Made by a program: the position numbers and the translations under genes. The notes beneath the pieces are model-generated. The model saw only the letters and a program-made list of their open reading frames with translations, was not told the DNA's origin and ran no database searches. Positions 1 to 64,000 of a stretch of DNA of 64,000 bases are shown one piece after another (positions within the stretch are counted from its first letter, which is position 1; the number at the start of each line of letters is the position of its first letter). Source of the stretch: Macrostomum lignano (Eukaryota); contig NIVC01002452.1 of the NCBI GenBank assembly GCA_002269645.1, forward strand, positions 1 through 64,000, given 5' to 3'.

Positions 1-3000
1 GGAATAGACTGTATACACTATAAATCTAGAAATCTATGGCCAAGGGTCTTTATATCATAACTCACTATGCTGAATCATAGTGAGAGTATGGGACTTTGAC
101 CCTATAAAGCCAAGAAAAGCCACTTTGCAAATGAAGGCAAATTTACTTTTAGTACCTTATCAGAATCATGATGGCAAACAAAAGTGACACTACTTTTGGG
201 ATATCCCTCATACATTGGCAAAGAAATGAATTAGAGAAAACTTAGCTAAGTCTTGTAATAGGCTTAGCCTGCCTTATTATATAATATGTTCTAGGCTAGA
301 CAATTTTGCTTTTTATCCTAGACAAGTTAATTTATTATATATATTATTATTTATTATTATTATTATATTATTATTACAATATATTAAAAAACAAGTATTT
401 TTAAGCATTTACAAGAAAGCTCATGTTCAATAATATAATACATTTTACCTCCTATTTTGAACAAAGTCTTGTCTTTATAAAGAACAAACAAAACTTCAGT
501 CTAAAAAAATTACAATTTAGGAAATATCATCATTTAAGTTAGTCCATTTTCAACTTAAGCACTAAAGAAGATCAGATTAAAAAGATAATTTGAATTGCTA
601 TAAGGAATGGAATTAATGAATTTGAAGTAGAATTTAAGGCTTATATGTTATTCTTAAGTTGATATATTATGCTTTATCTCTTTGTTAAAAGAAAGTGTAA
701 TTGTTTTTTTTTCAAATCTGCATATGCATGTTACTTGTGTAGTAACTGAGCTTTTGGTTGCTCGAGCTAGGTGTTATTACTCGAATCCCACCGCTATCAC
801 CAGTTTTATACTTTAGTTGTTAGGGTGGTTTGGCAGGTTTTGATATCCCACTGCTATCACCAGTGACAGCTTGGCTTTCTGGCTTCTGTGGTGGGGCAGA
901 CTGCTGTCCAAAGCAACCTTGCTGAGTATTCTTATGGGGGCTAAGACTGGGGAGAAATCTAAAATTAAGGGTAGTGCTGCTACCAGCGTGGAAACCATAG
1001 TATCTGCAATGAAGGGGTCTGTTTGGGCTTCATGCAAATAAATAACACTAGAACAACTAGTCTCAGATATTTCAATGTCCAAGTGACAGGGCTCAATGGT
1101 AGCAAATGGCCTGAGTGGTGTAGTCCTGGTACTGACAAATGTCCACGCTTGAGCATGTCTGAGTTTAGCTCTCAGAGGACCCCTAACTCCTATAAACTAA
1201 TAGCTATGTCTCGCGCAGATGGGCGGCAAGGAAATAAGTCTATGTGCCTATGGCAGCAATAGACTCTAGGCCTATAAACTAACAGCTATTCTTAGAATCG
1301 CGCACGAGTGCTGTGACTGCACACTCACTCTCACTCTTTTTTGCGCCTGTGTCGCGAATAGACACTAGCAGAATGGCTTCAGCCAACTGATTTCCTGCCA
1401 ATAGAGTGGGCTGGGAAACCAGAGCTATAGCACTAGCAATGCTCTACCAAGACTTGCTCAGGAGCGTGCTTTCTGCTTGAGCGTTGCAATGCTCTACCAA
1501 GACCTGCTCAGGAGCTTGCGGCTGCTTTTAGCGATGCTTTGCTCTACCAAGACCTGCTCAGGAGCTTTGCTTCGCTGTTAACTGGTGCTAGAGCGCTTTC
1601 TCGGAGATAGCTCTCAATGAGTCTAACCAGTGGTCAAAAAGGTTCTAAGGAAAAATTCAGACAAGCAGGCCTGCATTTGTTAATATAGAACGCGGAGGGT
1701 GGAGCGTTTGGGCATTCTGTGGCTTGACCATGGAACTGCAGCCGAAAAGTGCGGATAATGATGCACAACAGATATTGATTAAACATTGGGGGGGGGAGAA
1801 AGTAGCTTGTACGAAGCGCCAACAGTTGCCTCAAGCCACCAGTGACAATACCATGCCAAATTTGGGCTTGTGCGCACAAGGCTGCATGTGAGGGAGGGTT
1901 CAGCTCGGGACATGGGGTCCGCGAAACCCTCATTCCTCCTGCATCCGAGCCTCTCCCCATGTGTCATTCTATTTTTAGACTAAGAGAGAAAAAGGGGGAA
2001 AGGTCCAGAGAGTGCACAGGGGAGGAGTGTGGCTAACTAGACTTTGCGTACACTGAGCGATCATACGCGGCAGGCCAGGCAACAACATTACAGGCAAGCG
2101 CCAAATTTGGCGGCTTCCACTAACTAACCCTAAGGCTAGGCAAACTTCCTAATTTCCTATGTTAAAGAGTCTCATTATGATGACTCGATTGCGCCATATT
2201 GTGCAACTTCTGAGTGCTGAGGAAGGCTGCTTAGAGTGCATGGAGGCAGCAGAAAATTCCTATTCCAGATACTAGCAGCAGACAGCAGTGCCTAAGATGT
2301 GACTGCGGCCCTATGCTTGCAGCAAAAGGCTGCGGCCACATCACTTGAGAAGTTTTGGCCATAAACAGTCTAAGTTGACTTAATTTTGTTTCAATAGAAA
2401 GGACTTTTCTGCAAGAATTTTTGCAAGTTCTAAGATTTCTTTAAGTGTTTGAATTGAAATCCTACTTGTTTTTTAATATGAATTGGTTTAAATAGGAGGT
2501 AAAATAGTATTATGGTTTATGGCTATCAATCAAATAATTTCTCTGTTTATTTGGCCATACACCTTGCAGTTTCTAATGAATAGACAAAGCAGCATTCCTA
2601 TATGCAATTGTCTGATTAAAGCAACATATTGAATGACAATAATTATTTTTTTCTAGCATACAGGCCACTTTCCTGAGTATAATATATAGAAATATTCTAC
2701 AAAGTCCTAGATAGGCTAGTCATTTGCTCATCCTCAAATGAATGAAGACATTTAAAATTAATTCCAGATATTTAGTAGTGAAATAATTTCAAAGCTATAG
2801 GTTTTATTAATATGAGAAAATTAAATTTCAAATGCACATTGCTTTTTCTCTTACTAGAATCTTTAAATTCATTTTGAAAAAAATAACAATGCCATTTAGA
2901 ATGCAAAGTTGTCTGTTTTTTGTTAATATTGTATACTATATATTTTTAAACATAATATTTGAAAGTTTGTTTTAGTAAGATTTTCTTAGAAACATATGCA

Positions 3001-3164
3001 TTGTATACTATATTATTAAGCTATCTTTTTACACCACATTTAGGAGGCTAAACTTAAGGGTCTCATTTTTGTTCAGGGCAGCCAGAGCTGGTATCTCATC
3101 TCAGTGTAGTTTAGGTCTGGCATCATTTGTAGTTCAGATTTAGTATCTTGTATGTGACTCAGAC

Positions 3165-3480
3165 AGTGCTGGTGTCTCATGGGTTCAGTGCTGGCTGGTA
3201 TCTTGCAGGTCAGAGCTGGTATCTCATGGTTTCAGTCCTGGCTGGTATCTCGCAGGTCAGAGCTGGCTGGTATCTCGCAGGTCAGAGCTGGTCTCATGGG
3301 TTCAGTGCTGGCTGGTATCTCGCAGGTGAGAGCCGGTCTCATGGGTTCAGTGCTGGCTGGTATCTCGCAGGTCAGAGCTGGTCTGTCATGGGTTCAGTGC
3401 TGGCTGGTATCTCGCAGGTCAGAGCTGGTCTGTCATGGGTTCAGTGCTGGCTGGTATCTCGCAGGTCAGAGCTGGTCTCA
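3165..3480. repeat. 45/47-bp minisatellite (gggttcagtgctggctggtatctcgcaggtcagagctggtct[gt]cat)
   Basis: About 7 tandem units read directly; lies just past the putative donor of the 3785(-) gene. Confidence 0.9.
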
Positions 3481-3520
3481 TCAGTTCGCGGCTTCTCCTA
3501 GGCCATTCGCCATCACTTAC

Positions 3521-3785
3521 CCCCCGATTGCTTCGCTCCCCCGGACTGTGTCAGCAAGGCTTCAAAGCGCCCCGCCGCTACAGTGAAACGCTGGTTGATG
3601 CCGGCCTCCCAAACCGCGAATTCAACGTGTCGACGCCTGCGAGCTTCAGAAGATTCCGCTGCTCTTTTTCTAGCCTCGGCCAGTGCAGCCGCCTCTGCTG
3701 CAGCTGCAGCTTCATCCGCTTCGTCTTCTTCCAACTGATTGTTGGCAATCGTGGCATTGTCCTGCGTAGTGCCTTGGTGACTCAT
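3521..3785 (-). CDS. Probable first exon of an uncharacterised gene (Ala/Glu-rich helical protein, MSHQGTTQ...QSG)
   Basis: GC-rich 88-codon ORF with ATG preceded by tttcaag; ends at a consensus donor G|GTAAGT (3521/3520) followed by a minisatellite. Downstream exon not resolved; could also be a single-exon ORF ending GGK* at 3513. Confidence 0.5.
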
Positions 3786-4373
3786 CTTGAAATCCAGTTG
3801 AAAAGCTAGGTGGTAATATTTGGTTGGAAATTTCTGGAAGCGTCGCAGTGAATAGGCTCTTATTGTAGGGATTGCGCTTCAACCTTTTCTCCCTATCTGT
3901 CCAACTCTTGCCCCAAGCTGCTCCAGATAGATCCCCGCCACTTTGGGAGCGAGGGAGAGGAAAGATGGGCGTGTTGCTATGCAATAACGACTGTTTCTCC
4001 TCCCCCCCCCACTGTTCCATTGTTCTTTCTCAACTTTCCCATCTGCATCTCTCTCTCCTAGCCTTCCCCTCTCTATATATCCCCATCCTGTATTTCCCAG
4101 ACTAATGCTGCTTAACTGTACACAGCGGATGGACAAATTTGTTTTTCTTTCACTAAGCACTGGAGACTTGAATGTGAGGCTGGAATGGGCCAAGCCAGGT
4201 CGATTCATTTAAAAAGAAACAGCTCGGGAAAAATAGGCTGAAAGATGTTCGATAAACAGCGGAACCCATATTTGGACAAATGCTTGATTTCAAAACACTC
4301 CTTTCTGTCTATAGACTCCATATTGTCATCTGTCATGCGCATACGAGCTGAATAGTTTAGTTTTGATTTATTG

Positions 4374-4692
4374 CAGGGGTCGGCAAACTTTTTTACCCTA
4401 AAGGGCCAGATAGAAAGCCTATAGCGCTTAACTGCGGGCCGCAATAGGGGAGAGGAGAGATAATAGAAAAGAGAGATGGTGGAAAGAAGAGGCAAGGGAA
4501 TAAAGGAGAAGAGAGGAAAGACGAAATAGAAGAGAGAGAAGAAAAGTGAGAGGAGAGAGGAGGAAGAAGAGGCGAGACTGGAGAAATGAGAGGAGAGAAG
4601 GGAGAGGAGAGACAAACCCTGAGCAGGCCGGATTGCTATTGTGAAGTTTCAAAGGACCCGAGAACCGGATGTGGCCCGCGTGCCGGAGTCTG
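4374..4692 (+). mobile_element. hAT-like MITE, copy A, with internal GA-rich tract
   Basis: Begins caggggtcggcaaac; arms homologous to the element at 12557-13085 (opposite orientation); GA-rich core about 4446-4612; right end degenerate. Confidence 0.6.
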
Positions 4693-5012
4693 AGTTATTG
4701 CAAAGCAGCCCAGTGATTAACGCGCACATGACTCACGCGCTACAGTCCCCAGGTTTGAGTCCTTACGTGGCCGCATTAACTCGGGGCTTGTGCACGAAAA
4801 TTGGCCCCGGGAGCTTTCTAATGATGTTTAGAAATTCAGGGCGTGTGCTTGTTCTGTGGGGGGGGGGGCACAACTGCTGGGCTGCGAGTCGACTGTCGCC
4901 TTGTACGAGTATTTACGTAGCACTAATTAGAAACTGTAAGAAACTGAAACCTTACAAGCTTCGCGCATCAAAACAAATACTCGTTGCAGCCAAAGCCAGT
5001 TAGCCGGCACTG

Positions 5013-5203
5013 ATGGAGCCGGGCCAGACTCCCAAACCGGGCGTTGTTCCGCCGCCGAAACTGCACGCAGTTGTCTACATCTGCGGCGACTGTCATAAGG
5101 AAAGCGAAATCAAAGCCAAGGAGGTGATCCGCTGTCGGAGTGCGGCCATCGGATTATGTATAAGAAGCGCACGTCCCGAATGATTGTGTTTGACGCGCGT
5201 TGA
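5013..5203 (+). CDS. POLR2K: RNA polymerase I/II/III shared subunit RPABC4 (Rpb12), intronless; one G missing at 5137-5138 as assembled
   Basis: [21 protein letters not shown] then, after a one-base shift, [20 protein letters not shown]: the Rpb12 zinc-ribbon signature. Missed by the ORF track; AATAAA near 5319. Confidence 0.9.
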
Positions 5204-5808
5204 ATAACTAAGAAAATCATTTTGCTTGCTTAGTTTACTGTTCTGTGCACTTGCATTTGATTTGTTGTCTAAATAATGGTTTGTATTTTAGGTAATACCG
5301 CTGAAAACTGTTTGAATGTAATAAATTTATTTGGCTATGTTTGGTTTCAAATTTTATTATTAAAATGAAAATAAAAGTTCCGCTTTACTTGCTGTTTCTG
5401 TGGTTACTGTACTGTTACCATGGCTCAGTGTCTTGCACGACTGGATATAATTAGTATTCGTGTGATGTTTTTTTTCGAAATTCATTTTGGAGTTGCTTAT
5501 TGGAAATCATTCAGTCAAAAAATATCTTCTAAAAACTAAATCTGATCTGGATGGTTCGCAATTTTACCATAATTTGTACCGTTATGTACATTGATATTTC
5601 AAAGCGGGTTAACTTTAACAAGATCAATAATCCAACATTATTTTATTAGTTCACTAAATGTACGTGAATTACAGTACAGTTCAACAACTACAAAGTTTCT
5701 GAGTTAGATGTAAGCAACAGAACAGTTTTTACTATCGGTTATGATACTACGAGATGATACTCGTACATGTAGAACAAGTGTTTGAAATATCTGTACGCAC
5801 ATGCATAA

Positions 5809-6792
5809 ACCAAGGACCACTAGAAGTTACCGTTGTATCAGGACGCAACCCTCGTAAATATTGCAAAATTATTTGAAGGCCCACTTGTTTGCATTGCAGC
5901 TGAACTTTAAATGCTCATAACTCCCTAAACTCCGGACTGGTTGCACTTAAAAAGATATTTTTTCGCCAGGTTGCTCAAAATTTTGTTTTCTTTAATATGA
6001 TGCAAAGTTTGGCGCTATATATCTACATGTAGGAGCGGCGGGCGTACAGTAAAGTAACGGCAATACACAATATTTCATTGCATTCAAAATGAATAAAGTT
6101 TCAGTTACTTCAATTAGTGCCTCCTAGTCTCGATAAAGTAGCAGACCATACTTTATATCCCCCAGTTTGGAAGCTTTATAAAGCAGATAATCTGTACAGA
6201 GTTGAGTAGGCTGCAAAGGCATTATACACTTCACTATCAAAAACCAGTATAATCAAAATCAGGAAGGCATAATATTTCCGAAATCTTGGTACACCTGCCC
6301 AACAAGGACTCCAACATTCAAATGACAACTGCCATGACAGCAAAAAAGCTAAGGCTAGGCCTATAAGTTAGTAAAATAATATACTTGTTAAACTACTTTT
6401 TTGTTGATAGTTAATTAGTTAGAAGCCCATCTGATCCTTTTCTCAAGCTTTGTCGAATTAGTAGTTCTAGCACTTAGCAGTATATGTCAACTGTCTGCAT
6501 AAAACCTTGGCTTAGGAAATTCTAAAACGAGTTTCATATAGTGATATAATTACTTTAAAATTAATTTGCATCTAGATTTAATAGATTAAAGCCTAAATAA
6601 AGTATAAATACACCTATTTATGGAGCTTCTGAGGCTCAAATGTAGTGCATGTTTCTTTAAAACAGTCAAGTAGAATACTTTTTTGAAGGCAAGTACCGAT
6701 AAATACACGTAAACAAGCGGGCCTTCAAATAATTTTGCTATATTTACGAGTGTTGCGTCCTGATACAACGGTAACTTCTAGTGGTCCTTGGT
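5809..6792. mobile_element. Non-autonomous DNA transposon with about 80-bp terminal inverted repeats
   Basis: accaaggaccactagaagttaccgttgtatcaggacgcaac...gaaggccc at 5809 is inverted at about 6711-6792; ATAA flanks both ends (5805-5808, 6793-6796). Confidence 0.75.
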
Positions 6793-8110
6793 ATAAACAT
6801 GCATTATAAAAATAATTCGGAGTGAATTAATATAAAAACACGCACTATACGAGCTTTTGCTTTGCAGTTTATTCAAGATGGGGAATTTCCATTGCCTAAT
6901 CGACTGACTGTATTAAGTAAGTATGATTTATTTGTCCTTGGTGAATACGTAATTACACCTCAAGATTACAATAAGATTAATTTGTTTAAGTATAAAGTAA
7001 ACAAGCAGCTTGTTTTACATGTTAAAAAACACGTCTATTGCTGAATTTAAACTTTTTACTATTAAATTTGTTATAGCTTTATATTGCTAGATACGCTTCA
7101 GATATTTAACTTTTCTAAAAATATCGAATAGATACGCTTCAGATATTTAACTTTTCTAAAAATATCGAATTCGCATTTGCCATGCAATTATGCATCTACA
7201 TGACATGATTAGATCTAGGTTAGTAGGTTTATTGCATACTCAACAGTTTACCAATCTAACAGATTTTGTCTGAGACAGTCAGTATTAGAATTAATTAATA
7301 AATGCATTTTACTACGTTTCTATATCATTCTAGGATAATGTGCCTTTCGTCCGAGTATAAAAATGTATTAATAGCAATATTGTCGCGCTGATTTTACCAG
7401 TTGTTATGTTCCTGCTTCTAGGCTTTAGAAATTGTTTCTTGAGCGGCTGTTTCAATGGCTTCCTAATTGTCATTCTTAATTAATATAATCAGCATATCTA
7501 TTTGAAAACCTGTTTTTAGCAATTTTTTAAAATACATACATATTTTTTTACTTTTTCTGGATGCACTTACTATGGTGGTACTTGCATATTTAGAAATTAA
7601 AACAGTTTGTATTGCAGTATTATTTTATGTTAAACCGAATTTTAAAATGAACATATCTAAAAAATATTTAATATCTAATCACCTTTATTTTAGAAGGCAT
7701 AAATACAATGGATGATGTACATTGTCCATATAAACTTGTCCAAATCATCAAAAGGTTTATGATTTCCAGACAATTTTTTTTATTGTTTCTATTGAGTATT
7801 GTTAATATGAATTCCAAGTAGATAATTTAGTTTGAGGAATCTGTACCTTAAATTTATTTTAAGCTAGTTAAGACGTCCATTACCAAACCTGTAAGACCAA
7901 GTTAATATGGTTCATTGAATTAATTTATTCTGCCATTCTGCCAGAAACGAAAAAGCTAACCTTTAATTAAGCTTGCTGATCTATTAGTAATAAACTGGAT
8001 TGATTCCTCAATTTGTTTTTTTAACAAAATATTATGTTTCTAGTCATTTGAATTTCATTCTTTATACAACAAATAGCCGACAAAAATACATGCATGATCC
8101 CCAACCAACA

Positions 8111-11100
8111 ATGGGAAAGAAGAAAAAGGGAGGCGGCAAGAAGTCTAAGAAGTCTTCGCGCGCCCAATCTGGCGCCACTGGACAGGCTGGCGCGGGCGCC
8201 AAATTGGCGCCAGCATTGCCAGACAAGCGCGAACAGGAGGCCAAACTGCGCCAATTGAAGGATCTCCAACGTCGAGTAAGCGGACTTCAGAGACGCTGCG
8301 ACGAGTTGGAACTGTTGAACGACCAATTGAAGAGCAAGCGGGTGACGGTGTCGGGCGACATGGAGGAGATCACAGAGTACCTGCGCGACCGGGTGAGCGA
8401 GAAGACGAACACCTGCGCCGAGCTGCAGGAGGAGCTGCGCGCGCTTCAAGAGGCCTACGAGAAGGATCAGAAATCCTACGAGGAGAGAATGGAGAAGCAG
8501 AAGAAAGAATTTCGGGACACGAAGGAGCAGCTGGAGCAGGACGGGTTCACGCTGCGTGAGTTGAATTGAACGAAATTAAATTAACTTCAGTTACATGCGT
8601 TGTAGCGCTCTCCATCTTTTGGCGCCCTCTTGAATTAAATTCATTTCGCGCCCTCGTGAAATTCAATTTTAGCGCCCTCGTGAAATTCATTTCGGCGCCC
8701 TCTTGAAATTCATTTTGGCGCCGTCCCTACACTTATTCAATATTTCGTCGCCCTCTTGACATTCATTGTGACTTCCTTATAAGAATCATTTTGACGCCTT
8801 CTCGACACCCAATTTGGCGCCTTCCCGACACTCATTTTGGCGCCACATCCACTAAGTTTGGCTACCATTCACATGCAAGTTACAAAAGTATCTGTGAATT
8901 GTTAACAGCTTGCTGTACGCCGATCCCAACCGCAGAGAGCAAGCTGACCACCCTGGACGAGTACCGGATCCAGAAGGAGGAGATGCACGAGAAGTTCCAA
9001 GAAATGGACGAGAAAATGAAGCGCCAGGAGGAGATTCACAAGGAGGAGATCTACCTACTGGAGAGGGAGACAGTAGTGCAGAAAGACTCTCTGCGCAAGG
9101 AGATGGTCGAGAAAGTGAACGATGTGGCCAGCGAATTCCGCAAGGTGTCCAACAGGCAGATGGCAGAGACGACCCGGAAGACGATCGAAGAGAACGCGGC
9201 GCTCAACAGGCAGCTGGGCTCGCTCAGCGAGAAAATCACCGGCCTGATTGAGGAGAACGACAAAGTCAAGGCCAAGGAGAAGGAGCAGCAGCGGGAGATC
9301 GAGGTGCTGGAGTCCATCGAGAAGGAGATGCTGGCCAAGACTGCCAACTCGTTGAAGGTAAACTCGATCGCCTTCCAGAGTCACGGACGGACAAGAAATT
9401 AATTTGGGTTTTACAATTACTTGTGTGCTTTACTGATTCAATAAGAAGCCTATGCTCAAGTACTAGCGGAGGTTAACTAAGCTTTCCGCATAATATCTAT
9501 AAATTTGAAGGTCATTTGGCTCTCACTGGAAGTCAAATTTTCACTGACAGTCAATTGTCATTGACAGTCAAATTGGTCACTGACAGTCAAATTGGTCATT
9601 GACAGTCAAATTGGTCACTGTTAGTCAAATTGGTCACTGTTAGTCAAATTGGTCACTGTTAGTCAAATTGGTCACTGTTAGTCAAATTGGTCACTGACAG
9701 TCAAATTGGTCACTGTTAGTCAAATTGGTCACTGTTAGTCAAATTGGTCACTGATAGTCAAATTGGTCACTGATAGTCAAATTGGTCACTGACAGTCAGC
9801 TGTGTTTAAGATCAGTCTTTGAAAGGCAGAAAAGCATTACAACTCTGTCGAATACTTCAAAGTTATACAGTCGATTCGGTGTTTCCCATAATTATTAACA
9901 GCAGAGTTTGGGAGAACTTTTGCTTTAAAAATGCAACAGAAAGGATGCTAAAAAGGTGGCTAGCATTGTATAAACATAAAACTACAAGCCAGAATGGTTC
10001 AGAAGAAAATATTCGCACCAGATAAAACCTTTAGCTCGTAAACTAGTTAATTGGAATAGCTCGGCTTCAAAGCGGCCAGCAGGTCCCGATCAGCCGAGCC
10101 GAGCTCCTGCTGGCTAAAGTTGAACAGCTCCAGTTTGTCGCTAGGAAGCCGCTGTCTGAGCTCGTCAAAGAACGGGTGCGCCAGAGCTCGCAGCGGTGCC
10201 AACCGGCTGCCAGGCTGGTAGGCGAGCAGGCGGCACAGCAGGTCCAGCAACTCGGGCGGTGTACCAATCGGGAAGCTCAACTGCGGGTCAGGGGCCACCT
10301 GTGGCAGCGGGAACTTCTCATATACTGGATTCATAGCCAGCAGGTCGCGCTTGGTTGGCGTGCCCAGCACCCGGATGATGGCCACCAGCTGGTCCAGCGA
10401 GTTGTTAGCCATGAACAGGCAGTGGCCGATGCACAGCTCGGCAAGCACGCAGCCGACTGACCACAGGTCGATGGCGCAGCTGTAATTAGTAGAGCCGAAC
10501 AGCAGCTCGGGAGCTCGGTAGTACCTAGAGCTGATGTACGCCACTCCGGCTGCGGCGGCCGCGTTGGCGCCGCTGCCTTCGGCAAGTTCGCCGGGCAGCG
10601 GCAGCTCCTTGGCCGAGCCGAAGTCGCACAGGCGCAGGCGGCAGTCGGATTCGTCAACGAGAACGTTCGGGCTCTTGATGTCCCTTGGGAAGGAAAGTAA
10701 TCCGGTTCCAAGACACTATAATGCTGCAGTCACGTGTTAGGCCTTGTTTTTAAGGCCTAACGCCAGCCCCACATGTCCCCTTTTTTTTCTGGGCCAGCTT
10801 CCCAGATCCTCAGTTGCTGGGCCAGCCTCCCAGATTCCCAGTTGCTGGGCCTGCCTCACAGGTCCTCAGTTGCTGGGCCAGCATCCCAGATCTCCAGTTG
10901 CTGGGCCAGCCGGCCAGATCCCCAGTTGCTGGGCCAGCATCCCAGATCCCCAGTTGCTGGGCCAGCCTCCCAGATCCTCAGTTGCTGGGCCAGCCTCCAA
11001 GATCCCCATTTGCTGGGCCAGCATCCCAGATCCCCAGTTGCTGGGCCAGCCTCCCAGATCCTCAGTTGCTGGGCCAGCCTCCAAGATCCCCAGTTGCTGG

Positions 11101-14100
11101 GCCAGCCTCCAAGATCCCCAGTTGCTGGGCCGGCCGGCCAGATACCAGTTGCTGGGCCTGCCTCTCAGGTCCTTAGTTGCTGGGCCAGCCTCCCAGACTC
11201 CCAGTTTCTAAGTCTGACGCTGTTCCAGATGGTCATAGCTGCTCCGTCATCAGCCGCTCACCTGTGGCAGATGCGATGCGAATGCATATAATTGATAGCT
11301 CGCAGAAGCTGGTAGGCAAAGATTCGCACTTTGAGCATGGAAGGCAAAGTCTCAGCTTTCCTGTATCTTGCCAGCAAGTCTAACAGACTCTCCGGGAAGA
11401 GCTCAGTAACCAGGTGCAAATAGAGCTTCGGGCTCTTGATGTCCCTTGGGAAGGAAAGTAATCCGGTTCCAAGACACTATAATGCTGCAGTCACGTGTTA
11501 GGCCTTGTTTTTAAGGCCTAACGCCAGCCCCACATGTCCCCATTTTTTTCTGGGCCAGCTTCCCAGATCCTCAGTTGCTGGGCCAGCCTCCCAGATTCCC
11601 AGTTGCTGGGCCTGCCTCACAGGTCCTCAGTTGCTGGGCCAGCATCCCAGATCTCCAGTTGCTGGGCCAGCCGGCCAGATCCCCAGTTGCTGGGCCAGCA
11701 TCCCAGATCCGGCCAGATACCAGTTGCTGGGCCTGCCTCTCAGGTCCTTAGTTGCTGGGCCAGCCTCCCAGACTCCCAGTTTCTAAGTCTGACGCTGTTC
11801 CAGATGGTCATAGCTGCTCCGTCATCAGCCGCTCACCTGTGGCAGATGCGATGCGAATGCATATAATTGATAGCTCGCAGAAGCTGGTAGGCAAAGATTC
11901 GCACTTTGAGCATGGAAGGCAAAGTCTCAGCTTTCCTGTATCTTGCCAGCAAGTCTAACAGACTCTCCGGGAAGAGCTCAGTAACCAGGTGCAAATAGAG
12001 CTTGCCCGGGTCCATCTTGCCCCGGCAGTAGTAGTGGTAGCGCAGTCGCACCAGATTCTCGTGCTCACCAAGTGCGTACAGAGTGCGCAGTTCCCGATTT
12101 TTGTAGCGCGGATCCTGCAGCACCCGCTTGAGAGCCACCGACTCGCCTGACTCGGACAGGCGGCCTCGGTACACGGAGCCGAACGTGCCGGATGCGATTG
12201 GCCCCTTGATGAATGAAGTTTAGAGCGCCTGCGCTATATGGTGATGCAGTTACTCGTAATACCAGGCGCCAAACGATCGTATTCCATTTTATTTTATTTT
12301 ATCCAATTCAAATTGGCGCCAAACACTGGGACTGCTAAATTGTCGTTTATAGTATTCCGAAAACAAAACACAATTAAAAAACTTTAAAAACAAACACAAT
12401 TAATAAAATATTTAGCTGTGTTAACTGCTTAACGATTGTTTATTTAACAATACCGTTTTGGCGCCAAATTTGAACTAGATTGAATTTTAACGAACGCCAA
12501 AACGAGAAAAATTCCATTTTTTAGAAAGTACAGAAGAAAATTGAGTCTCTAGTTAACAGGGGTCAGCAAACTCCGGCCCGCTCAGTGCTTATATCTCTTC
12601 TCAGCGCTCTTCTATCTAATCTCCTCTCTCCTCTCCTCTCCTCTACTCTACTTTACTCTCTCCCTTCTCCTCTGCTCTCCTCTCCTCTCCTCTCCTCTCC
12701 TCTCCTCTCCTCTCCTCTCCTCTCCTCTCCTCTCCTCTCCTCTCCTCTCCTCTCATCTCATCTTAACTTCTTTCATCTCCTCTCATATCCTCTCATCTTC
12801 TATCATCCCATCTCCTCTCCTCTCCTCTCCTCTCCTTTCCTCTACTTTACTCTCTCCCTTCTCCTTTCCTCTCCTCTCCTCTCTCCTCTTCTCTCCTCTC
12901 CCAATTCATCTCTTCTTGTTCTTTCCTCTCGTCTTCTCTTTTCTCGTTTATTCCCTCGCTTCAAGCCTCTTTCTCCCTATCTCCCTCTTCTTCTTTATTC
13001 CCTCCTTCTCTTCCCTCCTCCGGCCCGCAGTTTTGACCTAGGTTCTCTATTTGGCCCTTGTGGTAAAAACGTTGGCCGACCTCCGCTCTAGTATTTCATG
13101 TCGTTATTCAGGCAGTTTTACGCATTGTAAATGCACAACTCGACTCAATGCGAAATCGTACACTACTCGTACATGCAAGTCGCTTACCGTAGACACAGTC
13201 AGTTCAATTTGTCTATAAGACTGTCTCTGGATCGGATCAAAAGCCGGACAAGCCATGACGGAAACTTGCAACTGTTTTTTTTGTCGGCTGTGCGACGAGC
13301 GCGTCTTCTCGCCGTCGAATTGGTCGTCATAGCTGATTAAGGACATTTCTTGCTTCTTGTTTGCGAGTCCCAAGTCTTGGTTCAACAAAAAAGTGCCTAT
13401 TTAACTTCGATTTGGTTCAGCAGGCATTCTATTGAAGCCAATTGTTGGGTCCTGGCGTAGAATTTTATAACTTTGGGGTGCTTGGGTTTGGGGGGTTTGT
13501 TTTGGGTTTTATGACCCCCCTTCCTCAAACACCCATTTATAGTGAATGTACAATGCAATGTACATTTAGAAATAGCTTCTTAGTACATCTCGTCTAACAA
13601 GTTTTTCTGTACAGTTTTCACGTTGATTGAATGTAAATTTCTTTGTAATTAATTATCTGCAATACCTCACCAGAGCAGAGCTTGCTGCCTAGTCAGTTTT
13701 ACATCAATTTTGAAAACCCCCTCTGAGTCTGTCATTGGAATACAGACTGCTACAAACTATACATGTACAATAGTTTAACTGAAGTGAACTGAAGTTTTTT
13801 TTAAGTGCCACTTGGTCTGGTTTTTCACTGGACAGACAATACGAGCGTTGTTTTGCGATGTAAAAGTGAAAGTCAAATGGTTATTTTGGTTGATGCTGCT
13901 CGGCAGGGAAGAGCAAAAGGTCGCGGCTCCCGACCGGTACTGGCCCCGGGTCGCCCACCATCACTAAACCTGAAAAATCACAACTCCGAAAAGCATTGTT
14001 CATCATAGGCTCGATATATCATAGCACCGAAAGTGCTAGCGGGTTTGTCGTTTGTGATATTTCGGGTTTTTGATATTTCGGGTTTTTGATATTTCGGGTT

Positions 14101-14962
14101 TTTGATATTTCGGGTTTGTGATATTCCGAATTTGTGATGCCCTCTGGCCCATTCTACGAGTCGTATGTCACCTCCAAAGACGCAGCCTCTGCATTGATAA
14201 TAATTTTTTTAAGAAACAATTTTTTATTTCCTTTTTTTTAAATCGCAGACAATCCGCAGCCTCGCCGACGTGTGTCGCGACCGCGACACTCAACTAATCG
14301 ACATGGAGGAGCGAGCCGAGGCCGGCGACTCCGTGCAGTCCGAGCACAGCCTGCTCGGCGCCCAGGCCGAGTCACAGTCCCAGGAGTTAGTTGCTATGCG
14401 CACCGAGACATCCAACCAGCTAACCGAACTGGACCGCCTGGCCGAGCTGGCCCGCCAGACCGCGCGCATCCACAGGCGGTTCCAGCGCCTGCTGCGCCAG
14501 TCGGAACGCGCCGTGTCTGACGCATTTTCAACTTTAACGCCGGACGAAGAGATGACAGAAGCTGAGGCGGTCATACTCCGTCGCAAAATGTTGGTGAGCC
14601 TGCTGGAACTGCTGCACATGGCGGCCAGGGTCGGCCTGGGCCCCGAACCGGCCAGTCTCGGCCGCGCTGGCCAGCCGGGCACGGTTGAGCGGAAACCGTT
14701 GCGAGCGTCGTCAGCTTCCGGCGGTGCGCCTTCGTCCGCTGGCAAACGCGGCAGCGGCGGCGGCCTGGTCAGCGAGCGCCTCAGCGAACTCGGCCTGGCC
14801 CCGGCAGCCGCCGCCACAAAGCGCAGCGGCGGAGGTGGCGGTGGCGTCTCCTCCCGGACGGAGTTCGTGGCCGAGAAGCTGGCCACCCAGCTGCCGCCAG
14901 GCGGCCTGCTGGAGCCGCTGATCCTGCGCCGCGGCCGTCCAGTGCCCGCTGGCATCTTCTAG
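8111..14962 (+). CDS. CFAP157: Cilia- and flagella-associated protein 157; exons 8111-8555, 8936-9357, 14249-14962 (526 aa)
   Basis: Lys-rich N-terminus, long coiled coil, EMVEKVNDVASEFRKVSNRQMAETTRKTIEEN motif; GT-AG junctions phase-compatible (1, 0); total 1581 nt divisible by 3. Confidence 0.8.
8600..8830. repeat. Degenerate about 24-bp repeats with GGCGCC core in CFAP157 intron 1 (MITE-like subterminal repeats)
   Basis: ttttggcgccctc(t/g)tgaaattcat repeated; similar motif inside the MITE at 43492-43843. Confidence 0.55.
9540..9800. repeat. 19-bp minisatellite (agtcaaattggtcactg[tt/ac/at])
   Basis: About 13 tandem units in CFAP157 intron 2. Confidence 0.9.
10047..12204 (-). CDS. GSK3/shaggy-like Ser/Thr kinase nested in CFAP157 intron 2; exons about 12204-11837, [11444-11262 duplicated cassette], 10683-10047; 5' end unresolved
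   Basis: GTFGSVY, VALKRVLQDPRYKNREL, HR|DIKSPN, LCDFGSAK, AYISSRYYRAPELLFG, IDLWSVGCVLAEL, GTPT...MNP.Y..FP.PQV, ALAHPFFDELR; splice CAC AG|gt ... aag|G GAC restores HRD. Confidence 0.85.
10789..11206. repeat. 28-bp minisatellite family array in GSK3-like intron (copy 1)
   Basis: (gctgggccagcctcccagatcc[c/t]cagtt)n. Confidence 0.9.
11550..11781. repeat. 28-bp minisatellite family array in GSK3-like intron (copy 2, shorter)
   Basis: Same unit, fewer copies. Confidence 0.9.
12557..13085 (-). mobile_element. hAT-like MITE, copy B, with internal CT-rich tract
   Basis: Left caggggtcagcaaac, right gttggccgacctccg (imperfect TIR); subterminal arm matches copy A; CT tract about 12590-13020. Confidence 0.65.
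14056..14135. repeat. 16-bp tandem repeat (gatatttcgggttttt)
   Basis: 4-5 units. Confidence 0.8.
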
Positions 14963-15909
14963 AGGAAGGACTACAGTAGATGGGCTTCTCGTTTAATTTT
15001 CTTGCAAAAAGCGCTTAGTCTACTTTCTTTTGGGCATATGAGCGCGCATGGCTATCTAAATTTATCTGAATTCTCCGTTAGAATTTCAAATTTCAGTAAG
15101 AGAAGAAAAGAAACAGATAAAGAGGCTGGATAAATTAACCGACTTGATGTCGTTGTCGTCACAATGTACATTTTGAGGAAGACAATAAATTGGGGGTAGT
15201 TTTTTATTTCACCTCAGCGCGCAAATTTATTTAACAAGACGCCAAACAGACGCCCAAATCGAAAGTAGTATTTTCTATTATTTGGCCTTGATGACTAAAT
15301 TCCAACTGTAACACACTTCAATCCTGTTTGCTCCATTGTTTCCAATGGTTTTCTTTTCATTTTTTTACAAAACTCTTAGACCTCCCGTCTCTCCGTGTGT
15401 CCGTCACGTTTCATTTTGCTTGCTTTTTTGTCGACTTGTCCAAATGGGCCTTTTTTATTTTGTTATTTTCGTGTGAAAAAATTCAAAAGTAACGAATTTG
15501 CTTGCGTCACTAAAATCAAGAGTGGAGGCTGTTACGCGTATATATTCTACCGTATTTTGTTTTCGTATTTTTTACTCCGTCCTTTCTAACTATATTACTT
15601 CTATCATTCCGTTAGGTAGTATGTACGGTATGATGCAGATGTATACTTTAATGTGCTTGTCAGAGAGAGAACTGCCACATTCAAGCAGATTTCAAACTAT
15701 AATTTGTCAATAATTTTGGGTTTTAAATGTCGGAAGCACCACCAGGTATAATAACTACAGTTTGCCTCACTGAAATGAATACTTCATTCACTTTAATCAC
15801 TGTCACGGAAGAATATAGCTGCATGCATGGATGAGGCCCTGGAATATAATGGGAACACGATAACTGGCTGTGGCAATTTGATTGCTCCAAATTAACTGAT
15901 AAACATAAT

Positions 15910-16140
15910 AACCCTAACCTAAACCTTATCCTAAACTTGAGTTTATAAAACTCAACCTTAACTAAAGCCCTCAGCCCTAACCTAAAACCCGAACCCCAGC
16001 CCAAACCCCAACGCTAAACAAAAACCTAGCCCTAACCTAAAACCCGAACCCCAGCCTAAACCCCAACGCTAAACAAAAACCTAGCCCTAACCTAAAACCC
16101 AAACCCCAGCCTAAACCCCAACGCTCACCCTACTAACCTA
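15910..16140. repeat. Telomere-like CCCTAA-rich tandem repeat (about 57-bp unit)
   Basis: agccctaacctaaaacccgaaccccagcc... in about 3 copies plus degenerate ccctaa. Confidence 0.7.
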
Positions 16141-16261
16141 AAGTGTCAATTGTCGTGGACCCAAAAATAATTTGTTTGCGTAATATCTATAATGGCGAAT
16201 TACTTTTAGGCAGCCTAATTTTATTGACTCATTAATTTCTCTAATTTATCAATCTATAGAT

Positions 16262-17167
16262 TTATGACGCGGACAGAAAGTTGGTGTTAATCAAGTAGTG
16301 CTCGTAGCAGCAGGCCCTGACGATGCCCGACAGGCCTTCAAAGAATACCGACTGCGGATTCCTGTGCGAGTGCCAGACGCGAAAGCCGAGATCAAAGAGG
16401 CGCCGCCACACTCGCAGAAATTTCGCATAGTCCGAGCCTTGGCCGCGCATCTCGGCAGTGTGAGACTCGAAAATCAGCTGCTTGACCCGCCTCAGGCAGC
16501 CTTCACTGATGGCCCGGTCAAGACTGTCCCACTCCCAGTATTCGATGTCCACTTTGACGATGTCCACTTTGCCGTCACTGAAGCCGAGATCCACGAACAG
16601 CTCGCACAGTGTGCGCATCCTCCAGCCTGAGCTCCCCTCGCTGCTCTTGTTGCCCCAGAGGCCCACCTGGTAGAACCAGGCGGACCGGCTTCGCTGGTGA
16701 TCCGGCACCGGCATGCTTGGGTCGAACATGTACACCTTGCAGCCGAACCGGCCCGACAGCTCGTCGTCGTAGCTCCAGACGTTGTTGATGCCGAACGAGA
16801 ACGCCACGCAGGACTTGCCGATGTTGAAGGGCTCGCTGATGCAGACATCCCAGCCTCCATCCAGAGCGTCTCCAACTCGGACACTGGTTGGACAGGCGAT
16901 CTGTAGCTCGTCAGTCACGTTGAAGTAAAGATTCTCAAGCTCAACAGCAGACAGCTGATTTAAGTTTATATTGCTTAGCGCGTGACCTTTGTGCCACCTC
17001 GGGGTCGGAGCTGCAGCTTTCGACTGGCCAACATTAATGTTTCCAATTCCTGCGATTCTGTGACTAATAGGAAAGTTGTTGAATATGCGAATGACAGCGA
17101 CTGACAGAAGCAGCAGCAGCACTATTGCTGCAGAGAACAGCAACTGAAAGCGTTGCACCAGAGGCAT
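16262..17167 (-). CDS. Methyltransferase-like protein 24 family (Methyltransf_22), intronless, N-terminal membrane anchor
   Basis: DGGWDVC, SFGINNVWSYD, CKVYMFDPS, DIVKVDIEYWEW, VKQLIFESH, CCYE motifs; hydrophobic segment after ATG at 17167 (ORF-track start 17221 is TTG). Confidence 0.8.
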   Translation of the reverse strand: MPLVQRFQLLFSAAIVLLLLLSVAVIRIFNNFPISHRIAGIGNINVGQSKAAAPTPRWHKGHALSNINLNQLSAVELENLYFNVTDELQIACPTSVRVGDALDGGWDVCISEPFNIGKSCVAFSFGINNVWSYDDELSGRFGCKVYMFDPSMPVPDHQRSRSAWFYQVGLWGNKSSEGSSGWRMRTLCELFVDLGFSDGKVDIVKVDIEYWEWDSLDRAISEGCLRRVKQLIFESHTAEMRGQGSDYAKFLRVWRRLFDLGFRVWHSHRNPQSVFFEGLSGIVRACCYEHYLINTNFLSAS

Positions 17168-17624
17168 TTTCGAGTGAATGATAAATTTCAAAGAAAGCTT
17201 TCCGAATGATGCACTATTCAATCGAACGTATTTGTAGTGAACAGGACTTGGATTTTTTCACCTTGTTTATTCAGGCAACGTGGTATCCCCAGAGCCTATA
17301 ATGACCTGAAACCAAATCCCTTCTCAAACCCGATCCATTTACGAGCTAAATTGAAAATTGAATAAATAAGATCGCAAATGAATTGTCAGTGGTACAGCTG
17401 AGAATATAATCGTTAGAATCCTGCTTCTTCTTTTGACTTTTGCCGTTTCAACGTAAGCGATATGGCGCCTGAGTATGTAACGTGAACAGAGTATTGGAAT
17501 TACGAGCATAGTACTCGTAGTAGCAGTCTATACGGTATATTCTGCACTGGATTATTTGAAGTAATGGATTTTAGATTTAGACGGCAAACTTTCCAAGGAC
17601 ACAGGGCACTAACTTAGGCAACAG

Positions 17625-18885
17625 ACTAGCTATCTGAGAGGACATGACCTCAGACAAATTTATGCAACAGGCTATCTGAGGACATGACCTGAGAGACAAA
17701 TTTATGCTACAGGCTATCTGAGGACATGACCTGAGAGACAAATTTATGCTACAGGCTATCTGAGGACATGACCTGAGAGACAAATTTATGCTACAGGCTA
17801 TCTGAGGACATGACCTGAGAGACAAATTTATGCTACAGGCTATCTGAGGACATGACCTGAGAGACAAATTTATGCTACAGGCTATCTGAGGACATGACCT
17901 GAGAGACAAATTTATGCTACAGGCTATCTGAGGACATGACCTGAGAGACAAATTTATGCTACAGGCTATCTGAGGACATGACCTGAGAGACAAATTTATG
18001 CTACAGGCTATCTGAGGACATGACCTGAGAGACAAATTTATGCTACAGGCTATCTGAGGACATGACCTGAGAGACAAATTTATGCTACAGGCTATCTGAG
18101 GACAAGCTACGAATTTGTCACCTACTTTCACAAGCGCTAAACTTTACTAACGCTAAACTTCACAACCGCTAAAACACAAATGTCGCCTACTTTCACAAGC
18201 GCTAAACTTTACTAACGCTAAACTTCACAACCGCTAAAACACAAATGTCGCCTACTTTCACAAGCGCTAAACTTCACAAGCGCAAAACTTCACAAACGCT
18301 AAGCACGAATGTCGTCTATTTTCACAAGCGCTAAAATAGTATATTAGTATATTAGTATAGTATATTAGTATAGTATATTAGTATATATAGTAAATTAACA
18401 TTTTAGCGCTTGTAAAAGAAGCCGACATTCGCGTTTTGGGGATTGTAAAGGTTAGCGTTTGTGAAGTTTAGCGCTTGTGAAAGTAGGCGACATTTGTGTT
18501 TTAGCGGTTGTGAGGTTTAGCGTTTGTGAAGTTTAGCGCTTGTGAAAGTAGGCGACATTTGTGTTTTAGCGGTTGTGAGGTTTAGCGTTTGTGAAGTTTA
18601 GCGCTTGTGAAAGTAGGTGACAAATTCGTAGCTAATTTGAAATATGCTAATTTGTATGAAGTTTTGCGCTTGTGAAGTTTAGCGCTTGTGAAAGTAGGTG
18701 ATTTCGCTATTCTGAAGTTTAGCGTTTGTGAAGTTTAGCGCTTGCGAAAGTAGGTGAGTTAGCGCTTATGAAAATTAGCGCTTGTGAAGCCTCCCCGACA
18801 AATTTATGCAACAGGCTATCTGCATGAGGACATGACCTCAGACAAATTTATGCAACAGGCTATCTGAGGACATGACCTCAGACAA
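17625..18885. repeat. 42-bp minisatellite (gctatctgaggacatgacctgagagacaaatttatgctacag) interrupted at 18105-18795
   Basis: About 11 units before and 2 units after the inserted foldback element. Confidence 0.9.
18105..18795. mobile_element. Foldback/palindromic MITE, left end truncated
   Basis: agctacgaatttgtcacctactttcacaagcgctaaac (18105) inverted at about 18595-18633; modular gtttagcgcttgtgaa repeats; AT-rich centre. Confidence 0.75.
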
Positions 18886-19316
18886 CCAATTTAGTCAATA
18901 AATTTTGTCAGAAAAAATATTTGAAGACACGGAAAAGCAAATGAAAGTGCGAACTTACGCTCGTAGCAACCGAAATGGCTGCTGCTTTTCAAATTATCCG
19001 AATTCTACAACTCTTCTAAAATTTTGCTACATGTATCTTCAGCCAACTCGTCCAGCGACATCGTCCTACAACCAGCGCTGAGGCATTCCGCCCATTCCGC
19101 TGAGTCCTGCTGAGCACACTTACAAGCGCGCCATGCACTGTACGCAGGCGCACTCATTCACACACACAGACAGCGGCCCTGACTTTCTAATCATTAGTAG
19201 GCATGAACATTCTCTTCGCCTTGAATTTGTTAATCGCAAGATATCCCTTACCACTGAGCGGCTCTGCCCCTGTCAAATGGGGTTTTACCGTAGACAATAC
19301 GAGTAGTAATAATACT

Positions 19317-19415
19317 ATAATTGATTACACCTGCCCAATTAGTTGCAGGGCCAGATGTGCAACCAACAGCTCAGCTGCAGCTATTGCGCAGCGCATCTTG
19401 AAGGCTGCGTACACT
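19317..19415 (-). mobile_element. 3' fragment of the CORE-SINE family
   Basis: ataattgattacacctgccc...gatgtgcaacc.acagctcagc matches the tails of the 25726 and 43960 copies. Confidence 0.7.
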
Positions 19416-20140
19416 GTCACAATCTAAGGCCTTGATTTCACTGTACATATATGAAGGTGATCTGACACATTATTATATACATGTATTTATAGAGCTATTA
19501 TCTGTATGGAGTACATGTGAAATAATGCAACGCAAAGCATTATTAGATTTTGCAATAAAACATAGACGAATCAGGAGACGCGGTGATACGCTTCTGAGAA
19601 AGCGCTGCAGCTGTCTTTCGCTAAATTCTCCTCATGGAATCTGTGCCTTACAATCGCGGCTGATGAAGAGCGCGCGTGTCTCAATAATTCAGATTCTTAG
19701 AAATCATTTGTCTACAATATTTTTTTAGATTATACATGCATGACCGCATTTTTTGCATTTTGCAATTTTTGTTGTGAGTACAGCCGAAATAAGCTGTATA
19801 TGTACATGCCTTATGTATATGTTCTTTGCCCACAGGTGAGTTAATCGGCCAAAGTGGCGACAAAGGACCACTAGACTTTCCGGAATGACTTCTACATGTA
19901 GGGTGGTCCTTGATGGCGGCGACCAAATGGACATATCGAAGAAAAGAAAGTTGATGGCTCCATGTAGAGATTTTTTATTCGGGACTATATACTGCACATT
20001 TAATCGAAAACGAATGCAGCAAACAAATAAGGGGCTCCAAACGGTGCAGCTGGCTCCGTAGTAGCATACTATATAGCTTAGAGTAGCTTAGATTAGAGAC
20101 TATATAACTTATCCATTATAGCTGCTAATATATATGTACA

Positions 20141-22107
20141 TGTTTACATTGTAACATGTACATGTACATAATTTTCAGTCAGGCTGCAGTTTTTTGTTTT
20201 AGATCCGGTACTTAGATCCACCGTACTTATATTTATTCAGCGTTTTCTCTTGTCGAAAATCCCGTAACTATACCTACATGAAATATTATAACGGTATGAT
20301 GGGTTCGGCCTTTTTAAGCCTGTAGCTTCGGGCCTCAGAACTCAGAAATTAATCACTTAGAACTCTGGCCTCTCACTCCTGTCAGATGATCAGCCCCATG
20401 GTAGCTAGATTGTGGGCGAGCAGCAAGGTTCTATAGCTTGGAGAAGACAGCGAGAGACAAGCAGGGAGAATTTGAAAGGTAGAAATTAGCTAAACCCGCG
20501 GATTAACTAACCCGCTGCCACCAGTCCGTGCGCCCCGGCTCACCAAACCGGAGCTATCGAAATCGGACTTCCGACTAGAGGGGCACTGCACTTACCTGCC
20601 ATCTAGTGCCTTTTAGCTGTCCATCTCGAAGTCATAGCCGAATAGAAGGGACGCTGCTGGGACTAAGATCGCATTGGCCATGCAGGGACAGAGAGGACTT
20701 CTGCAGGGGGTTCTTGCGCTGGCGAGCCTCTATACACTACTAACTGTACTATTTCATTACCAAATTCCCAGAAGTACATGTATAAGTACACGCAACTGCA
20801 CGCTTTTGGCACTAAATGTGTTAACACGTCGACAGATAGCGATGATGTAGATGCATTGTCACTTTCGGAGATCTGTAGACTAATATTTAACTTACTTTAG
20901 CCGCTTAACTGCCTGTGACCGCGCCAAAGCGCCAGTCTGGCTCTTAGTTTGCATGCTTAACATAATGATTTCTTAGATCGACTGATCGACTGGGAACTGT
21001 GTCGCTTCCGGTCCACTGGGACCTCTGCCCCTAGATCTAGCCGCTCATCTCAGCTGGCATTGCGAAAAAGAAAGAAAACGCGAAGTCTTTAACTTTCAGA
21101 TTTAACTTTCTTACTTAATCCGCAATCCTAAACACCTTAGATTGAATTAGAGCAAATGGCTACTTTTAATATTAACTGACACTTCTGCCTCGCGATTGGC
21201 ACACAAAAGCAAGTAAGCAAAACCGCAAATCCTATCAGACTACCTAGGGAGGGGTCAGTCAAAGGGTGCACCCAGTTAAGCAGGTCAAGAAAGCCTCTCA
21301 CCAAACCAATCAGAGGGCCTATCTGCCGGTAGCCAAGGAATCCACAGAGACCGAAGCGCTCAGACGGGATGCTGCTGCTGATCTTGACTGACGATTGCCG
21401 CCGCTACTCTTCACTTGCCGAGGGAAAACTTAGCTGCTGAAGCCGAAACTGCCGGGGGAAGGGGGCTCAGATGCCGAAGGGGCAGCCGGAATCAGATACC
21501 AGCAAGTCCGGAAACCGCCCGAAGGGTCGGGGAAGCAGCAGGGAGGAGGTTACTCGAGCGCGGGTCGAGTTGCCGCCTTTTATAGCTCTCACGCGGCCGA
21601 TTTGTTATAACTCACGCTGAATTTTCCGATTGGCTGAGATCGAGCTTTTGTTAAAATAGGCGCCGAATTTTCTGATTGGTCGAGTCGGGGGCAGTCAGGT
21701 CGACTCTGATTGGCTGAGCTCAAGACCCCAAAACCTACCCCACCAGGTGGCCTTCAGACCCCAGGGAAGTTGACAGGCGCGGTCATAAATCATAAGCAAA
21801 ACATAATAAAAGTCACTTTGTCTAGACATCCTGGCGCCAAAAGTGACAGCAAAACGCCCATAAATTAAAGGAGAAAGCAACAGAGCGAGTGGGGAAAGCT
21901 GGAAAGACCTCTTTGACCCAGACAGGCTGGAGCCAAAAGTGACAGCTAGACGGCCATAAATCACCGAAAACAGTAAAAAAAGCCACAAATCTGGGGGTCA
22001 GAACGAGGTTGAAAACGTTCCTCCCAGACTTAGTGTCGCCTGTCTAGATTGTTGGAGGTCAATCCATCTCAAACCCAGACAGTCTGACCTTCAAAGGTGC
22101 GTAAACA
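20141..22107 (-). mobile_element. Candidate solo LTR / promoter-bearing element
   Basis: Higher-GC non-coding block bounded by tgtttac...gtaaaca inverted ends; on the minus strand three CCAAT boxes, TATAAAA (about 21585) and AATAAA (about 20237); no TSD found. Confidence 0.35.
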
Positions 22108-23786
22108 ATCCAAAATTAGAATCCTAAGAGAAGTACATTGAGTTTCTAACATAACTAATAGTAATGGCATAAAATAGTAAAGAACTTAGCCTAGATGAGA
22201 GAATGGAGAGAAATTCCTAAGCTAGCCTACTGACAGTAGGGGAAAAGCGCATCGAAGCAAAATGTGCGGTTCTAAGATTGAAAAAAGGTGCGTCCTCATC
22301 TGGTACATGTATTTCCTAAAGTAACGTGAGTTGCGTACTTAGCTAAGGAACACAATTTTTTCAAATGTCAAGTATACACATGTATGTTTTTGCATTTTTG
22401 GACCGCAAATTATATTTGACTTTATAATAAATTATATTAGATTTTATTCTAAATTGTAGTTACTTTTTGTTTAATCTACTGACTAAAATATTTTTGAATT
22501 CATAATTATCCTAGAAACTGATCTACATTCAGCAGTAAGACTGAAAAGCTTTCACGGAAGTTCAGAAAATAATACACTCGTCGCACATTCAAAACTCGAA
22601 ACATGGTGCGAATTCAGGACTCAAATATTTATTTTAAATCAAATTCAATATAACAGATTTCTTAGCATTACGAGTCTACTTTAGTTAGTGACTATTGACA
22701 TTAAGGTACCATTTACTGTATGTCTTGAATTGTGGCTTGTAAAAAAATTTGTAAAAGACATATTCATGAATGCAAGTTAGTATTTTTGTTTAAAAACGTT
22801 TTAGAAGAATATTCATAATACTTTGCTCCTGCATTGTGTAACGAACTGAATACCGTGGAGCCTGTTTTTGAATTCTCAGCCGAAAGTGCCAAATCAGACT
22901 TATCAGAGCAGCAATCTCATGAGTGAATCATTGACAATTTATTATTAATATTGTTCGTTAAAACAAAACTACATTATAAAACAATTACGCAACATTACAT
23001 AATTAAATACAGTAGAAAGTACAATAAAATAGAAATACTATAGAAATACTATAATACAAATATAGCAGAGATAAAGTAAATACAAAATTCTTTACTTTTA
23101 AATTAGATATGCAGATATATTACAATTGCAAAAGTTATTCTCTTTTAGATTCTATTCTAATCTAACATCTACTCTAGTCTAGTCTACTCATCAAGCATTT
23201 TGTAGTTTTAGAGCATTTTTGAAACCATTATATTGAAAAAAATTATGAAACTTACTTTTGGAGACTCTGCATTGAAATATATTCAGATTTATAATAACAA
23301 GTCTTAAACTATTCTTGAATAAGACAAAATTTATATATTTGGTTATTTTCAAGTATTTAGCTATTTTAAAATACTTTATAATTTATTTTAGAATAAAACA
23401 TAACTCATTAAAAGACTCATACATGAGAAGACTTCTTGATGATTACAATGTCTTTCTATCAGAGAAATAGACTTATTATAGTCTTTGACATTGAGTTATA
23501 ACAAATATTTATAGACTATCATATTGTTAGTTCTTTCTACCTTTCTATTCCTATGAAATCAAGGTATTCCCATGGGAATTCCTGTTTAGAAACTTTACCC
23601 TCCTTAAAAATTCTCATGTTAATAATGATAGGTTTTAGATATAGCTATGAATTTGGATATTGTAGAAACTGATAAAAAATTGAATTTAGCAAGAAAGTCA
23701 TTCTAAAGGCACAACACTGATCACACTGTAAGAACAGTATGCAAGTCTATAAATAATTAGATTCGAAATTCTACTTTCATATCGTG

Positions 23787-25565
23787 ATGCCTCTGATGTA
23801 TGACCGACCGAAAATGTCTCAGGCGATGTACCAATCGCTGAAGCGGCACATCGTCCGCCAGCGCAAGAGGGATGCCGACATGAAAATGCTTGACGCCACC
23901 AATCAGCGGCTGCGAGCAGAGCGGGAGGAACTCCGCAGGCAGACGCTGCAGTCGTTGAGAAAGACCAAAGATGAGGTTGGAAGCCTGCAAGCTTTTAATT
24001 TGTCATTCTAAGAGAATTTGGGAAGGTGAGCAACTGAATATCTGGGAGGCTGGCCCAGAAACTGAGGACTGGAAGGTGACCCAAAAAATGAGGATCTGGG
24101 AGGCTCTCCCAACAACAACTGGGGATCTTCCGGATCTAGGAGGCTGGCCTAGCAACTGAGTATCTGGGAGGCTGGCCCAACAACTGAGGATCTGAGAGGC
24201 TGGCCCAGCAACTGAGTATCTGGGAGGCTGGCCCAACAACTGAGTATCTGAGAGGCTGGCCCAGCAACTGAGGATCTGGAAGGCTGGCCCAGCAACTGAG
24301 GATCTGGGAGGGTGGCTTAGCAACTGAGGATCTGGGAGGCTGGCCCAGCAACTGACACTCTGGGAGGCTGGCCCAGCAATTGGGGATCTGGGAGGCTGGC
24401 CCAGCAACTGACACTCTATAGGCTGGCCCAGCAACTGACACTCTATAGGCTGGCCCAGCAACTGACAGTCTGGGAGGCTGACTCAGCAACTGACAGTCTG
24501 GGAGGCTGGCCCAGCAACTGACACTCTGGGAGGGTGGCCCAGCAACTGAGTATCTGGGAGGCTGGCCCAGCAACTGAGTATCTGGGAGGCTGGCCCAACA
24601 ACTGAGTATCTGAGAGGCTGGCCCAGCAACTGAGGATCTGGGAGGGTGGCTTAGCAACTGAGGATCTGGGAGGCTGGCCCAGCAACTGACACTCTGGGAG
24701 GCTGGCCCAGCAATTGGGGATCTGGGAGGCTGGCCCAGCAACTGACACTCTATAGGCTGGCCCAGCAACTGACAGTCTGGGAGGCTGACTCAGCAACTGA
24801 CAGTCTGGGAGGCTGGCCCAGCAACTGACACTCTGGGAGGGTGGCCCAGCAACTGAGTATCTGGGAGGCTGGCCCAGCAACTGAGTATCTGGGAGGCTGG
24901 CCCAGCAACTGAGTATCGGGGAGGCTAGCCCAGCAACTGAGTATCTGGGAGGCTGGCCCAGCAACGGAGGATTTGGGAGGGTGGCGGTAGCGTAGCCTGA
25001 GCATTCACCTCTGGCCCAACACCACCTGTCCTGTACCCGCTGAAAGGTGAAGCGACTCCAAGGCCGCCTCGAAAAACTGCGCGAAGAGAAGAGCAAGCTG
25101 TTCAGCCGCTTCAAGGAGGTCTTTACCGAGGAGTCAGTCCAGAAGGAGCGCCAGAAGGAGGTGCAGAGCCACTTGCCACACCTGCAGCAGCAATTCCAGC
25201 AGCAGCAGCAGCAGACAAGCCTTTACCTGCAAGATATGCGGCATAGCCAGCCTCCGCCAGCTTCATCTTCGACCAGGTTGGGTAAGCGGGCAGCCCGCAG
25301 TCCGAGCCCCGTGTCAGGCGTTCGTCAGGCGAAAGCCGCCGCGAATACAGCCGTGTTCTCTCAGCAGCATTCTTCGGCATTAAAATCGGCCACTACCGGA
25401 CATATGCAGCATCCGCTGTCGGCCTCCTATAGGGGCTCCATCACTACTGGACAGTCGGCTCAGCAGATGCAGTTTCAGATGCAGCAGCAGCCGCAGCAGC
25501 GCCATTTCGGAGCACCGGTTTACCCCCCAGGCTACGGCGGTGACGGTTTCAAGCATCCCTTTTGA
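23787..25565 (+). CDS. GPS2: G protein pathway suppressor 2; exons 23787-23975, 25047-25565 (235 aa)
   Basis: MPLMYDRPKMSQAMYQSLKRHI...TKDE|VKRLQGRLEKLREEKSKLF matches the GPS2 N-terminal coiled coil; phase-0 GT-AG intron; Q/S/P-rich tail. Confidence 0.8.
24031..24990. repeat. 28-bp minisatellite family array in GPS2 intron
   Basis: (aactgag[g/t]atctgggaggctggcccagc)n with duplicated multi-unit blocks. Confidence 0.9.
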
Positions 25566-25725
25566 CGATTAAAATGAGGCTTCAAGCTAATAAGTAGCTG
25601 TTGAGAACTTTTTTGATTTTTGATTAGAATTCATTGAAATCCTGAGCATGTCCGGGCGATATGTAGCGAAATCGAATAAAATCTAATAAGTGAAATAATT
25701 AGTATATTAGAGTAATTGGATAACA

Positions 25726-26022
25726 GGGGGTTATAGCCCAGTGATTAGAGCGTCGGAATTATGATTGAAAGGTCGGGGGTTCGATTCCCGACCCATTCGG
25801 AACAATTTGTGTCCTTGAGCAAGACACTTCACTCTGCATTGCTTCAGTTCACCCAACTGTAAAATGGGTGCCAGCATTAGCTGGGGTAATTGAGGCTGTG
25901 TGTGGCGATCCCCCAGTCCTTGGACTGAACAGCCGTACGCAGCCTTAGATGCGCCGCGCAATGGCTGCGGCTGAGCTGTCGGTTGCACATCTGGCCCAAT
26001 TGGGGCAGGTGTAATCAATTAT
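25726..26022 (+). mobile_element. tRNA-derived CORE-SINE, near full length
   Basis: A box (tagcccagtgattagag), B box (ggttcgattcc), MIR-like CORE ccttgagcaagacactt...ctgtaaaatggg, tail shared with two other copies. Confidence 0.8.
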
Positions 26023-27215
26023 CATTGGTTTACAATTCTACGAGCGTATTTATGAAAAATATTTAAATCAGGGGGTTTAGGGTGGACAATTAAGAGGGGT
26101 GCAGTGCGCGACTGAGGAAACAGGCGAAATGACAGGGCGCCCATCAATACACCAAATATTGTCGCCCTTTGGACGGCCTCCTCCGATCGAACTGCATGCC
26201 CCACTGGATCTATAAAAAGTAAAGACAGGCTTTGCTATTTATAGATTTAAAAAGTAATGGCATGCATGATTTCGATTTGAAAGCATGACTTTTACGAGCG
26301 TTTACGTAATTCTGTAATTATTGACTGACTATATATTTTACATTTGTGCTAGTTCACCGCTCGTGAATTTCTAAGAAAGAATTCATTGTTTATGTGCTAT
26401 TACAGATTTCCTATAAGTGCTATATTCAAGTGGTCACTATCTCCGACGTCTTCCTAGACAAAAATTATTCCTTAAGAAGGTGCTATTTATTATCTTAGAT
26501 AATGCCCGATTTATGAGTTGGAACTAATAAAGAACTATTATTTTTGAAAGTACAGTATTCAACACATTTTCATTGTTTCTTATTGTCAACGCATTTCCCT
26601 ATATTTCTACTATCAGTAGAGCATCAAATAAAAGTTTTTATAATTAATATCATACGCGTAATATCCTGGTATAGGTATAGTATCGACATTTGTATCTATT
26701 AATCTATCAATGCGGTTATTCATAGCTGAACATACTATAAATACAAGGATACTGTAGCGTTTCATTGTTTGTTAATCTTTTCAGCCACTAAATGCCCGAT
26801 CTAGTATCACAATTTACATACAATGATTATGAGAATTCGTTCATTTGTAGACTTTTTGTAGACATTTTAAATATTAAAAACCTTTTTTCTACTCTCTAAA
26901 TGTATAGTAGCTAGACAAAACTGCCAGTTTTTTATTCATGAACATATATTCCTGATCAGCGTGCTTATTATTGTTATTACCTTATTCTATCAGATAGCTA
27001 CTATATGTAGCTAAGTTTTGGTTGAACCTACAAAATCGAATTAATAGCTGTTTGCTTTAAAATATAATTTTTTTTAACGTATATTCACTAAAGTTGTGCG
27101 GTGCCCAATTACTGTTTTAATTAAACAGTGAGACATCAATCACCTGCAGGCCGCCTCTGGTTCATTCTTTTCATCTGCAATAGCTCGTACCGCTTAACTG
27201 AATGCAGACACAGGT

Positions 27216-27912
27216 GCCCAGACACTGGGGATCTGGGAGCCTGGCCCAGCTACTGGGGATCTGGGAGCCTGGCCCAGCTACTGGGGATCTGGGAGGCTGG
27301 CCCAGCTACTGGGGATCTGGGAGCCTGGCCCAGCTACTGGGGATCTGGGAGGCTGGCCCAGCTACTGGGGATCTGGGAGGCTGGCCCAGCTACTGGGGAT
27401 CTGGGAGGCTTGCCCAGACACTGGGGATCTGGGAGCCTGGCTCAGCAACTGAGGATCTGGGAGGCTGGCCCAGCAACTAAGGATATGGGAGGCTGGCCCA
27501 GCAACTGACACTCTGGGAGGCTGGCCCAGCTACTGGGGATCTGGGAGGCTGGCCCAGCTACTGGGGATCTGGGAGGCTGGCCCAGACACTGGGGATCTGG
27601 GAGCCTGGCTCAGCAACTGAGGATCTGGGAGGCTGGCCCAGCAACTAAGGATCTGGGAGGCTGGCCCAGCAACTGACACTCTGGGAGGCTGGCCCAGCTA
27701 CTGGGGATCTGGGAGGCTGGCCCAGCTACTGGGGATCTGGGAGGCTGGCCCAGACACTGGGGATCTGGGAGCCTGGCTCAGCAACTGAGGATCTGGGAGG
27801 CTGGCCCAGCAACTAAGGATCTGGGAGGCTGGCCCAGCAACTGACACTCTGGGAGGCTGGCCCAGCAACTAAGGATCTGGGAGGCTGGCTTCCAAGATCC
27901 GGGAGGGTGGCG
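27216..27912. repeat. 28-bp minisatellite family array, no host gene identified
   Basis: Same unit with about 6-unit higher-order repeats; ends gggagggtggcgg like the GPS2 array. Confidence 0.9.
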
Positions 27913-28419
27913 GCCATATATAGTTCACAAACATACAAGCCTCTTTGCACATCAAAATATACGTAATTTGGTCCTTAATTTTGCAAATTAGATCACCAAC
28001 AAAGGAAGCAGTCTTGGAGAAATTTGTACTTTTAAGTACTATCTATGATGACGGGTTTAGGGGCGTAAATAGGAATTATAATTCCGAATGTACTTATATT
28101 TCACCGCGGCAAAAGTAGCGATGCATTACATACCATTTTTTGAGAAACTTTGAATTTTGATGACTAAGTTTATTTGGTAATAAGATAAATTCAGCTGTTA
28201 ATTGCACCATGATATTAAAGTAGAAATGCAATTTTACTAAGCTAATAAAATGCTGTCCAAAGTATGCAAGATGAAAACAGTTAAGTATGTAGCCTAACAT
28301 ACATTTAGATCTTTGTTAAGGATTAAGGAAATCAAATTGGAGGGTCTGAAGAAACAGTTAAAAGAACTGGATTATGGAATGGATATTTTTCTTTCACATT
28401 GTTTACAATGTGATGAGGG

Positions 28420-29340
28420 GATCTGGATTCCTATTGATCATGATGGGATTATGGAATCTGGATTTCTATTGATCATAGTGGGATTAGGGGATCTGGATTC
28501 CCATTGATCATAATAGGATTAGGGGATCTAGATTCACATTGATCATAATAGGATTGGGGGACCTGGATTCCCATTGATCATAATAGGATTAGGGGATCTG
28601 GATTCCTATTGATTATGATGGGATTAGGGGATCTGGATTTCTATTGATCATTAGTGGGATTAGGGGATCTGGATTCCTTTAATTATGATCGGATTAGGGG
28701 ATCTGGATTCCTTTAATTATGATCGGATTAGGGGATCTGGATTCCATTAATTATGATCGGATTAGGGGATCTGGATTCCTTTAATTATGATCGGATTAGG
28801 CTATCTGGATTCCTTTAATTATGATCGGATTAGGGGATCTGGATTCCTTTAATTATGATCGAATTAGAGGATCTCGATTCCTTTAATTATGATCGGATTA
28901 GGGGATCTGGATTCCTTTAATTATGATCGGATTAGAGGATCTGGATTCCTTTAATTATGATCGGATTAGGGGATCTGGATTCCATTAATTATGATCGGAT
29001 TAGGGGATCTGGATTCCTTTAATTATGATCGGATTAGGGGTTCTGGATTCCTTTAATTATGATCGGATTAGGGGATCTGGATTCCATTAATTATGATCGG
29101 ATTAGGGGATCTGGATTCCTTTAATTATGATCGGATTAGGGGATCTGGATTCCTTTAATTATGATCGGATTAGGGGATCTGGATTCCATTAATTATGATC
29201 GGATTAGGGGATCTGGATTCCTTTAATTATGATCGGATTAGGCTATCTGGATTCCTTTAATTATGATCGGATTAGGGGATCTGGATTCCTTTAATTATGA
29301 TCGAATTAGAGGATCTCGATTCCTTTAATTATGATCGGAC
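28420..29340. repeat. 34-bp satellite (gattaggggatctggattcctttaattatgatcg), block 1
   Basis: More than 20 tandem units, degenerate at the left end. Confidence 0.9.
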
Positions 29341-29649
29341 AAGCTGTTGAAACCCGCGGATTTTGAACCCGGGGAATTCCAATCCCCGGAACTACTTTTG
29401 CATGTATTCTGAAATCTAAGGCCATACCCCATACACAAACAAATTAATAGTTAGTAGGATAGAGGTAGACATAAAATGGAGCACATTTGTGTAAAATTAG
29501 GTTTTGAGGCAAACGTTGATATTGTTTGCTGGAATGCTAGGGTACTCCACAGAATGCCAGGCAATGTCTGTCTGACTCTAAAACATGTATTGGCAAAATC
29601 TGGCCTCTCCCTGACTCTCCCTATGTCTCTTGGATCCTTTAAAATTTCT

Positions 29650-30195
29650 ATCGTCTCTTCTGTTTCCTTTCTTCTCTCTCATCCCTCGTCTCTCGTCTCT
29701 CCTCTCTCTTCTCTCCTCTCTTCTTTCGTATCTTCCCTCATCTCTCTTCTCTTTCATCTCTTATCTCATCTCTTCCCTATTCTTTTCTCTCTCCTCTCCT
29801 CTCTCCTTTCTACTTTTCGTTTTCTCTCTGCTCTCCTCTCTCCTCTCTACTCTTTCGTTTTCTCTCACCTCTCCTCTCTCTTCTCTCCCCCTCTTCTCTC
29901 GTCTCTTCCTTCTCCTCTCTATTCTTTTCTCTCTTCTCTTAACTCTCTCCTCTACTCTCTCATCTCTCCTCTCTACTCTTTCCTCTCTCTCTCCTCTCTC
30001 CCCTCTTCTCTCGTCTCTTCCCTCACCTCTTTCCTCTCTCTCTTTCCTCTCAGCTCTTTTCTTGTTTTATCTCTTCTCTCTCCCCTCGTCGCTCGTCTCT
30101 TCCCTCACCTCTCTTCTCTCTCGTCCGCTCTTTCATCTCTCCTTTCTCTTCTTTTATATTTTCTCTCTTATCTCTTCTCGTTTCTCTCTGCTCTG

Positions 30196-30258
<63 letters not shown>

Positions 30259-31085
30259 CCCATCTCTCTTCTCCTCTCTACTCTCTCCCCTCTTCATTCT
30301 CCTGTTTCCTCTTCTCTCTACCTGTCTCTCCTCTCTCCTCTAGTCTCTGTAATCTCTTCTCTCTTATCTCTCCTCTGGTCTCTCCACTCTCCCGGCCATC
30401 TCTCGTCTGTTCATCTGCTCTCTCATCTGTCATCTTTACTCTCTTATACGTTCTCTCACTTATCTCCTCTGTACTCTTCTCTTCACCTCTTCTCACTCCT
30501 CTCTTTCCTTACTCCTCTTCTTTTCTTTTCCCTTTCTATACTCTCTCTCCTCTATTATCTTCTCTCGTCTCTCTGCACTCTCCTCTCACCTTTTTCATCT
30601 CTCATCTCTTCTTTGATCTGTCTCATCTCTACAATCTCATCTCTTTCCTCTCTCCTCCTCTTCCCTTTCCTCTCTCATCTCTCCTTTCTCCCCTCTTCTT
30701 ACACCCCTCTCTTATCTCTATCTCTTCTCTTCTCACCCTTCTCTCCCCCTCTTATCTCCTCTCTTTTCTATCCTTTCTACTCTCTCCTCTCTAATCTCTC
30801 ATCTCCTCTTGACCCTCTGTCATCTTCTTTCTGCTCTCTCATCTCTCATCTCCTCTCATCTCTTCTCACTCTTCTCTACTCTCCTCTCATCGATCCTCTG
30901 TCTCATCTCTCCCCTCTTCTCGCCTTTACTCTTTCCTCTCCCTCCTTTCTCCCCTTCTCTCACTTCTTCCTCCCTTCTTCTCTGCTCTCTCCTCACCACT
31001 TGTCTCTCCTCTTATATTCCATGTTTTCTCATATCCCCCTCTCGCCTCTCCTCTCTTCTAATAGTCTATTCCTTCTCCTTTCCAC
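29650..31085. repeat. Long CT-rich polypyrimidine low-complexity tract
   Basis: Almost exclusively C/T on the + strand; possible degenerate MITE arms at both edges. Confidence 0.85.
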
Positions 31086-31624
31086 TCTCATCTGGCCCGC
31101 ACATAAGCTGGATTCTTTATCTGGCTTTTGAAGTAAAAGTCTGCCCATTCCTGCTTGGTAAGCCATGCAGTTTGTGGGACGTACTACTCTCATGGCTGTT
31201 CTCATGCTTTGATCACGTCATTTTTCTTGCCAATTTGCAGCCCTGAAAGGAATTTGTGTATTTTCAGCTCCACTGCAGTCTGCATCAGTCTAACAACCAA
31301 GGAAATAAGCATTTCTTAGGACATTTAAAATTTAAAGTACTTTTAAGAGAAACCTAAAATTTCCATGGTGTGACTAATTTAGTAGGGTTGTATTGCATTG
31401 CATCGCCTTTTCATAAATCTTTCGCTTTTACAAACCATGCTGGATAGTGGATTCCCTCGATTTGCCAATTGCCATCCTCTGTTAAACTGCTGCAGAGTTT
31501 GCCAATACAGAGGGGAGGGCCAGTGGTTAGAATTTCTCACTAAACTGTCATGGCTAAACGTAGCCTCTCCACTCTGGGGGTGCAGAGAAGGCTATTAAAA
31601 AGTTATTCCAAAACACTGTACATT

Positions 31625-32325
31625 TGCTATGTACATTCAGTCCTATCGCCTGACCCTTCGTCTGGCGTTGGGGGAATGAGTGAGTGAGTGGCACAAACAA
31701 CAGAAAAAGCAGACAAACTTTACATGTTTACAGTTTCTTTTTCGGTTGAGTTACAGAGTTGAAACTTTACATTTAGATATAGAATGGGTCAATCAAGAAT
31801 TGTGTCAAGTTTGAAGTCAATCGCTTTACGTGAAGCAAACTTATGGCAGCTGAAAGTTAGTCAATTTTGAAACCCTTTTACACATCTGGGCCCAGATCGG
31901 TATCGGGAAAGAGAGGCAGGCGGGCGGAGGTTGGGGTGGCTGCCTCGCTGAAAAAAACAGCCTAACTTTAAAAGTGCACAGCACCGCTCAGGATTAACTT
32001 TGATACTCGAAATTTTACATGATTGTGCCAAAATAGTTAAAGATTATCTGTGTCAAATTTGAAGAGAATCGGTAGAAGTGGAGCGGCGCTAAGGAGGCTT
32101 TAGTAAAAAAATCGCGCATTTTGAGCAGTTTTTTGCACTTTTAGGTAGGAAGACTCAAATTTAGGAAATTTAAAGGTAGCCTAAGACATTCTCCGTAGTG
32201 AGTTTAGGGTGGGTGTAAAATTTGGTGTCATTTGGTTGAGTGGTTTGGTAGTCCATAGCGATCAAAATTGTCCACACACAGACAGACACACACACACACA
32301 GAGTTTTGATTTTTATATTTAGAGA
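31625..32325. mobile_element. Putative non-autonomous interspersed element (Helitron/HINE-like or SINE-like)
   Basis: 5' small hairpin cgcctgac...gtctggcg; 3' (CA/GACA)n followed by ttttatatttagagat; family not established. Confidence 0.3.
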
Positions 32326-32905
32326 TTAGGGGATCTGGATTCCTTTAATTATGATCGGATTAGAGGATCTGGATTCCTTTAATTATGATCGGATTAGGGG
32401 ATCTGGATTCCATTAATTATGATCGGATTAGGGGATCTGGATTCCTTTAATTATGATCGGATTAGGGGATCTGGATTCCTTTAATTATGATCGGATTAGG
32501 CTATCTGGATTCCTTTAATTATGATCGGATTAGGGGATCTGGGTTCCTTTAATTATGATCGGATTAGGGGATCTGGATTCCATTAATTATGATCGGATTA
32601 GGGGATCTGGGTTCCTTTAATTATGATCGGATTAGGGGATCTGGATTCCTTTAATTATGATCGGATTAGGCTATCTGGATTCCTTTAATTATGATCGGAT
32701 TAGGGGATCTGGGTTCCTTTAATTATGATCGGATTAGGGGATCTGGATTCCATTAATTATGATCGGATTAGGGGATCTGGATTGCTTTAATTATGATCGG
32801 ATTAGGGGATCTGGATTCCTTTAATTATGATCGGATTAGAGGATCTCGATTCCTTTAATTATGATCGGATTAGGGGATCTGGATTTCTTTAATTATGATC
32901 GAATT
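32325..32905. repeat. 34-bp satellite, block 2
   Basis: Same unit and orientation as 28420-29340. Confidence 0.9.
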
Positions 32906-32936
32906 AGACCTTCCCCAAATCAAACCTCCCCAAAGC

Positions 32937-34916
32937 CTAAAAGTCAGCCTTAGTATAAGCAACTAAACAGAACTCGCACAGGTCGGCAAGCCTGTTGGCG
33001 GCCTCCTCGCTCAGCAGGCAGCGAAATCGCGGATTGGCCAGCCGGTCTCGGGTCGGCGCCGCGGCAGTCAGGAAGCCCAGGCGGACCAGATCGACCAGGC
33101 AGGGCAGGGCGGCGGTGGCGTCGAAGACCTGCGACTCTCGCGAGATCACCCGACAGATGTTCAGCAGGCGTTCCAGCGGCACCGGTCGGACGGCCAGGGC
33201 CTCCATAGCGGCGGCGGCGGCTACTGCAGCCGGCTTTTTCTGCTTCTTCCGAGGCTTCTGCCTTCGACCGGAGTTGAAGGCGAACATTCGGCGATCGTGA
33301 GAGGGCGGCACGCGGGTGCACAGGAAGGCGGCCAGAAGGAGGAAGCGGCTGAGCAGCGGCAGGTCGGCAAACTGCTGCTGCTGCTGCTTCACGCCCCCGA
33401 CGCCAGTCAGCGCAGCCGATGCGACTGGAGACGTCAGCGGAGTCAGCAGGCCGCGCAGATGGGAGCACAGGATCGCTTTGATCTTGCCGCCACCGCTACT
33501 AGCGGAGCAGGCGGACCGGCAGGAGGCGACGGCCTCAGCGATGAGTGCGGGCTGCCGCGTCATCGGGAAAGCGATGTCGACGGCCATCTGGACGATGGGG
33601 TCGCGGTCGCCGCCAGGTAGGCCAGCTGACACAATGTCCACCAGCTGCGGCTTGGTGTAGGCCGGCAGGTGGAGGCTGCGGGGGCAGATGCGGTTTGGGA
33701 TTTGGGATAGCTGGCTCACCGACTGACGATCTGAGATGCTGGCCCAGCAACTGAGGATCTGGGAGGCTGGCCCAGCAACTGAAGATCTGGGAAACTCGCC
33801 CCCAGCAACTGAGGATCTGGGAAACTCGCCCCTAGCAGCAACTGAGGATCAGGGAAACTCGCCCCCAGCAACTGAGGATCAGGGAAACTCGCCCCCAGCA
33901 ACTGAGGATCTGGGAAACTCGCCCCCAGCAACTGAGGATCTGGGAAACTCGCCCCTAGCAGCAACTGAGGATCTGGGAAACTCGCCCCCAGCAACTGAGG
34001 ATCTGGGAAACTCGCCCCCAGCAACTGAGGATCTGGGAAACTCGCCCCTAGCAGCAACTGAGTATCTGGGAAACTCGCCCCTAGCAGCAACTGAGTATCT
34101 GGGAAACTCGCCCCTAGCAGCAACTGAGGATCTGGGAAACTCGCCCCTAGCAGCAACTGAGGATCTGGGAAACTCGCCCCTAGCAGCAACTGAGTATCTG
34201 GGAAACTCGCCCCTAGCAGCAACTGAGTATCTGGGAAACTCGCCCCTAGCAGCAACTGAGTATCTGGGAAACTCGCCCCTAGCAGCAACTGAGTATCTGG
34301 GAAACTCGCCTCTAGCAGCAACTGAGGATCTGGGAAACTCGCCCCCAGCAACTGAGGATCTGGGAAACTCGCCCCCAGCAACTGAGGATCTGGGAAACTC
34401 GCCCCCAGCAACTAAACACAAGCAAACAAACCAATAGGCAGAGGCGGCGGCCGCGGCGGCGCAGCCCCTGGCGTAGCTGGTCCAGGGCAGGCGGCCAACC
34501 AGCAGCAGGCGAGCGCCAGTCAGCTGCCGGATTCTCATCAGGGCGGCCAGTATTTTGCCATCGGCGGACTCGGCCAGACGCTCGGCGTCGTCCAGAGCGA
34601 GCCAGTCTCCGGGCCGGAGGCAGCAGCCGAGAGCGCTGGCCCAGTCGTCTGCGGGATCAGGCCTCCTGGAGCAGCCATCCCCGCTGGAAGCCAGGTGAAT
34701 GATGAAGTCTACCAGCTTCCTGACGCTGCCAGCCGACTCGGTGCAGGTGAGCCGCAGGTGAGGCAGGCCGGATAGCGCAGCCTCGGCCAGAAGGGTCTTG
34801 CCGCAGCCCGGCGGGCCCCACAGGTGTACAAAGGACACCGTGGACTCGGGAGGCTGTTCCAGCAATTGGCGAAGCTGAGCGAACTCCACTTCGCGACCAA
34901 CAATGCGAGTTTTTGC
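32937..34916 (-). CDS. ORC5: Origin recognition complex subunit 5; exons 34916-34432, 33675-32937; no genomic ATG
   Basis: IVGRE, Walker A GPPGCGKT, LALDDAERL, LHLPAYT, LPLLSRFLLLAAFLCTRVPPSHDRRMF, PVPLERLL, LVDLVRLGFL, PRFRC; phase-2 GT-AG intron; 1224 nt in frame. Confidence 0.85.
33725..34413. repeat. 28-bp family array diverged to 30/33-bp units in ORC5 intron
   Basis: First units canonical (ctgggaggctggcccagc), remainder ctgggaaactcgccc[c/ctag]cagc. Confidence 0.9.
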
Positions 34917-37900
34917 CTGCAATATGTGCGCGATTGGGAGGATATTATGCAGTTCTTATTGATTCTTTCGGAATACTGTATATCTGCTTATTTATTTTTC
35001 TAGATCTAATTATAAGACCTCTGTTATACAACATTTTCCTAAGGGACTCAAGCCAAGTTAATTGCCCATTTGAGTCTTGCCAAGGTCAATTATAAAGCAG
35101 CAGAGTCAGTTGAGACTCCAAATTTCTCATTTGCATTAAGAAACCCACGCATTGGATATAGAATAAAGAAATCTAAAGCTTAAGGCTAAAGGTAGGCCTA
35201 ACAAAAATGAGAATTTACTAGGATTAAAAATGAAATTTGATAATTTTATTCCAGCTTTATACTTTTAGCATTGCTATTTAAGTATGATCCATAAATATAT
35301 ATATTACTCTAGAATTTACATATAGACAATAAAATAAAGATAAGATCTACTGAATATACTAAATATAGGACACTCACTTTGTACACTTTTATGCACAATG
35401 CAAAAAGCTAAAGTATTATAGAACTAAAATAAAATCGTCCTTATACCACTTATGCACTGCTAAATACTTATTAGGCCTAGGCCTAGCCTATTCTAGATTT
35501 TGATAATATTTATGATTGGTATTTTAGATGAACTAGATAGATAATTTGCTGATTAGTACAATTGTTCAATATGTTTATAGGTCTATATTTTTGTAGTTAT
35601 AAAGAGTGAGATGATAGTTTGAGTATTTTTGCCAACTTTTAACGTTTATAATTAACACATATTTTATCATGTCATGTCAATCACTCTTTTTGATCTAGTT
35701 TTTAGCTAATTCTAATGTTCTAATTATAGACAAATACTATAATTTTATACAATAAAAACTCAGTATTATTGGTTGAAATCAAAGTTTCTTTCTTATAAGG
35801 TTTTCAGTGGCAATTATCTAGGACAAAATATTTTGAATCTCTTTGACACTAGCTCTAGATTTTGGCATAAACTTGTCATAGGCCCTAACTTCTTCATAGC
35901 CTTTTGCATTAGGTCTAGATATAGTAATGTTAATCTTTTGCCTTATTGTAGCGCATGGCTTAGGTGCCCCAGACACCCACCCTTACTGTGCCGCAATGGC
36001 ACCTAAATAAAGATGTTAGACAGAGGGGAAGCACTTAACTTTGCCATATTGCACCCAGTGGGAGATTTAGGGGGAAAGCACACAAGGCAGATTTTTTTAT
36101 ATAGAAAAAAACACATTATAATGTATATGTACATTTTTGTCTATATCCCACTTCACTATACTACACTACACCTGCTGCCTTTTATTGCTTTGCCACATTG
36201 CGCCATGCCAGGATATACTTTATAAATCAAGTGCGCATAACAAAAAATATTTCACCAAGAAAGGCACACATAACAGTGGATTTTTTTGCCAGAAAAGTAT
36301 GTATATCATTGGATTTAAATGTAAACAAGGGTAACACTAGCACCAATATTAATTTACTGAAGCTCCCTTATTGCAAAGAAAAATTTTAATGAAGTTTTGC
36401 ATATATGTACATTTATTTTTTTTACTTTATACAAAATGCATTATTTGTTTTACCTAAATGAATTTTACCTTGGGTGCCATGCCACGCCGCACTATGCCAG
36501 GCTGATCTATGCAAGATACTGTTTACTAAAATGCCTATGCACTGTAATTGGGATCATTTGCATTTGTCTACCCAATTAGGCCTAGGTCCTAGCTTATCTA
36601 AATTGTACTTGTGTTGTGTATTTGATGCTACAATATGAAATTATTGGGATAAGGCTAAAGAGGTTGGTTGCATTGGCATAGAGCCCAGTATTCAGGAAGT
36701 CAATTTTATTTATTGTTTTTTAAAGGCAATTGTTATTGTTACAATGATGATACAAATAAAAAGCAATGGTTATTTTTACAGTTAACATATAAAATGGTGC
36801 ATGACTAAGATGTAAGACTACTTATATACTAAGACTGCCACAGCTAGGCCTATTACTAGCTATTGGTATTGAAGGCTAGGTTTTTTAAGGTTAGAAATCC
36901 AGTTGCTAGCTGGCTTTTAGGACTCAAAATCTAGTTGCCAATAGCTATTTTTGGTTGCCCATTGGCAACTAGCCAAATTCTTGAAGATAGATATTTCTAA
37001 GGCTATGTTTAAAAGGCAGAAATTTGTTCTCTTAACTCTAAAATTGCTATCAATATGGCAAACAATAACAAACCAACAATTCCATCATATTGATTCATAT
37101 GCCTATGGCACTTTTTATTAAATTTACAAAATCATTTTTTGAAATTGGCAACTGGCTTGTGGAAAATGAAGTTGCCAGATTGGCCTCTAACGCCAAAAAT
37201 CCAGTTGCAAATGAGATTTTCAAAGGGCCAAAAAACCTTGTATAGCCTAAAAAACCCAGATTGAGAGGGAGCTACCAATCTTCTAGCATTGCTATTCCTC
37301 TCACAGGTTCCTTTCTTGCAACCCAACCTTATCCTGCTGGCTCCCCTATCTACTCGTCTCCTTTTAGCACTAGGGGGCCTATCCAATAACATTACATATT
37401 AAGCCAAATTTCTCCTCTAGCTCCCTCAAGTGTGGTCTTGGTCCTATACCCATAAAAAACATAAATTAAATGACAATTAACAAACTTTCACTGCAAAAAA
37501 TAAAAGGTTCTTAAGTTTAAAAAATAAAGAAACATATTATTTATATACTAGGCCTAGATAGTAACTTATAATAGTTCTTGTTACCAACAGCTAGCTTTAA
37601 GCTTACTTATATAATTATTAACTATTAATGTAAATGAACTTTCTTCTCTATGATTGTAAAAATAGCCATTTTGCTTCTTACATATGATGACCATAAAAAT
37701 AGCAGTTTTGCTATTTAAATTATATCTATATGGTTAGCCCCCTCCCTACATTAAGTTAAAACCTTAAGCCTAGACAGTGTCTTATGTGTTGACTGTAAAA
37801 AATGGTTTCGCTATTTATATGGTCACCATAGCATAACAATAACAACTGCCTTTTTTAAAACATTCTGCAGTTCAAGTTAAACAAATTTGCATAAGCCTGT

Positions 37901-39749
37901 TTGTACTTGATACAATACATCTTGGGTTTTACACATTTTATTATGCAATACAAGTTGTATCCTACATGTAATCAATTTTTACTTTGCATTTGTGCGGCAT
38001 ACTAACTGGCTAGGGCCTAACGAAAAACTGAAGCTAGCCTATCTAAATTGCAACTAGAACAAGAACGACTAGGGCCTATTAGGCCTAGGGCCTACGGCCT
38101 AGTATTAGTATTTCTAGGGCCTAAGCGAATTTTTTTAAGTAAGCTAAATGGCTAGTTTAAAAAAGAAAGGTTATGCATGTATGGACCAAAGCCTATCTTT
38201 GTAAGAACAAAAAACATAGAGTTTTTTACTTTAAGAGCAGGGCTGCATTCTGCATTATAATAACATGACATCAGTATTTTGAAGTTCAAGCAGCACGCAC
38301 GCATTGCAAATTCGATTTTTAATTGTTAGTAACGTGCAGTTAAATGAAGGACTCATTAAAAATTGTTTAAAAAACTGTCCTAGATTCTATCAGAGCTTGA
38401 TAATTCACTCATTATTTTTCTATTTTTCCTAGCCGTATTAATGTTGCTGTTGCTAATAAAAACTTAGCATTTTGTGCTTCTTTTAAAATCTGGTTTTTCG
38501 ATGACCTGCGAGAACTCAGTTGACCGTCGTCATGGTCAAACTGTGGCACAGTTGCGCATTTTTCGTCAAGCTTTTGTTCATTTGCTAAGTGAAATGGAGG
38601 CCTACTTAAATTACCCATTCATCTGGAGCATATGATTATCAAATATCAAATAATTGCGTTATAGGTCTAGAATAGATAGTAAGAAAGGCTTACTATGTAT
38701 GCACATGCTAGTAATAAATTGGGATTGGGAATTGTCCATGAATGCTTATAAAATTTTCTACATCAGGATCAGATTGATAAGAGTAGCAAAATATGCACAT
38801 GCACTTAACTACAGTGTAGGCTATCATAGTTTGCAACATCAATTAAGGCATCAAGGTATAGGCCTAGTGTATACTATGTATGTATACAATTCCAAACTTA
38901 TAAATTCTAAGCATAAGCAGAGAGGGCTACAGTGACAGAAATAGATAGATAGCTATATTGCTACATGCTAATACTTATATTGCATGCAATATGTTGTCTA
39001 TGATGCCAAGCCAGGCTAGTCAACTAGGAAAGTACATTTTCTAGGTCACTAGGTGACTAGGTCTAGACTCTTAGAGTTTTTTAAATTAAATAAAATGAAA
39101 GTTGTAGTCTAACAGGGGAAGGGGGCTACTCAATAAATATGTGCAATTTATATCAGTTTGGATATATTTTTTGTTTGTTTGTTTTTGTTGTATACTACTT
39201 GTACTTAATCAAATTTCTTTATTTGTATTCTTTGTCTTTTGGGATAAATATCTAGCTAACTAACCTATCTTAATAATGCTAAAACAAAAACTATTAAGTA
39301 ATATAAAGACTAGAAGTTTATAGTTTGTTACTACTAGCAAAATGTTGGCTTACAAATATTGGCTCATACAAGGTGAGATGAGTATGTTTATCTTATCTAC
39401 TACAAAAACCCCATAAGTCATGCCCTTAATATACATATAGGGGTGCAATATATACTGTCTCATTGCTTTCTACTTATGACAATAAGAACTAAGGTTGCTA
39501 TAAGTAGGCCTAAGCTTAAAATTATCTAGTTATCTAGTCTGTTTAAAATTACACTGTCTCATGTCTGTTTTAACTCATGCCTTATGATAATAATAATATT
39601 AATATCAATTAAGTTAGGCCTGTTCAAGGCTATTTTATGTTATAATGTAATGATTTAAGTTTTAATGTCTAGAAGAGTTTCATTGCTGCTCCTGCCATTT
39701 ACCCAATTTAAACTTTGTTTTCCTCCACTCTCTCTTATGCAATATTGCA

Positions 39750-40117
39750 ATGCCGTCTCCAGCTGCGCCACTGCTAATGCGCCTGCTAGCCTGCTCAGCA
39801 TCTGCCGCGGTGCGCGCTGGCGCCTATGTCCACGAGGTGATGCGCAGTGGCGAGCTCGGCATCGTCATCAAGGGCCACAATGATCTGCAGACGCAGGCAG
39901 ATCGAGGCGCCCAGCGGCTCATCACGGCCAACCTGCGGGCCGCCTTCCCTGGCCTGACTGTCATCGGCGAGGAGGAGGAGGACCCTGCAGCGGCGCCGCT
40001 TGGCCCTGATGAGATCGTTGAACCTCTGGACGAAGTGCTGCAGCAGTGTCACAGGTGTGCCAGGGCTGAGACTCGTGGCATTTCTGGACTTAGGGGAACT
40101 AACTAACTAACTAACTG

Positions 40118-40165
<48 letters not shown>

Positions 40166-40166
40166 C

Positions 40167-40208
<42 letters not shown>

Positions 40209-40209
40209 G

Positions 40210-40292
<83 letters not shown>

Positions 40293-40304
40293 GACTAACT
40301 AACC

Positions 40305-40379
<75 letters not shown>

Positions 40380-40380
40380 C

Positions 40381-40423
<43 letters not shown>

Positions 40424-40432
40424 CAACTAACC

Positions 40433-40463
<31 letters not shown>

Positions 40464-40513
40464 CAACTAACTAACTAACTAACTGACTAACTAACTAACT
40501 AACTAACTAACTG

Positions 40514-40564
<51 letters not shown>

Positions 40565-40763
40565 GACTAACTAACTAACTAACTAACTAACTGACTGACT
40601 AACTAACTGACTAACTAACTAACTGACTAACTAACTGACTAACTAACTAACTAACTAACTAACTGACTAATAACTAACTAACTAACTGACTAACTAACTG
40701 ACTAACTAACTAACTGACTAACTAACTAACTAACTGACTAATAACTAACTAACTAACTAACTG

Positions 40764-40814
<51 letters not shown>

Positions 40815-40840
40815 GACTAACTAACTAACTAACTGACTAA

Positions 40841-40889
<49 letters not shown>

Positions 40890-41994
40890 GATTAACTAAC
40901 TGATTATCTAACTAACTGAATGACTAACTAAATAACCAACTAAAAGAAATACATAAAAACCAACCCACCCTCTGTGTACTGCAGATGCCCCGAAAAAGTA
41001 CAAAACGTTCGACCCGAAGATCTAACAGTCTGGGTCGATCCACTCGATGGCACATCGGAATTTGCCGACAATCTACTCGACAATGTCACCGTGCTGATTG
41101 GAGTGGCACTGGAAGGTCAAGCTGTTGCCGGGGTGGTGTACCAGCCTTATTATCGCTACCTAACCGACCCCAGTCAGGCTGGCCGGCTGGTCTGGGGCCT
41201 GGACGGTCTGGGCATCTTCGGCATGGGCTCGGACTCGCACCGCCCTCTGCCCACTGGTCGCGTAGTTGTCACCACGCGCAGTCACGACAGCGATACTGTC
41301 ACGGCCGCCGTGACTGCCTGCGGTCCTACTCAGGTAGTAGTGCAGTCAGTGTCTCCTCAGCACTGTGTGTTAGGCTCTCCTTTGCCCTCTGTGTGTGTCA
41401 CCCTTTGCCCTCTGTGTGTGTTACCCTTTGCCCTCTGTGTGTGTTACCCTTTGCCCTCTGTGTGTGTTACCCTTTACCCTCTGTGTGTCACCCTTTGCCC
41501 TCTGTGTGTGTTACCCTTTGCCCTCTGTGTGTGTTACCCTTTGCCCTCTGTGTGTGTTACCCTTTGCCCTCTGTGTGTGTTACCCTTTGCCCTCTGTGTG
41601 TGTTACCCTTTGCCCTGTGTGGGCTATCCTCCGCTGTCTCCAGTATTACCCTCTGCCTACCTATCCCTCCGTCGCCATCTATAAAACCCAGACCCTCCGA
41701 GTCGGAGGCTGCGGCCACAAGGTGCTGCTGCTGCTGGAGCGGCGGGCTCACCTGTACATCTTCGCCTCGGCCGGCTGCAAGAAGTGGGACACCTGCGCTC
41801 CGGAGGCGTTGCTGCGCGCAGCCGGCGGTCGCTTGACCGACATCTTCGGTCGGCAGCTGCGCTACGATCCCGGAGTTGAACGGCCGAACAACCGCGGCGT
41901 CCTGGCGGCGATGCGGGTGGAAGATCATCAGCGCTGCGTCGAGGCCATGCCCGAAGATGTTCGACAGAAGCTTCAGGGCCCGAAGCAGAGCTGA
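39750..41994 (+). CDS. BPNT1: 3'(2'),5'-bisphosphate nucleotidase 1; exons 39750-40054, 40985-41333, 41692-41994 (318 aa)
   Basis: LLMRLL, DLQTQADR, VIGEEE, VWVDPLDGTSEF, VTVLIGVA, RVGGCGHKV, GCKKWDTCAPEALLRAAGG; phases 2 and 0 consistent. Confidence 0.9.
40099..40945. repeat. (CTAA)n microsatellite in BPNT1 intron 1
   Basis: About 200 units with CTGA/CCAA variants. Confidence 0.95.
41375..41655. repeat. About 23-bp minisatellite (ccctttgccctctgtgtgtgtta) in BPNT1 intron 2
   Basis: About 10 units. Confidence 0.9.
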
Positions 41995-42133
41995 TGGCCT
42001 GGCTGCATAGTGCAGTGTTTGCGCTGTCTATGGAGCACTCACAGCTTCCAGACATGTGCCACCAGAGTTTTCATTCTTCTTCATAGTGGGCCTACAGATT
42101 AGCTGTTAATGAGTTATTAGTTAGTGGGCTAGC

Positions 42134-42134
<1 letters not shown>

Positions 42135-42173
<39 letters not shown>

Positions 42174-42204
42174 CAGTTAGTTAGTCAGTTAGTTAGTTAG
42201 TTAA

Positions 42205-42243
<39 letters not shown>

Positions 42244-42244
42244 A

Positions 42245-42319
<75 letters not shown>

Positions 42320-42370
42320 CTTAGTTAGTTAGTTAGTTACTTAGTTATAGTTAGTTAGTTAGTTAGTTAA

Positions 42371-42419
<49 letters not shown>

Positions 42420-42420
42420 C

Positions 42421-42455
<35 letters not shown>

Positions 42456-42534
42456 CAGTTAGTTAGTTAATTAATTAGTTAGTTAGTTAGTTAGTTAGTT
42501 AGTCAGTTAGTTAGTCAGTTAGTTAGTTAGTTAA

Positions 42535-42575
<41 letters not shown>

Positions 42576-42592
42576 CAGTTAGTTAATTAGTC

Positions 42593-42631
<39 letters not shown>

Positions 42632-42644
42632 CAGTTAGTTAGTC

Positions 42645-42683
<39 letters not shown>

Positions 42684-42684
42684 C

Positions 42685-42715
<31 letters not shown>

Positions 42716-42716
42716 C

Positions 42717-42767
<51 letters not shown>

Positions 42768-42768
42768 C

Positions 42769-42815
<47 letters not shown>

Positions 42816-42850
42816 CAGTTAGTTAGTCAGTTAGTTAGTTAGTTAGTTAA

Positions 42851-42891
<41 letters not shown>

Positions 42892-42892
42892 C

Positions 42893-42923
<31 letters not shown>

Positions 42924-42958
42924 CAGTTAGTTAGTTAGTCAGTTAGTTAGTTAGTTAG
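42135..42958. repeat. (TTAG)n microsatellite downstream of BPNT1
   Basis: Reverse complement of the intron-1 array, similar length. Confidence 0.95.
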
Positions 42959-43491
42959 CCCTGACTTTCTCTATAATTGTTAAGTAGATGCAGTTAGGGA
43001 TGAAACTAATATATTTTCGGGCACACATATTTCCTGAATCAGCAGTCCGCCATGCATGCAAATATTTTTTCTAGTAATTATCTTCAACTTCATGTACAGT
43101 ACAGTACGACTTACAAAGATGGCTTTCCCTATCTGCCTTCCTGTGAATTATTATTAATTATTTTTTGTTTTTGCTTGCGCAGCGGTCAATTATAAAAAAG
43201 GCCTGAAATATAAAAAATAAGTTTTCTATATTGCATTGATTGCTTGTTTGTTGACTGACAATTTATAAGATAGTGAAATTGAAACTTGCTTTATTCTGTT
43301 AACCGTATAGTTGTATTCACCGAAGTTAAGCAACGTTGGGTTTGGTTTTCATTGCATAGGCATTGATTGCATAGGCTTAGGGGCAGGCTCTCACTTGTTT
43401 GCGGGAGCGCGGTTTGGTTCGCCGGTGGCGGCCAGACCTACATGTACCTCGATCTCGCTGGGCTGGCCCGGCCCCAATGGTAGACCCTGAC

Positions 43492-43843
43492 CAGGGGCGT
43501 CGCCATGGATTTTATGGTCGGAGGGGGACAAAGCCAAAAATTCCACAAGTACACGCACATGACTAAATTCCTACATATCGAGTATTATGAGAATCGTGTT
43601 GTCAGCGCTCATTTTGGCGCCGCAGACACTCATTTTGGCGCCGTAGGCATTTCTTTTTTAGCGCTGCAGGCACTCATTTTAGCGACATAGGCATTAGACG
43701 AAGGCGCTAAATTTTGACGCCCTGAAGAGAAATTATTGATTACCACAAGTCACAAGGCGGGTTGGGGGGGACAAAGCATTGGCAAATGTCCCCCCCATAG
43801 CTTTTACTGGGAGGGGGGACATCCCCCGGTGGCGACGCGCCTG
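43492..43843. mobile_element. hAT MITE with 8-bp target-site duplication
   Basis: TIR caggggcgtcgcca / tggcgacgcgcctg (13/14 match); ACCCTGAC on both sides (43484-43491, 43844-43851). Confidence 0.85.
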
Positions 43844-43959
43844 ACCCTGACTGATTGGTAGCTGACGCCCGTGAATGGTGGTCCCTGAGGAGACTGCGAA
43901 TCCACAAGCGGTGCCATAGCCTTGCCAATAATAATTGAGCTTTGCAGTTAAAAATAATG

Positions 43960-44253
43960 ATAATTGATTACACCTGCCATATAGTTGCACAAGGTGTGCA
44001 ACCGACAGCTCAGCCGCAGCTACATGTATTGCACGGTGCATCTGAAGGCAGTGTGCGGCTGTTCGGGGTCGCCACACCCTCAATTACCCCAGCTAATGCT
44101 GGCACCCATTTTACAGCATGGTGAATCGAAACAGTGCAGAGTTAATTAGTGTCTTGCTCAAGGACAAATTGTTCCAGTGGCTTTGGGAATCGAACCCCTG
44201 ACTTTCAAATTTTGAGTCCGATGCTCTAACGTAAACACTAGGCTACAACCCCC
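43960..44253 (-). mobile_element. CORE-SINE, second near-full copy
   Basis: Colinear with the reverse complement of 25726-26022, including B box and CORE. Confidence 0.8.
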
Positions 44254-44782
44254 TTTCGCAGTTAGGACACCCAATCACCTATGAAGGCATATACGAACCC
44301 CGCCGATGGTTAGCCCACCGGAGACTCCCATGGGGACCAAAACTTGAGGTGGCGGCCCGAGATTAGGCCCCTATGGTGGACGAATCCACTATTCTCAGTT
44401 TTGTATAGTCCTTGAACGGGCTGATGCATGGTTTGTCCAAAAGCGACCTATTGCGCCGTCAGCGACATCAGCTGACAGGCTAAATCGACATTGCGCGCGC
44501 CGAATCGCTCTGCCCTACTAGCGCTGCCATTATTAATTGTATTAATTGTTACTAGATAAATTAGTAGGTCAGCAAGTCCATATTCTGAAAGGTAAATAAT
44601 GATGTTTTCTGAAATATTTAATCTTCTATCTACAGTTATATCGTGCGCATTCGTGCCTGGAATAAATTTCAAATTATTTAAGATGCCTGACGAATCTGGT
44701 GAAATTCGAATGAACAAATTTTAATTACAACAGTCTGCAACTCGATACTGTGTACTCTGACTTCTAATTCCCCAGTTACAGC

Positions 44783-47700
44783 ATGAGATTGGCGCTTCTA
44801 GCTTTGAGTCTGGCTGCTTTAGTGCAGTGTGCCTTCTCTGGTGAGTTTTTAACACAGACATAAGTACAGTCTGACCCACGCTGAAACTATAGCTGACCCA
44901 TATTGGAAAAGCCTGGATTTAAACTTCTTGAGTTTGTTAGAACAGTCCAATCCTTATGATAGCAGTCTGACAACCACTAGAGCAGTCTGACAACCACTAG
45001 AGCAATCTGACAAACCACTAGAGCAGTCTGACAACCACTAGAGCAGTCTGACAACCACTAGAGCAGTCTGACACACACTAGAGCAGTCTGACAACCACTA
45101 GAGCAGTCTGACACACACTAGAGCAGTCTGACACACACTAGAGTAGTCTGACACACAGTAGAGCAGTCTGACACACACTAGAGCAGTCTGACACACACTA
45201 GAGCAGTCTGACACACACTAGAGCAGTCTGACACACACTAGAGCAGTCTGACACACACTAGAGCAGTCTGACACACACTAGAGCAGTCTGACACACACTA
45301 GAGCAGTCTGACACACACTAGAGCAGTCTGACAACCACTAGAGCAGTCTGACAACCACTAGAGCAGTCTGACACACACTAGAGCAGTCTGACACACACTA
45401 GAGCAGTCTGACACACACTAGAGCAGTCTTACACACACTAGAGCAGTCTGACACACACTAGAGCAGTCTGACACACACTAGAGCAGTCTGACACACACTA
45501 GAGCAGTCTGACACACACTAGAGCAGTCTGACACACACTAGAGCAGTCTGACACACACTAGAGCAGTCTGACACACACTAGAGCAGTCTGACACACACTA
45601 GAGCAGTCTGACACACACTAGAGCAGTCTGACAACCACTAGAGCAGTCTGACAACCACTAGAGCAGTCTGACACACACTAGAGCAGTCTGACACACACTA
45701 GAGCAGTCTGACACACACTAGAGCAGTCTGACACACACTAGAGCAGTCTGACACACACTAGAGCAGTCTGACACACACTAGAGCAGTCTGACAAACACTC
45801 ACTAGAGCAGTCTGACAAACACTCACTAGAGCAGTCTGACAACCACTAGAGCAGTCTGACAACCACTAGAGCAGTCTGACACACACTAGAGCAGTCTGAC
45901 AAACACTCACTAGAGCAGTCTGACACACACTAGAGCAGTCTGACACACACTAGAGCAGTCTGACATTCAATAGAGCAGTCTGACAACCACTAGAGCAGTT
46001 TGACACACACTAGAGCAGTCTGACACACACTAGAGCAGTTTGACACACACTAGAGCAGTCTGACACACACTAGAGCAGTCTGACACACACTAGAGCAGTC
46101 TGACACACACTAGAGCAGTTTGACACACACTAGAGCAGTCTGACACACACTAGAGCAGTCTGACACACACTAGAGCAGTTTGACACACACTAGAGCAGTC
46201 TGACACACACTAGAGCAGTCTGACAACCACTAGAGCAGTCTGACACACACTAGAGCAGTCTGACAACCACTAGAGCAGTTTGACACACACTAGAGCAGTC
46301 TGACACACACTAGAGCAGTCTGACACACACTAGAGCAGTCTGACACACACTAGAGCAGTTTGACACACACTAGAGCAGTCTGACACACACTAGAGCAGTC
46401 TGACAACCACTAGAGCAGTCTGACACACACTAGAGCAGTCTGACAACCACTAGAGCAGTTTGACACACACGGTCTGACCCTCGGTCTCCGCTCAAAAAAT
46501 TTCAGTTCGACTCCCACCCTCGCTAACAAGGACGCCGCCAAAGGAGGCGGCCTTCAAGCCTGGTGAGCCCTTCAGGCTTGAGTGCGAGGCCTCGGGCAGT
46601 CCGGCCCCGACATTCACATGGAAGCGAAACGGTCAGGTGCTGGATTTGACAGCCGACTCAGATCGGTACGAGCGGCCTTCTGGCTCGGGAACGCTAGTGC
46701 TCGTTTCTCCCGGTGTCCGTGACGACGGATCTTACCAGTGTCTGGCCCAGAATAAGCTGGGCGTGGCCGCTTCGAACCTAACGGTAAGTTTGGAAAATTG
46801 GAAATTTCATTAATAGGTCGACAGGTAAACCGTAAGCGATCCCATCAGATCCTCAGGTTATTCCTTTCAGGATTTCGTACCATATATTCTCATTATTCCC
46901 ATTTTTATTCTCTAACTAATTCCCAATCAATGCCTGCAGTTCCTTCGCCCTGCCATGCTGGGCCAGTTTCTTCAAGAGCCGAGTGCCACGGTGCGGCGGC
47001 GGCTTGGAAGTCGGCTGGCATTGCCCTGCGTGCCGCCCATAAATTTCCCCGACGCCCCGGTAGTCTGGCACCGGATTGCAGATGCGGACGGCGCCCAGCC
47101 GATGGTGATTCAATGGTCCAATCGAATCAACATCGACCCCGTGAATGGCAACCTGCTGTTTTCTAACATTCAGCTGTCCGACAAGGCAACCTACCGATGC
47201 AGCGTGGAGAACAGGATTCTTAGACGGGCTGTTCAAGGTGGAAGCTACCGGCTGGATGTGATCAAAGGCGCCATCACATCGGCTGCTGCTCAGCTCATGG
47301 CGCAGAAACCCTCTTTTATAACTGCTCTCGCGAACAGAACTCTCGATTTGTTTTGCTTCTTCTCCGGCTTCCCGACGCCCAGCATCCAGTGGAAGAAGGA
47401 TTCGACTGAGGTCTCTTCGGGGGAGCGGCTGCAACTGCTGGACTCTGGCGCCCGCCTGCGGCTCATCGATATTGACCCGGATTATCACGCTGGTGAGCTC
47501 GCCGAGGCCAGCTCTGCTGCCCCATCCTCGGGCTGGAGCGCTCCCAGATCCTCGGTTGCTGGGCCAGCCTCCCAGATCCTCGTTTGCTGGGCCAGCCTCC
47601 CAGATCCTCGTTTGCTGGGCCAGCCTCCCAGATTCCCAGTTACCAGACCAGCCTCCCAGATTCCCAGTTACTAGGCCGGCCCTCCAGATCCCCAGTTACT

Positions 47701-49214
47701 AGGCCAGCCTCCCAGATTCCCAGTTACCAGACCAGCCTCCCAGATTCCCAGTTACTAGGCCGGCCTCCCAGATCCCCAGTTACTAGGCCAGCCTCCCAGA
47801 TTCCCAGTTACTAGGCCAGCCTCCCAGATTCCCAGTTACTAGGCCGGCCTCCCAGATCCCCAGTTACTAGGCGAGCCTCCCAGATTCCCAGTTACTAGGC
47901 CAGCCTCCCAGATCCCCAGTTACTAGGCCAGCCTCCCAGATTCCCAGTTACTAGGCCAGCCTCCCAGATCCCCAGTTACTAGGCCAGCCTCCCAGATCCC
48001 CAGTTACTAGGCCAGCCTCCCAGATCCCCAGTTACTAGGCCAGCCTCCCAGATCCCCAGTTACTAGGCCAGCCTCCCAGATCCCCAGTTACTAGGCCAGC
48101 CTCCCAGATTCCCAGTTACTAGGCCAGCCTCCCAGATCCCCAGTTACTAGGCCAGCCTCCCAGATCCCCAGTTACTAGGCCAGCCTCCCAGATCCCCAGT
48201 TACTAGGCCAGCCTCCCAGATCCCCAGTTACTAGGCCAGCCTCCCAGATCCCCAGTTACTAGGCCAGCCTCCCAGATTCCCAGTTACTAGGCCAGCCTCC
48301 CAGATCCCCAGTTACTAGGCCAGCCTCCCAGATTCCCAGTTACTAGGCCGGCCTCCCAGATCCCCAGTTACTAGGCCGGCCTCCCAGATCCCCAGTTACT
48401 AGGCCAGCCTCCCAGATCCCCAGTTACTAGGCCGGCCTCCCAGATTCCCAGTTACTACTGCAGCAAGACACTGCACTCGATTTTCTTAGAAAACATCCGG
48501 AGGCCGGCAAGGAACGCCTATTTGTCCCATCACCAGTGCATTTAGTATTCCTCTAGAAAACGCATAGCGCTGAATGAAGTTTTGCCATAGACAAATTCAA
48601 TCGAGAAAAATTCTATTTCCTGAAGGCATATGTTCCTCATTAGGTCGGCCTCCGCCAGATTCTCGCAGTTGCTCCCAGGTCCATCGCCCAGTCAAGTGCC
48701 CTTACCCAGAATCGCTACAACTAACTCCATAAAATTGAGTCGCCATAAAATCTCCAACCCTTTTGTCACGGCAACCGCAGGTGTTTACCAGTGCACCGGC
48801 GCCAATGAGGGAGGCTTCGACGACGCCGGCACCTACCGCGTACGAGTGGCCAGCGAGCCCTACTGGATTCAGAAGCCAGCTGACGTCTCCGTGCCCGAAG
48901 GCGGCAGCCACACGTTCCACTGCGAGGCTGGCGCCGCGGCCGGCGACCCGAAGTGGCTCATCAACGGTGTACCGGTCAGCGGGTCCGACAGCCGCTTCTC
49001 CCCGGTCGGCAGTGAGTTTCAGTTTAGCAATCTCACGGTGAGAGACTCGCTCGTGGTGCAGTGCAATGTCAGCAATAGGTATGGATACGTATTCACCAAT
49101 GCCTACCTGAGTGTGCTGCCGCCGTCAGCCACTTCGGACACAAAAGTGCCATGGTTCACTATTAAGTACTACTGGCTACTGTTGAATTACTTTGCCACAG
49201 TGTTTATTCCTTAA
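44783..49214 (+). CDS. L1/neuroglian-family protein with four Ig domains only; exons 44783-44840, 46506-46783, 46940-47492, 48781-49214 (440 aa)
   Basis: Signal peptide MRLALLALSLAALVQCAFS; Ig1 LECEASGSPAPTFTWKRNG...DGSYQC; Ig2 GNLLFSNIQLSD..YRC; Ig3 FCFFSGFPTPSIQWKK...GVYQC; Ig4 PYWIQKP...QCNVSNRYGYVFTNAYLSVL; hydrophobic C-terminus; phases 1/0/1. Confidence 0.85.
44960..46470. repeat. 20-bp minisatellite (ctagagcagtctgacacaca) in Ig-gene intron 1
   Basis: About 75 units. Confidence 0.95.
47540..48457. repeat. 28-bp family array in Ig-gene intron 3
   Basis: Units drift from gctgggccagc to actaggccagcctcccagat[c/t]cccagtt. Confidence 0.9.
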
Positions 49215-50583
49215 GCTGCATGGTCTCGAAAAGGTTTCTCACTTTTGTTGGTGCAATTTTGGTTTACAAAGCCATCTAATCTGATTTTAAAGGGCTTTCA
49301 ATGATAAAGTACAGCAGAATAAAATATTTTGCAAGCAAGAAGCTGGCGGTGAGTTCTGAATTGGAGTGTGATGTACAGGCTGGCGTAATGGACGTGCTTT
49401 TTTACATGCCGGTATCAGCTCAGGAAAATCAAATTTGATTGTGATGTAACCTGGGGAACGATAGCTTACAGAACTATGGCGCGAGGTACTGATAGAAGGG
49501 ATCAGAACTGACCCTCCGAGGGGCACCCGCCCTAGATGGAGAACTGGTTGTGATCCGATAGCAAAGTCCCGACTCCCACTGTTCTAATCCCAACTACGGC
49601 CTGGAGTTTTAAAGGTGGGGACTGCTTAAAGTAGTTCTGCCACCAACCCAATTCTGGGCATCTAAGGGGTGCCTTGACAGTGCTAAGAATCAGGTCTTTC
49701 GCATAGGGGGCTTCTGATCTGCGCAAGGTCGAGACTCGAGACCCCCTGACTTTAGCTGGGTTTGGGATAGAGAGAGAGTTCAAATGAACAATGATTTGAC
49801 TCCCGTCTGGCAGCTATAGCGCTGTGATCGGAAACAATGAGGAATTGGCTTGTATTGCTTTAGGCTCTGTTCACTGGTTTACTGGTTCACTGGTTCTGTA
49901 GTACTGGAATTTTGTACTTTGTTATATTTCTTAAAATTCTGGAGCATTGTTATTTACTGTAGACTGCAGGGAAAAAGAGAAATATAAAGTATTGTTTGTT
50001 CGTTTACTTGGCCTTTTTAGCGCCACCTAAATGTAAATAAATGTGTGTGTATGCTTTGGATAATATTCCTTACTGAAAGTTTTGTAGCTAAATATGCACT
50101 AAAACAATTCGAAATTTTATCTTTATGCATGGTTAAAATATAAACTTTCTTTCAAAACTCGGCATTATCGAATTGGGTGTCAGTATAAATCTTTGCTTGT
50201 TTATTTTATAAATTTGTCGCTAACTAGGTTTTCATTCATTTAATTACAATCCAGCGGCGCCAAAATATGTGCTGGGGGCGCTAAAAATCACTGCCAAAAG
50301 GTTTGACAACTTTCTACTTGTGCCTATAGCTACTTGTCCCAAAATTCATTCCTAGTCACGAGCGAGATGCATAAATTTAACCATCAGTTGGTCAGTCGTG
50401 TATTTGTCCAGCATTGAATATCACAGAGAGGCAAACAAACAATGCTGCATTGAAATCCTATTCCTAGCTATTAAACATCAAGAAAAATCACGTGGCTTGT
50501 ACTGTGGGGCTCAATTCATAGCCTCACATAAAACGCGTTAAAATCTCCTGCCAAATTCATAACTCGCGAATCTGCCAAGAATT

Positions 50584-56004
<5,421 letters not shown>

Positions 56005-57089
56005 TAAATTTAAATTGTATATATTTAATTTGTCCTACTGTCAGTAGAGTAATGCAACCTTAGCTCGTAAGTAGTAAAAACATCTATGGTTCTATAGCGA
56101 AAATCGAGCAGAGCCAGACGGATGCCCGTCTGCCTGGCAGAACATGGATGTTTAAAACAGGCTAACCTCACCACGAAGAGAGCTGCAGGACAAACACAGA
56201 AAAACAAGCAATGCTGTGCTTAAATTCGTAGCAAGCCAAATCCGTGTTTTATTGAACCTAGCTAAAAATATCTAACCAGCTAGCACTTTAATATATTGAA
56301 TAGAAATTCAATAATCAAGGTTTGCTTGCTTGATGCTAGAATTAGTGCGCCGTCTTTGACATCTCTGGACAAACTTTGCACACACGAGGCTTTGCAATTT
56401 CACATTTCGTTCTGTTTAAAGTCGGAACTGCACCTCACATTTTTTTGCATTTCTCCAGGCTTGAGCAACCCTGCGGAGTTCTTTGCCGAGTTTAACTGTA
56501 GCTCTGCTAACCTTGGTAAGCTTGAGAGCGAGAGGCAGGTATTCGAACCCTGTCAAATAAAAGCAGAAACTTTGCCTACCCCATGCGTACCAGATGATGC
56601 ATAGCCAGGCATTTTTGAGACAAATCTACTTCAATGAAGCAAAGGTAAGCAATGTGAAGGTGAGTGCTTTGGGCGTTGTATGCGTGCGCACAGTATGTGC
56701 GTTCGCGTCCCCCCCCATCACAATGGCCTGTCCAAGGAGTTCGAGAACTTAGAATCTGGAATCGCAAGGAAATCGCTTAGCTACACTTAGCTATAGCACT
56801 CGCCTATCTGCTCTCAATTGGCCCGAAAATGCGGGCGTTCCAGAATTCTGGATTTAGAATTCCCTGGCCTGTCTCCACCTCCACTCTGTCGGGCCGCTCG
56901 TGGCAGCCCCAGCGAGCACGTGTTGGCTGCCCCCCGCTCATCTCAGGCCCATTGTATAGCCCTCTGCCCCCGAACTGTTGCTGCCTATTCTGTTAGTCTA
57001 GAAAAAAGGAAAGACTGCAGCTGAGACCAACTGGCCAGCTAAGCAATACGCGGCTTTTCTCGAGCTCTGGGCAATCACAGCTAGTAGAG

Positions 57090-59778
57090 ATGGACCAGGA
57101 GCCGGACGAGAAACTCCGCGATCGTCTGGCCGCCGAGTCCTACAAGGAAAGCGGCTCGGACTCGGGCAAGTGGACCCGCCTGCAGGACGATGACAAGGAC
57201 AAAGACAAGCCGAGCACCGTCTGCGGTCTGAGCGTCGGCGGCTTCGTGCTGCTATTGCTGCTGCTCCTGGCCCTGGCTGGCCTCATCGCTCTGGGCAGCT
57301 TTTCCATTGTGAAATGGCGCAGCAGCGCGATGCTGTGCTCCACGGATAACTGCGTGCTGCAGTCGGCCTCCATGCTGCGCACCGTGGACCGGGCTGTGAA
57401 GCCGTGCGAAGATTTTCACGGGTTCGCCTGCGGCAACTGGGACCATGCCTACCCCACCCAGCCGGGCATCGGCAAGTACTCCAACTTCTACAAGGATACG
57501 AGAGACAACCTGCTGCGGCTGTACTCGCTGCTCAGCCACGGGTACAGCAACCGGCTGCTCATTCGAGGCCATCGGAGCAAAGCCGCGGCCAAAGCGGTCA
57601 CCTACTTTGAAGCCTGCAGCAACACGACCGCCCGCGAGGCCCTGGGCCAGAAGTCCGCCGAGTCGCTCATCAGCCGTCTGGGCGGCTGGTCGCTCACCAA
57701 CGACGTGCCCGCCACGCGACCGCCCAGCAGCGATCCGGGAGACGCTGGCATCATCGAGCGCATCGCCAAGGCCAACGCGCTGTTAGCGCAGCCATTTTTC
57801 AACGTCCAACCGGCAGTGAGCGACTTCAATCATCGGCGACGGGCGATTCGCATCAACCAGGTGAGTTCGCGAGCTGTCATTGTGCGGGAGTTGCAAAGGA
57901 GACGGTTGTGGCCAGTCAAATAAATACGCCAGAGAGATATCCTAGTCCCCTCAATGAAGTTGACAATGAGTTTGCATAGCATTTGTATCAGCCTTGTCAG
58001 AACCTATGCCAGATAAAAATCTACGATATTCATGTGAGACGGGCAAAATCAATTCATTCAGCTTTAAAATGAAACAGAGATCATTGAGATTGGTTGAAGC
58101 AGACCGAAGTTAGGCCAGATGTGTGAGAAGTAGCTTTAATGGTGAAATTCTCGCCGTCTCACCGCAGGGATTCGCGCCCTACCAGCGCAGCGCGCTGGTC
58201 ACTTCGGACGAGAAGTTTCACAAAGCCTACATGGCCTACGGCGAACAGGTGCTCAAAGCGATCGGCTCCACGGTTAACAACGCGTCCAGGAAGCGCCTCG
58301 AGGAGCTCTGGCAGCTGGACGTCCGCCTTGAGCGGCTGCGCAACTCTTATGTTGAGCGCCGAAAAGTTGCGCCGAAAATTGCCGACCCGAGCCGGTTCGA
58401 GATGACCTTAACCGACCTGTGCAAGCACATCAGCGACAGGCTGCATCACGCCTCCGTCACCCCGGAGTCGCTCGTGTCCGAGGCCGTGCGCCTGTCGCCT
58501 CAGTTCCTGGGCGTCCGGATCAAGCCAACCACCCTGATGCGAGTTGACAACTTGGAATACCTGCTTGGCCTGGCCGAGTTGTTCGCCCCGGCCATGGCCG
58601 CCAAGTCTCCGGCCTCCATGCTGCTCAGCGACTACGCGGTCATGACCACCCTGCGCTCGTTCGTGCACGCCCTCTCCGACCCGTTCCAGGAGGCCCGGCG
58701 TCAGGAGAAGCAGATCATCTACGGCAACAACGTGCTGGACAACCTGTGGCTGTACTGCACCAGCAAGACTGACTTGGCCTTTAAGTTCCTCACCGGAGCT
58801 CTGGTCCTGCAGCGCACCATAACGACAAAGACTCTGGCCAAGGTGACATCTCTAGTTGACCACATCCACAAGGAGCTCAGGCTGGTTGTCAGCGAAGCGC
58901 CCTGGATGGATAAGGAGACCCGAACTCGAGCCCTGGCCAAGGTGGACCGAATCAAGCAGACTGTTGGCTATCCTCAGATCATTATGAACGCCCACAAGTT
59001 GGACAAGTTCTACGACGACATCAAAATCGACAAGGGCGACTACTTCGCGTCATATCTGAACGCCCGGGCCACAAAGCACAAATGGTCGATCAACCATCTG
59101 AGCTCCAGACAGCCGCACCACAGATTCGAATGGGGCCAGAGTCCGCTGATGGCCAACGCGTTCTACAGCCAGACCACCCTGCGCATGACCATCATTGCCG
59201 GCATCCTGCAGCCGCCCTTTTTCGACGAGCACTTCCAGGACGCGTTCCTGTTTGGAGCACTCGGCTCCATCGTGGGGCACGAGTTGAATCACGCGTTCGA
59301 CGCTAGAGGCCGATACTACAACGCCACAGGCTGCCTGCAGCAGTGGTGGAGCAACGCTACCAGCATGCAGTACCGGTCTCGCAGGGACTGCTTCGTGCAG
59401 CAGTACAGCAACTACAAAGCCTACGGAATGAATAACCGAGGCGCCCACACTGTTGAAGAGAACATGGCTGACAATGGCGGGATCTACGTTGCTTATCGAG
59501 CGTTCCAGAAGCACCAAGAGACTGCCAGCTCCGACGCCTCGCTGCTGCCTGGACTGGGCTACACACCTGACCAGGTGTTCTTCATGGCCTTCGCCCAGCT
59601 GTGGTGCGGTCACGTGACCAAGCAGTTCGGCCGCAAGCTGATGGAAACGGATGTGCACTCGGTGTACGAGCACAGGGTCCTGGGCAGCCTGTCCAACATG
59701 CCGCAGTTCGCCAAGGCGTTCGGCTGCAAGCCCGGCTCACCCTTCAACCCTGCAAAGCGGTGCACCCTGTGGACCTGA
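57090..59778 (+). CDS. M13 family (neprilysin/ECE-like) type II membrane metallopeptidase; exons 57090-57860, 58168-59778 (793 aa)
   Basis: Transmembrane helix, C...C, PCEDFHGFACGNW, MANAFY, GHELNHAFD (HExxH), ENMADNGG, HS..EHRV, FGC...C..W; phase-0 intron. Confidence 0.92.
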
Positions 59779-60360
59779 GCCCGGGCCCCAGTGACTATAC
59801 TGTTTACCCTCTTCGACGCACAAACCGTGTTCGCATCGATTTTGCAATTCGGTTTTGTGCAACCCGTTCTATTCTAATCTCTCCAGTAATTAATCGCCAC
59901 TCGCTTATTGAGGCTTAAGGATGTGATAACCTACAGAGACATGGCTATTTATTTATTTAAGCGTAACAATACAATAATTGAAAACGCGCCTTGAAGTTCG
60001 TCTTGTTGCCTGTTTGGGGGTCATTAAAATACGATCGAATGCTTGTTTGCTTTTTTTCGTTCAATTTATTACAGTATGAAGGTTGAAAAAACTGAACAAA
60101 TTGATTATAAAATTATTCTTGCCATACGCCTTAATCAGTAGTGTAAAAGAGAATTTTCATTTAAATTGAAACAGTAAAAGTTTGAGATAAAAATTAAGTA
60201 ACAAAGGATCCGAGATTTTTTTAAGTCGCCATGACATTTTCAACAAAAATTTGATCTCGGGGAGAAAATCCCTTCCAGCTACTGTTAGTAGTTAGCAAGT
60301 ATTTATAGTGCAGTTTCATTGCAAATAGGAATAGATAGTTCGTAAAGATCACCCACCGAC

Positions 60361-62914
<2,554 letters not shown>

Positions 62915-62929
62915 CTGCGGGTGCGTTGT

Positions 62930-64000
62930 GCGCGTACACTGATGACTCATCACATTAGCAGACTTATCCATCCGTGTGCGTACACTGATGCTCATCACAT
63001 TAGCAGACTTATCTATCCGTGTGCGTACACTGATAACTCATCACATTAGCAGACTTATCTACCCGTGTGCGTACACTGATGCTCATCACATTAGCAGACT
63101 TATCTATCCGTGTGCGTACACTGATGCTCATCACATTAGCAGACTTATCTATCCGTGTGCGTACACTGATGCTCATCACATTAGCAGACTTATCTACCCG
63201 TGTGCGTACACTGATGCTTATCACATTAGCAGACTTATCTATCCGTGTGCGTACACTGATGCTCATCACATTAGCAGACTTATCTACCCGTGTGCGTACA
63301 CTGATGCTTATCACATTAGCAGACTTATCTATCCGTGTGCGTACACTGATGCTCATCACATTAGCAGACTTATCTATCCGTGTGCGTACACTGATGCTCA
63401 TCACATTAGCAGACTTAACTACCCGTGTGCGTACACTGATGCTCATCACATTAGCAGACTTATCTATCCGTGTGCGTACACTGATGCTCATCACATTAGC
63501 AGACTTATCTATCCGTGTGCGTACACTGATGCTCATCACATTAGCAGACTTATCTATCCGTGTGCGTACACTGATGCTCATCACATTAGCAGACTTATCT
63601 ACCCGTGTGCGTACACTGATGCTTATCACATTAGCAGACTTATCTATCCGTGTGCGTACACTGATGCTCATCACATTAGCAGACTTATCTATCCGTGTGC
63701 GTACACTGATGCTCATCACATTAGCAGACTTATCTACCCGTGTGCGTACACTGATGCTTATCACATTAGCAGACTTATCTATCCGTGTGCGTACACTGAT
63801 GCTCATCACATTAGCAGACTTATCTATCCGTGTGCGTACACTGATGCTCATCACATTAGCAGACTTAACTACCCGTGTGCGTACACTGATGCTCATCACA
63901 TTAGCAGACTTATCTATCCGTGTGCGTACACTGATGCTCATCACATTAGCAGACTTATCTATCCGTGTGCGTACACTGATGCTCATCACATTAGCAGACT
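62930..64000. repeat. 45-bp minisatellite (cgtacactgatgctcatcacattagcagacttatctatccgtgtg), intronic, runs off the window
   Basis: About 24 units upstream of the 62914 acceptor. Confidence 0.95.

Follow-up and report, generated by a model that had tools for sequence, protein, structure and literature searches.

In the flatworm Macrostomum lignano, four unrelated genes carry intronic tandem arrays of a single 28-bp unit, which raises the question of whether this unit is a mobile element, perhaps one that makes introns, or a minisatellite that persists in them. We analyzed positions 1-64000 of contig NIVC01002452.1 (64,000 nucleotides, hereafter the window). With up to 3 mismatches allowed, the unit AACTGRGGATCTGGGAGGCTGGCCCAGC matched the window 93 times, always within six arrays, and gave no match in 100 shuffles. 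Its 20-nt core gave 103 matches, every one within arrays, and this search detected no solo units elsewhere in the window. Both the 28-mer matching and TRF place the arrays where an earlier note, made from the letters of this DNA, had seen them (Table 1). That note is also borne out in that both orientations occur, sense to transcription in the kinase and GPS2 genes and antisense in the ORC5 and Ig genes, and in that no match falls in coding sequence. Pfam confirmed the four unrelated hosts: a protein kinase, GPS2 (G_path_suppress), ORC5 (ORC5_C and AAA_16) and a gene with Ig domains. The kinase protein is ~48% identical to GSK3. The kinase, GPS2 and ORC5 genes carry no annotation in the NCBI record; a protein search with ORC5 gave no match, probably because low-complexity words swamped the query, and a combined query of kinase, GPS2 and ORC5 returned distant GSK3s only.

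Table 1. Arrays of the 28-bp unit and the associated duplication in the window; introns are predicted, with the share occupied by the array in brackets.
Feature	Position	Strand	TRF call (period, copies)	Units	Host gene	Intron	Remarks
A1	10789..11206	-	10789-11206 (28 bp, 15)	15 units of 28-mer	GSK3-like kinase, sense	10684-11261 (72%)	
A1'	11550..11781	-	11550-11781 (28 bp, 8)	8 units; unit-variant order as in A1		duplicated intron 11445-11836	shortened duplicate of A1
761-bp tandem duplication	10666..12003	-					copies 10666-11428 and 11427-12003
A2	24032..24987	+	24134-24985 (28 bp, 30.5)	~34 units	GPS2, sense	23976-25046 (89%)	first unit AACTGAAT..; tail GGGAGGGTGGCGG; units from 24032 degenerate, TRF call begins at 24134
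A3	27216..27913	+	27216-27889 (28 bp, 24)	24 units	none recognised		1.65 kb 3' of GPS2 stop
A4	33725..34410	+	33745-34410 (33 bp, 21)	2 canonical 28-mers, then 30/33-mer derivatives	ORC5, antisense	33723-34427 (97%)	
A5	47541..48457	-	47541-48457 (28 bp, 32.8)	33 units (CCTAGT variant)	Ig-domain gene, antisense	phase-1, 47493-48780 (71%)	

The arrays have the dimensions of minisatellites: units are arranged head to tail with a 28-bp period, in 8-33 copies spanning 232-954 bp. Identity is higher within arrays (0.87-0.93) than between them (0.71-0.86), and each array has its own consensus with array-specific changes. Units have been homogenised locally, as noticed earlier, giving rise to array-specific variants, to the 30/33-mer derivatives that follow two canonical units in ORC5, and to higher-order blocks, represented by a 168-bp period at 95% in A3 (TRF). 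The CTGGG-N7-CCCAG mini-stem described for the unit does exist (5 bp, -3.7 kcal/mol as DNA). Its folding is nonetheless at the level of shuffled sequence, with z = -0.26 for the unit and z-scores from -1.4 to +0.5 for trimers, and the hairpin was rejected as a functional feature. Rfam gave no match at gathering score and no tRNA was found in the window, so that nothing marks the unit as a structured RNA or as a 7SL or SINE derivative. A 7SL/Alu-like origin, to which the resemblance of CCCAGCTACT..GGGAGGCTG to the 7SL 5' domain had pointed, was dropped as chance, given the lack of an Rfam match and the restriction of the CTACT variant to one array. In addition, the core GGGGATCTGG is common to the 28-mer and an adjacent 34-mer family; 1 of 2000 shuffles reaches it, and 10-mers are common to 3 of 120 family pairs, making this sharing only suggestive.

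Six array sites had been counted, and their coordinates hold, but the two in the kinase gene go back to one array. Each copy of the 761-bp duplication contains an exon segment (KLYLHL..ICHR), an array-bearing intron and DIKSP; the 183-nt exon copy in the middle (11262-11444) keeps the reading frame. A1 and A1' are thus a single array copied by this duplication, leaving five independent loci. The A1 intron has GT..AG ends, and splicing restores HR|DIKSPN exactly, as read from the sequence. It had been taken for the only firmly supported intron of the gene; the first visible exon, however, lacks a start codon, which implies at least one more intron upstream.

The same monomer is found at these five loci within 38 kb, between unrelated unique flanks. 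When the 400-bp flanks were compared with each other by BLAST, no shared sequence was detected apart from homeologs and the local duplication, and intron flanks searched against 150 kb of genome gave the same result. These observations bear on a purely local origin, in which one ancestral array would have become five by segmental duplication or rearrangement within this 40-kb region, with nothing dispersed or mobile. The 761-bp duplication demonstrably copied one array, the neighbours A2 and A3 have variants in common, and no array occurs in the other 26 kb of the window or in ~5 kb of L001 beyond it. However, only the 761-bp duplication carried flanking sequence along, and orientations differ among the loci. 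Moreover, the family is present in at least two M. lignano gene predictions from elsewhere in the genome, the ARL3-like A0A1I8J1R5 and A0A1I8JRP3, as translated arrays with differing unit variants. We regard such an origin as quite improbable. A 22-mer of the unit had 0 matches in metagenome contigs, and exact look-up of a 301-aa methyltransferase-like ORF and of the ARL3-like P0250 found nothing on record.

The ends of the arrays speak to a further possibility, that they are internal tandem repeats of a non-autonomous element (Helitron/Helentron, MITE or foldback) with short or decayed termini. A2 and A3 have in common the first unit AACTGAAT, the tail GGGAGGGTGGCGG and the unit variants GACACT and GAGTAT, the pattern that copying of a defined element would leave. 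The tail, already recognised as common to two arrays, was located at two positions only, 24975-24987 and 27901-27913. The end of A1 is formed by an A8 run followed by a hairpin with a 10-bp stem, foldback-like structures of other repeats are present in the window, and in oyster Helentrons are known to bear satellite-like arrays (PMC7492417). In contrast, the ends of A1, A4 and A5 differ from those of A2 and A3, and the comparison of array ends yielded no terminus shared beyond these two neighbours, all flanks being unique. In agreement with the earlier reading, inverted terminal repeats and target-site duplications were not found at the arrays, and the unit has no coding capacity. With flank searches returning only homeologs and the local duplication, a transposon carrier is rather unlikely. 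What the common derived variants and both common end units of A2 and A3 do suggest is that arrays were copied or converted between sites.

Residence in introns, which had been viewed as targeting by or survival of this particular unit, turned out to be widespread among tandem repeats here. Tandem repeat makes up 28.9% of the window, in 26 arrays of at least 200 bp; for the M. lignano genome as a whole, 15% simple and tandem repeats and introns averaging 1.1-1.4 kb have been published (PMC5730564). Of the seven introns defined at this locus, six are 67-97% tandem array. In the annotated BPNT1 gene (P0241), two transcript-supported introns are occupied by (AACT)n and 23-mer arrays, which account for 91% and 67% of intron length. 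Since unrelated families fill other introns in this way, intron residence is a general property of tandem repeats in this genome and not one of the 28-mer. The unit has no autonomous transposition machinery and is one among many tandem families that make up most intron length. Most intron length at this locus being tandem array has practical consequences in a model flatworm: several UniProt models read into arrays, so that gene prediction is affected, and array-rich introns bear also on assembly, on transgene design and on how far the subgenomes are estimated to have diverged.

Nor do the 28-mer arrays fill their introns, as had been thought. They account for 71-97% of host introns, but three of the four introns have 47-324 bp of unique sequence between splice sites and array and thus consist of more than array; the arrays are not whole-intron elements of constant length. 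Among the splice sites of the four introns, only the ORC5 acceptor AG lies within a unit (the last, degenerate unit of A4), junctions show only a generic AG|G, and the sense-strand unit contains no GT. We also considered whether an inserted element had left a lineage-specific coding insertion in which the ORC5 intron lies; that idea was rejected, as the start of exon 2 (SVSQLSQI) aligns to human SIGNLQKI with no insertion.

The three subgenomes of M. lignano allowed A3, A4 and A5 to be compared between homeologous copies. All three copies carry each of these arrays at one and the same site, between flanks of 96-100% identity; no empty site turned up for any of them. Their lengths are 674/325/169 bp for A3 (the shorter two being the homeologous copies at L005:1074-1398 and L004:787-955, in that order), 686/380/106 bp for A4 in the ORC5 intron and 917/586/585 bp for A5, i.e., 1.6-6.5 fold differences between near-identical flanks. 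Homeologs also share array-specific signatures (T25/T28 in A5, the tail in A3). The arrays are non-coding and mostly inside short introns. Those compared have occupied their single-copy sites since before the three subgenomes split; units gained and lost in situ alter their length several-fold, and their ends are stable while the interior changes. Because A3, A4 and A5 occupy the same sites in all subgenomes, the insertions are old and the visible change is growth or shrinkage in place. The earlier proposal of a mobile or gene-converting minisatellite is supported as to copying between sites, but the three comparable arrays show no sign of recent mobility. Unrelated families vary likewise, an (AACT)n array measuring 847/747/110 bp between subgenome copies. 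Divergence of the subgenomes has been put at ~2% by SNPs and 32-36% when long insertions are counted (PMC10733133), and the latter value is expected where arrays change length. The locus shows what this long-insertion divergence consists of: every comparable tandem array has kept its site and altered its length, up to ~8-fold.

The earlier note had further suggested that the family is possibly introner-like. On this reading, array DNA inserted into coding sequence would have become new spliceosomal introns, and the family would have driven intron gain in the Macrostomum lineage. When intron position was compared with orthologs for the kinase, the HR|D intron (phase 2) was absent from Schistosoma haematobium, Fasciola gigantica and opossum GSK3A, which favours gain there; the orthologs of S. 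haematobium and F. gigantica have a different intron in common (ISSR|YYRAPE), missing in M. lignano. Judged from these orthologs, the kinase HR|D intron is lineage-specific. The ORC5 intron, 97% array with its acceptor in the last unit, points the same way, its shortest, 106-bp homeolog being about four units plus ~20 bp and almost wholly repeat; in the ARL3-like prediction the exon runs directly into the array. However, intron gain is unproven overall, and as a general account of the family it seems unlikely. The arrays lack conserved termini, and no target duplication extends past the generic AG|G; they lie in both orientations, mostly beside unique intronic sequence; A3 is outside any recognised intron; the sites of A3, A4 and A5 are filled in all three subgenomes; and other introns are filled by unrelated tandem families. 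In addition, a narrow full-text literature search returned no flatworm introners. A broader form of this idea, which we consider unlikely, is that short-unit tandem arrays, of which the 28-mer would be the clearest example at several loci, are not passive filler but a main source of intron birth and growth in M. lignano, array DNA inserted into exons being spliced out via cryptic sites to give lineage-specific introns such as those of kinase (HR|D) and ORC5. If true, such a "satellite introner" mechanism would differ from the introners described to date, which are of transposon type, and the family would offer a tractable animal case of intron gain without a transposon.

The 28-mer is thus probably best described as a family of dispersed euchromatic minisatellites (short-unit satellites) in M. 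lignano. Its behaviour is that of an old, fast-changing minisatellite and not that of a demonstrably mobile, intron-making element. Length change would proceed through slippage during replication and through recombination, either unequal or intra-array. Being spliced out may be what allows arrays to persist in introns; in an exon, a 28-bp unit would break the reading frame. Before the subgenomes diverged, array DNA was presumably copied to new sites without flanking sequence; likely routes would be ectopic conversion or the re-insertion of fragments that derive from arrays, as circular DNA or as filler in break repair. Such copying may have been mostly over short distances, judging from the five loci within 38 kb and from the common ends and derived variants of A2 and A3. 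Two observations sit less easily with the minisatellite reading. Intronic location of four of the five loci seems beyond passive survival if introns before array growth were only ~20-370 bp, and the lineage-specific kinase intron and the nearly all-repeat ORC5 intron would fit intron creation.

Comparison with known systems helps place the family. Introners, known from Micromonas, fungi, dinoflagellates and some aquatic animals, are discrete and of nearly constant length; each forms a whole intron and carries or creates its splice sites. The 28-mer resembles them in that one family is present in introns of unrelated genes and that one or more of the host introns, namely kinase HR|D, is lineage-specific. 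In contrast to introners, its arrays vary 4-6 fold in length and lie in both orientations between unique intronic flanks, and no insertion polymorphism was seen among the subgenome copies. Hypervariable minisatellites of vertebrates (VNTRs) have a GC-rich unit of 10-100 bp, arrays of 0.1-1 kb with interspersed variant units, large copy-number differences between near-identical copies, and stable ends with a variable interior. The M. lignano arrays are similar in having a GC-rich unit, in unit size, array length, variant units, copy-number differences and stable ends. However, VNTR loci usually share a short core only, whereas the complete 28-bp unit is present at five loci here, and the variation is between subgenomes instead of alleles.

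The 1.688 euchromatic arrays of Drosophila are similar to the case of Tribolium. Dispersed satellite families in gene-rich DNA, with spread by eccDNA or transposons proposed, have been described in Tribolium and oyster (PMC11610590, PMC3411249, PMC5844308, PMC7492417). In Crassostrea gigas, Helentron/MITE arrays lie between conserved transposon termini, whereas conserved flanks were not found here; both are short tandem arrays of one family dispersed in gene-rich DNA (PMC7492417). Compared with Tribolium satellites, the unit of M. lignano is shorter (28 bp, minisatellite size, versus 170-360 bp), the host introns consist mostly of array, and no heterochromatic master array is known for the family. 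Nevertheless, TCAST-like elements and Cast1-9 of Tribolium castaneum likewise form many short arrays of one monomer, often in or near genes and in introns, for which spread via eccDNA re-insertion or transposons has been proposed (PMC3411249, PMC5844308, PMC11610590). As in Tribolium, flanks are unrelated and unique and arrays have undergone local elongation and homogenisation; Tribolium junctions are sometimes at poly(A)/(T) tracts, and A1 abuts a T8 run. The 28-mer family, itself new, belongs to this already known class of dispersed euchromatic minisatellite and satellite families.

The 28-bp unit AACTGRGGATCTGGGAGGCTGGCCCAGC was represented in the window by 93 matches with three or fewer mismatches, compared with none in 100 dinucleotide-preserving shuffles. 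All 103 matches to its 20-nt core were located within six arrays, indicating that solo units are absent from the window. Tandem Repeats Finder placed the arrays at the positions proposed in an earlier note on this DNA (see table), and Pfam agreed with that note on four unrelated hosts: a protein kinase (~48% identical to GSK3s), GPS2 (G_path_suppress), ORC5 (ORC5_C and AAA_16) and an Ig-domain protein. One array, here called the orphan, has no host gene; its 168-bp higher-order period is in line with the block repeats described earlier. Units were sense in the kinase and GPS2 genes and antisense in the ORC5 and Ig genes, and thus occurred in both orientations relative to transcription, as had been noticed. 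The four introns predicted from the sequence were canonical (GT..AG) and restored the reading frames. The first visible kinase exon has no start codon, implying at least one further intron upstream. ORC5 (32937-34922), GPS2 (23800-25565) and the GSK3-like kinase (10047-12230), all with clear reading frames and Pfam matches, are missing from the genes annotated on NIVC01002452.1 in the NCBI record.

Tandem arrays and predicted introns, with array lengths in the three subgenome copies. Coordinates of arrays A1 to A5 are from Tandem Repeats Finder.
Feature	Coordinates	Period or junction	Array share of intron	Array length, window (bp)	Array length, other two copies (bp)
Array A1, kinase	10789-11206	28-bp period
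Array A1', kinase	11550-11781	28-bp period
Array A2, GPS2	24134-24985	28-bp period
Array A3, orphan	27216-27889	28-bp period		674	325 and 169
Array A4, ORC5	33745-34410	33-bp period
Array A5, Ig gene	47541-48457	28-bp period
Intron, kinase	10684-11261	HR|DIKSPN	72%
Intron, GPS2	23976-25046	TKDE|VKRL	89%
Intron, ORC5	33723-34427		97%	686	380 and 106
Intron, Ig gene	47493-48780	DYHAG|VYQC, phase 1	71%	917	586 and 585
(AACT)n, BPNT1 intron 1	40097-40943			847	747 and 110
(AGTT)n, just past BPNT1 stop	42112-42958			847	791 and 370
(ATC)n				825	833 and 237
12-mer				520	520 and 1504

Both kinase arrays reported earlier are present; however, they are not independent. Segment 10666-11428 recurs at 11427-12003, a 761-bp tandem duplication in the GSK3-like kinase gene that takes in part of an exon, the intron and five codons, and unit variants follow the identical order in both arrays. 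The duplicate middle exon is 183 nt long and in frame (61 residues that run from the DIKSP junction via KLYLHL to ICHR), so that either the mRNA carries 61 extra residues or the exon is skipped. The duplication may be genuine or may have arisen in assembly.

The earlier note had also stressed hairpin formation. The CTGGG-N7-CCCAG stem does have a folding energy of -3.7 kcal/mol as DNA, but its z score against shuffles is only -0.26, and trimers of the unit gave z values between -1.4 and +0.5. Hairpin formation is literally true of the 28-mer but is no distinguishing property.

Tandem repeats accounted for 28.9% of the window, in 26 arrays ≥200 bp long from ~15 families; for the M. lignano genome as a whole, the published figure for simple plus tandem repeats is 15%, with introns averaging 1.1-1.4 kb (PMC5730564). 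Arrays occupied 67-97% of the intron in six of the seven introns defined, and the peptidase (P0243) intron contained none. In two transcript-supported introns of BPNT1 (P0241), (AACT)n made up 91% and a 23-mer array 67%, and four more arrays lie within the span of an annotated Ig gene at 60-64 kb. Intron residence is not special to the 28-mer family, which is distinctive only through the recurrence of one unit at several sites.

Other repeat structures were also detected. The (AACT)n and (AGTT)n arrays form an inverted pair, 94% complementary over ~575 nt with exons 2-3 of BPNT1 between them, and in the pre-mRNA might anneal to each other as a very long duplex. A foldback-like structure made of tandem repeats (17629-18885) contains inverted arrays of a 65-bp unit (18105-18302 and 18436-18633, 93% complementary), flanked by 42/44-bp-unit arrays that are also inverted (17629-18104 and 18797-18885). 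A 34-mer family (GATTAGGGGATCTGGATTCC...; 28412-29339 and 32324-32907) adjoins the orphan array, with which it has the 10-mer GGGGATCTGG in common, an overlap reached in 1 of 2000 shuffles. Shared 10-mers were likewise present in two further pairs of the window's tandem families, which hints that families are derived from one another.

The M13 peptidase exon in the window is 98% identical to an M. lignano protein, and cluster members P0241 and P0243 match the window. The P0241 locus, NIVC01002452.1:29765-51994, agrees base for base with window 29765-51994, which makes the window bases 1-64000 of that contig of assembly Mlig_3_7. The three M. lignano subgenomes (S, L1 and L2) are ~2% apart by SNPs and 32-36% apart once long insertions are counted (PMC10733133). 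For window 26-64 kb we compared homeologs, the counterparts in the other two subgenome copies (L001 and L005 on NIVC01001104.1, L002 on NIVC01004471.1, L004 on NIVC01004173.1), and anchored tandem arrays by their 120-bp flanks. Every anchored array occupied the identical site in all copies, with flanks 97-100% identical in every case but one, (AGTT)n of L005 (90/94%); for the orphan array, 300-bp flanks were 96-100% identical, and no filled-versus-empty site was seen in this region. Array lengths differed up to ~8-fold among the three copies. The shortest ORC5 version comprised four units plus ~20 bp that is not repeat; in the middle one, four canonical 28-mers were followed by eight 30-mers and one 33-mer, and the window copy consisted mostly of 30/33-mers. 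Homeologs carried the array-specific signatures too: the Ig arrays had the CCTAGT variant in common, and the orphan arrays their tail. The same sites and signatures in the homeologs of 26-64 kb suggest that the five insertions are older than subgenome divergence. Since then, to judge from these alignments, arrays have undergone unit gain and loss and local homogenization, which is classical minisatellite behaviour. Such in-place length change probably explains a large part of the 32-36% divergence published for the subgenomes with long insertions counted. In the window copy only, the 34-mer array is interrupted by a ~3-kb insert (29340-32323) that includes a 1.3-kb TC-rich low-complexity block and in which clear terminal inverted repeats were not found; the array is single and unbroken in both homeologs (L004:1471-2198, L005:1945-3486).

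The earlier note had proposed to align array ends in search of shared termini or a parent element; no carrier element was found. Compared among the five loci, 400-bp flanks had nothing in common, and intronic flanks were single-copy in the ~150 kb examined, homeologs and the local duplication excepted. As the earlier note had observed, inverted terminal repeats were absent, and so were target duplications, apart from the AG|G generic to splice junctions; neither Rfam nor a tRNA search of the window gave a match. Being without conserved termini, the arrays fail the test for a transposon-borne array. Only the GPS2 and orphan arrays have common ends. Lying 2.2 kb apart in identical orientation, they share a first unit beginning AACTGAAT, the derived variants GACACT and GAGTAT and a 13-nt tail; the tail GGGAGGGTGGCGG, noticed earlier at two arrays, has just two occurrences in the window, at their 3′ ends. 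This pair is the sole sign of whole-array copying. A GGGAAT variant was common to the kinase and Ig arrays.

An introner-like element was likewise not supported, as the arrays fail tests of discrete length, intron filling and insertion polymorphism; a full-text literature search, judged by titles and abstracts, found no flatworm introner. The intron-gain idea appears best supported by the array-rich kinase intron, a single gene. This intron interrupts the HRD motif in phase 2, at AG|G. In Schistosoma haematobium and Fasciola gigantica, one exon of the ortholog encodes residues 1 to ~288, HRD included, and HRD lies within an exon of opossum GSK3A; by parsimony, the HR|D intron would have arisen in the Macrostomum lineage. 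The array could, however, have expanded inside a young, ordinary intron, and we consider it quite improbable that tandem arrays really create introns in M. lignano. The idea that an element had left extra coding sequence in which the ORC5 intron lies was rejected, as the start of exon 2 aligns with human ORC5 without an insertion. The two trematode kinases share an ISSR|YYRAPE intron, absent from M. lignano, and have one further 3′; M. lignano has HR|D and one 5′. No position is common to both sets, which suggests a high turnover of introns in this kinase gene among flatworms.

In an HMMER scan with a translated array as query, two UniProt predictions from M. lignano were found to run into 28-mer-family arrays: A0A1I8J1R5, an ARL3-like protein whose C-terminus passes from an exon directly into units with a different variant, and A0A1I8JRP3, a 947-aa prediction with a degenerate array. 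The family thus extends outside the window region; metagenome contigs scanned for the unit gave no matches. Gene annotation in M. lignano appears to be disturbed by tandem repeats.

On balance, we favor the view that the 28-mer is a dispersed euchromatic minisatellite family with hypervariable, long-resident arrays that introns tolerate. Array DNA would have spread without its flanks, through re-insertion or by ectopic copying, chiefly at short range. No earlier description of the family was found in the Macrostomum satellite and minisatellite literature searched. Of the systems described so far, those nearest to it are the Drosophila 1.688 arrays and, in Tribolium, families of dispersed satellites (PMC3411249, PMC5844308, PMC11610590), and classical VNTRs provide a model for the in-place dynamics of its arrays.

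What the first reader, a model, noticed from the sequence alone, without database searches (positions are those of the whole stretch)
10666..12001. Exon+intron tandem duplication creates an in-frame 183-nt cassette exon inside a kinase catalytic core
Seen: the duplication joins ...AGC CCG AA to G CTC TAT TTG (about 2-nt microhomology), giving a chimeric exon 11444-11262 of exactly 183 nt, phase 2/2, flanked by two copies of the same intron. Inclusion repeats 61 aa (KLYLHLVTELFPES...CHRDIKSP, hinge through catalytic loop, two HRD motifs); skipping restores a normal kinase. The copies differ in array length and one substitution, which argues against simple read duplication. Inference: a snapshot of intron gain/exon birth by intragenic duplication.
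Basis: seen in the sequence. Interest (0 to 1): 0.7.

Follow-up and report, generated by a model that had tools for sequence, protein, structure and literature searches.

The report
Young tandem duplication inside flatworm kinase gene
One copy of a GSK3-like kinase gene in the flatworm Macrostomum lignano carries a very recent 0.6-0.8 kb tandem duplication that copies an existing intron and creates an extra in-frame 183-nt exon; this is a real but ordinary kind of gene-structure mutation, and whether the extra exon is ever used in mRNA is unknown.

Summary
On the minus strand, 12003-11427 (577 nt) and 11428-10666 (763 nt) are direct tandem copies. They differ by one substitution (T 11542 vs A 10781) and one 186-nt block inside a 28-nt minisatellite. 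The junction CCCGAA|GCTCTA has 2-nt microhomology and lies in unique exon sequence. The middle exon, 11444-11262, is 183 nt, phase 2/2, between two GT..AG copies of one intron. The window is Macrostomum lignano contig NIVC01002452.1 (Mlig_3_7). The gene is a divergent GSK3-family kinase, and its GenBank product PAA57716.1 is the skipped form. A second contig (NIVC01004173.1) carries the identical duplication. A paralogous contig (NIVC01001104.1) has one copy with the intron at the same codon, so it shows the empty site. The intron is therefore not new: an existing intron was multiplied by an internal gene duplication, a known mechanism. An assembler mis-join is unlikely. However, the two duplication-bearing contigs are near-identical in this block and the window contig is a mosaic, so they are not fully independent witnesses. 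Nothing here shows inclusion of the exon. By inference inclusion is the default, giving a 448-aa kinase with a 61-aa insertion, tolerated because other gene copies are intact. Interest is low to moderate.

The parts
13188..13346 (-). Kinase exon 1 (CDS start, 53 codons MSLISYDD...ELTVST), donor GTAAGC
   Evidence: tblastn of P0001 residues 1-53 at 100%; coordinates and donor; the annotated gene range in L001 maps to window 13346-10047.
12205..13187 (-). Intron 1 (983 nt). It contains the (CTCTC)n tract 12626-12901, where the contig's nearest relative switches.
11837..12204 (-). Exon 2 (368 nt): glycine loop through HR of HRD. It ends in phase 2.
11427..12003 (-). Duplication copy 1 (577 nt including the 2-nt microhomology): last 166-167 nt of exon 2, intron A and the first 17 nt of the following exon
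11445..11836 (-). Intron A (392 nt, GT..AG) with the short 28-nt minisatellite array (about 11550-11781) and a small hairpin at 11498-11521
11262..11444 (-). Chimeric middle exon: 183 nt, phase 2/2 (17 nt of exon-3 head plus 166 nt of exon-2 tail). It encodes (R)DIKSP-KLYLHLVTEL...HRICH(R).
11427..11428 (-). Duplication junction: AA microhomology between ...CCCGAA and (A)AGCTCTAT...
   Evidence: the identical junction 21-mer is present in L003 and absent from L002.
10666..11428 (-). Duplication copy 2 (763 nt). It carries 186 extra nt of minisatellite (11135-10950) and A instead of T at 10781.
10684..11261 (-). Intron B (578 nt, GT..AG) with the long minisatellite array (10789-11206) and a hairpin at 10737-10760
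10047..10683 (-). Last exon: (R)DIKSPNVLVD...DFG...SRYYRAPE...SYSN plus the stop codon

Best explanation
This is a genuine, very young intragenic tandem duplication in one subgenome copy of a divergent GSK3-family kinase gene of the neopolyploid flatworm Macrostomum lignano (line DV1). A non-homologous event with 2-nt microhomology (end-joining or replication template switch; inferred) duplicated about 575 bp. The duplicated segment runs from codon K120 in exon 2, through the pre-existing phase-2 intron in the HRD arginine codon, to 17 nt into the next exon. The result is a second copy of that intron and a chimeric 183-nt in-frame exon between the two copies. Afterwards the intronic 28-nt minisatellite changed length in one copy by 186 nt, and one point difference arose. 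Consequence (inferred, not shown): all four splice sites are identical and strong, so removal of both introns, meaning inclusion, is the expected default. That gives a 448-aa protein in which copy 2 builds the kinase core and copy 1 hangs out as a 61-aa insertion in the beta4-beta5 loop. This protein is probably impaired. Joining donor 1 to acceptor 2 instead hides the whole duplicate inside one 1,153-nt intron and yields the normal 387-aa kinase, which is the form in the GenBank annotation. The variant is tolerated because the genome holds about three copies of most loci and the paralogous copy (L002) is intact. In kind, it is an ordinary internal gene duplication that multiplies an existing intron.
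For: Structure. Organism and locus: L001 (NIVC01002452.1) is 100% identical to the window. The gene is GSK3-family: Pkinase 4.5e-47, and the best solved structures are GSK3beta at 3e-89 versus MAPK at 1e-43. Second occurrence: L003 (NIVC01004173.1) has the same junction, the same 575/761 spacing and the same T/A difference, with 2 differences in 2,039 bp. It differs from the window by 1-2% substitutions upstream of 12,500. Empty site: L002 (NIVC01001104.1) has one copy with the intron at the same position and its own version of the array, and it encodes P0001 exactly. The gene was under purifying selection until recently: 7 synonymous versus 3 non-synonymous differences in 1,164 nt between the window and L002. 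The junction lies in unique exon sequence, the window has no N, and the assembly is from PacBio long reads (Canu). The skipped form equals annotated PAA57716.1. The AlphaFold2 model of the inclusion form places residues 181-241 in the core at block-mean pLDDT about 89-97 and residues 120-180 at about 42-73. The three-copy genome is described in PMC10733133. Precedents for multiplying a pre-existing intron are cited in PMC4974935.
Against: No reads were examined, so the duplication rests on consensus sequence of a draft assembly that its own authors and later workers call error-prone and redundant. The two duplication-bearing contigs are near-identical over window 6,000-12,500. The window contig is a mosaic: it is identical to L002 over 13,500-18,000 and to L003 over 6,000-12,500. 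The second contig may therefore be the same physical locus assembled twice. There is no transcript evidence for inclusion, and the only annotated product is the skipped form. No inclusion-form protein is among the close hits in the searched collection. The AF2 result is biased because MAFFT aligned all homologues to copy 2.
Confidence: 0.8

Rival explanations
1. Assembly or consensus artefact: the DV1 genome has only single-copy versions, and the tandem copy was created during Canu assembly, Pilon polishing or haplotype merging.
For: Mlig_3_7 is a draft of a roughly triplicated genome with known copy-number errors. Most 4-copy blocks have only 3-fold read coverage. This locus appears on 4 contigs: L001, L002, L003 and one further contig that carries P0121 but was not shown. 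Only 64% of bases were called error-free by REAPR. The window contig switches its nearest relative inside a (CTCTC)n tract, which fits haplotype-switch chimerism. Pilon was run with RNA-seq as well as DNA reads.
Against: The junction CCCGAA|GCTCTA lies in unique exon sequence with only 2 nt of overlap, so no overlap-based join could create it. The whole structure (1.34 kb) is shorter than typical PacBio reads. The two copies differ by a substitution and by array length, and both differences are reproduced in a second contig. There is no N or scaffold gap in the window. A mis-join inside the minisatellite would change array length. It would not place an exon-3 head next to an exon-2 tail.
Confidence: 0.1
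2. A functional, regulated cassette exon: the duplicated allele makes both isoforms, and the 61-aa insertion form has a role of its own, for example an inactive or dominant-negative kinase.
For: The exon is in frame with perfect splice sites. The skipped form is annotated at this locus. The inclusion form can be modelled with an intact kinase core.
Against: The copies differ by one base, so selection has had no time to shape anything. The inserted segment repeats buried core elements (beta5, alphaD, alphaE, catalytic loop) rather than a modular unit. No inclusion-form protein is on record. The predicted pre-mRNA fold gives mostly intra-intron pairing, with 12 pairs between introns A and B against 108 and 173 within them. 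So no looping-out device for regulated skipping is apparent.
Confidence: 0.05
3. A silent intron enlargement: the spliceosome always pairs donor 1 with acceptor 2, so the duplicate is simply an intronic pseudo-exon and the gene is unaffected.
For: The GenBank model for this contig is exactly this join and gives the intact 387-aa kinase. It is analogous to tandem-duplication intron models in which the duplicate is spliced out and the protein is unchanged.
Against: The inner acceptor and donor are identical to the outer ones and flank a normal-sized 183-nt exon. General knowledge of exon and intron definition, and of in-frame exon duplications in human genes, predicts inclusion. The annotated model may derive from transcripts of the single-copy paralogue or from de novo transcripts in which a perfect 183-nt repeat was collapsed. 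BLAT hits within 1% of the best hit were kept, and multimapping was allowed.
Confidence: 0.25

Closest known systems
Internal (intragenic) tandem duplications that multiply a pre-existing intron (Arabidopsis TOUCH3, Knowles & McLysaght 2006; genome-wide survey by Gao & Lynch 2009; both as cited in PMC4974935)
   Same: The duplicated segment contains a whole intron plus exon sequence on both sides. Intron number rises by one, and a new internal exon is formed from the two partial exons.
   Different: This case is extremely young (1 substitution in 577 nt) and present in only some subgenome copies. It also repeats a non-modular piece of a kinase core, not a self-contained repeat unit.
Intron creation by tandem duplication (Rogers' AGGT model; ATP2A1, Hellsten et al. 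2011; potato RdRp, PMC4974935)
   Same: A tandem genomic duplication provides duplicate splice signals. If donor 1 pairs with acceptor 2, the duplicate is removed and the protein is unchanged.
   Different: In those cases a new intron is made from formerly exonic sequence. Here both introns are copies of an intron that already existed (L002), and the protein is unchanged only if the middle exon is skipped.
In-frame internal tandem duplications in human kinase genes (FLT3-ITD; EGFR and BRAF kinase-domain duplications). From my own knowledge, not tested here.
   Same: An in-frame tandem duplication inside a protein-kinase gene. Short microhomology at the junction is typical of FLT3-ITD.
   Different: Those are somatic. 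They either duplicate a whole kinase domain through intronic breakpoints or a short juxtamembrane stretch, and they activate the kinase. Here 61 aa of the core (beta5 to catalytic loop) are repeated in the germ line, with unknown and probably negative effect.
Canonical GSK3 (GSK3beta / shaggy)
   Same: It gives the best sequence matches (3e-89). The VLQDxRYKNRE, HRDIK, DFGSAK and SRYYRAPE motifs, the activation-loop Tyr and the phosphate-pocket Arg/Arg/Lys positions are conserved.
   Different: Identity is only 47-49%. There is an insertion of about 12-13 residues, Ala-rich, in the activation segment. HRDIKSPN replaces HRDIKPQN, and the first glycine of the G-loop is Ala. So it is a divergent lineage-specific paralogue, not the canonical orthologue (inference).

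Membership tests
Internal tandem gene duplication including an entire intron | Two adjacent direct copies within one gene, each holding partial exon, whole intron and partial exon | tested here: met
Internal tandem gene duplication including an entire intron | The single-copy (ancestral) arrangement exists in a paralogue or orthologue, with the intron at the same site | tested here: met
   L002 has one copy, the same phase-2 intron position, and encodes P0001 at 100%.
Internal tandem gene duplication including an entire intron | The duplication is present in the organism's DNA and is not only an assembly product | tested here: inconclusive
   It is seen in two contigs with the junction in unique sequence. 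However, the contigs are near-identical in this block, the window contig is a mosaic, and no reads were available.
Intron gain by tandem duplication (Rogers AGGT model) | The new intron derives from duplicated exonic sequence that supplies GT and AG | tested here: not met
   Both introns are copies of a pre-existing intron that is also present in L002.
Cassette (alternatively spliced) exon | Both inclusion and skipping transcripts come from the same allele | not testable with these tools
   Only the skipped product is annotated. There is no inclusion-form protein among the close hits. No RNA-seq access.
Introner / transposon-derived intron | The intron sequence, including its ends, recurs at other loci | tested here: not met
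   Within the 64-kb window, only the 28-nt array recurs (24.0-25.0, 27.0-28.0, 33.5-34.5 and 47.5-48.5 kb). The intron flanks do not.
GSK3 family (CMGC protein kinases) | Protein kinase domain with the catalytic residues K, E, HRD, N, DFG and APE | tested here: met
   Pfam Pkinase 4.5e-47. These residues fall in invariant alignment columns K79, E91, H236/R237/D238, N243 and D257-G259 of the inclusion numbering.
GSK3 family (CMGC protein kinases) | Closer to GSK3 than to any other CMGC group; GSK3 signature SRYYRAPE and activation-loop Tyr | tested here: met
   GSK3beta about 300 bits versus MAPK about 150 bits.
GSK3 family (CMGC protein kinases) | One-to-one orthologue of canonical GSK3 | tested here: inconclusive
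   Only 47-49% identity to animal GSK3 proteins. No phylogeny was made.

The most novel reading that the evidence does not exclude
The duplicated allele is transcribed and yields both mRNAs. That would make it a newborn exon, one mutation old and perfectly duplicated, inside a kinase core. Inclusion gives a GSK3-like protein with a 61-aa beta4-beta5 insertion. Intact and duplicated copies sit side by side in one neopolyploid genome, which would be a natural experiment on how a spliceosome handles identical competing sites and on the first step of exon birth.
Probability: 0.25. Interest if true: 0.45.

Novelty: new member of a known kind. Interest (0 to 1): 0.3.

Why it matters
Very young internal duplications with a preserved empty site are the raw material for exon and intron multiplication, and few are caught at one substitution of age. 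Here allele-specific SNPs lie 6 and 20 nt into the downstream exon (codons 179 and 184). Existing short-read RNA-seq could therefore show directly how identical duplicated splice sites are used. Practically, the case flags a gene model in the M. lignano reference that hides a structural variant. It also shows that the contig carrying that model is a mosaic of subgenome copies. Beyond that it is an ordinary mutation in a redundant gene copy.

Tried and rejected
1. My first gene model started at the ATG at 12287 with a 58-nt intron. It gave the wrong frame. The real first exon is 13346-13188.

2. Introner or transposon origin of the intron. Only the 28-nt array is dispersed in the window, and the intron ends are unique.

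3. Looping-out of the middle exon by pairing between the two introns, which could favour skipping or circular RNA. The minimum-free-energy fold of the 1,281-nt pre-mRNA segment has 12 inter-intron pairs against 108 and 173 intra-intron pairs. There is no support.

4. A structured RNA in the region. Rfam found nothing in 9,000-14,000.

5. An exon of the opposite-strand host gene inside the duplication. The plus-strand ORFs there are translated minisatellite, and the host's coding ORFs lie at about 8.1-8.6, 8.95-9.4 and 14.3-15.0 kb. Pfam gave no hit for the host protein, which I stitched together approximately.

6. Looking up P0001 on contigs. It is not on record. Its locus was reached through P0121 instead.

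7. A haplotype mis-join at the minisatellite as the cause. It cannot produce the exon-exon junction.

8. The fourth contig carrying P0121 could not be displayed.
Full report
**Observation.** I read the minus strand of 10,300-12,400. It shows a kinase coding sequence interrupted twice by the same intron. The repeat finder gives two long direct matches, 10666-10949 = 11427-11710 and 11134-11428 = 11709-12003. A global alignment of the upstream copy (12003-11427, 577 nt) with the downstream copy (11428-10666, 763 nt) shows one substitution and a single 186-nt gap.
- The substitution is T at 11542 versus A at 10781. The extra block is 11135-10950, inside a 28-nt minisatellite.
- The junction reads ...CAAGAGCCCGAA|GCTCTATTT.... 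The parental left and right breakpoints are GGGCAAG|CTCTAT and CCCGAA|CGTTCT, so two bases (AA, 11428-11427) are shared.
- The middle exon 11444-11262 is exactly 183 nt.
- Both introns (392 and 578 nt) have the same CAG|GTGAGC donor and TTCCCAAG|G acceptor.
- The intron sits after the second base of the Arg codon of HRD (phase 2).
- Inclusion repeats 61 residues, and skipping gives a continuous kinase.

**What the locus is.** The skipped-form protein hits Pfam Pkinase at 4.5e-47. Its best relatives are GSK3 proteins at 44-49% identity. Against solved structures, GSK3beta scores 3e-89 and MAP kinases only 1e-43. The GSK3 motifs, the activation-loop tyrosine and the primed-substrate pocket residues are conserved. 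There is an insertion of about 12-13 residues, Ala-rich, in the activation segment.

One hit is 99% identical: a Macrostomum lignano protein, P0001. Its cluster also holds P0122 = PAA57716.1 (BOX15_Mlig023110g1, 387 aa). P0122 equals the window's skipped form exactly. The contig encoding P0122, NIVC01002452.1 of assembly GCA_002269645.1 (Mlig_3_7), is 100% identical to the window.

The full gene model on the minus strand is:
- exon 1: 13346-13188
- intron 1: 13187-12205
- exon 2: 12204-11837
- intron A: 11836-11445
- chimeric exon: 11444-11262
- intron B: 11261-10684
- last exon: 10683-10047

My first guess of a start codon at 12287 was wrong. The kinase gene lies antisense inside a large intron of an annotated plus-strand gene for a 530-aa coiled-coil protein. 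None of that gene's coding ORFs falls in the duplicated segment.

**Related loci.** A 121-aa product of the last exon (P0121) is annotated on three further contigs of the same assembly, and two could be read.
- L003 (NIVC01004173.1) contains the same junction 21-mer and the same spacings (575 and 761 nt). It differs from the window at 2 of 2,039 positions around the duplication, so it also shares the T/A difference and both array lengths.
- L002 (NIVC01001104.1) has a single copy. It runs from exon 2 through one intron at the same codon position, with its own variant of the 28-nt array, into the last exon, with no junction sequence. It encodes P0001 at 100%.

L002 is therefore the empty site, and the intron predates the duplication. 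The coding sequences of the window and L002 differ at 10 of 1,164 positions, 7 synonymous and 3 not. Their introns differ by 6-8%. The gene family has thus been under constraint. The two tandem copies differ by only 0.17%, so the duplication is far younger than the split between these paralogous copies.

**Is it real?** Mlig_3_7 was built from PacBio reads with Canu. It was polished with Pilon using Illumina and RNA-seq reads, and annotated with StringTie/TACO plus BLAT-mapped de novo transcripts (PMC5730564). The DV1 genome holds about three diverged copies of most loci, and the assembly has copy-number errors (PMC10733133).

Several points argue against an artefact:
- The junction lies in unique exon sequence with only 2 nt of overlap, so an overlap-based mis-join cannot make it.
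- The structure is shorter than the reads.
- There is no N in the window.
- The copy-specific differences are reproduced in a second contig.

There is a caveat I had not expected. The window has 0 substitutions against L002 over 13,500-18,000 but 1-2% against L003 there. It has at most five substitutions against L003 over 6,000-12,500 but 1-8% against L002 there. The switch lies in the (CTCTC)n tract of intron 1. The window contig is therefore either a true recombinant or gene-converted copy, or a haplotype-switch chimera. In the second case L001 and L003 may describe the same physical copy of the duplication. I put the probability that the duplication exists in DV1 DNA at about 0.85-0.9. It is present in one or two of the three or four copies.

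**How it arose and what it does.** These points are shown:
- The breakpoints lie in two neighbouring exons.
- The junction has a 2-nt microhomology.
- The minisatellite is not at the junction.

These points are inferred:
- The event was a single non-homologous step, end-joining or a replication template switch.
- The array then changed length by 186 nt; the extra block contains an 84-nt three-unit higher-order repeat.
- One base changed.

At the RNA level nothing is shown. The four splice sites are pairwise identical and the 183-nt exon is of ordinary size. From general knowledge of exon and intron definition, and of in-frame exon duplications in human genes, I expect both introns to be removed, meaning inclusion. 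I could find no device favouring skipping: the predicted pre-mRNA fold pairs each intron mainly with itself.

The inclusion protein (448 aa) can only form a kinase in one way. Copy 1's HRDIKSP is followed by K instead of the essential N, so copy 2 must supply the core and copy 1 becomes an insertion between beta4 and beta5. An AlphaFold2 model agrees: residues 181-241 have block-mean pLDDT of about 89-97 and residues 120-180 about 42-73. That model is biased, because the alignment placed all homologues on copy 2. A 61-residue insertion made of normally buried helices is likely to impair the protein, and the intact paralogue would buffer this.

The alternative join of donor 1 to acceptor 2 hides the duplicate in a 1,153-nt intron and gives the annotated 387-aa protein. 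The annotation does not prove that this allele is spliced that way. Multimapping reads, and de novo transcripts from the single-copy paralogue or with a collapsed perfect repeat, would give the same model. The only hit above 50% identity in the protein search was the P0001 cluster, and none of its three members is an inclusion form.

**Comparison with what is known.** Tandem internal duplications that carry a whole intron with exon sequence on both sides have been described (Arabidopsis TOUCH3; the survey of Gao & Lynch 2009). The literature explicitly separates them from de novo intron creation by duplication (Rogers' AGGT model, ATP2A1, potato RdRp) (PMC4974935). This case belongs to the first class and fails the defining feature of the second. 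The intron is not an introner-like element: within the window only its minisatellite is dispersed. In-frame tandem duplications in human kinase genes (FLT3-ITD, EGFR-KDD) are a loose analogy from my own knowledge. They duplicate other parts of the protein and were not tested here.

**Verdict.** It is over-stated where it speaks of intron gain, because a pre-existing intron was copied. It is untested where it speaks of a cassette exon. This is a new member of a known kind of mutation, in a redundant gene copy of a neopolyploid genome. Interest is about 0.3. The main value lies in the ready test of splice-site choice with allele-specific SNPs, and in flagging a mosaic contig and a gene model that hides a structural variant.

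Noticed in passing
window 6000-18000 (switch at about 12600-13400): The window contig (NIVC01002452.1) is a mosaic. It has 0 substitutions versus NIVC01001104.1 (L002) over 13,500-18,000. It has at most five substitutions versus NIVC01004173.1 (L003) over 6,000-12,500. It is 1-8% diverged from the other contig in each block, and 4,000-6,000 differs from both. The switch falls in the (CTCTC)n tract of kinase intron 1. It is either a recombinant or gene-converted subgenome copy, or a haplotype-switch chimera of the assembly.
   Followed up: partly
window about 8099-14962, + strand: An annotated 530-aa gene lies on the opposite strand. It has coiled-coil-like ORFs at about 8.1-8.6, 8.95-9.4 and 14.3-15.0 kb, so the whole kinase gene is nested antisense in its large intron. 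Pfam gave no hit for the roughly stitched protein.
   Followed up: partly
window 24050-24967, 27241-27871, 33739-33781, about 47500-48500: The same 28-nt minisatellite (core CTGGCCCAGCAACTG) forms further arrays elsewhere in the window: 71 matches against 0.03 expected. Each unit contains a small CCCAG...CTGGG hairpin. It is a dispersed genomic minisatellite family.
   Followed up: partly
window 9523-9798; L002 8616-9915: A 19-nt tandem repeat (TCACTGATAGTCAAATTGG, 14.7 copies) starts about 250 nt downstream of the kinase stop codon. The matching tract spans about 1.3 kb in the paralogous contig L002, versus about 0.28 kb in the window.
   Followed up: no
window 10737-10760 and 11498-11521: A perfect 9-bp stem hairpin (TTAGGCCTT-AAAAAC-AAGGCCTAA on the gene strand) lies about 55-80 nt upstream of each intron acceptor. 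It is slightly altered in L002. Its significance is unknown.
   Followed up: no
window about 10540-10620 (kinase activation segment): Relative to GSK3beta the kinase has an insertion of about 12-13 residues, Ala-rich (PLPGELAEGSGANAAAAAG), between DFG and the activation-loop tyrosine. Two of the three amino-acid differences from the paralogue L002 fall in it. In the AF2 model residues 274-288 have pLDDT below 50.
   Followed up: no
L002 8001-8366 and L003 8001-8366: On the paralogous contigs the same gene is annotated only as a 121-aa fragment starting at an internal Met of the last exon, although both contigs encode the complete kinase. The reference annotation is therefore inconsistent between copies.
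   Followed up: partly

What the first reader, a model, noticed from the sequence alone, without database searches (positions are those of the whole stretch)
34880..34960. ORC5 has no genomic start codon but opens in frame at a splice acceptor: candidate translation start from a spliced-leader AUG
Seen: the ORC5 frame (-) is closed by an in-frame TAA about 10 codons upstream of the TTG at 34922, with no ATG in between. The coding sequence begins exactly at ttgcag|GCA AAA ACT CGC (junction 34917/34916, phase 0), and no upstream exon is apparent in about 4.8 kb of AT-rich DNA. Established: flatworm spliced leaders end in AUG, and this AUG was shown to act as initiator Met in Schistosoma. Inference: SL-AUG + GCA gives MAKTRIVGRE..., a normal-length ORC5 N-terminus (408 aa), so an essential replication gene would depend on trans-splicing for its start codon.
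Basis: partly seen in the sequence, partly recalled or inferred. Interest (0 to 1): 0.8.

Follow-up and report, generated by a model that had tools for sequence, protein, structure and literature searches.

The report
Flatworm ORC5 gene lacking its own ATG
An intact ORC5 replication gene of the flatworm Macrostomum lignano starts at a splice acceptor with no genomic ATG, so its start codon most likely comes from the AUG ending the trans-spliced leader, a mechanism already shown in schistosomes.

Summary
On the minus strand the ORC5 frame reads TAA(34958-56)...ATA TTG CAG|GCA(34916), with no ATG between the stop and the acceptor. The first in-frame ATG is codon 127, past Walker A and B. The gene is a real, intact ORC5 (Pfam ORC5_C 3e-19; human ORC5 3e-14). 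Residue 1 aligns with human residue 4, so only a Met and a few residues at most are missing.

I identified the host as Macrostomum lignano, from a 98-100% protein match and 96-98% DNA identity to two GenBank contigs. Its single spliced leader ends in ATG. About 45% of its conserved genes and 85% of its stem-cell genes are trans-spliced. The published trans-acceptor motif [T/C]TNCAG is matched here by TTGCAG in phase 0.

No consensus donor with an in-frame ATG lies in the 4.8 kb upstream. Weak candidates (MAPK|GTAAAA, MPHKCK|GTAAAA) are no more frequent than chance.

The SL-AUG reading is the best explanation (about 0.65). It is not proven, because no transcript or second-copy data could be reached.

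The mechanism has been known since 2006, with more than 40 schistosome cDNAs needing the leader AUG. This is a new member of a known kind, of modest interest and mainly useful for annotation.

The parts
34917..34922 (-). Splice acceptor TTGCAG directly upstream of the first ORC5 codon. It is the proposed SL trans-splice acceptor.
   Evidence: Sequence. It matches the M. lignano trans-acceptor motif [T/C]TNCAG (PMC8629364). Phase 0 with GCA at 34916.
34956..34958 (-). In-frame TAA that closes the ORC5 frame upstream. No ATG lies between it and the acceptor.
34432..34916 (-). ORC5 coding exon 1 (AKTRIVGRE...). It holds the AAA+ Walker A motif GPPGCGKT and the Walker B motif LALDDAE. It contains no start codon.
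   Evidence: AAA_16 2e-10; query residue 7 aligns with human ORC5 residue 10.
33676..34431 (-). Intron 1 (donor TATTG|GTTTGT, acceptor CCCCCGCAG|C, phase 2). Almost all of it is a 33-nt x 21 tandem array at 33745-34410.
   Evidence: The junction was chosen by fit to human ORC5 (LHLPAYT aligned with LYFPDYS). An alternative phase-0 junction would add 13 residues.
32937..33675 (-). ORC5 coding exon 2, ending in TAG (32939-32937). It holds the ORC5_C domain.
   Evidence: ORC5_C 3.3e-19.
34923..39749 (-). AT-rich upstream region, proposed to be outron plus promoter. It has no repeats shared with the rest of the window, no Pfam domain in its ORFs, and no GT[AG]AG donor preceded by an in-frame ATG.
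36469..36480 (-). Rival candidate cis micro-exon: ATG GCA CCC AAG|GTAAAA (MAPK). It has a good Kozak context and sits in the most GC-rich 40-nt patch of the upstream region. That patch is one copy of a locally repeated 27-nt motif.
   Evidence: Candidates of this quality are expected by chance (mean 3.1 per shuffle).
37982..37999 (-). Rival candidate cis micro-exon: ATG CCG CAC AAA TGC AAA|GTAAAA (MPHKCK). Its first three residues match those of human ORC5, which I treat as a coincidence.
39750..40106 (+). First exon, with its own ATG, of the divergent neighbour gene of the inositol monophosphatase family. It bounds the ORC5 upstream region.
   Evidence: Inositol_P 2e-08; last exon 9e-13.

Best explanation
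This is an intact two-exon ORC5 gene of Macrostomum lignano whose genomic copy lacks an initiation codon. The pre-mRNA is transcribed from somewhere in the AT-rich 4.8 kb upstream. That upstream stretch (the outron) is removed by spliced-leader trans-splicing at TTGCAG|GCA (34917/34916). The 35-nt leader, which ends ...TTATTGCAUG, is joined directly to GCA AAA ACU. The leader's terminal AUG is then the first and only AUG in frame, and translation gives MAKTRIVGRE..., an ORC5 of about 408 aa.

Shown here:
- the sequence facts;
- ORC5 identity and intactness;
- host identity;
- phase and motif match;
- absence of a consensus cis alternative in the intergenic region.

Taken from the literature:
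- the SL sequence ends in ATG;
- trans-splicing is frequent in conserved and stem-cell genes;
- the SL AUG works as an initiator in schistosomes.

Inferred:
- this particular AG receives the SL;
- ribosomes start at the SL AUG.
For: - Frame: it is closed by TAA upstream with no ATG before the AG. The first in-frame ATG is codon 127, downstream of Walker A and B, so internal initiation would give a dead AAA+ protein.
- ORC5 identity: Pfam ORC5_C 3.3e-19 plus AAA_16. Human ORC5 7jpo_E scores 3e-14 over residues 7-419, with query residue 7 at human residue 10. Met plus this exon therefore gives an N-terminus about two residues shorter than the human one.
- Host: the neprilysin-like exon in the window matches GenBank 'BOX15_Mlig021095g1 [Macrostomum lignano]' at 98-100%. 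Window 46.7-64 kb is 96-98% identical in DNA to contigs NIVC01001104.1 and NIVC01004471.1 of GCA_002269645.1.
- Spliced leader (PMC8629364): the M. lignano SL ends in ATG. 30% of all genes, 45.3% of human-conserved genes and 85% of neoblast genes are trans-spliced. The top trans-acceptor motif is [T/C]TNCAG, matched here by TTGCAG.
- ORC1 of M. lignano is flagged TRANSSPLICED in a published table.
- Precedent: the SL AUG is in frame in 28% of S. mansoni trans-spliced transcripts, and more than 40 cDNAs need it (Cheng 2006, quoted in PMC9851317).
- No cis alternative: seven GT[AG]AG sites lie in 34917-39749, about my chance estimate, and none has an in-frame ATG. Weaker ATG-plus-donor candidates are no more frequent than in shuffles (observed 1 with score >=7, against a simulated mean of 3.1).
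- The second codon is GCA, giving G at +4 and a Met-Ala N-terminus.
Against: - There is no direct RNA evidence. No ORC5-like protein or transcript from any Macrostomum is in the collections searched, and the SL-Met model could not be looked up.
- Two phase-0 micro-exon candidates with in-frame ATG and GTAAAA donors exist. One sits in the most GC-rich patch upstream.
- Flatworm acceptors are often shared between cis- and trans-splicing (PMC12582326), so the motif match discriminates only weakly.
- The -3 position of the SL AUG is U, which is a suboptimal context.
- ORC5 N-terminal extensions vary from 7 to about 55 residues among orthologues. Homology therefore cannot exclude a longer N-terminus.
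- The window is one of at least three about 98%-identical copies of the sampled part of this region. This copy could have lost its start codon.
Confidence: 0.65

Rival explanations
1. The start codon is supplied in cis. A short upstream first coding exon holds the 5'UTR, an ATG and a few codons, and is cis-spliced in phase 0 to the acceptor at 34917. That exon may or may not be trans-spliced itself. The SL AUG is then not the initiator.
For: - Phase-0 candidates with in-frame ATG exist: ATG GCA CCC AAG|GTAAAA at 36480..36469, and ATG CCG CAC AAA TGC AAA|GTAAAA at 37999..37982.
- The first has a good Kozak context, lies in the most GC-rich 40-nt patch of the region, and implies a 1.55 kb intron. 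That is typical for this genome, where the mean is 1.1-1.4 kb.
- Orthologues have N-terminal extensions of variable length.
- ORC5's own intron uses a non-consensus donor, GTTTGT, so weak donors do function here.
Against: - None of the seven GT[AG]AG donors in the 4.8 kb has an in-frame ATG.
- Candidates of this quality are expected by chance: mean 3.1 in Markov shuffles, at least one in 92% of shuffles, and only 1 observed.
- The GC-rich patch is one copy of a 27-nt motif repeated three times locally. That argues against a unique exon.
- The only GT[AG]AG donors with an in-frame ATG lie at least 6.8 kb upstream, antisense to or beyond the neighbour gene.
Confidence: 0.22
2. This copy has lost its start codon, or uses a non-AUG start. 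In this reading the TTGCAG is fortuitous and the 5' end is unspliced. An ancestral ATG, for example at the in-frame ATA (34925-34923, which would give MLQAKTRIVGRE), mutated in this copy of a polyploid genome. The copy is then a young pseudogene, or it initiates weakly at AUA, UUG or CUG.
For: - Five near-cognate codons (CTG, ATC x2, ATA, TTG) lie in frame between the TAA and GCA.
- Parts of the window (46.7-64 kb) exist in at least two other copies that are about 2% divergent. Redundancy would tolerate the loss of a start codon.
- The 25 nt before the AG are about 48% GC (my count), not as AT-rich as the rest of the upstream region.
Against: - The 407-codon frame and the Walker motifs are fully intact.
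- Near-cognate codons are expected by chance in any 12 codons, so they carry no weight.
- An acceptor motif in phase 0 at this spot has only about a 4% chance expectation (estimate).
- Unspliced transcripts would carry several upstream out-of-frame ATGs.
Confidence: 0.1
3. [quoted passage not shown]
For: The locus is surrounded by tandem arrays, and the assembly of this genome is known to be difficult.
Against: The 5' junction itself is unique sequence, not repeat. A clean acceptor motif in phase is not what an error would create.
Confidence: 0.03

Closest known systems
Schistosoma mansoni mRNAs that take their initiator Met from the SL 3'-terminal AUG (Cheng, Cohen, Ndegwa & Davis, J Biol Chem 2006; quoted in PMC9851317 and PMC12582326)
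   Same: A flatworm SL ending in AUG is joined in frame to an ORF that has no AUG of its own. The leader AUG becomes the start codon.
   Different: The species (free-living M. lignano) and the gene (ORC5) differ. In schistosomes, use of the SL AUG was shown experimentally. Here both the trans-splicing at this site and the initiation are inferred from DNA only.
slORFs: ORFs created by SL addition, detected from RNA-seq and ribosome footprints (slORFfinder, PMC9851317)
   Same: The concept is the same: the SL supplies the start codon of the recipient ORF.
   Different: slORFs are defined by SL-containing reads and ribosome footprints, and neither was available here. Most reported slORFs use near-cognate NUG codons in nematode or tunicate leaders rather than a terminal AUG.
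SL trans-spliced genes of Macrostomum lignano (Wudarski 2017, PMC5730564; Ustyantsev & Berezikov 2021, PMC8629364)
   Same: The host is the same. The acceptor matches the [T/C]TNCAG motif. ORC5 is a conserved gene tied to cell proliferation, the class most often trans-spliced. ORC1 is flagged TRANSSPLICED.
   Different: In my term searches of their main text, those papers do not mention use of the SL ATG as a start codon. Their pipeline trims the SL before mapping, so ORFs that depend on the SL AUG would look 5'-partial. ORC5 is absent from the GenBank protein set.
ORC5 (origin recognition complex subunit 5), e.g. human 7jpo_E and Drosophila 4xgc_E
   Same: An AAA+ N-terminal domain with Walker A and B motifs plus the ORC5_C domain, collinear with human ORC5 over residues 10-430.
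   Different: It is very divergent (E = 3e-14 against human). It has low-complexity Ala, Gln and Lys runs. It has no genomic ATG.

Membership tests
ORC5 (origin recognition complex subunit 5) | ORC5_C domain (PF14630) above Pfam's gathering score | tested here: met
   70.1 bits against a cutoff of 28.2, E = 3.3e-19, covering profile positions 1-154 of 155.
ORC5 (origin recognition complex subunit 5) | N-terminal AAA+ domain with Walker A and B, collinear with solved ORC5 chains | tested here: met
   human ORC5 7jpo_E, E = 3.2e-14, query 7-419 aligned with chain 10-430. Motifs GPPGCGKT and LALDDAE are present. AAA_16 scores 2e-10.
SL-AUG-initiated flatworm mRNA (Cheng et al. 2006 type) | The host has SL trans-splicing and an SL whose 3' end is AUG | tested here: met
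   The host was identified as M. lignano. SL CGGTCTCTTACTGCGAAGACTCAATTTATTGCATG comes from PMC8629364. The SL is conserved in the genus.
SL-AUG-initiated flatworm mRNA (Cheng et al. 2006 type) | The SL is actually joined to this acceptor, shown by SL-containing reads or cDNA | not testable with these tools
   No transcript data were reachable. Only the motif match (TTGCAG against [T/C]TNCAG) is available.
SL-AUG-initiated flatworm mRNA (Cheng et al. 2006 type) | The SL AUG is in frame with the main ORF, with no intervening stop | tested here: met
   The junction is in phase 0. ATG|GCA AAA ACT... stays open for 407 codons.
SL-AUG-initiated flatworm mRNA (Cheng et al. 2006 type) | No genomic AUG can give the full-length protein | tested here: inconclusive
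   Within the exon the feature is met: there is an upstream TAA, no ATG, and the first in-frame ATG is codon 127. No GT[AG]AG donor with an in-frame ATG lies in the 4.8 kb upstream. Weak micro-exon candidates cannot be excluded.
SL-AUG-initiated flatworm mRNA (Cheng et al. 2006 type) | Translation starts at the SL AUG | not testable with these tools
   This needs ribosome profiling, N-terminal proteomics or a reporter assay.

The most novel reading that the evidence does not exclude
ORC5, a subunit needed for replication licensing, can only be translated after SL trans-splicing in M. lignano. Production of the protein would then be gated by the trans-splicing machinery, which acts on 85% of neoblast genes. 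That would be a built-in coupling between stem-cell RNA processing and the competence to replicate. It would also point to a sizeable hidden class of ORFs that depend on the SL AUG and that the current SL-trimming annotation reports as partial or drops.
Probability: 0.15. Interest if true: 0.45.

Novelty: new member of a known kind. Interest (0 to 1): 0.27.

Why it matters
The main value is practical.

The M. lignano annotation pipeline trims the leader before mapping and runs TransDecoder on the trimmed models. ORFs that need the SL AUG will therefore be called 5'-partial, truncated at an internal Met, or lost. ORC5 is in fact missing from the GenBank protein set. The cause may be that transcripts overlapping repeat annotations were removed, because its intron and 3' flank are tandem arrays.

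A systematic screen would correct N-termini in a model organism used for stem-cell and regeneration work. The screen would look for conserved ORFs that open at a mapped SL site in phase 0 with no ATG.

Biologically, the case would extend a mechanism shown in parasitic trematodes to a basal free-living flatworm and to a core replication gene. It would not reveal a new mechanism.

Tried and rejected
- Full-length ORC5 in the 5.8-billion-protein word-index search found nothing. The candidate list hit the 8000 cap, and I suspect low-complexity words swamped it.
- Exon 1 alone in the same search found nothing.
- HMMER of exon 1 against 1.84 billion representatives returned only weak AAA+ hits and distant ORC5 hits (best E = 5.9e-10). 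No Macrostomum ORC5 appeared. No annotated or transcript-derived N-terminus exists to compare with.
- The exact look-up of the single-exon gene 16262-17167 was not on record. A likely reason is that the window differs by about 2% from the GenBank copies in the region compared.
- There is no SL RNA gene or SL copy in the window at up to 3 mismatches. Rfam at gathering threshold found nothing.
- No paper holds both 'Macrostomum lignano' and 'ORC5'. The supplements that were held do not list ORC5. One table shows ORC1 as TRANSSPLICED, but that file was cut when stored. Cheng 2006 and Wasik 2015 are not held.
- The Logan transcript of a related species (L003, SRR28338164) for the neprilysin-like gene carries no SL at its 5' end. 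It says nothing about ORC5.
- I could not reach the homologous ORC5 copy on NIVC01001104.1. It lies about 22 kb from the only gene I could look up, and the flank limit is 10 kb.
- I considered that the resemblance of the acceptor (ATTGCAG) to the SL 3' end (ATTGCATG) marks a retrocopy of a trans-spliced mRNA. I rejected this because the gene has an intron and the similarity does not extend further upstream.
Full report
**1. The observation**

Read on the minus strand, the region is ...TAA(34958-34956) GAA CTG CAT AAT ATC CTC CCA ATC GCG CAC ATA TTG(34922-34920) CAG|GCA(34916-34914) AAA ACT CGC ATT GTT GGT CGC GAA....

- The frame is closed by TAA 12 codons before the TTG, and there is no ATG before the AG.
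- The junction is in phase 0.
- Exon 1 has no ATG in any frame for 238 nt. Its first in-frame ATG is codon 127. That is downstream of Walker A (GPPGCGKT) and Walker B (LALDDAE), so internal initiation would not give a working AAA+ protein.
- GC content falls from 65-68% in the exon to 22-44% across 34917-39700.

**2. What the gene is**

The two-exon model is 34916..34432 plus 33675..32937. The donor is TATTG|GTTTGT and the acceptor is CCCCCGCAG|C. It gives 407 codons ending in TAG.

- Pfam finds ORC5_C (E = 3.3e-19, above the curated cutoff) and AAA_16.
- The best solved structures are human ORC5 (7jpo_E, E = 3.2e-14, collinear over query 7-419 and chain 10-430) and Drosophila ORC5.
- Query residue 7 aligns with human residue 10. 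One added Met therefore gives MAKTRIVGRE against human MPHLENVVLCRE.
- Other ORC5 orthologues have 13 to about 55 residues before the conserved (C/G)RE. The SL-Met N-terminus is plausible, but homology does not require it.
- Intron 1 is almost entirely a 33-nt x 21 tandem array, and a 34-nt x 12 array follows the stop codon.

**3. The host**

ORC5 itself found nothing in the protein collections.

- The neprilysin-like exon at 58126-59775 hit GenBank 'hypothetical protein BOX15_Mlig021095g1, partial [Macrostomum lignano]'. Identity was reported as 100%. By tblastn it is 98.2% in exon 2 and 100% in exon 1.
- That protein is encoded on two contigs of assembly GCA_002269645.1, NIVC01001104.1 and NIVC01004471.1.
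- Window 46.7-64 kb is 96-98% identical to both contigs, intergenic DNA included.

The window is therefore M. lignano, or an extremely close relative. It is either a third copy or haplotype, or it comes from another assembly.

The absence of ORC5 from GenBank proteins may be because the submitted annotation excluded transcripts overlapping repeat annotations.

**4.

Yes.

- M. lignano has a single 35-nt leader, CGGTCTCTTACTGCGAAGACTCAATTTATTGCATG, which ends in ATG (PMC8629364).
- The top motif at its 21,754 mapped trans-splice acceptors is [T/C]TNCAG. The site here is TTGCAG.
- 30% of all genes, 45.3% of human-conserved genes and 85% of neoblast genes are trans-spliced.
- ORC1 is flagged TRANSSPLICED in a published table.
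- The leader is conserved in other Macrostomum species.
- All reported parasitic flatworm leaders end in ATG.

**5. The cis-exon rival**

Only phase 0 is compatible with the downstream frame.

- Within 34917-39749 there are seven GT[AG]AG sites on the minus strand, about my chance estimate.
- None is preceded by an in-frame ATG without a stop. This includes the best-looking donor, AAA|GTGAGT at 35377, which has an in-frame TAG ten codons upstream.
- The nearest GT[AG]AG sites with an in-frame ATG are at least 6.8 kb away, antisense to or beyond the neighbouring inositol-monophosphatase-family gene.
- Weaker candidates exist: ATG GCA CCC AAG|GTAAAA (36480..36469) and ATG CCG CAC AAA TGC AAA|GTAAAA (37999..37982).
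- The first lies in the most GC-rich 40-nt patch upstream. That patch is one of three local copies of a 27-nt motif.
- In 500 first-order Markov shuffles of the region, candidates with a donor score of 7/9 or better averaged 3.1, and 92% of shuffles had at least one. Only 1 was observed.

The candidates therefore carry no weight beyond chance, but they cannot be excluded without RNA data.

**6. Other rivals**

- Start-codon loss in this copy, or non-AUG initiation. Five in-frame near-cognate codons lie between the TAA and GCA, including ATA, which would give MLQAKTRIVGRE. This is possible because the genome holds several copies that are about 2% divergent. However, near-cognate codons are expected by chance, and the frame is otherwise intact. 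An acceptor motif in phase at exactly this place has only about a 4% chance expectation, from 294 motif matches on 128,000 strand positions times about 18 positions.
- Sequence error. This is unlikely, because the junction is unique sequence.

**7. Weighing**

My rough priors are these.

- About 0.7 that this conserved, proliferation-related gene is trans-spliced.
- About 5-10% of trans-spliced genes need the SL AUG, by analogy with schistosomes.
- About 3-5% of genes have a micro first coding exon.

These are updated by the motif match, the lack of consensus cis donors, and the Met-Ala start with G at +4.

| Explanation | Confidence |
|---|---|
| SL-AUG initiation | about 0.65 |
| Cis micro-exon | about 0.22 |
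| Start-lost copy or non-AUG start | about 0.10 |
| Sequence or assembly error | about 0.03 |

Trans-splicing at this AG and initiation at the SL AUG remain inferred.

**8. Novelty and verdict**

The mechanism has been established since 2006 and is cited in current flatworm SL literature. No held paper mentions both M. lignano and ORC5. In my term searches, the M. lignano trans-splicing papers do not mention SL-ATG use.

This is a new, still unproven member of a known kind. It is useful as a pointer to a class of gene models that the SL-trimming annotation will mis-call.

Interest is about 0.27.

Noticed in passing
window 35193-39505 (ORC5 / inositol-phosphatase intergenic region): The palindromic 8-mer TAGGCCTA occurs 11 times in the 64 kb window, and 9 of these lie in this 4.3 kb stretch. 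All 5 TAGG[GC]CCTA sites are there too, as are all 6 CTAGGCCTAAT hits at up to 1 mismatch (shuffles give a mean of 1.5). It could be a cluster of protein-binding sites or the relic of a mobile element. Its meaning is unknown.
   Followed up: partly
window 46700-64000 compared with L001 (NIVC01001104.1) and L002 (NIVC01004471.1): This part of the window is 96-98% identical, not 100%, to two different GenBank M. lignano contigs. At least three near-identical copies or haplotypes of this region therefore exist, or the window comes from a different assembly or strain. This fits the known hidden polyploidy of the species.
   Followed up: partly
window 33745-34410, 10744-11291, 11534-11866, 24003-25114, 27128-27508, 47500-47674: A dispersed satellite (33-nt unit measured in the ORC5 intron) recurs in introns and flanks of several genes. 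In translation it reads ...GPASQILSCWASLPDPQLLGQPPRS.... It generates long spurious ORFs on both strands.
   Followed up: partly
window 32503-32907: A 34-nt x 12 tandem array (ATCTGGATTCCTTTAATTATGATCGGATTAGGGG) starts about 30 nt after the ORC5 stop codon. It probably lies inside or just after the 3'UTR.
   Followed up: no
window 39736-39755 (+) and 34917-34925 (-): The neighbour gene's start context (caatATTGCAATGccg) and the ORC5 acceptor (catATTGCAG|GCA) both resemble the 3' end of the spliced leader (tttATTGCATG). ATTGCA occurs 47 times on the two strands of the window, so this is probably coincidence.
   Followed up: partly
window 53875-55840: About 0.9 kb of a trinucleotide repeat that reads as poly-Ile, poly-His or poly-Met/Asp depending on frame. 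It is followed by a hexanucleotide-type repeat (HSQS... / GSETGSE...) at 55162-55834.
   Followed up: no
window 57009-57089 and protein P0001: The GenBank model of the neprilysin-like gene is annotated as 5'-partial and begins 27 codons upstream of an obvious ATG at 57090 (MDQEPDEK...). The Logan orthologue P0002 starts at the equivalent Met. The GenBank N-terminus is probably translated 5'UTR.
   Followed up: partly
window 36037-36063, 36186-36212, 36475-36501: A GC-rich 27-nt motif (CCTGGCATnGnGCG..TGGCAnnGCA on the minus strand) occurs three times, with spacings of 149 and 289 nt, in otherwise AT-rich DNA upstream of ORC5. One copy overlaps the best cis micro-exon candidate.
   Followed up: partly
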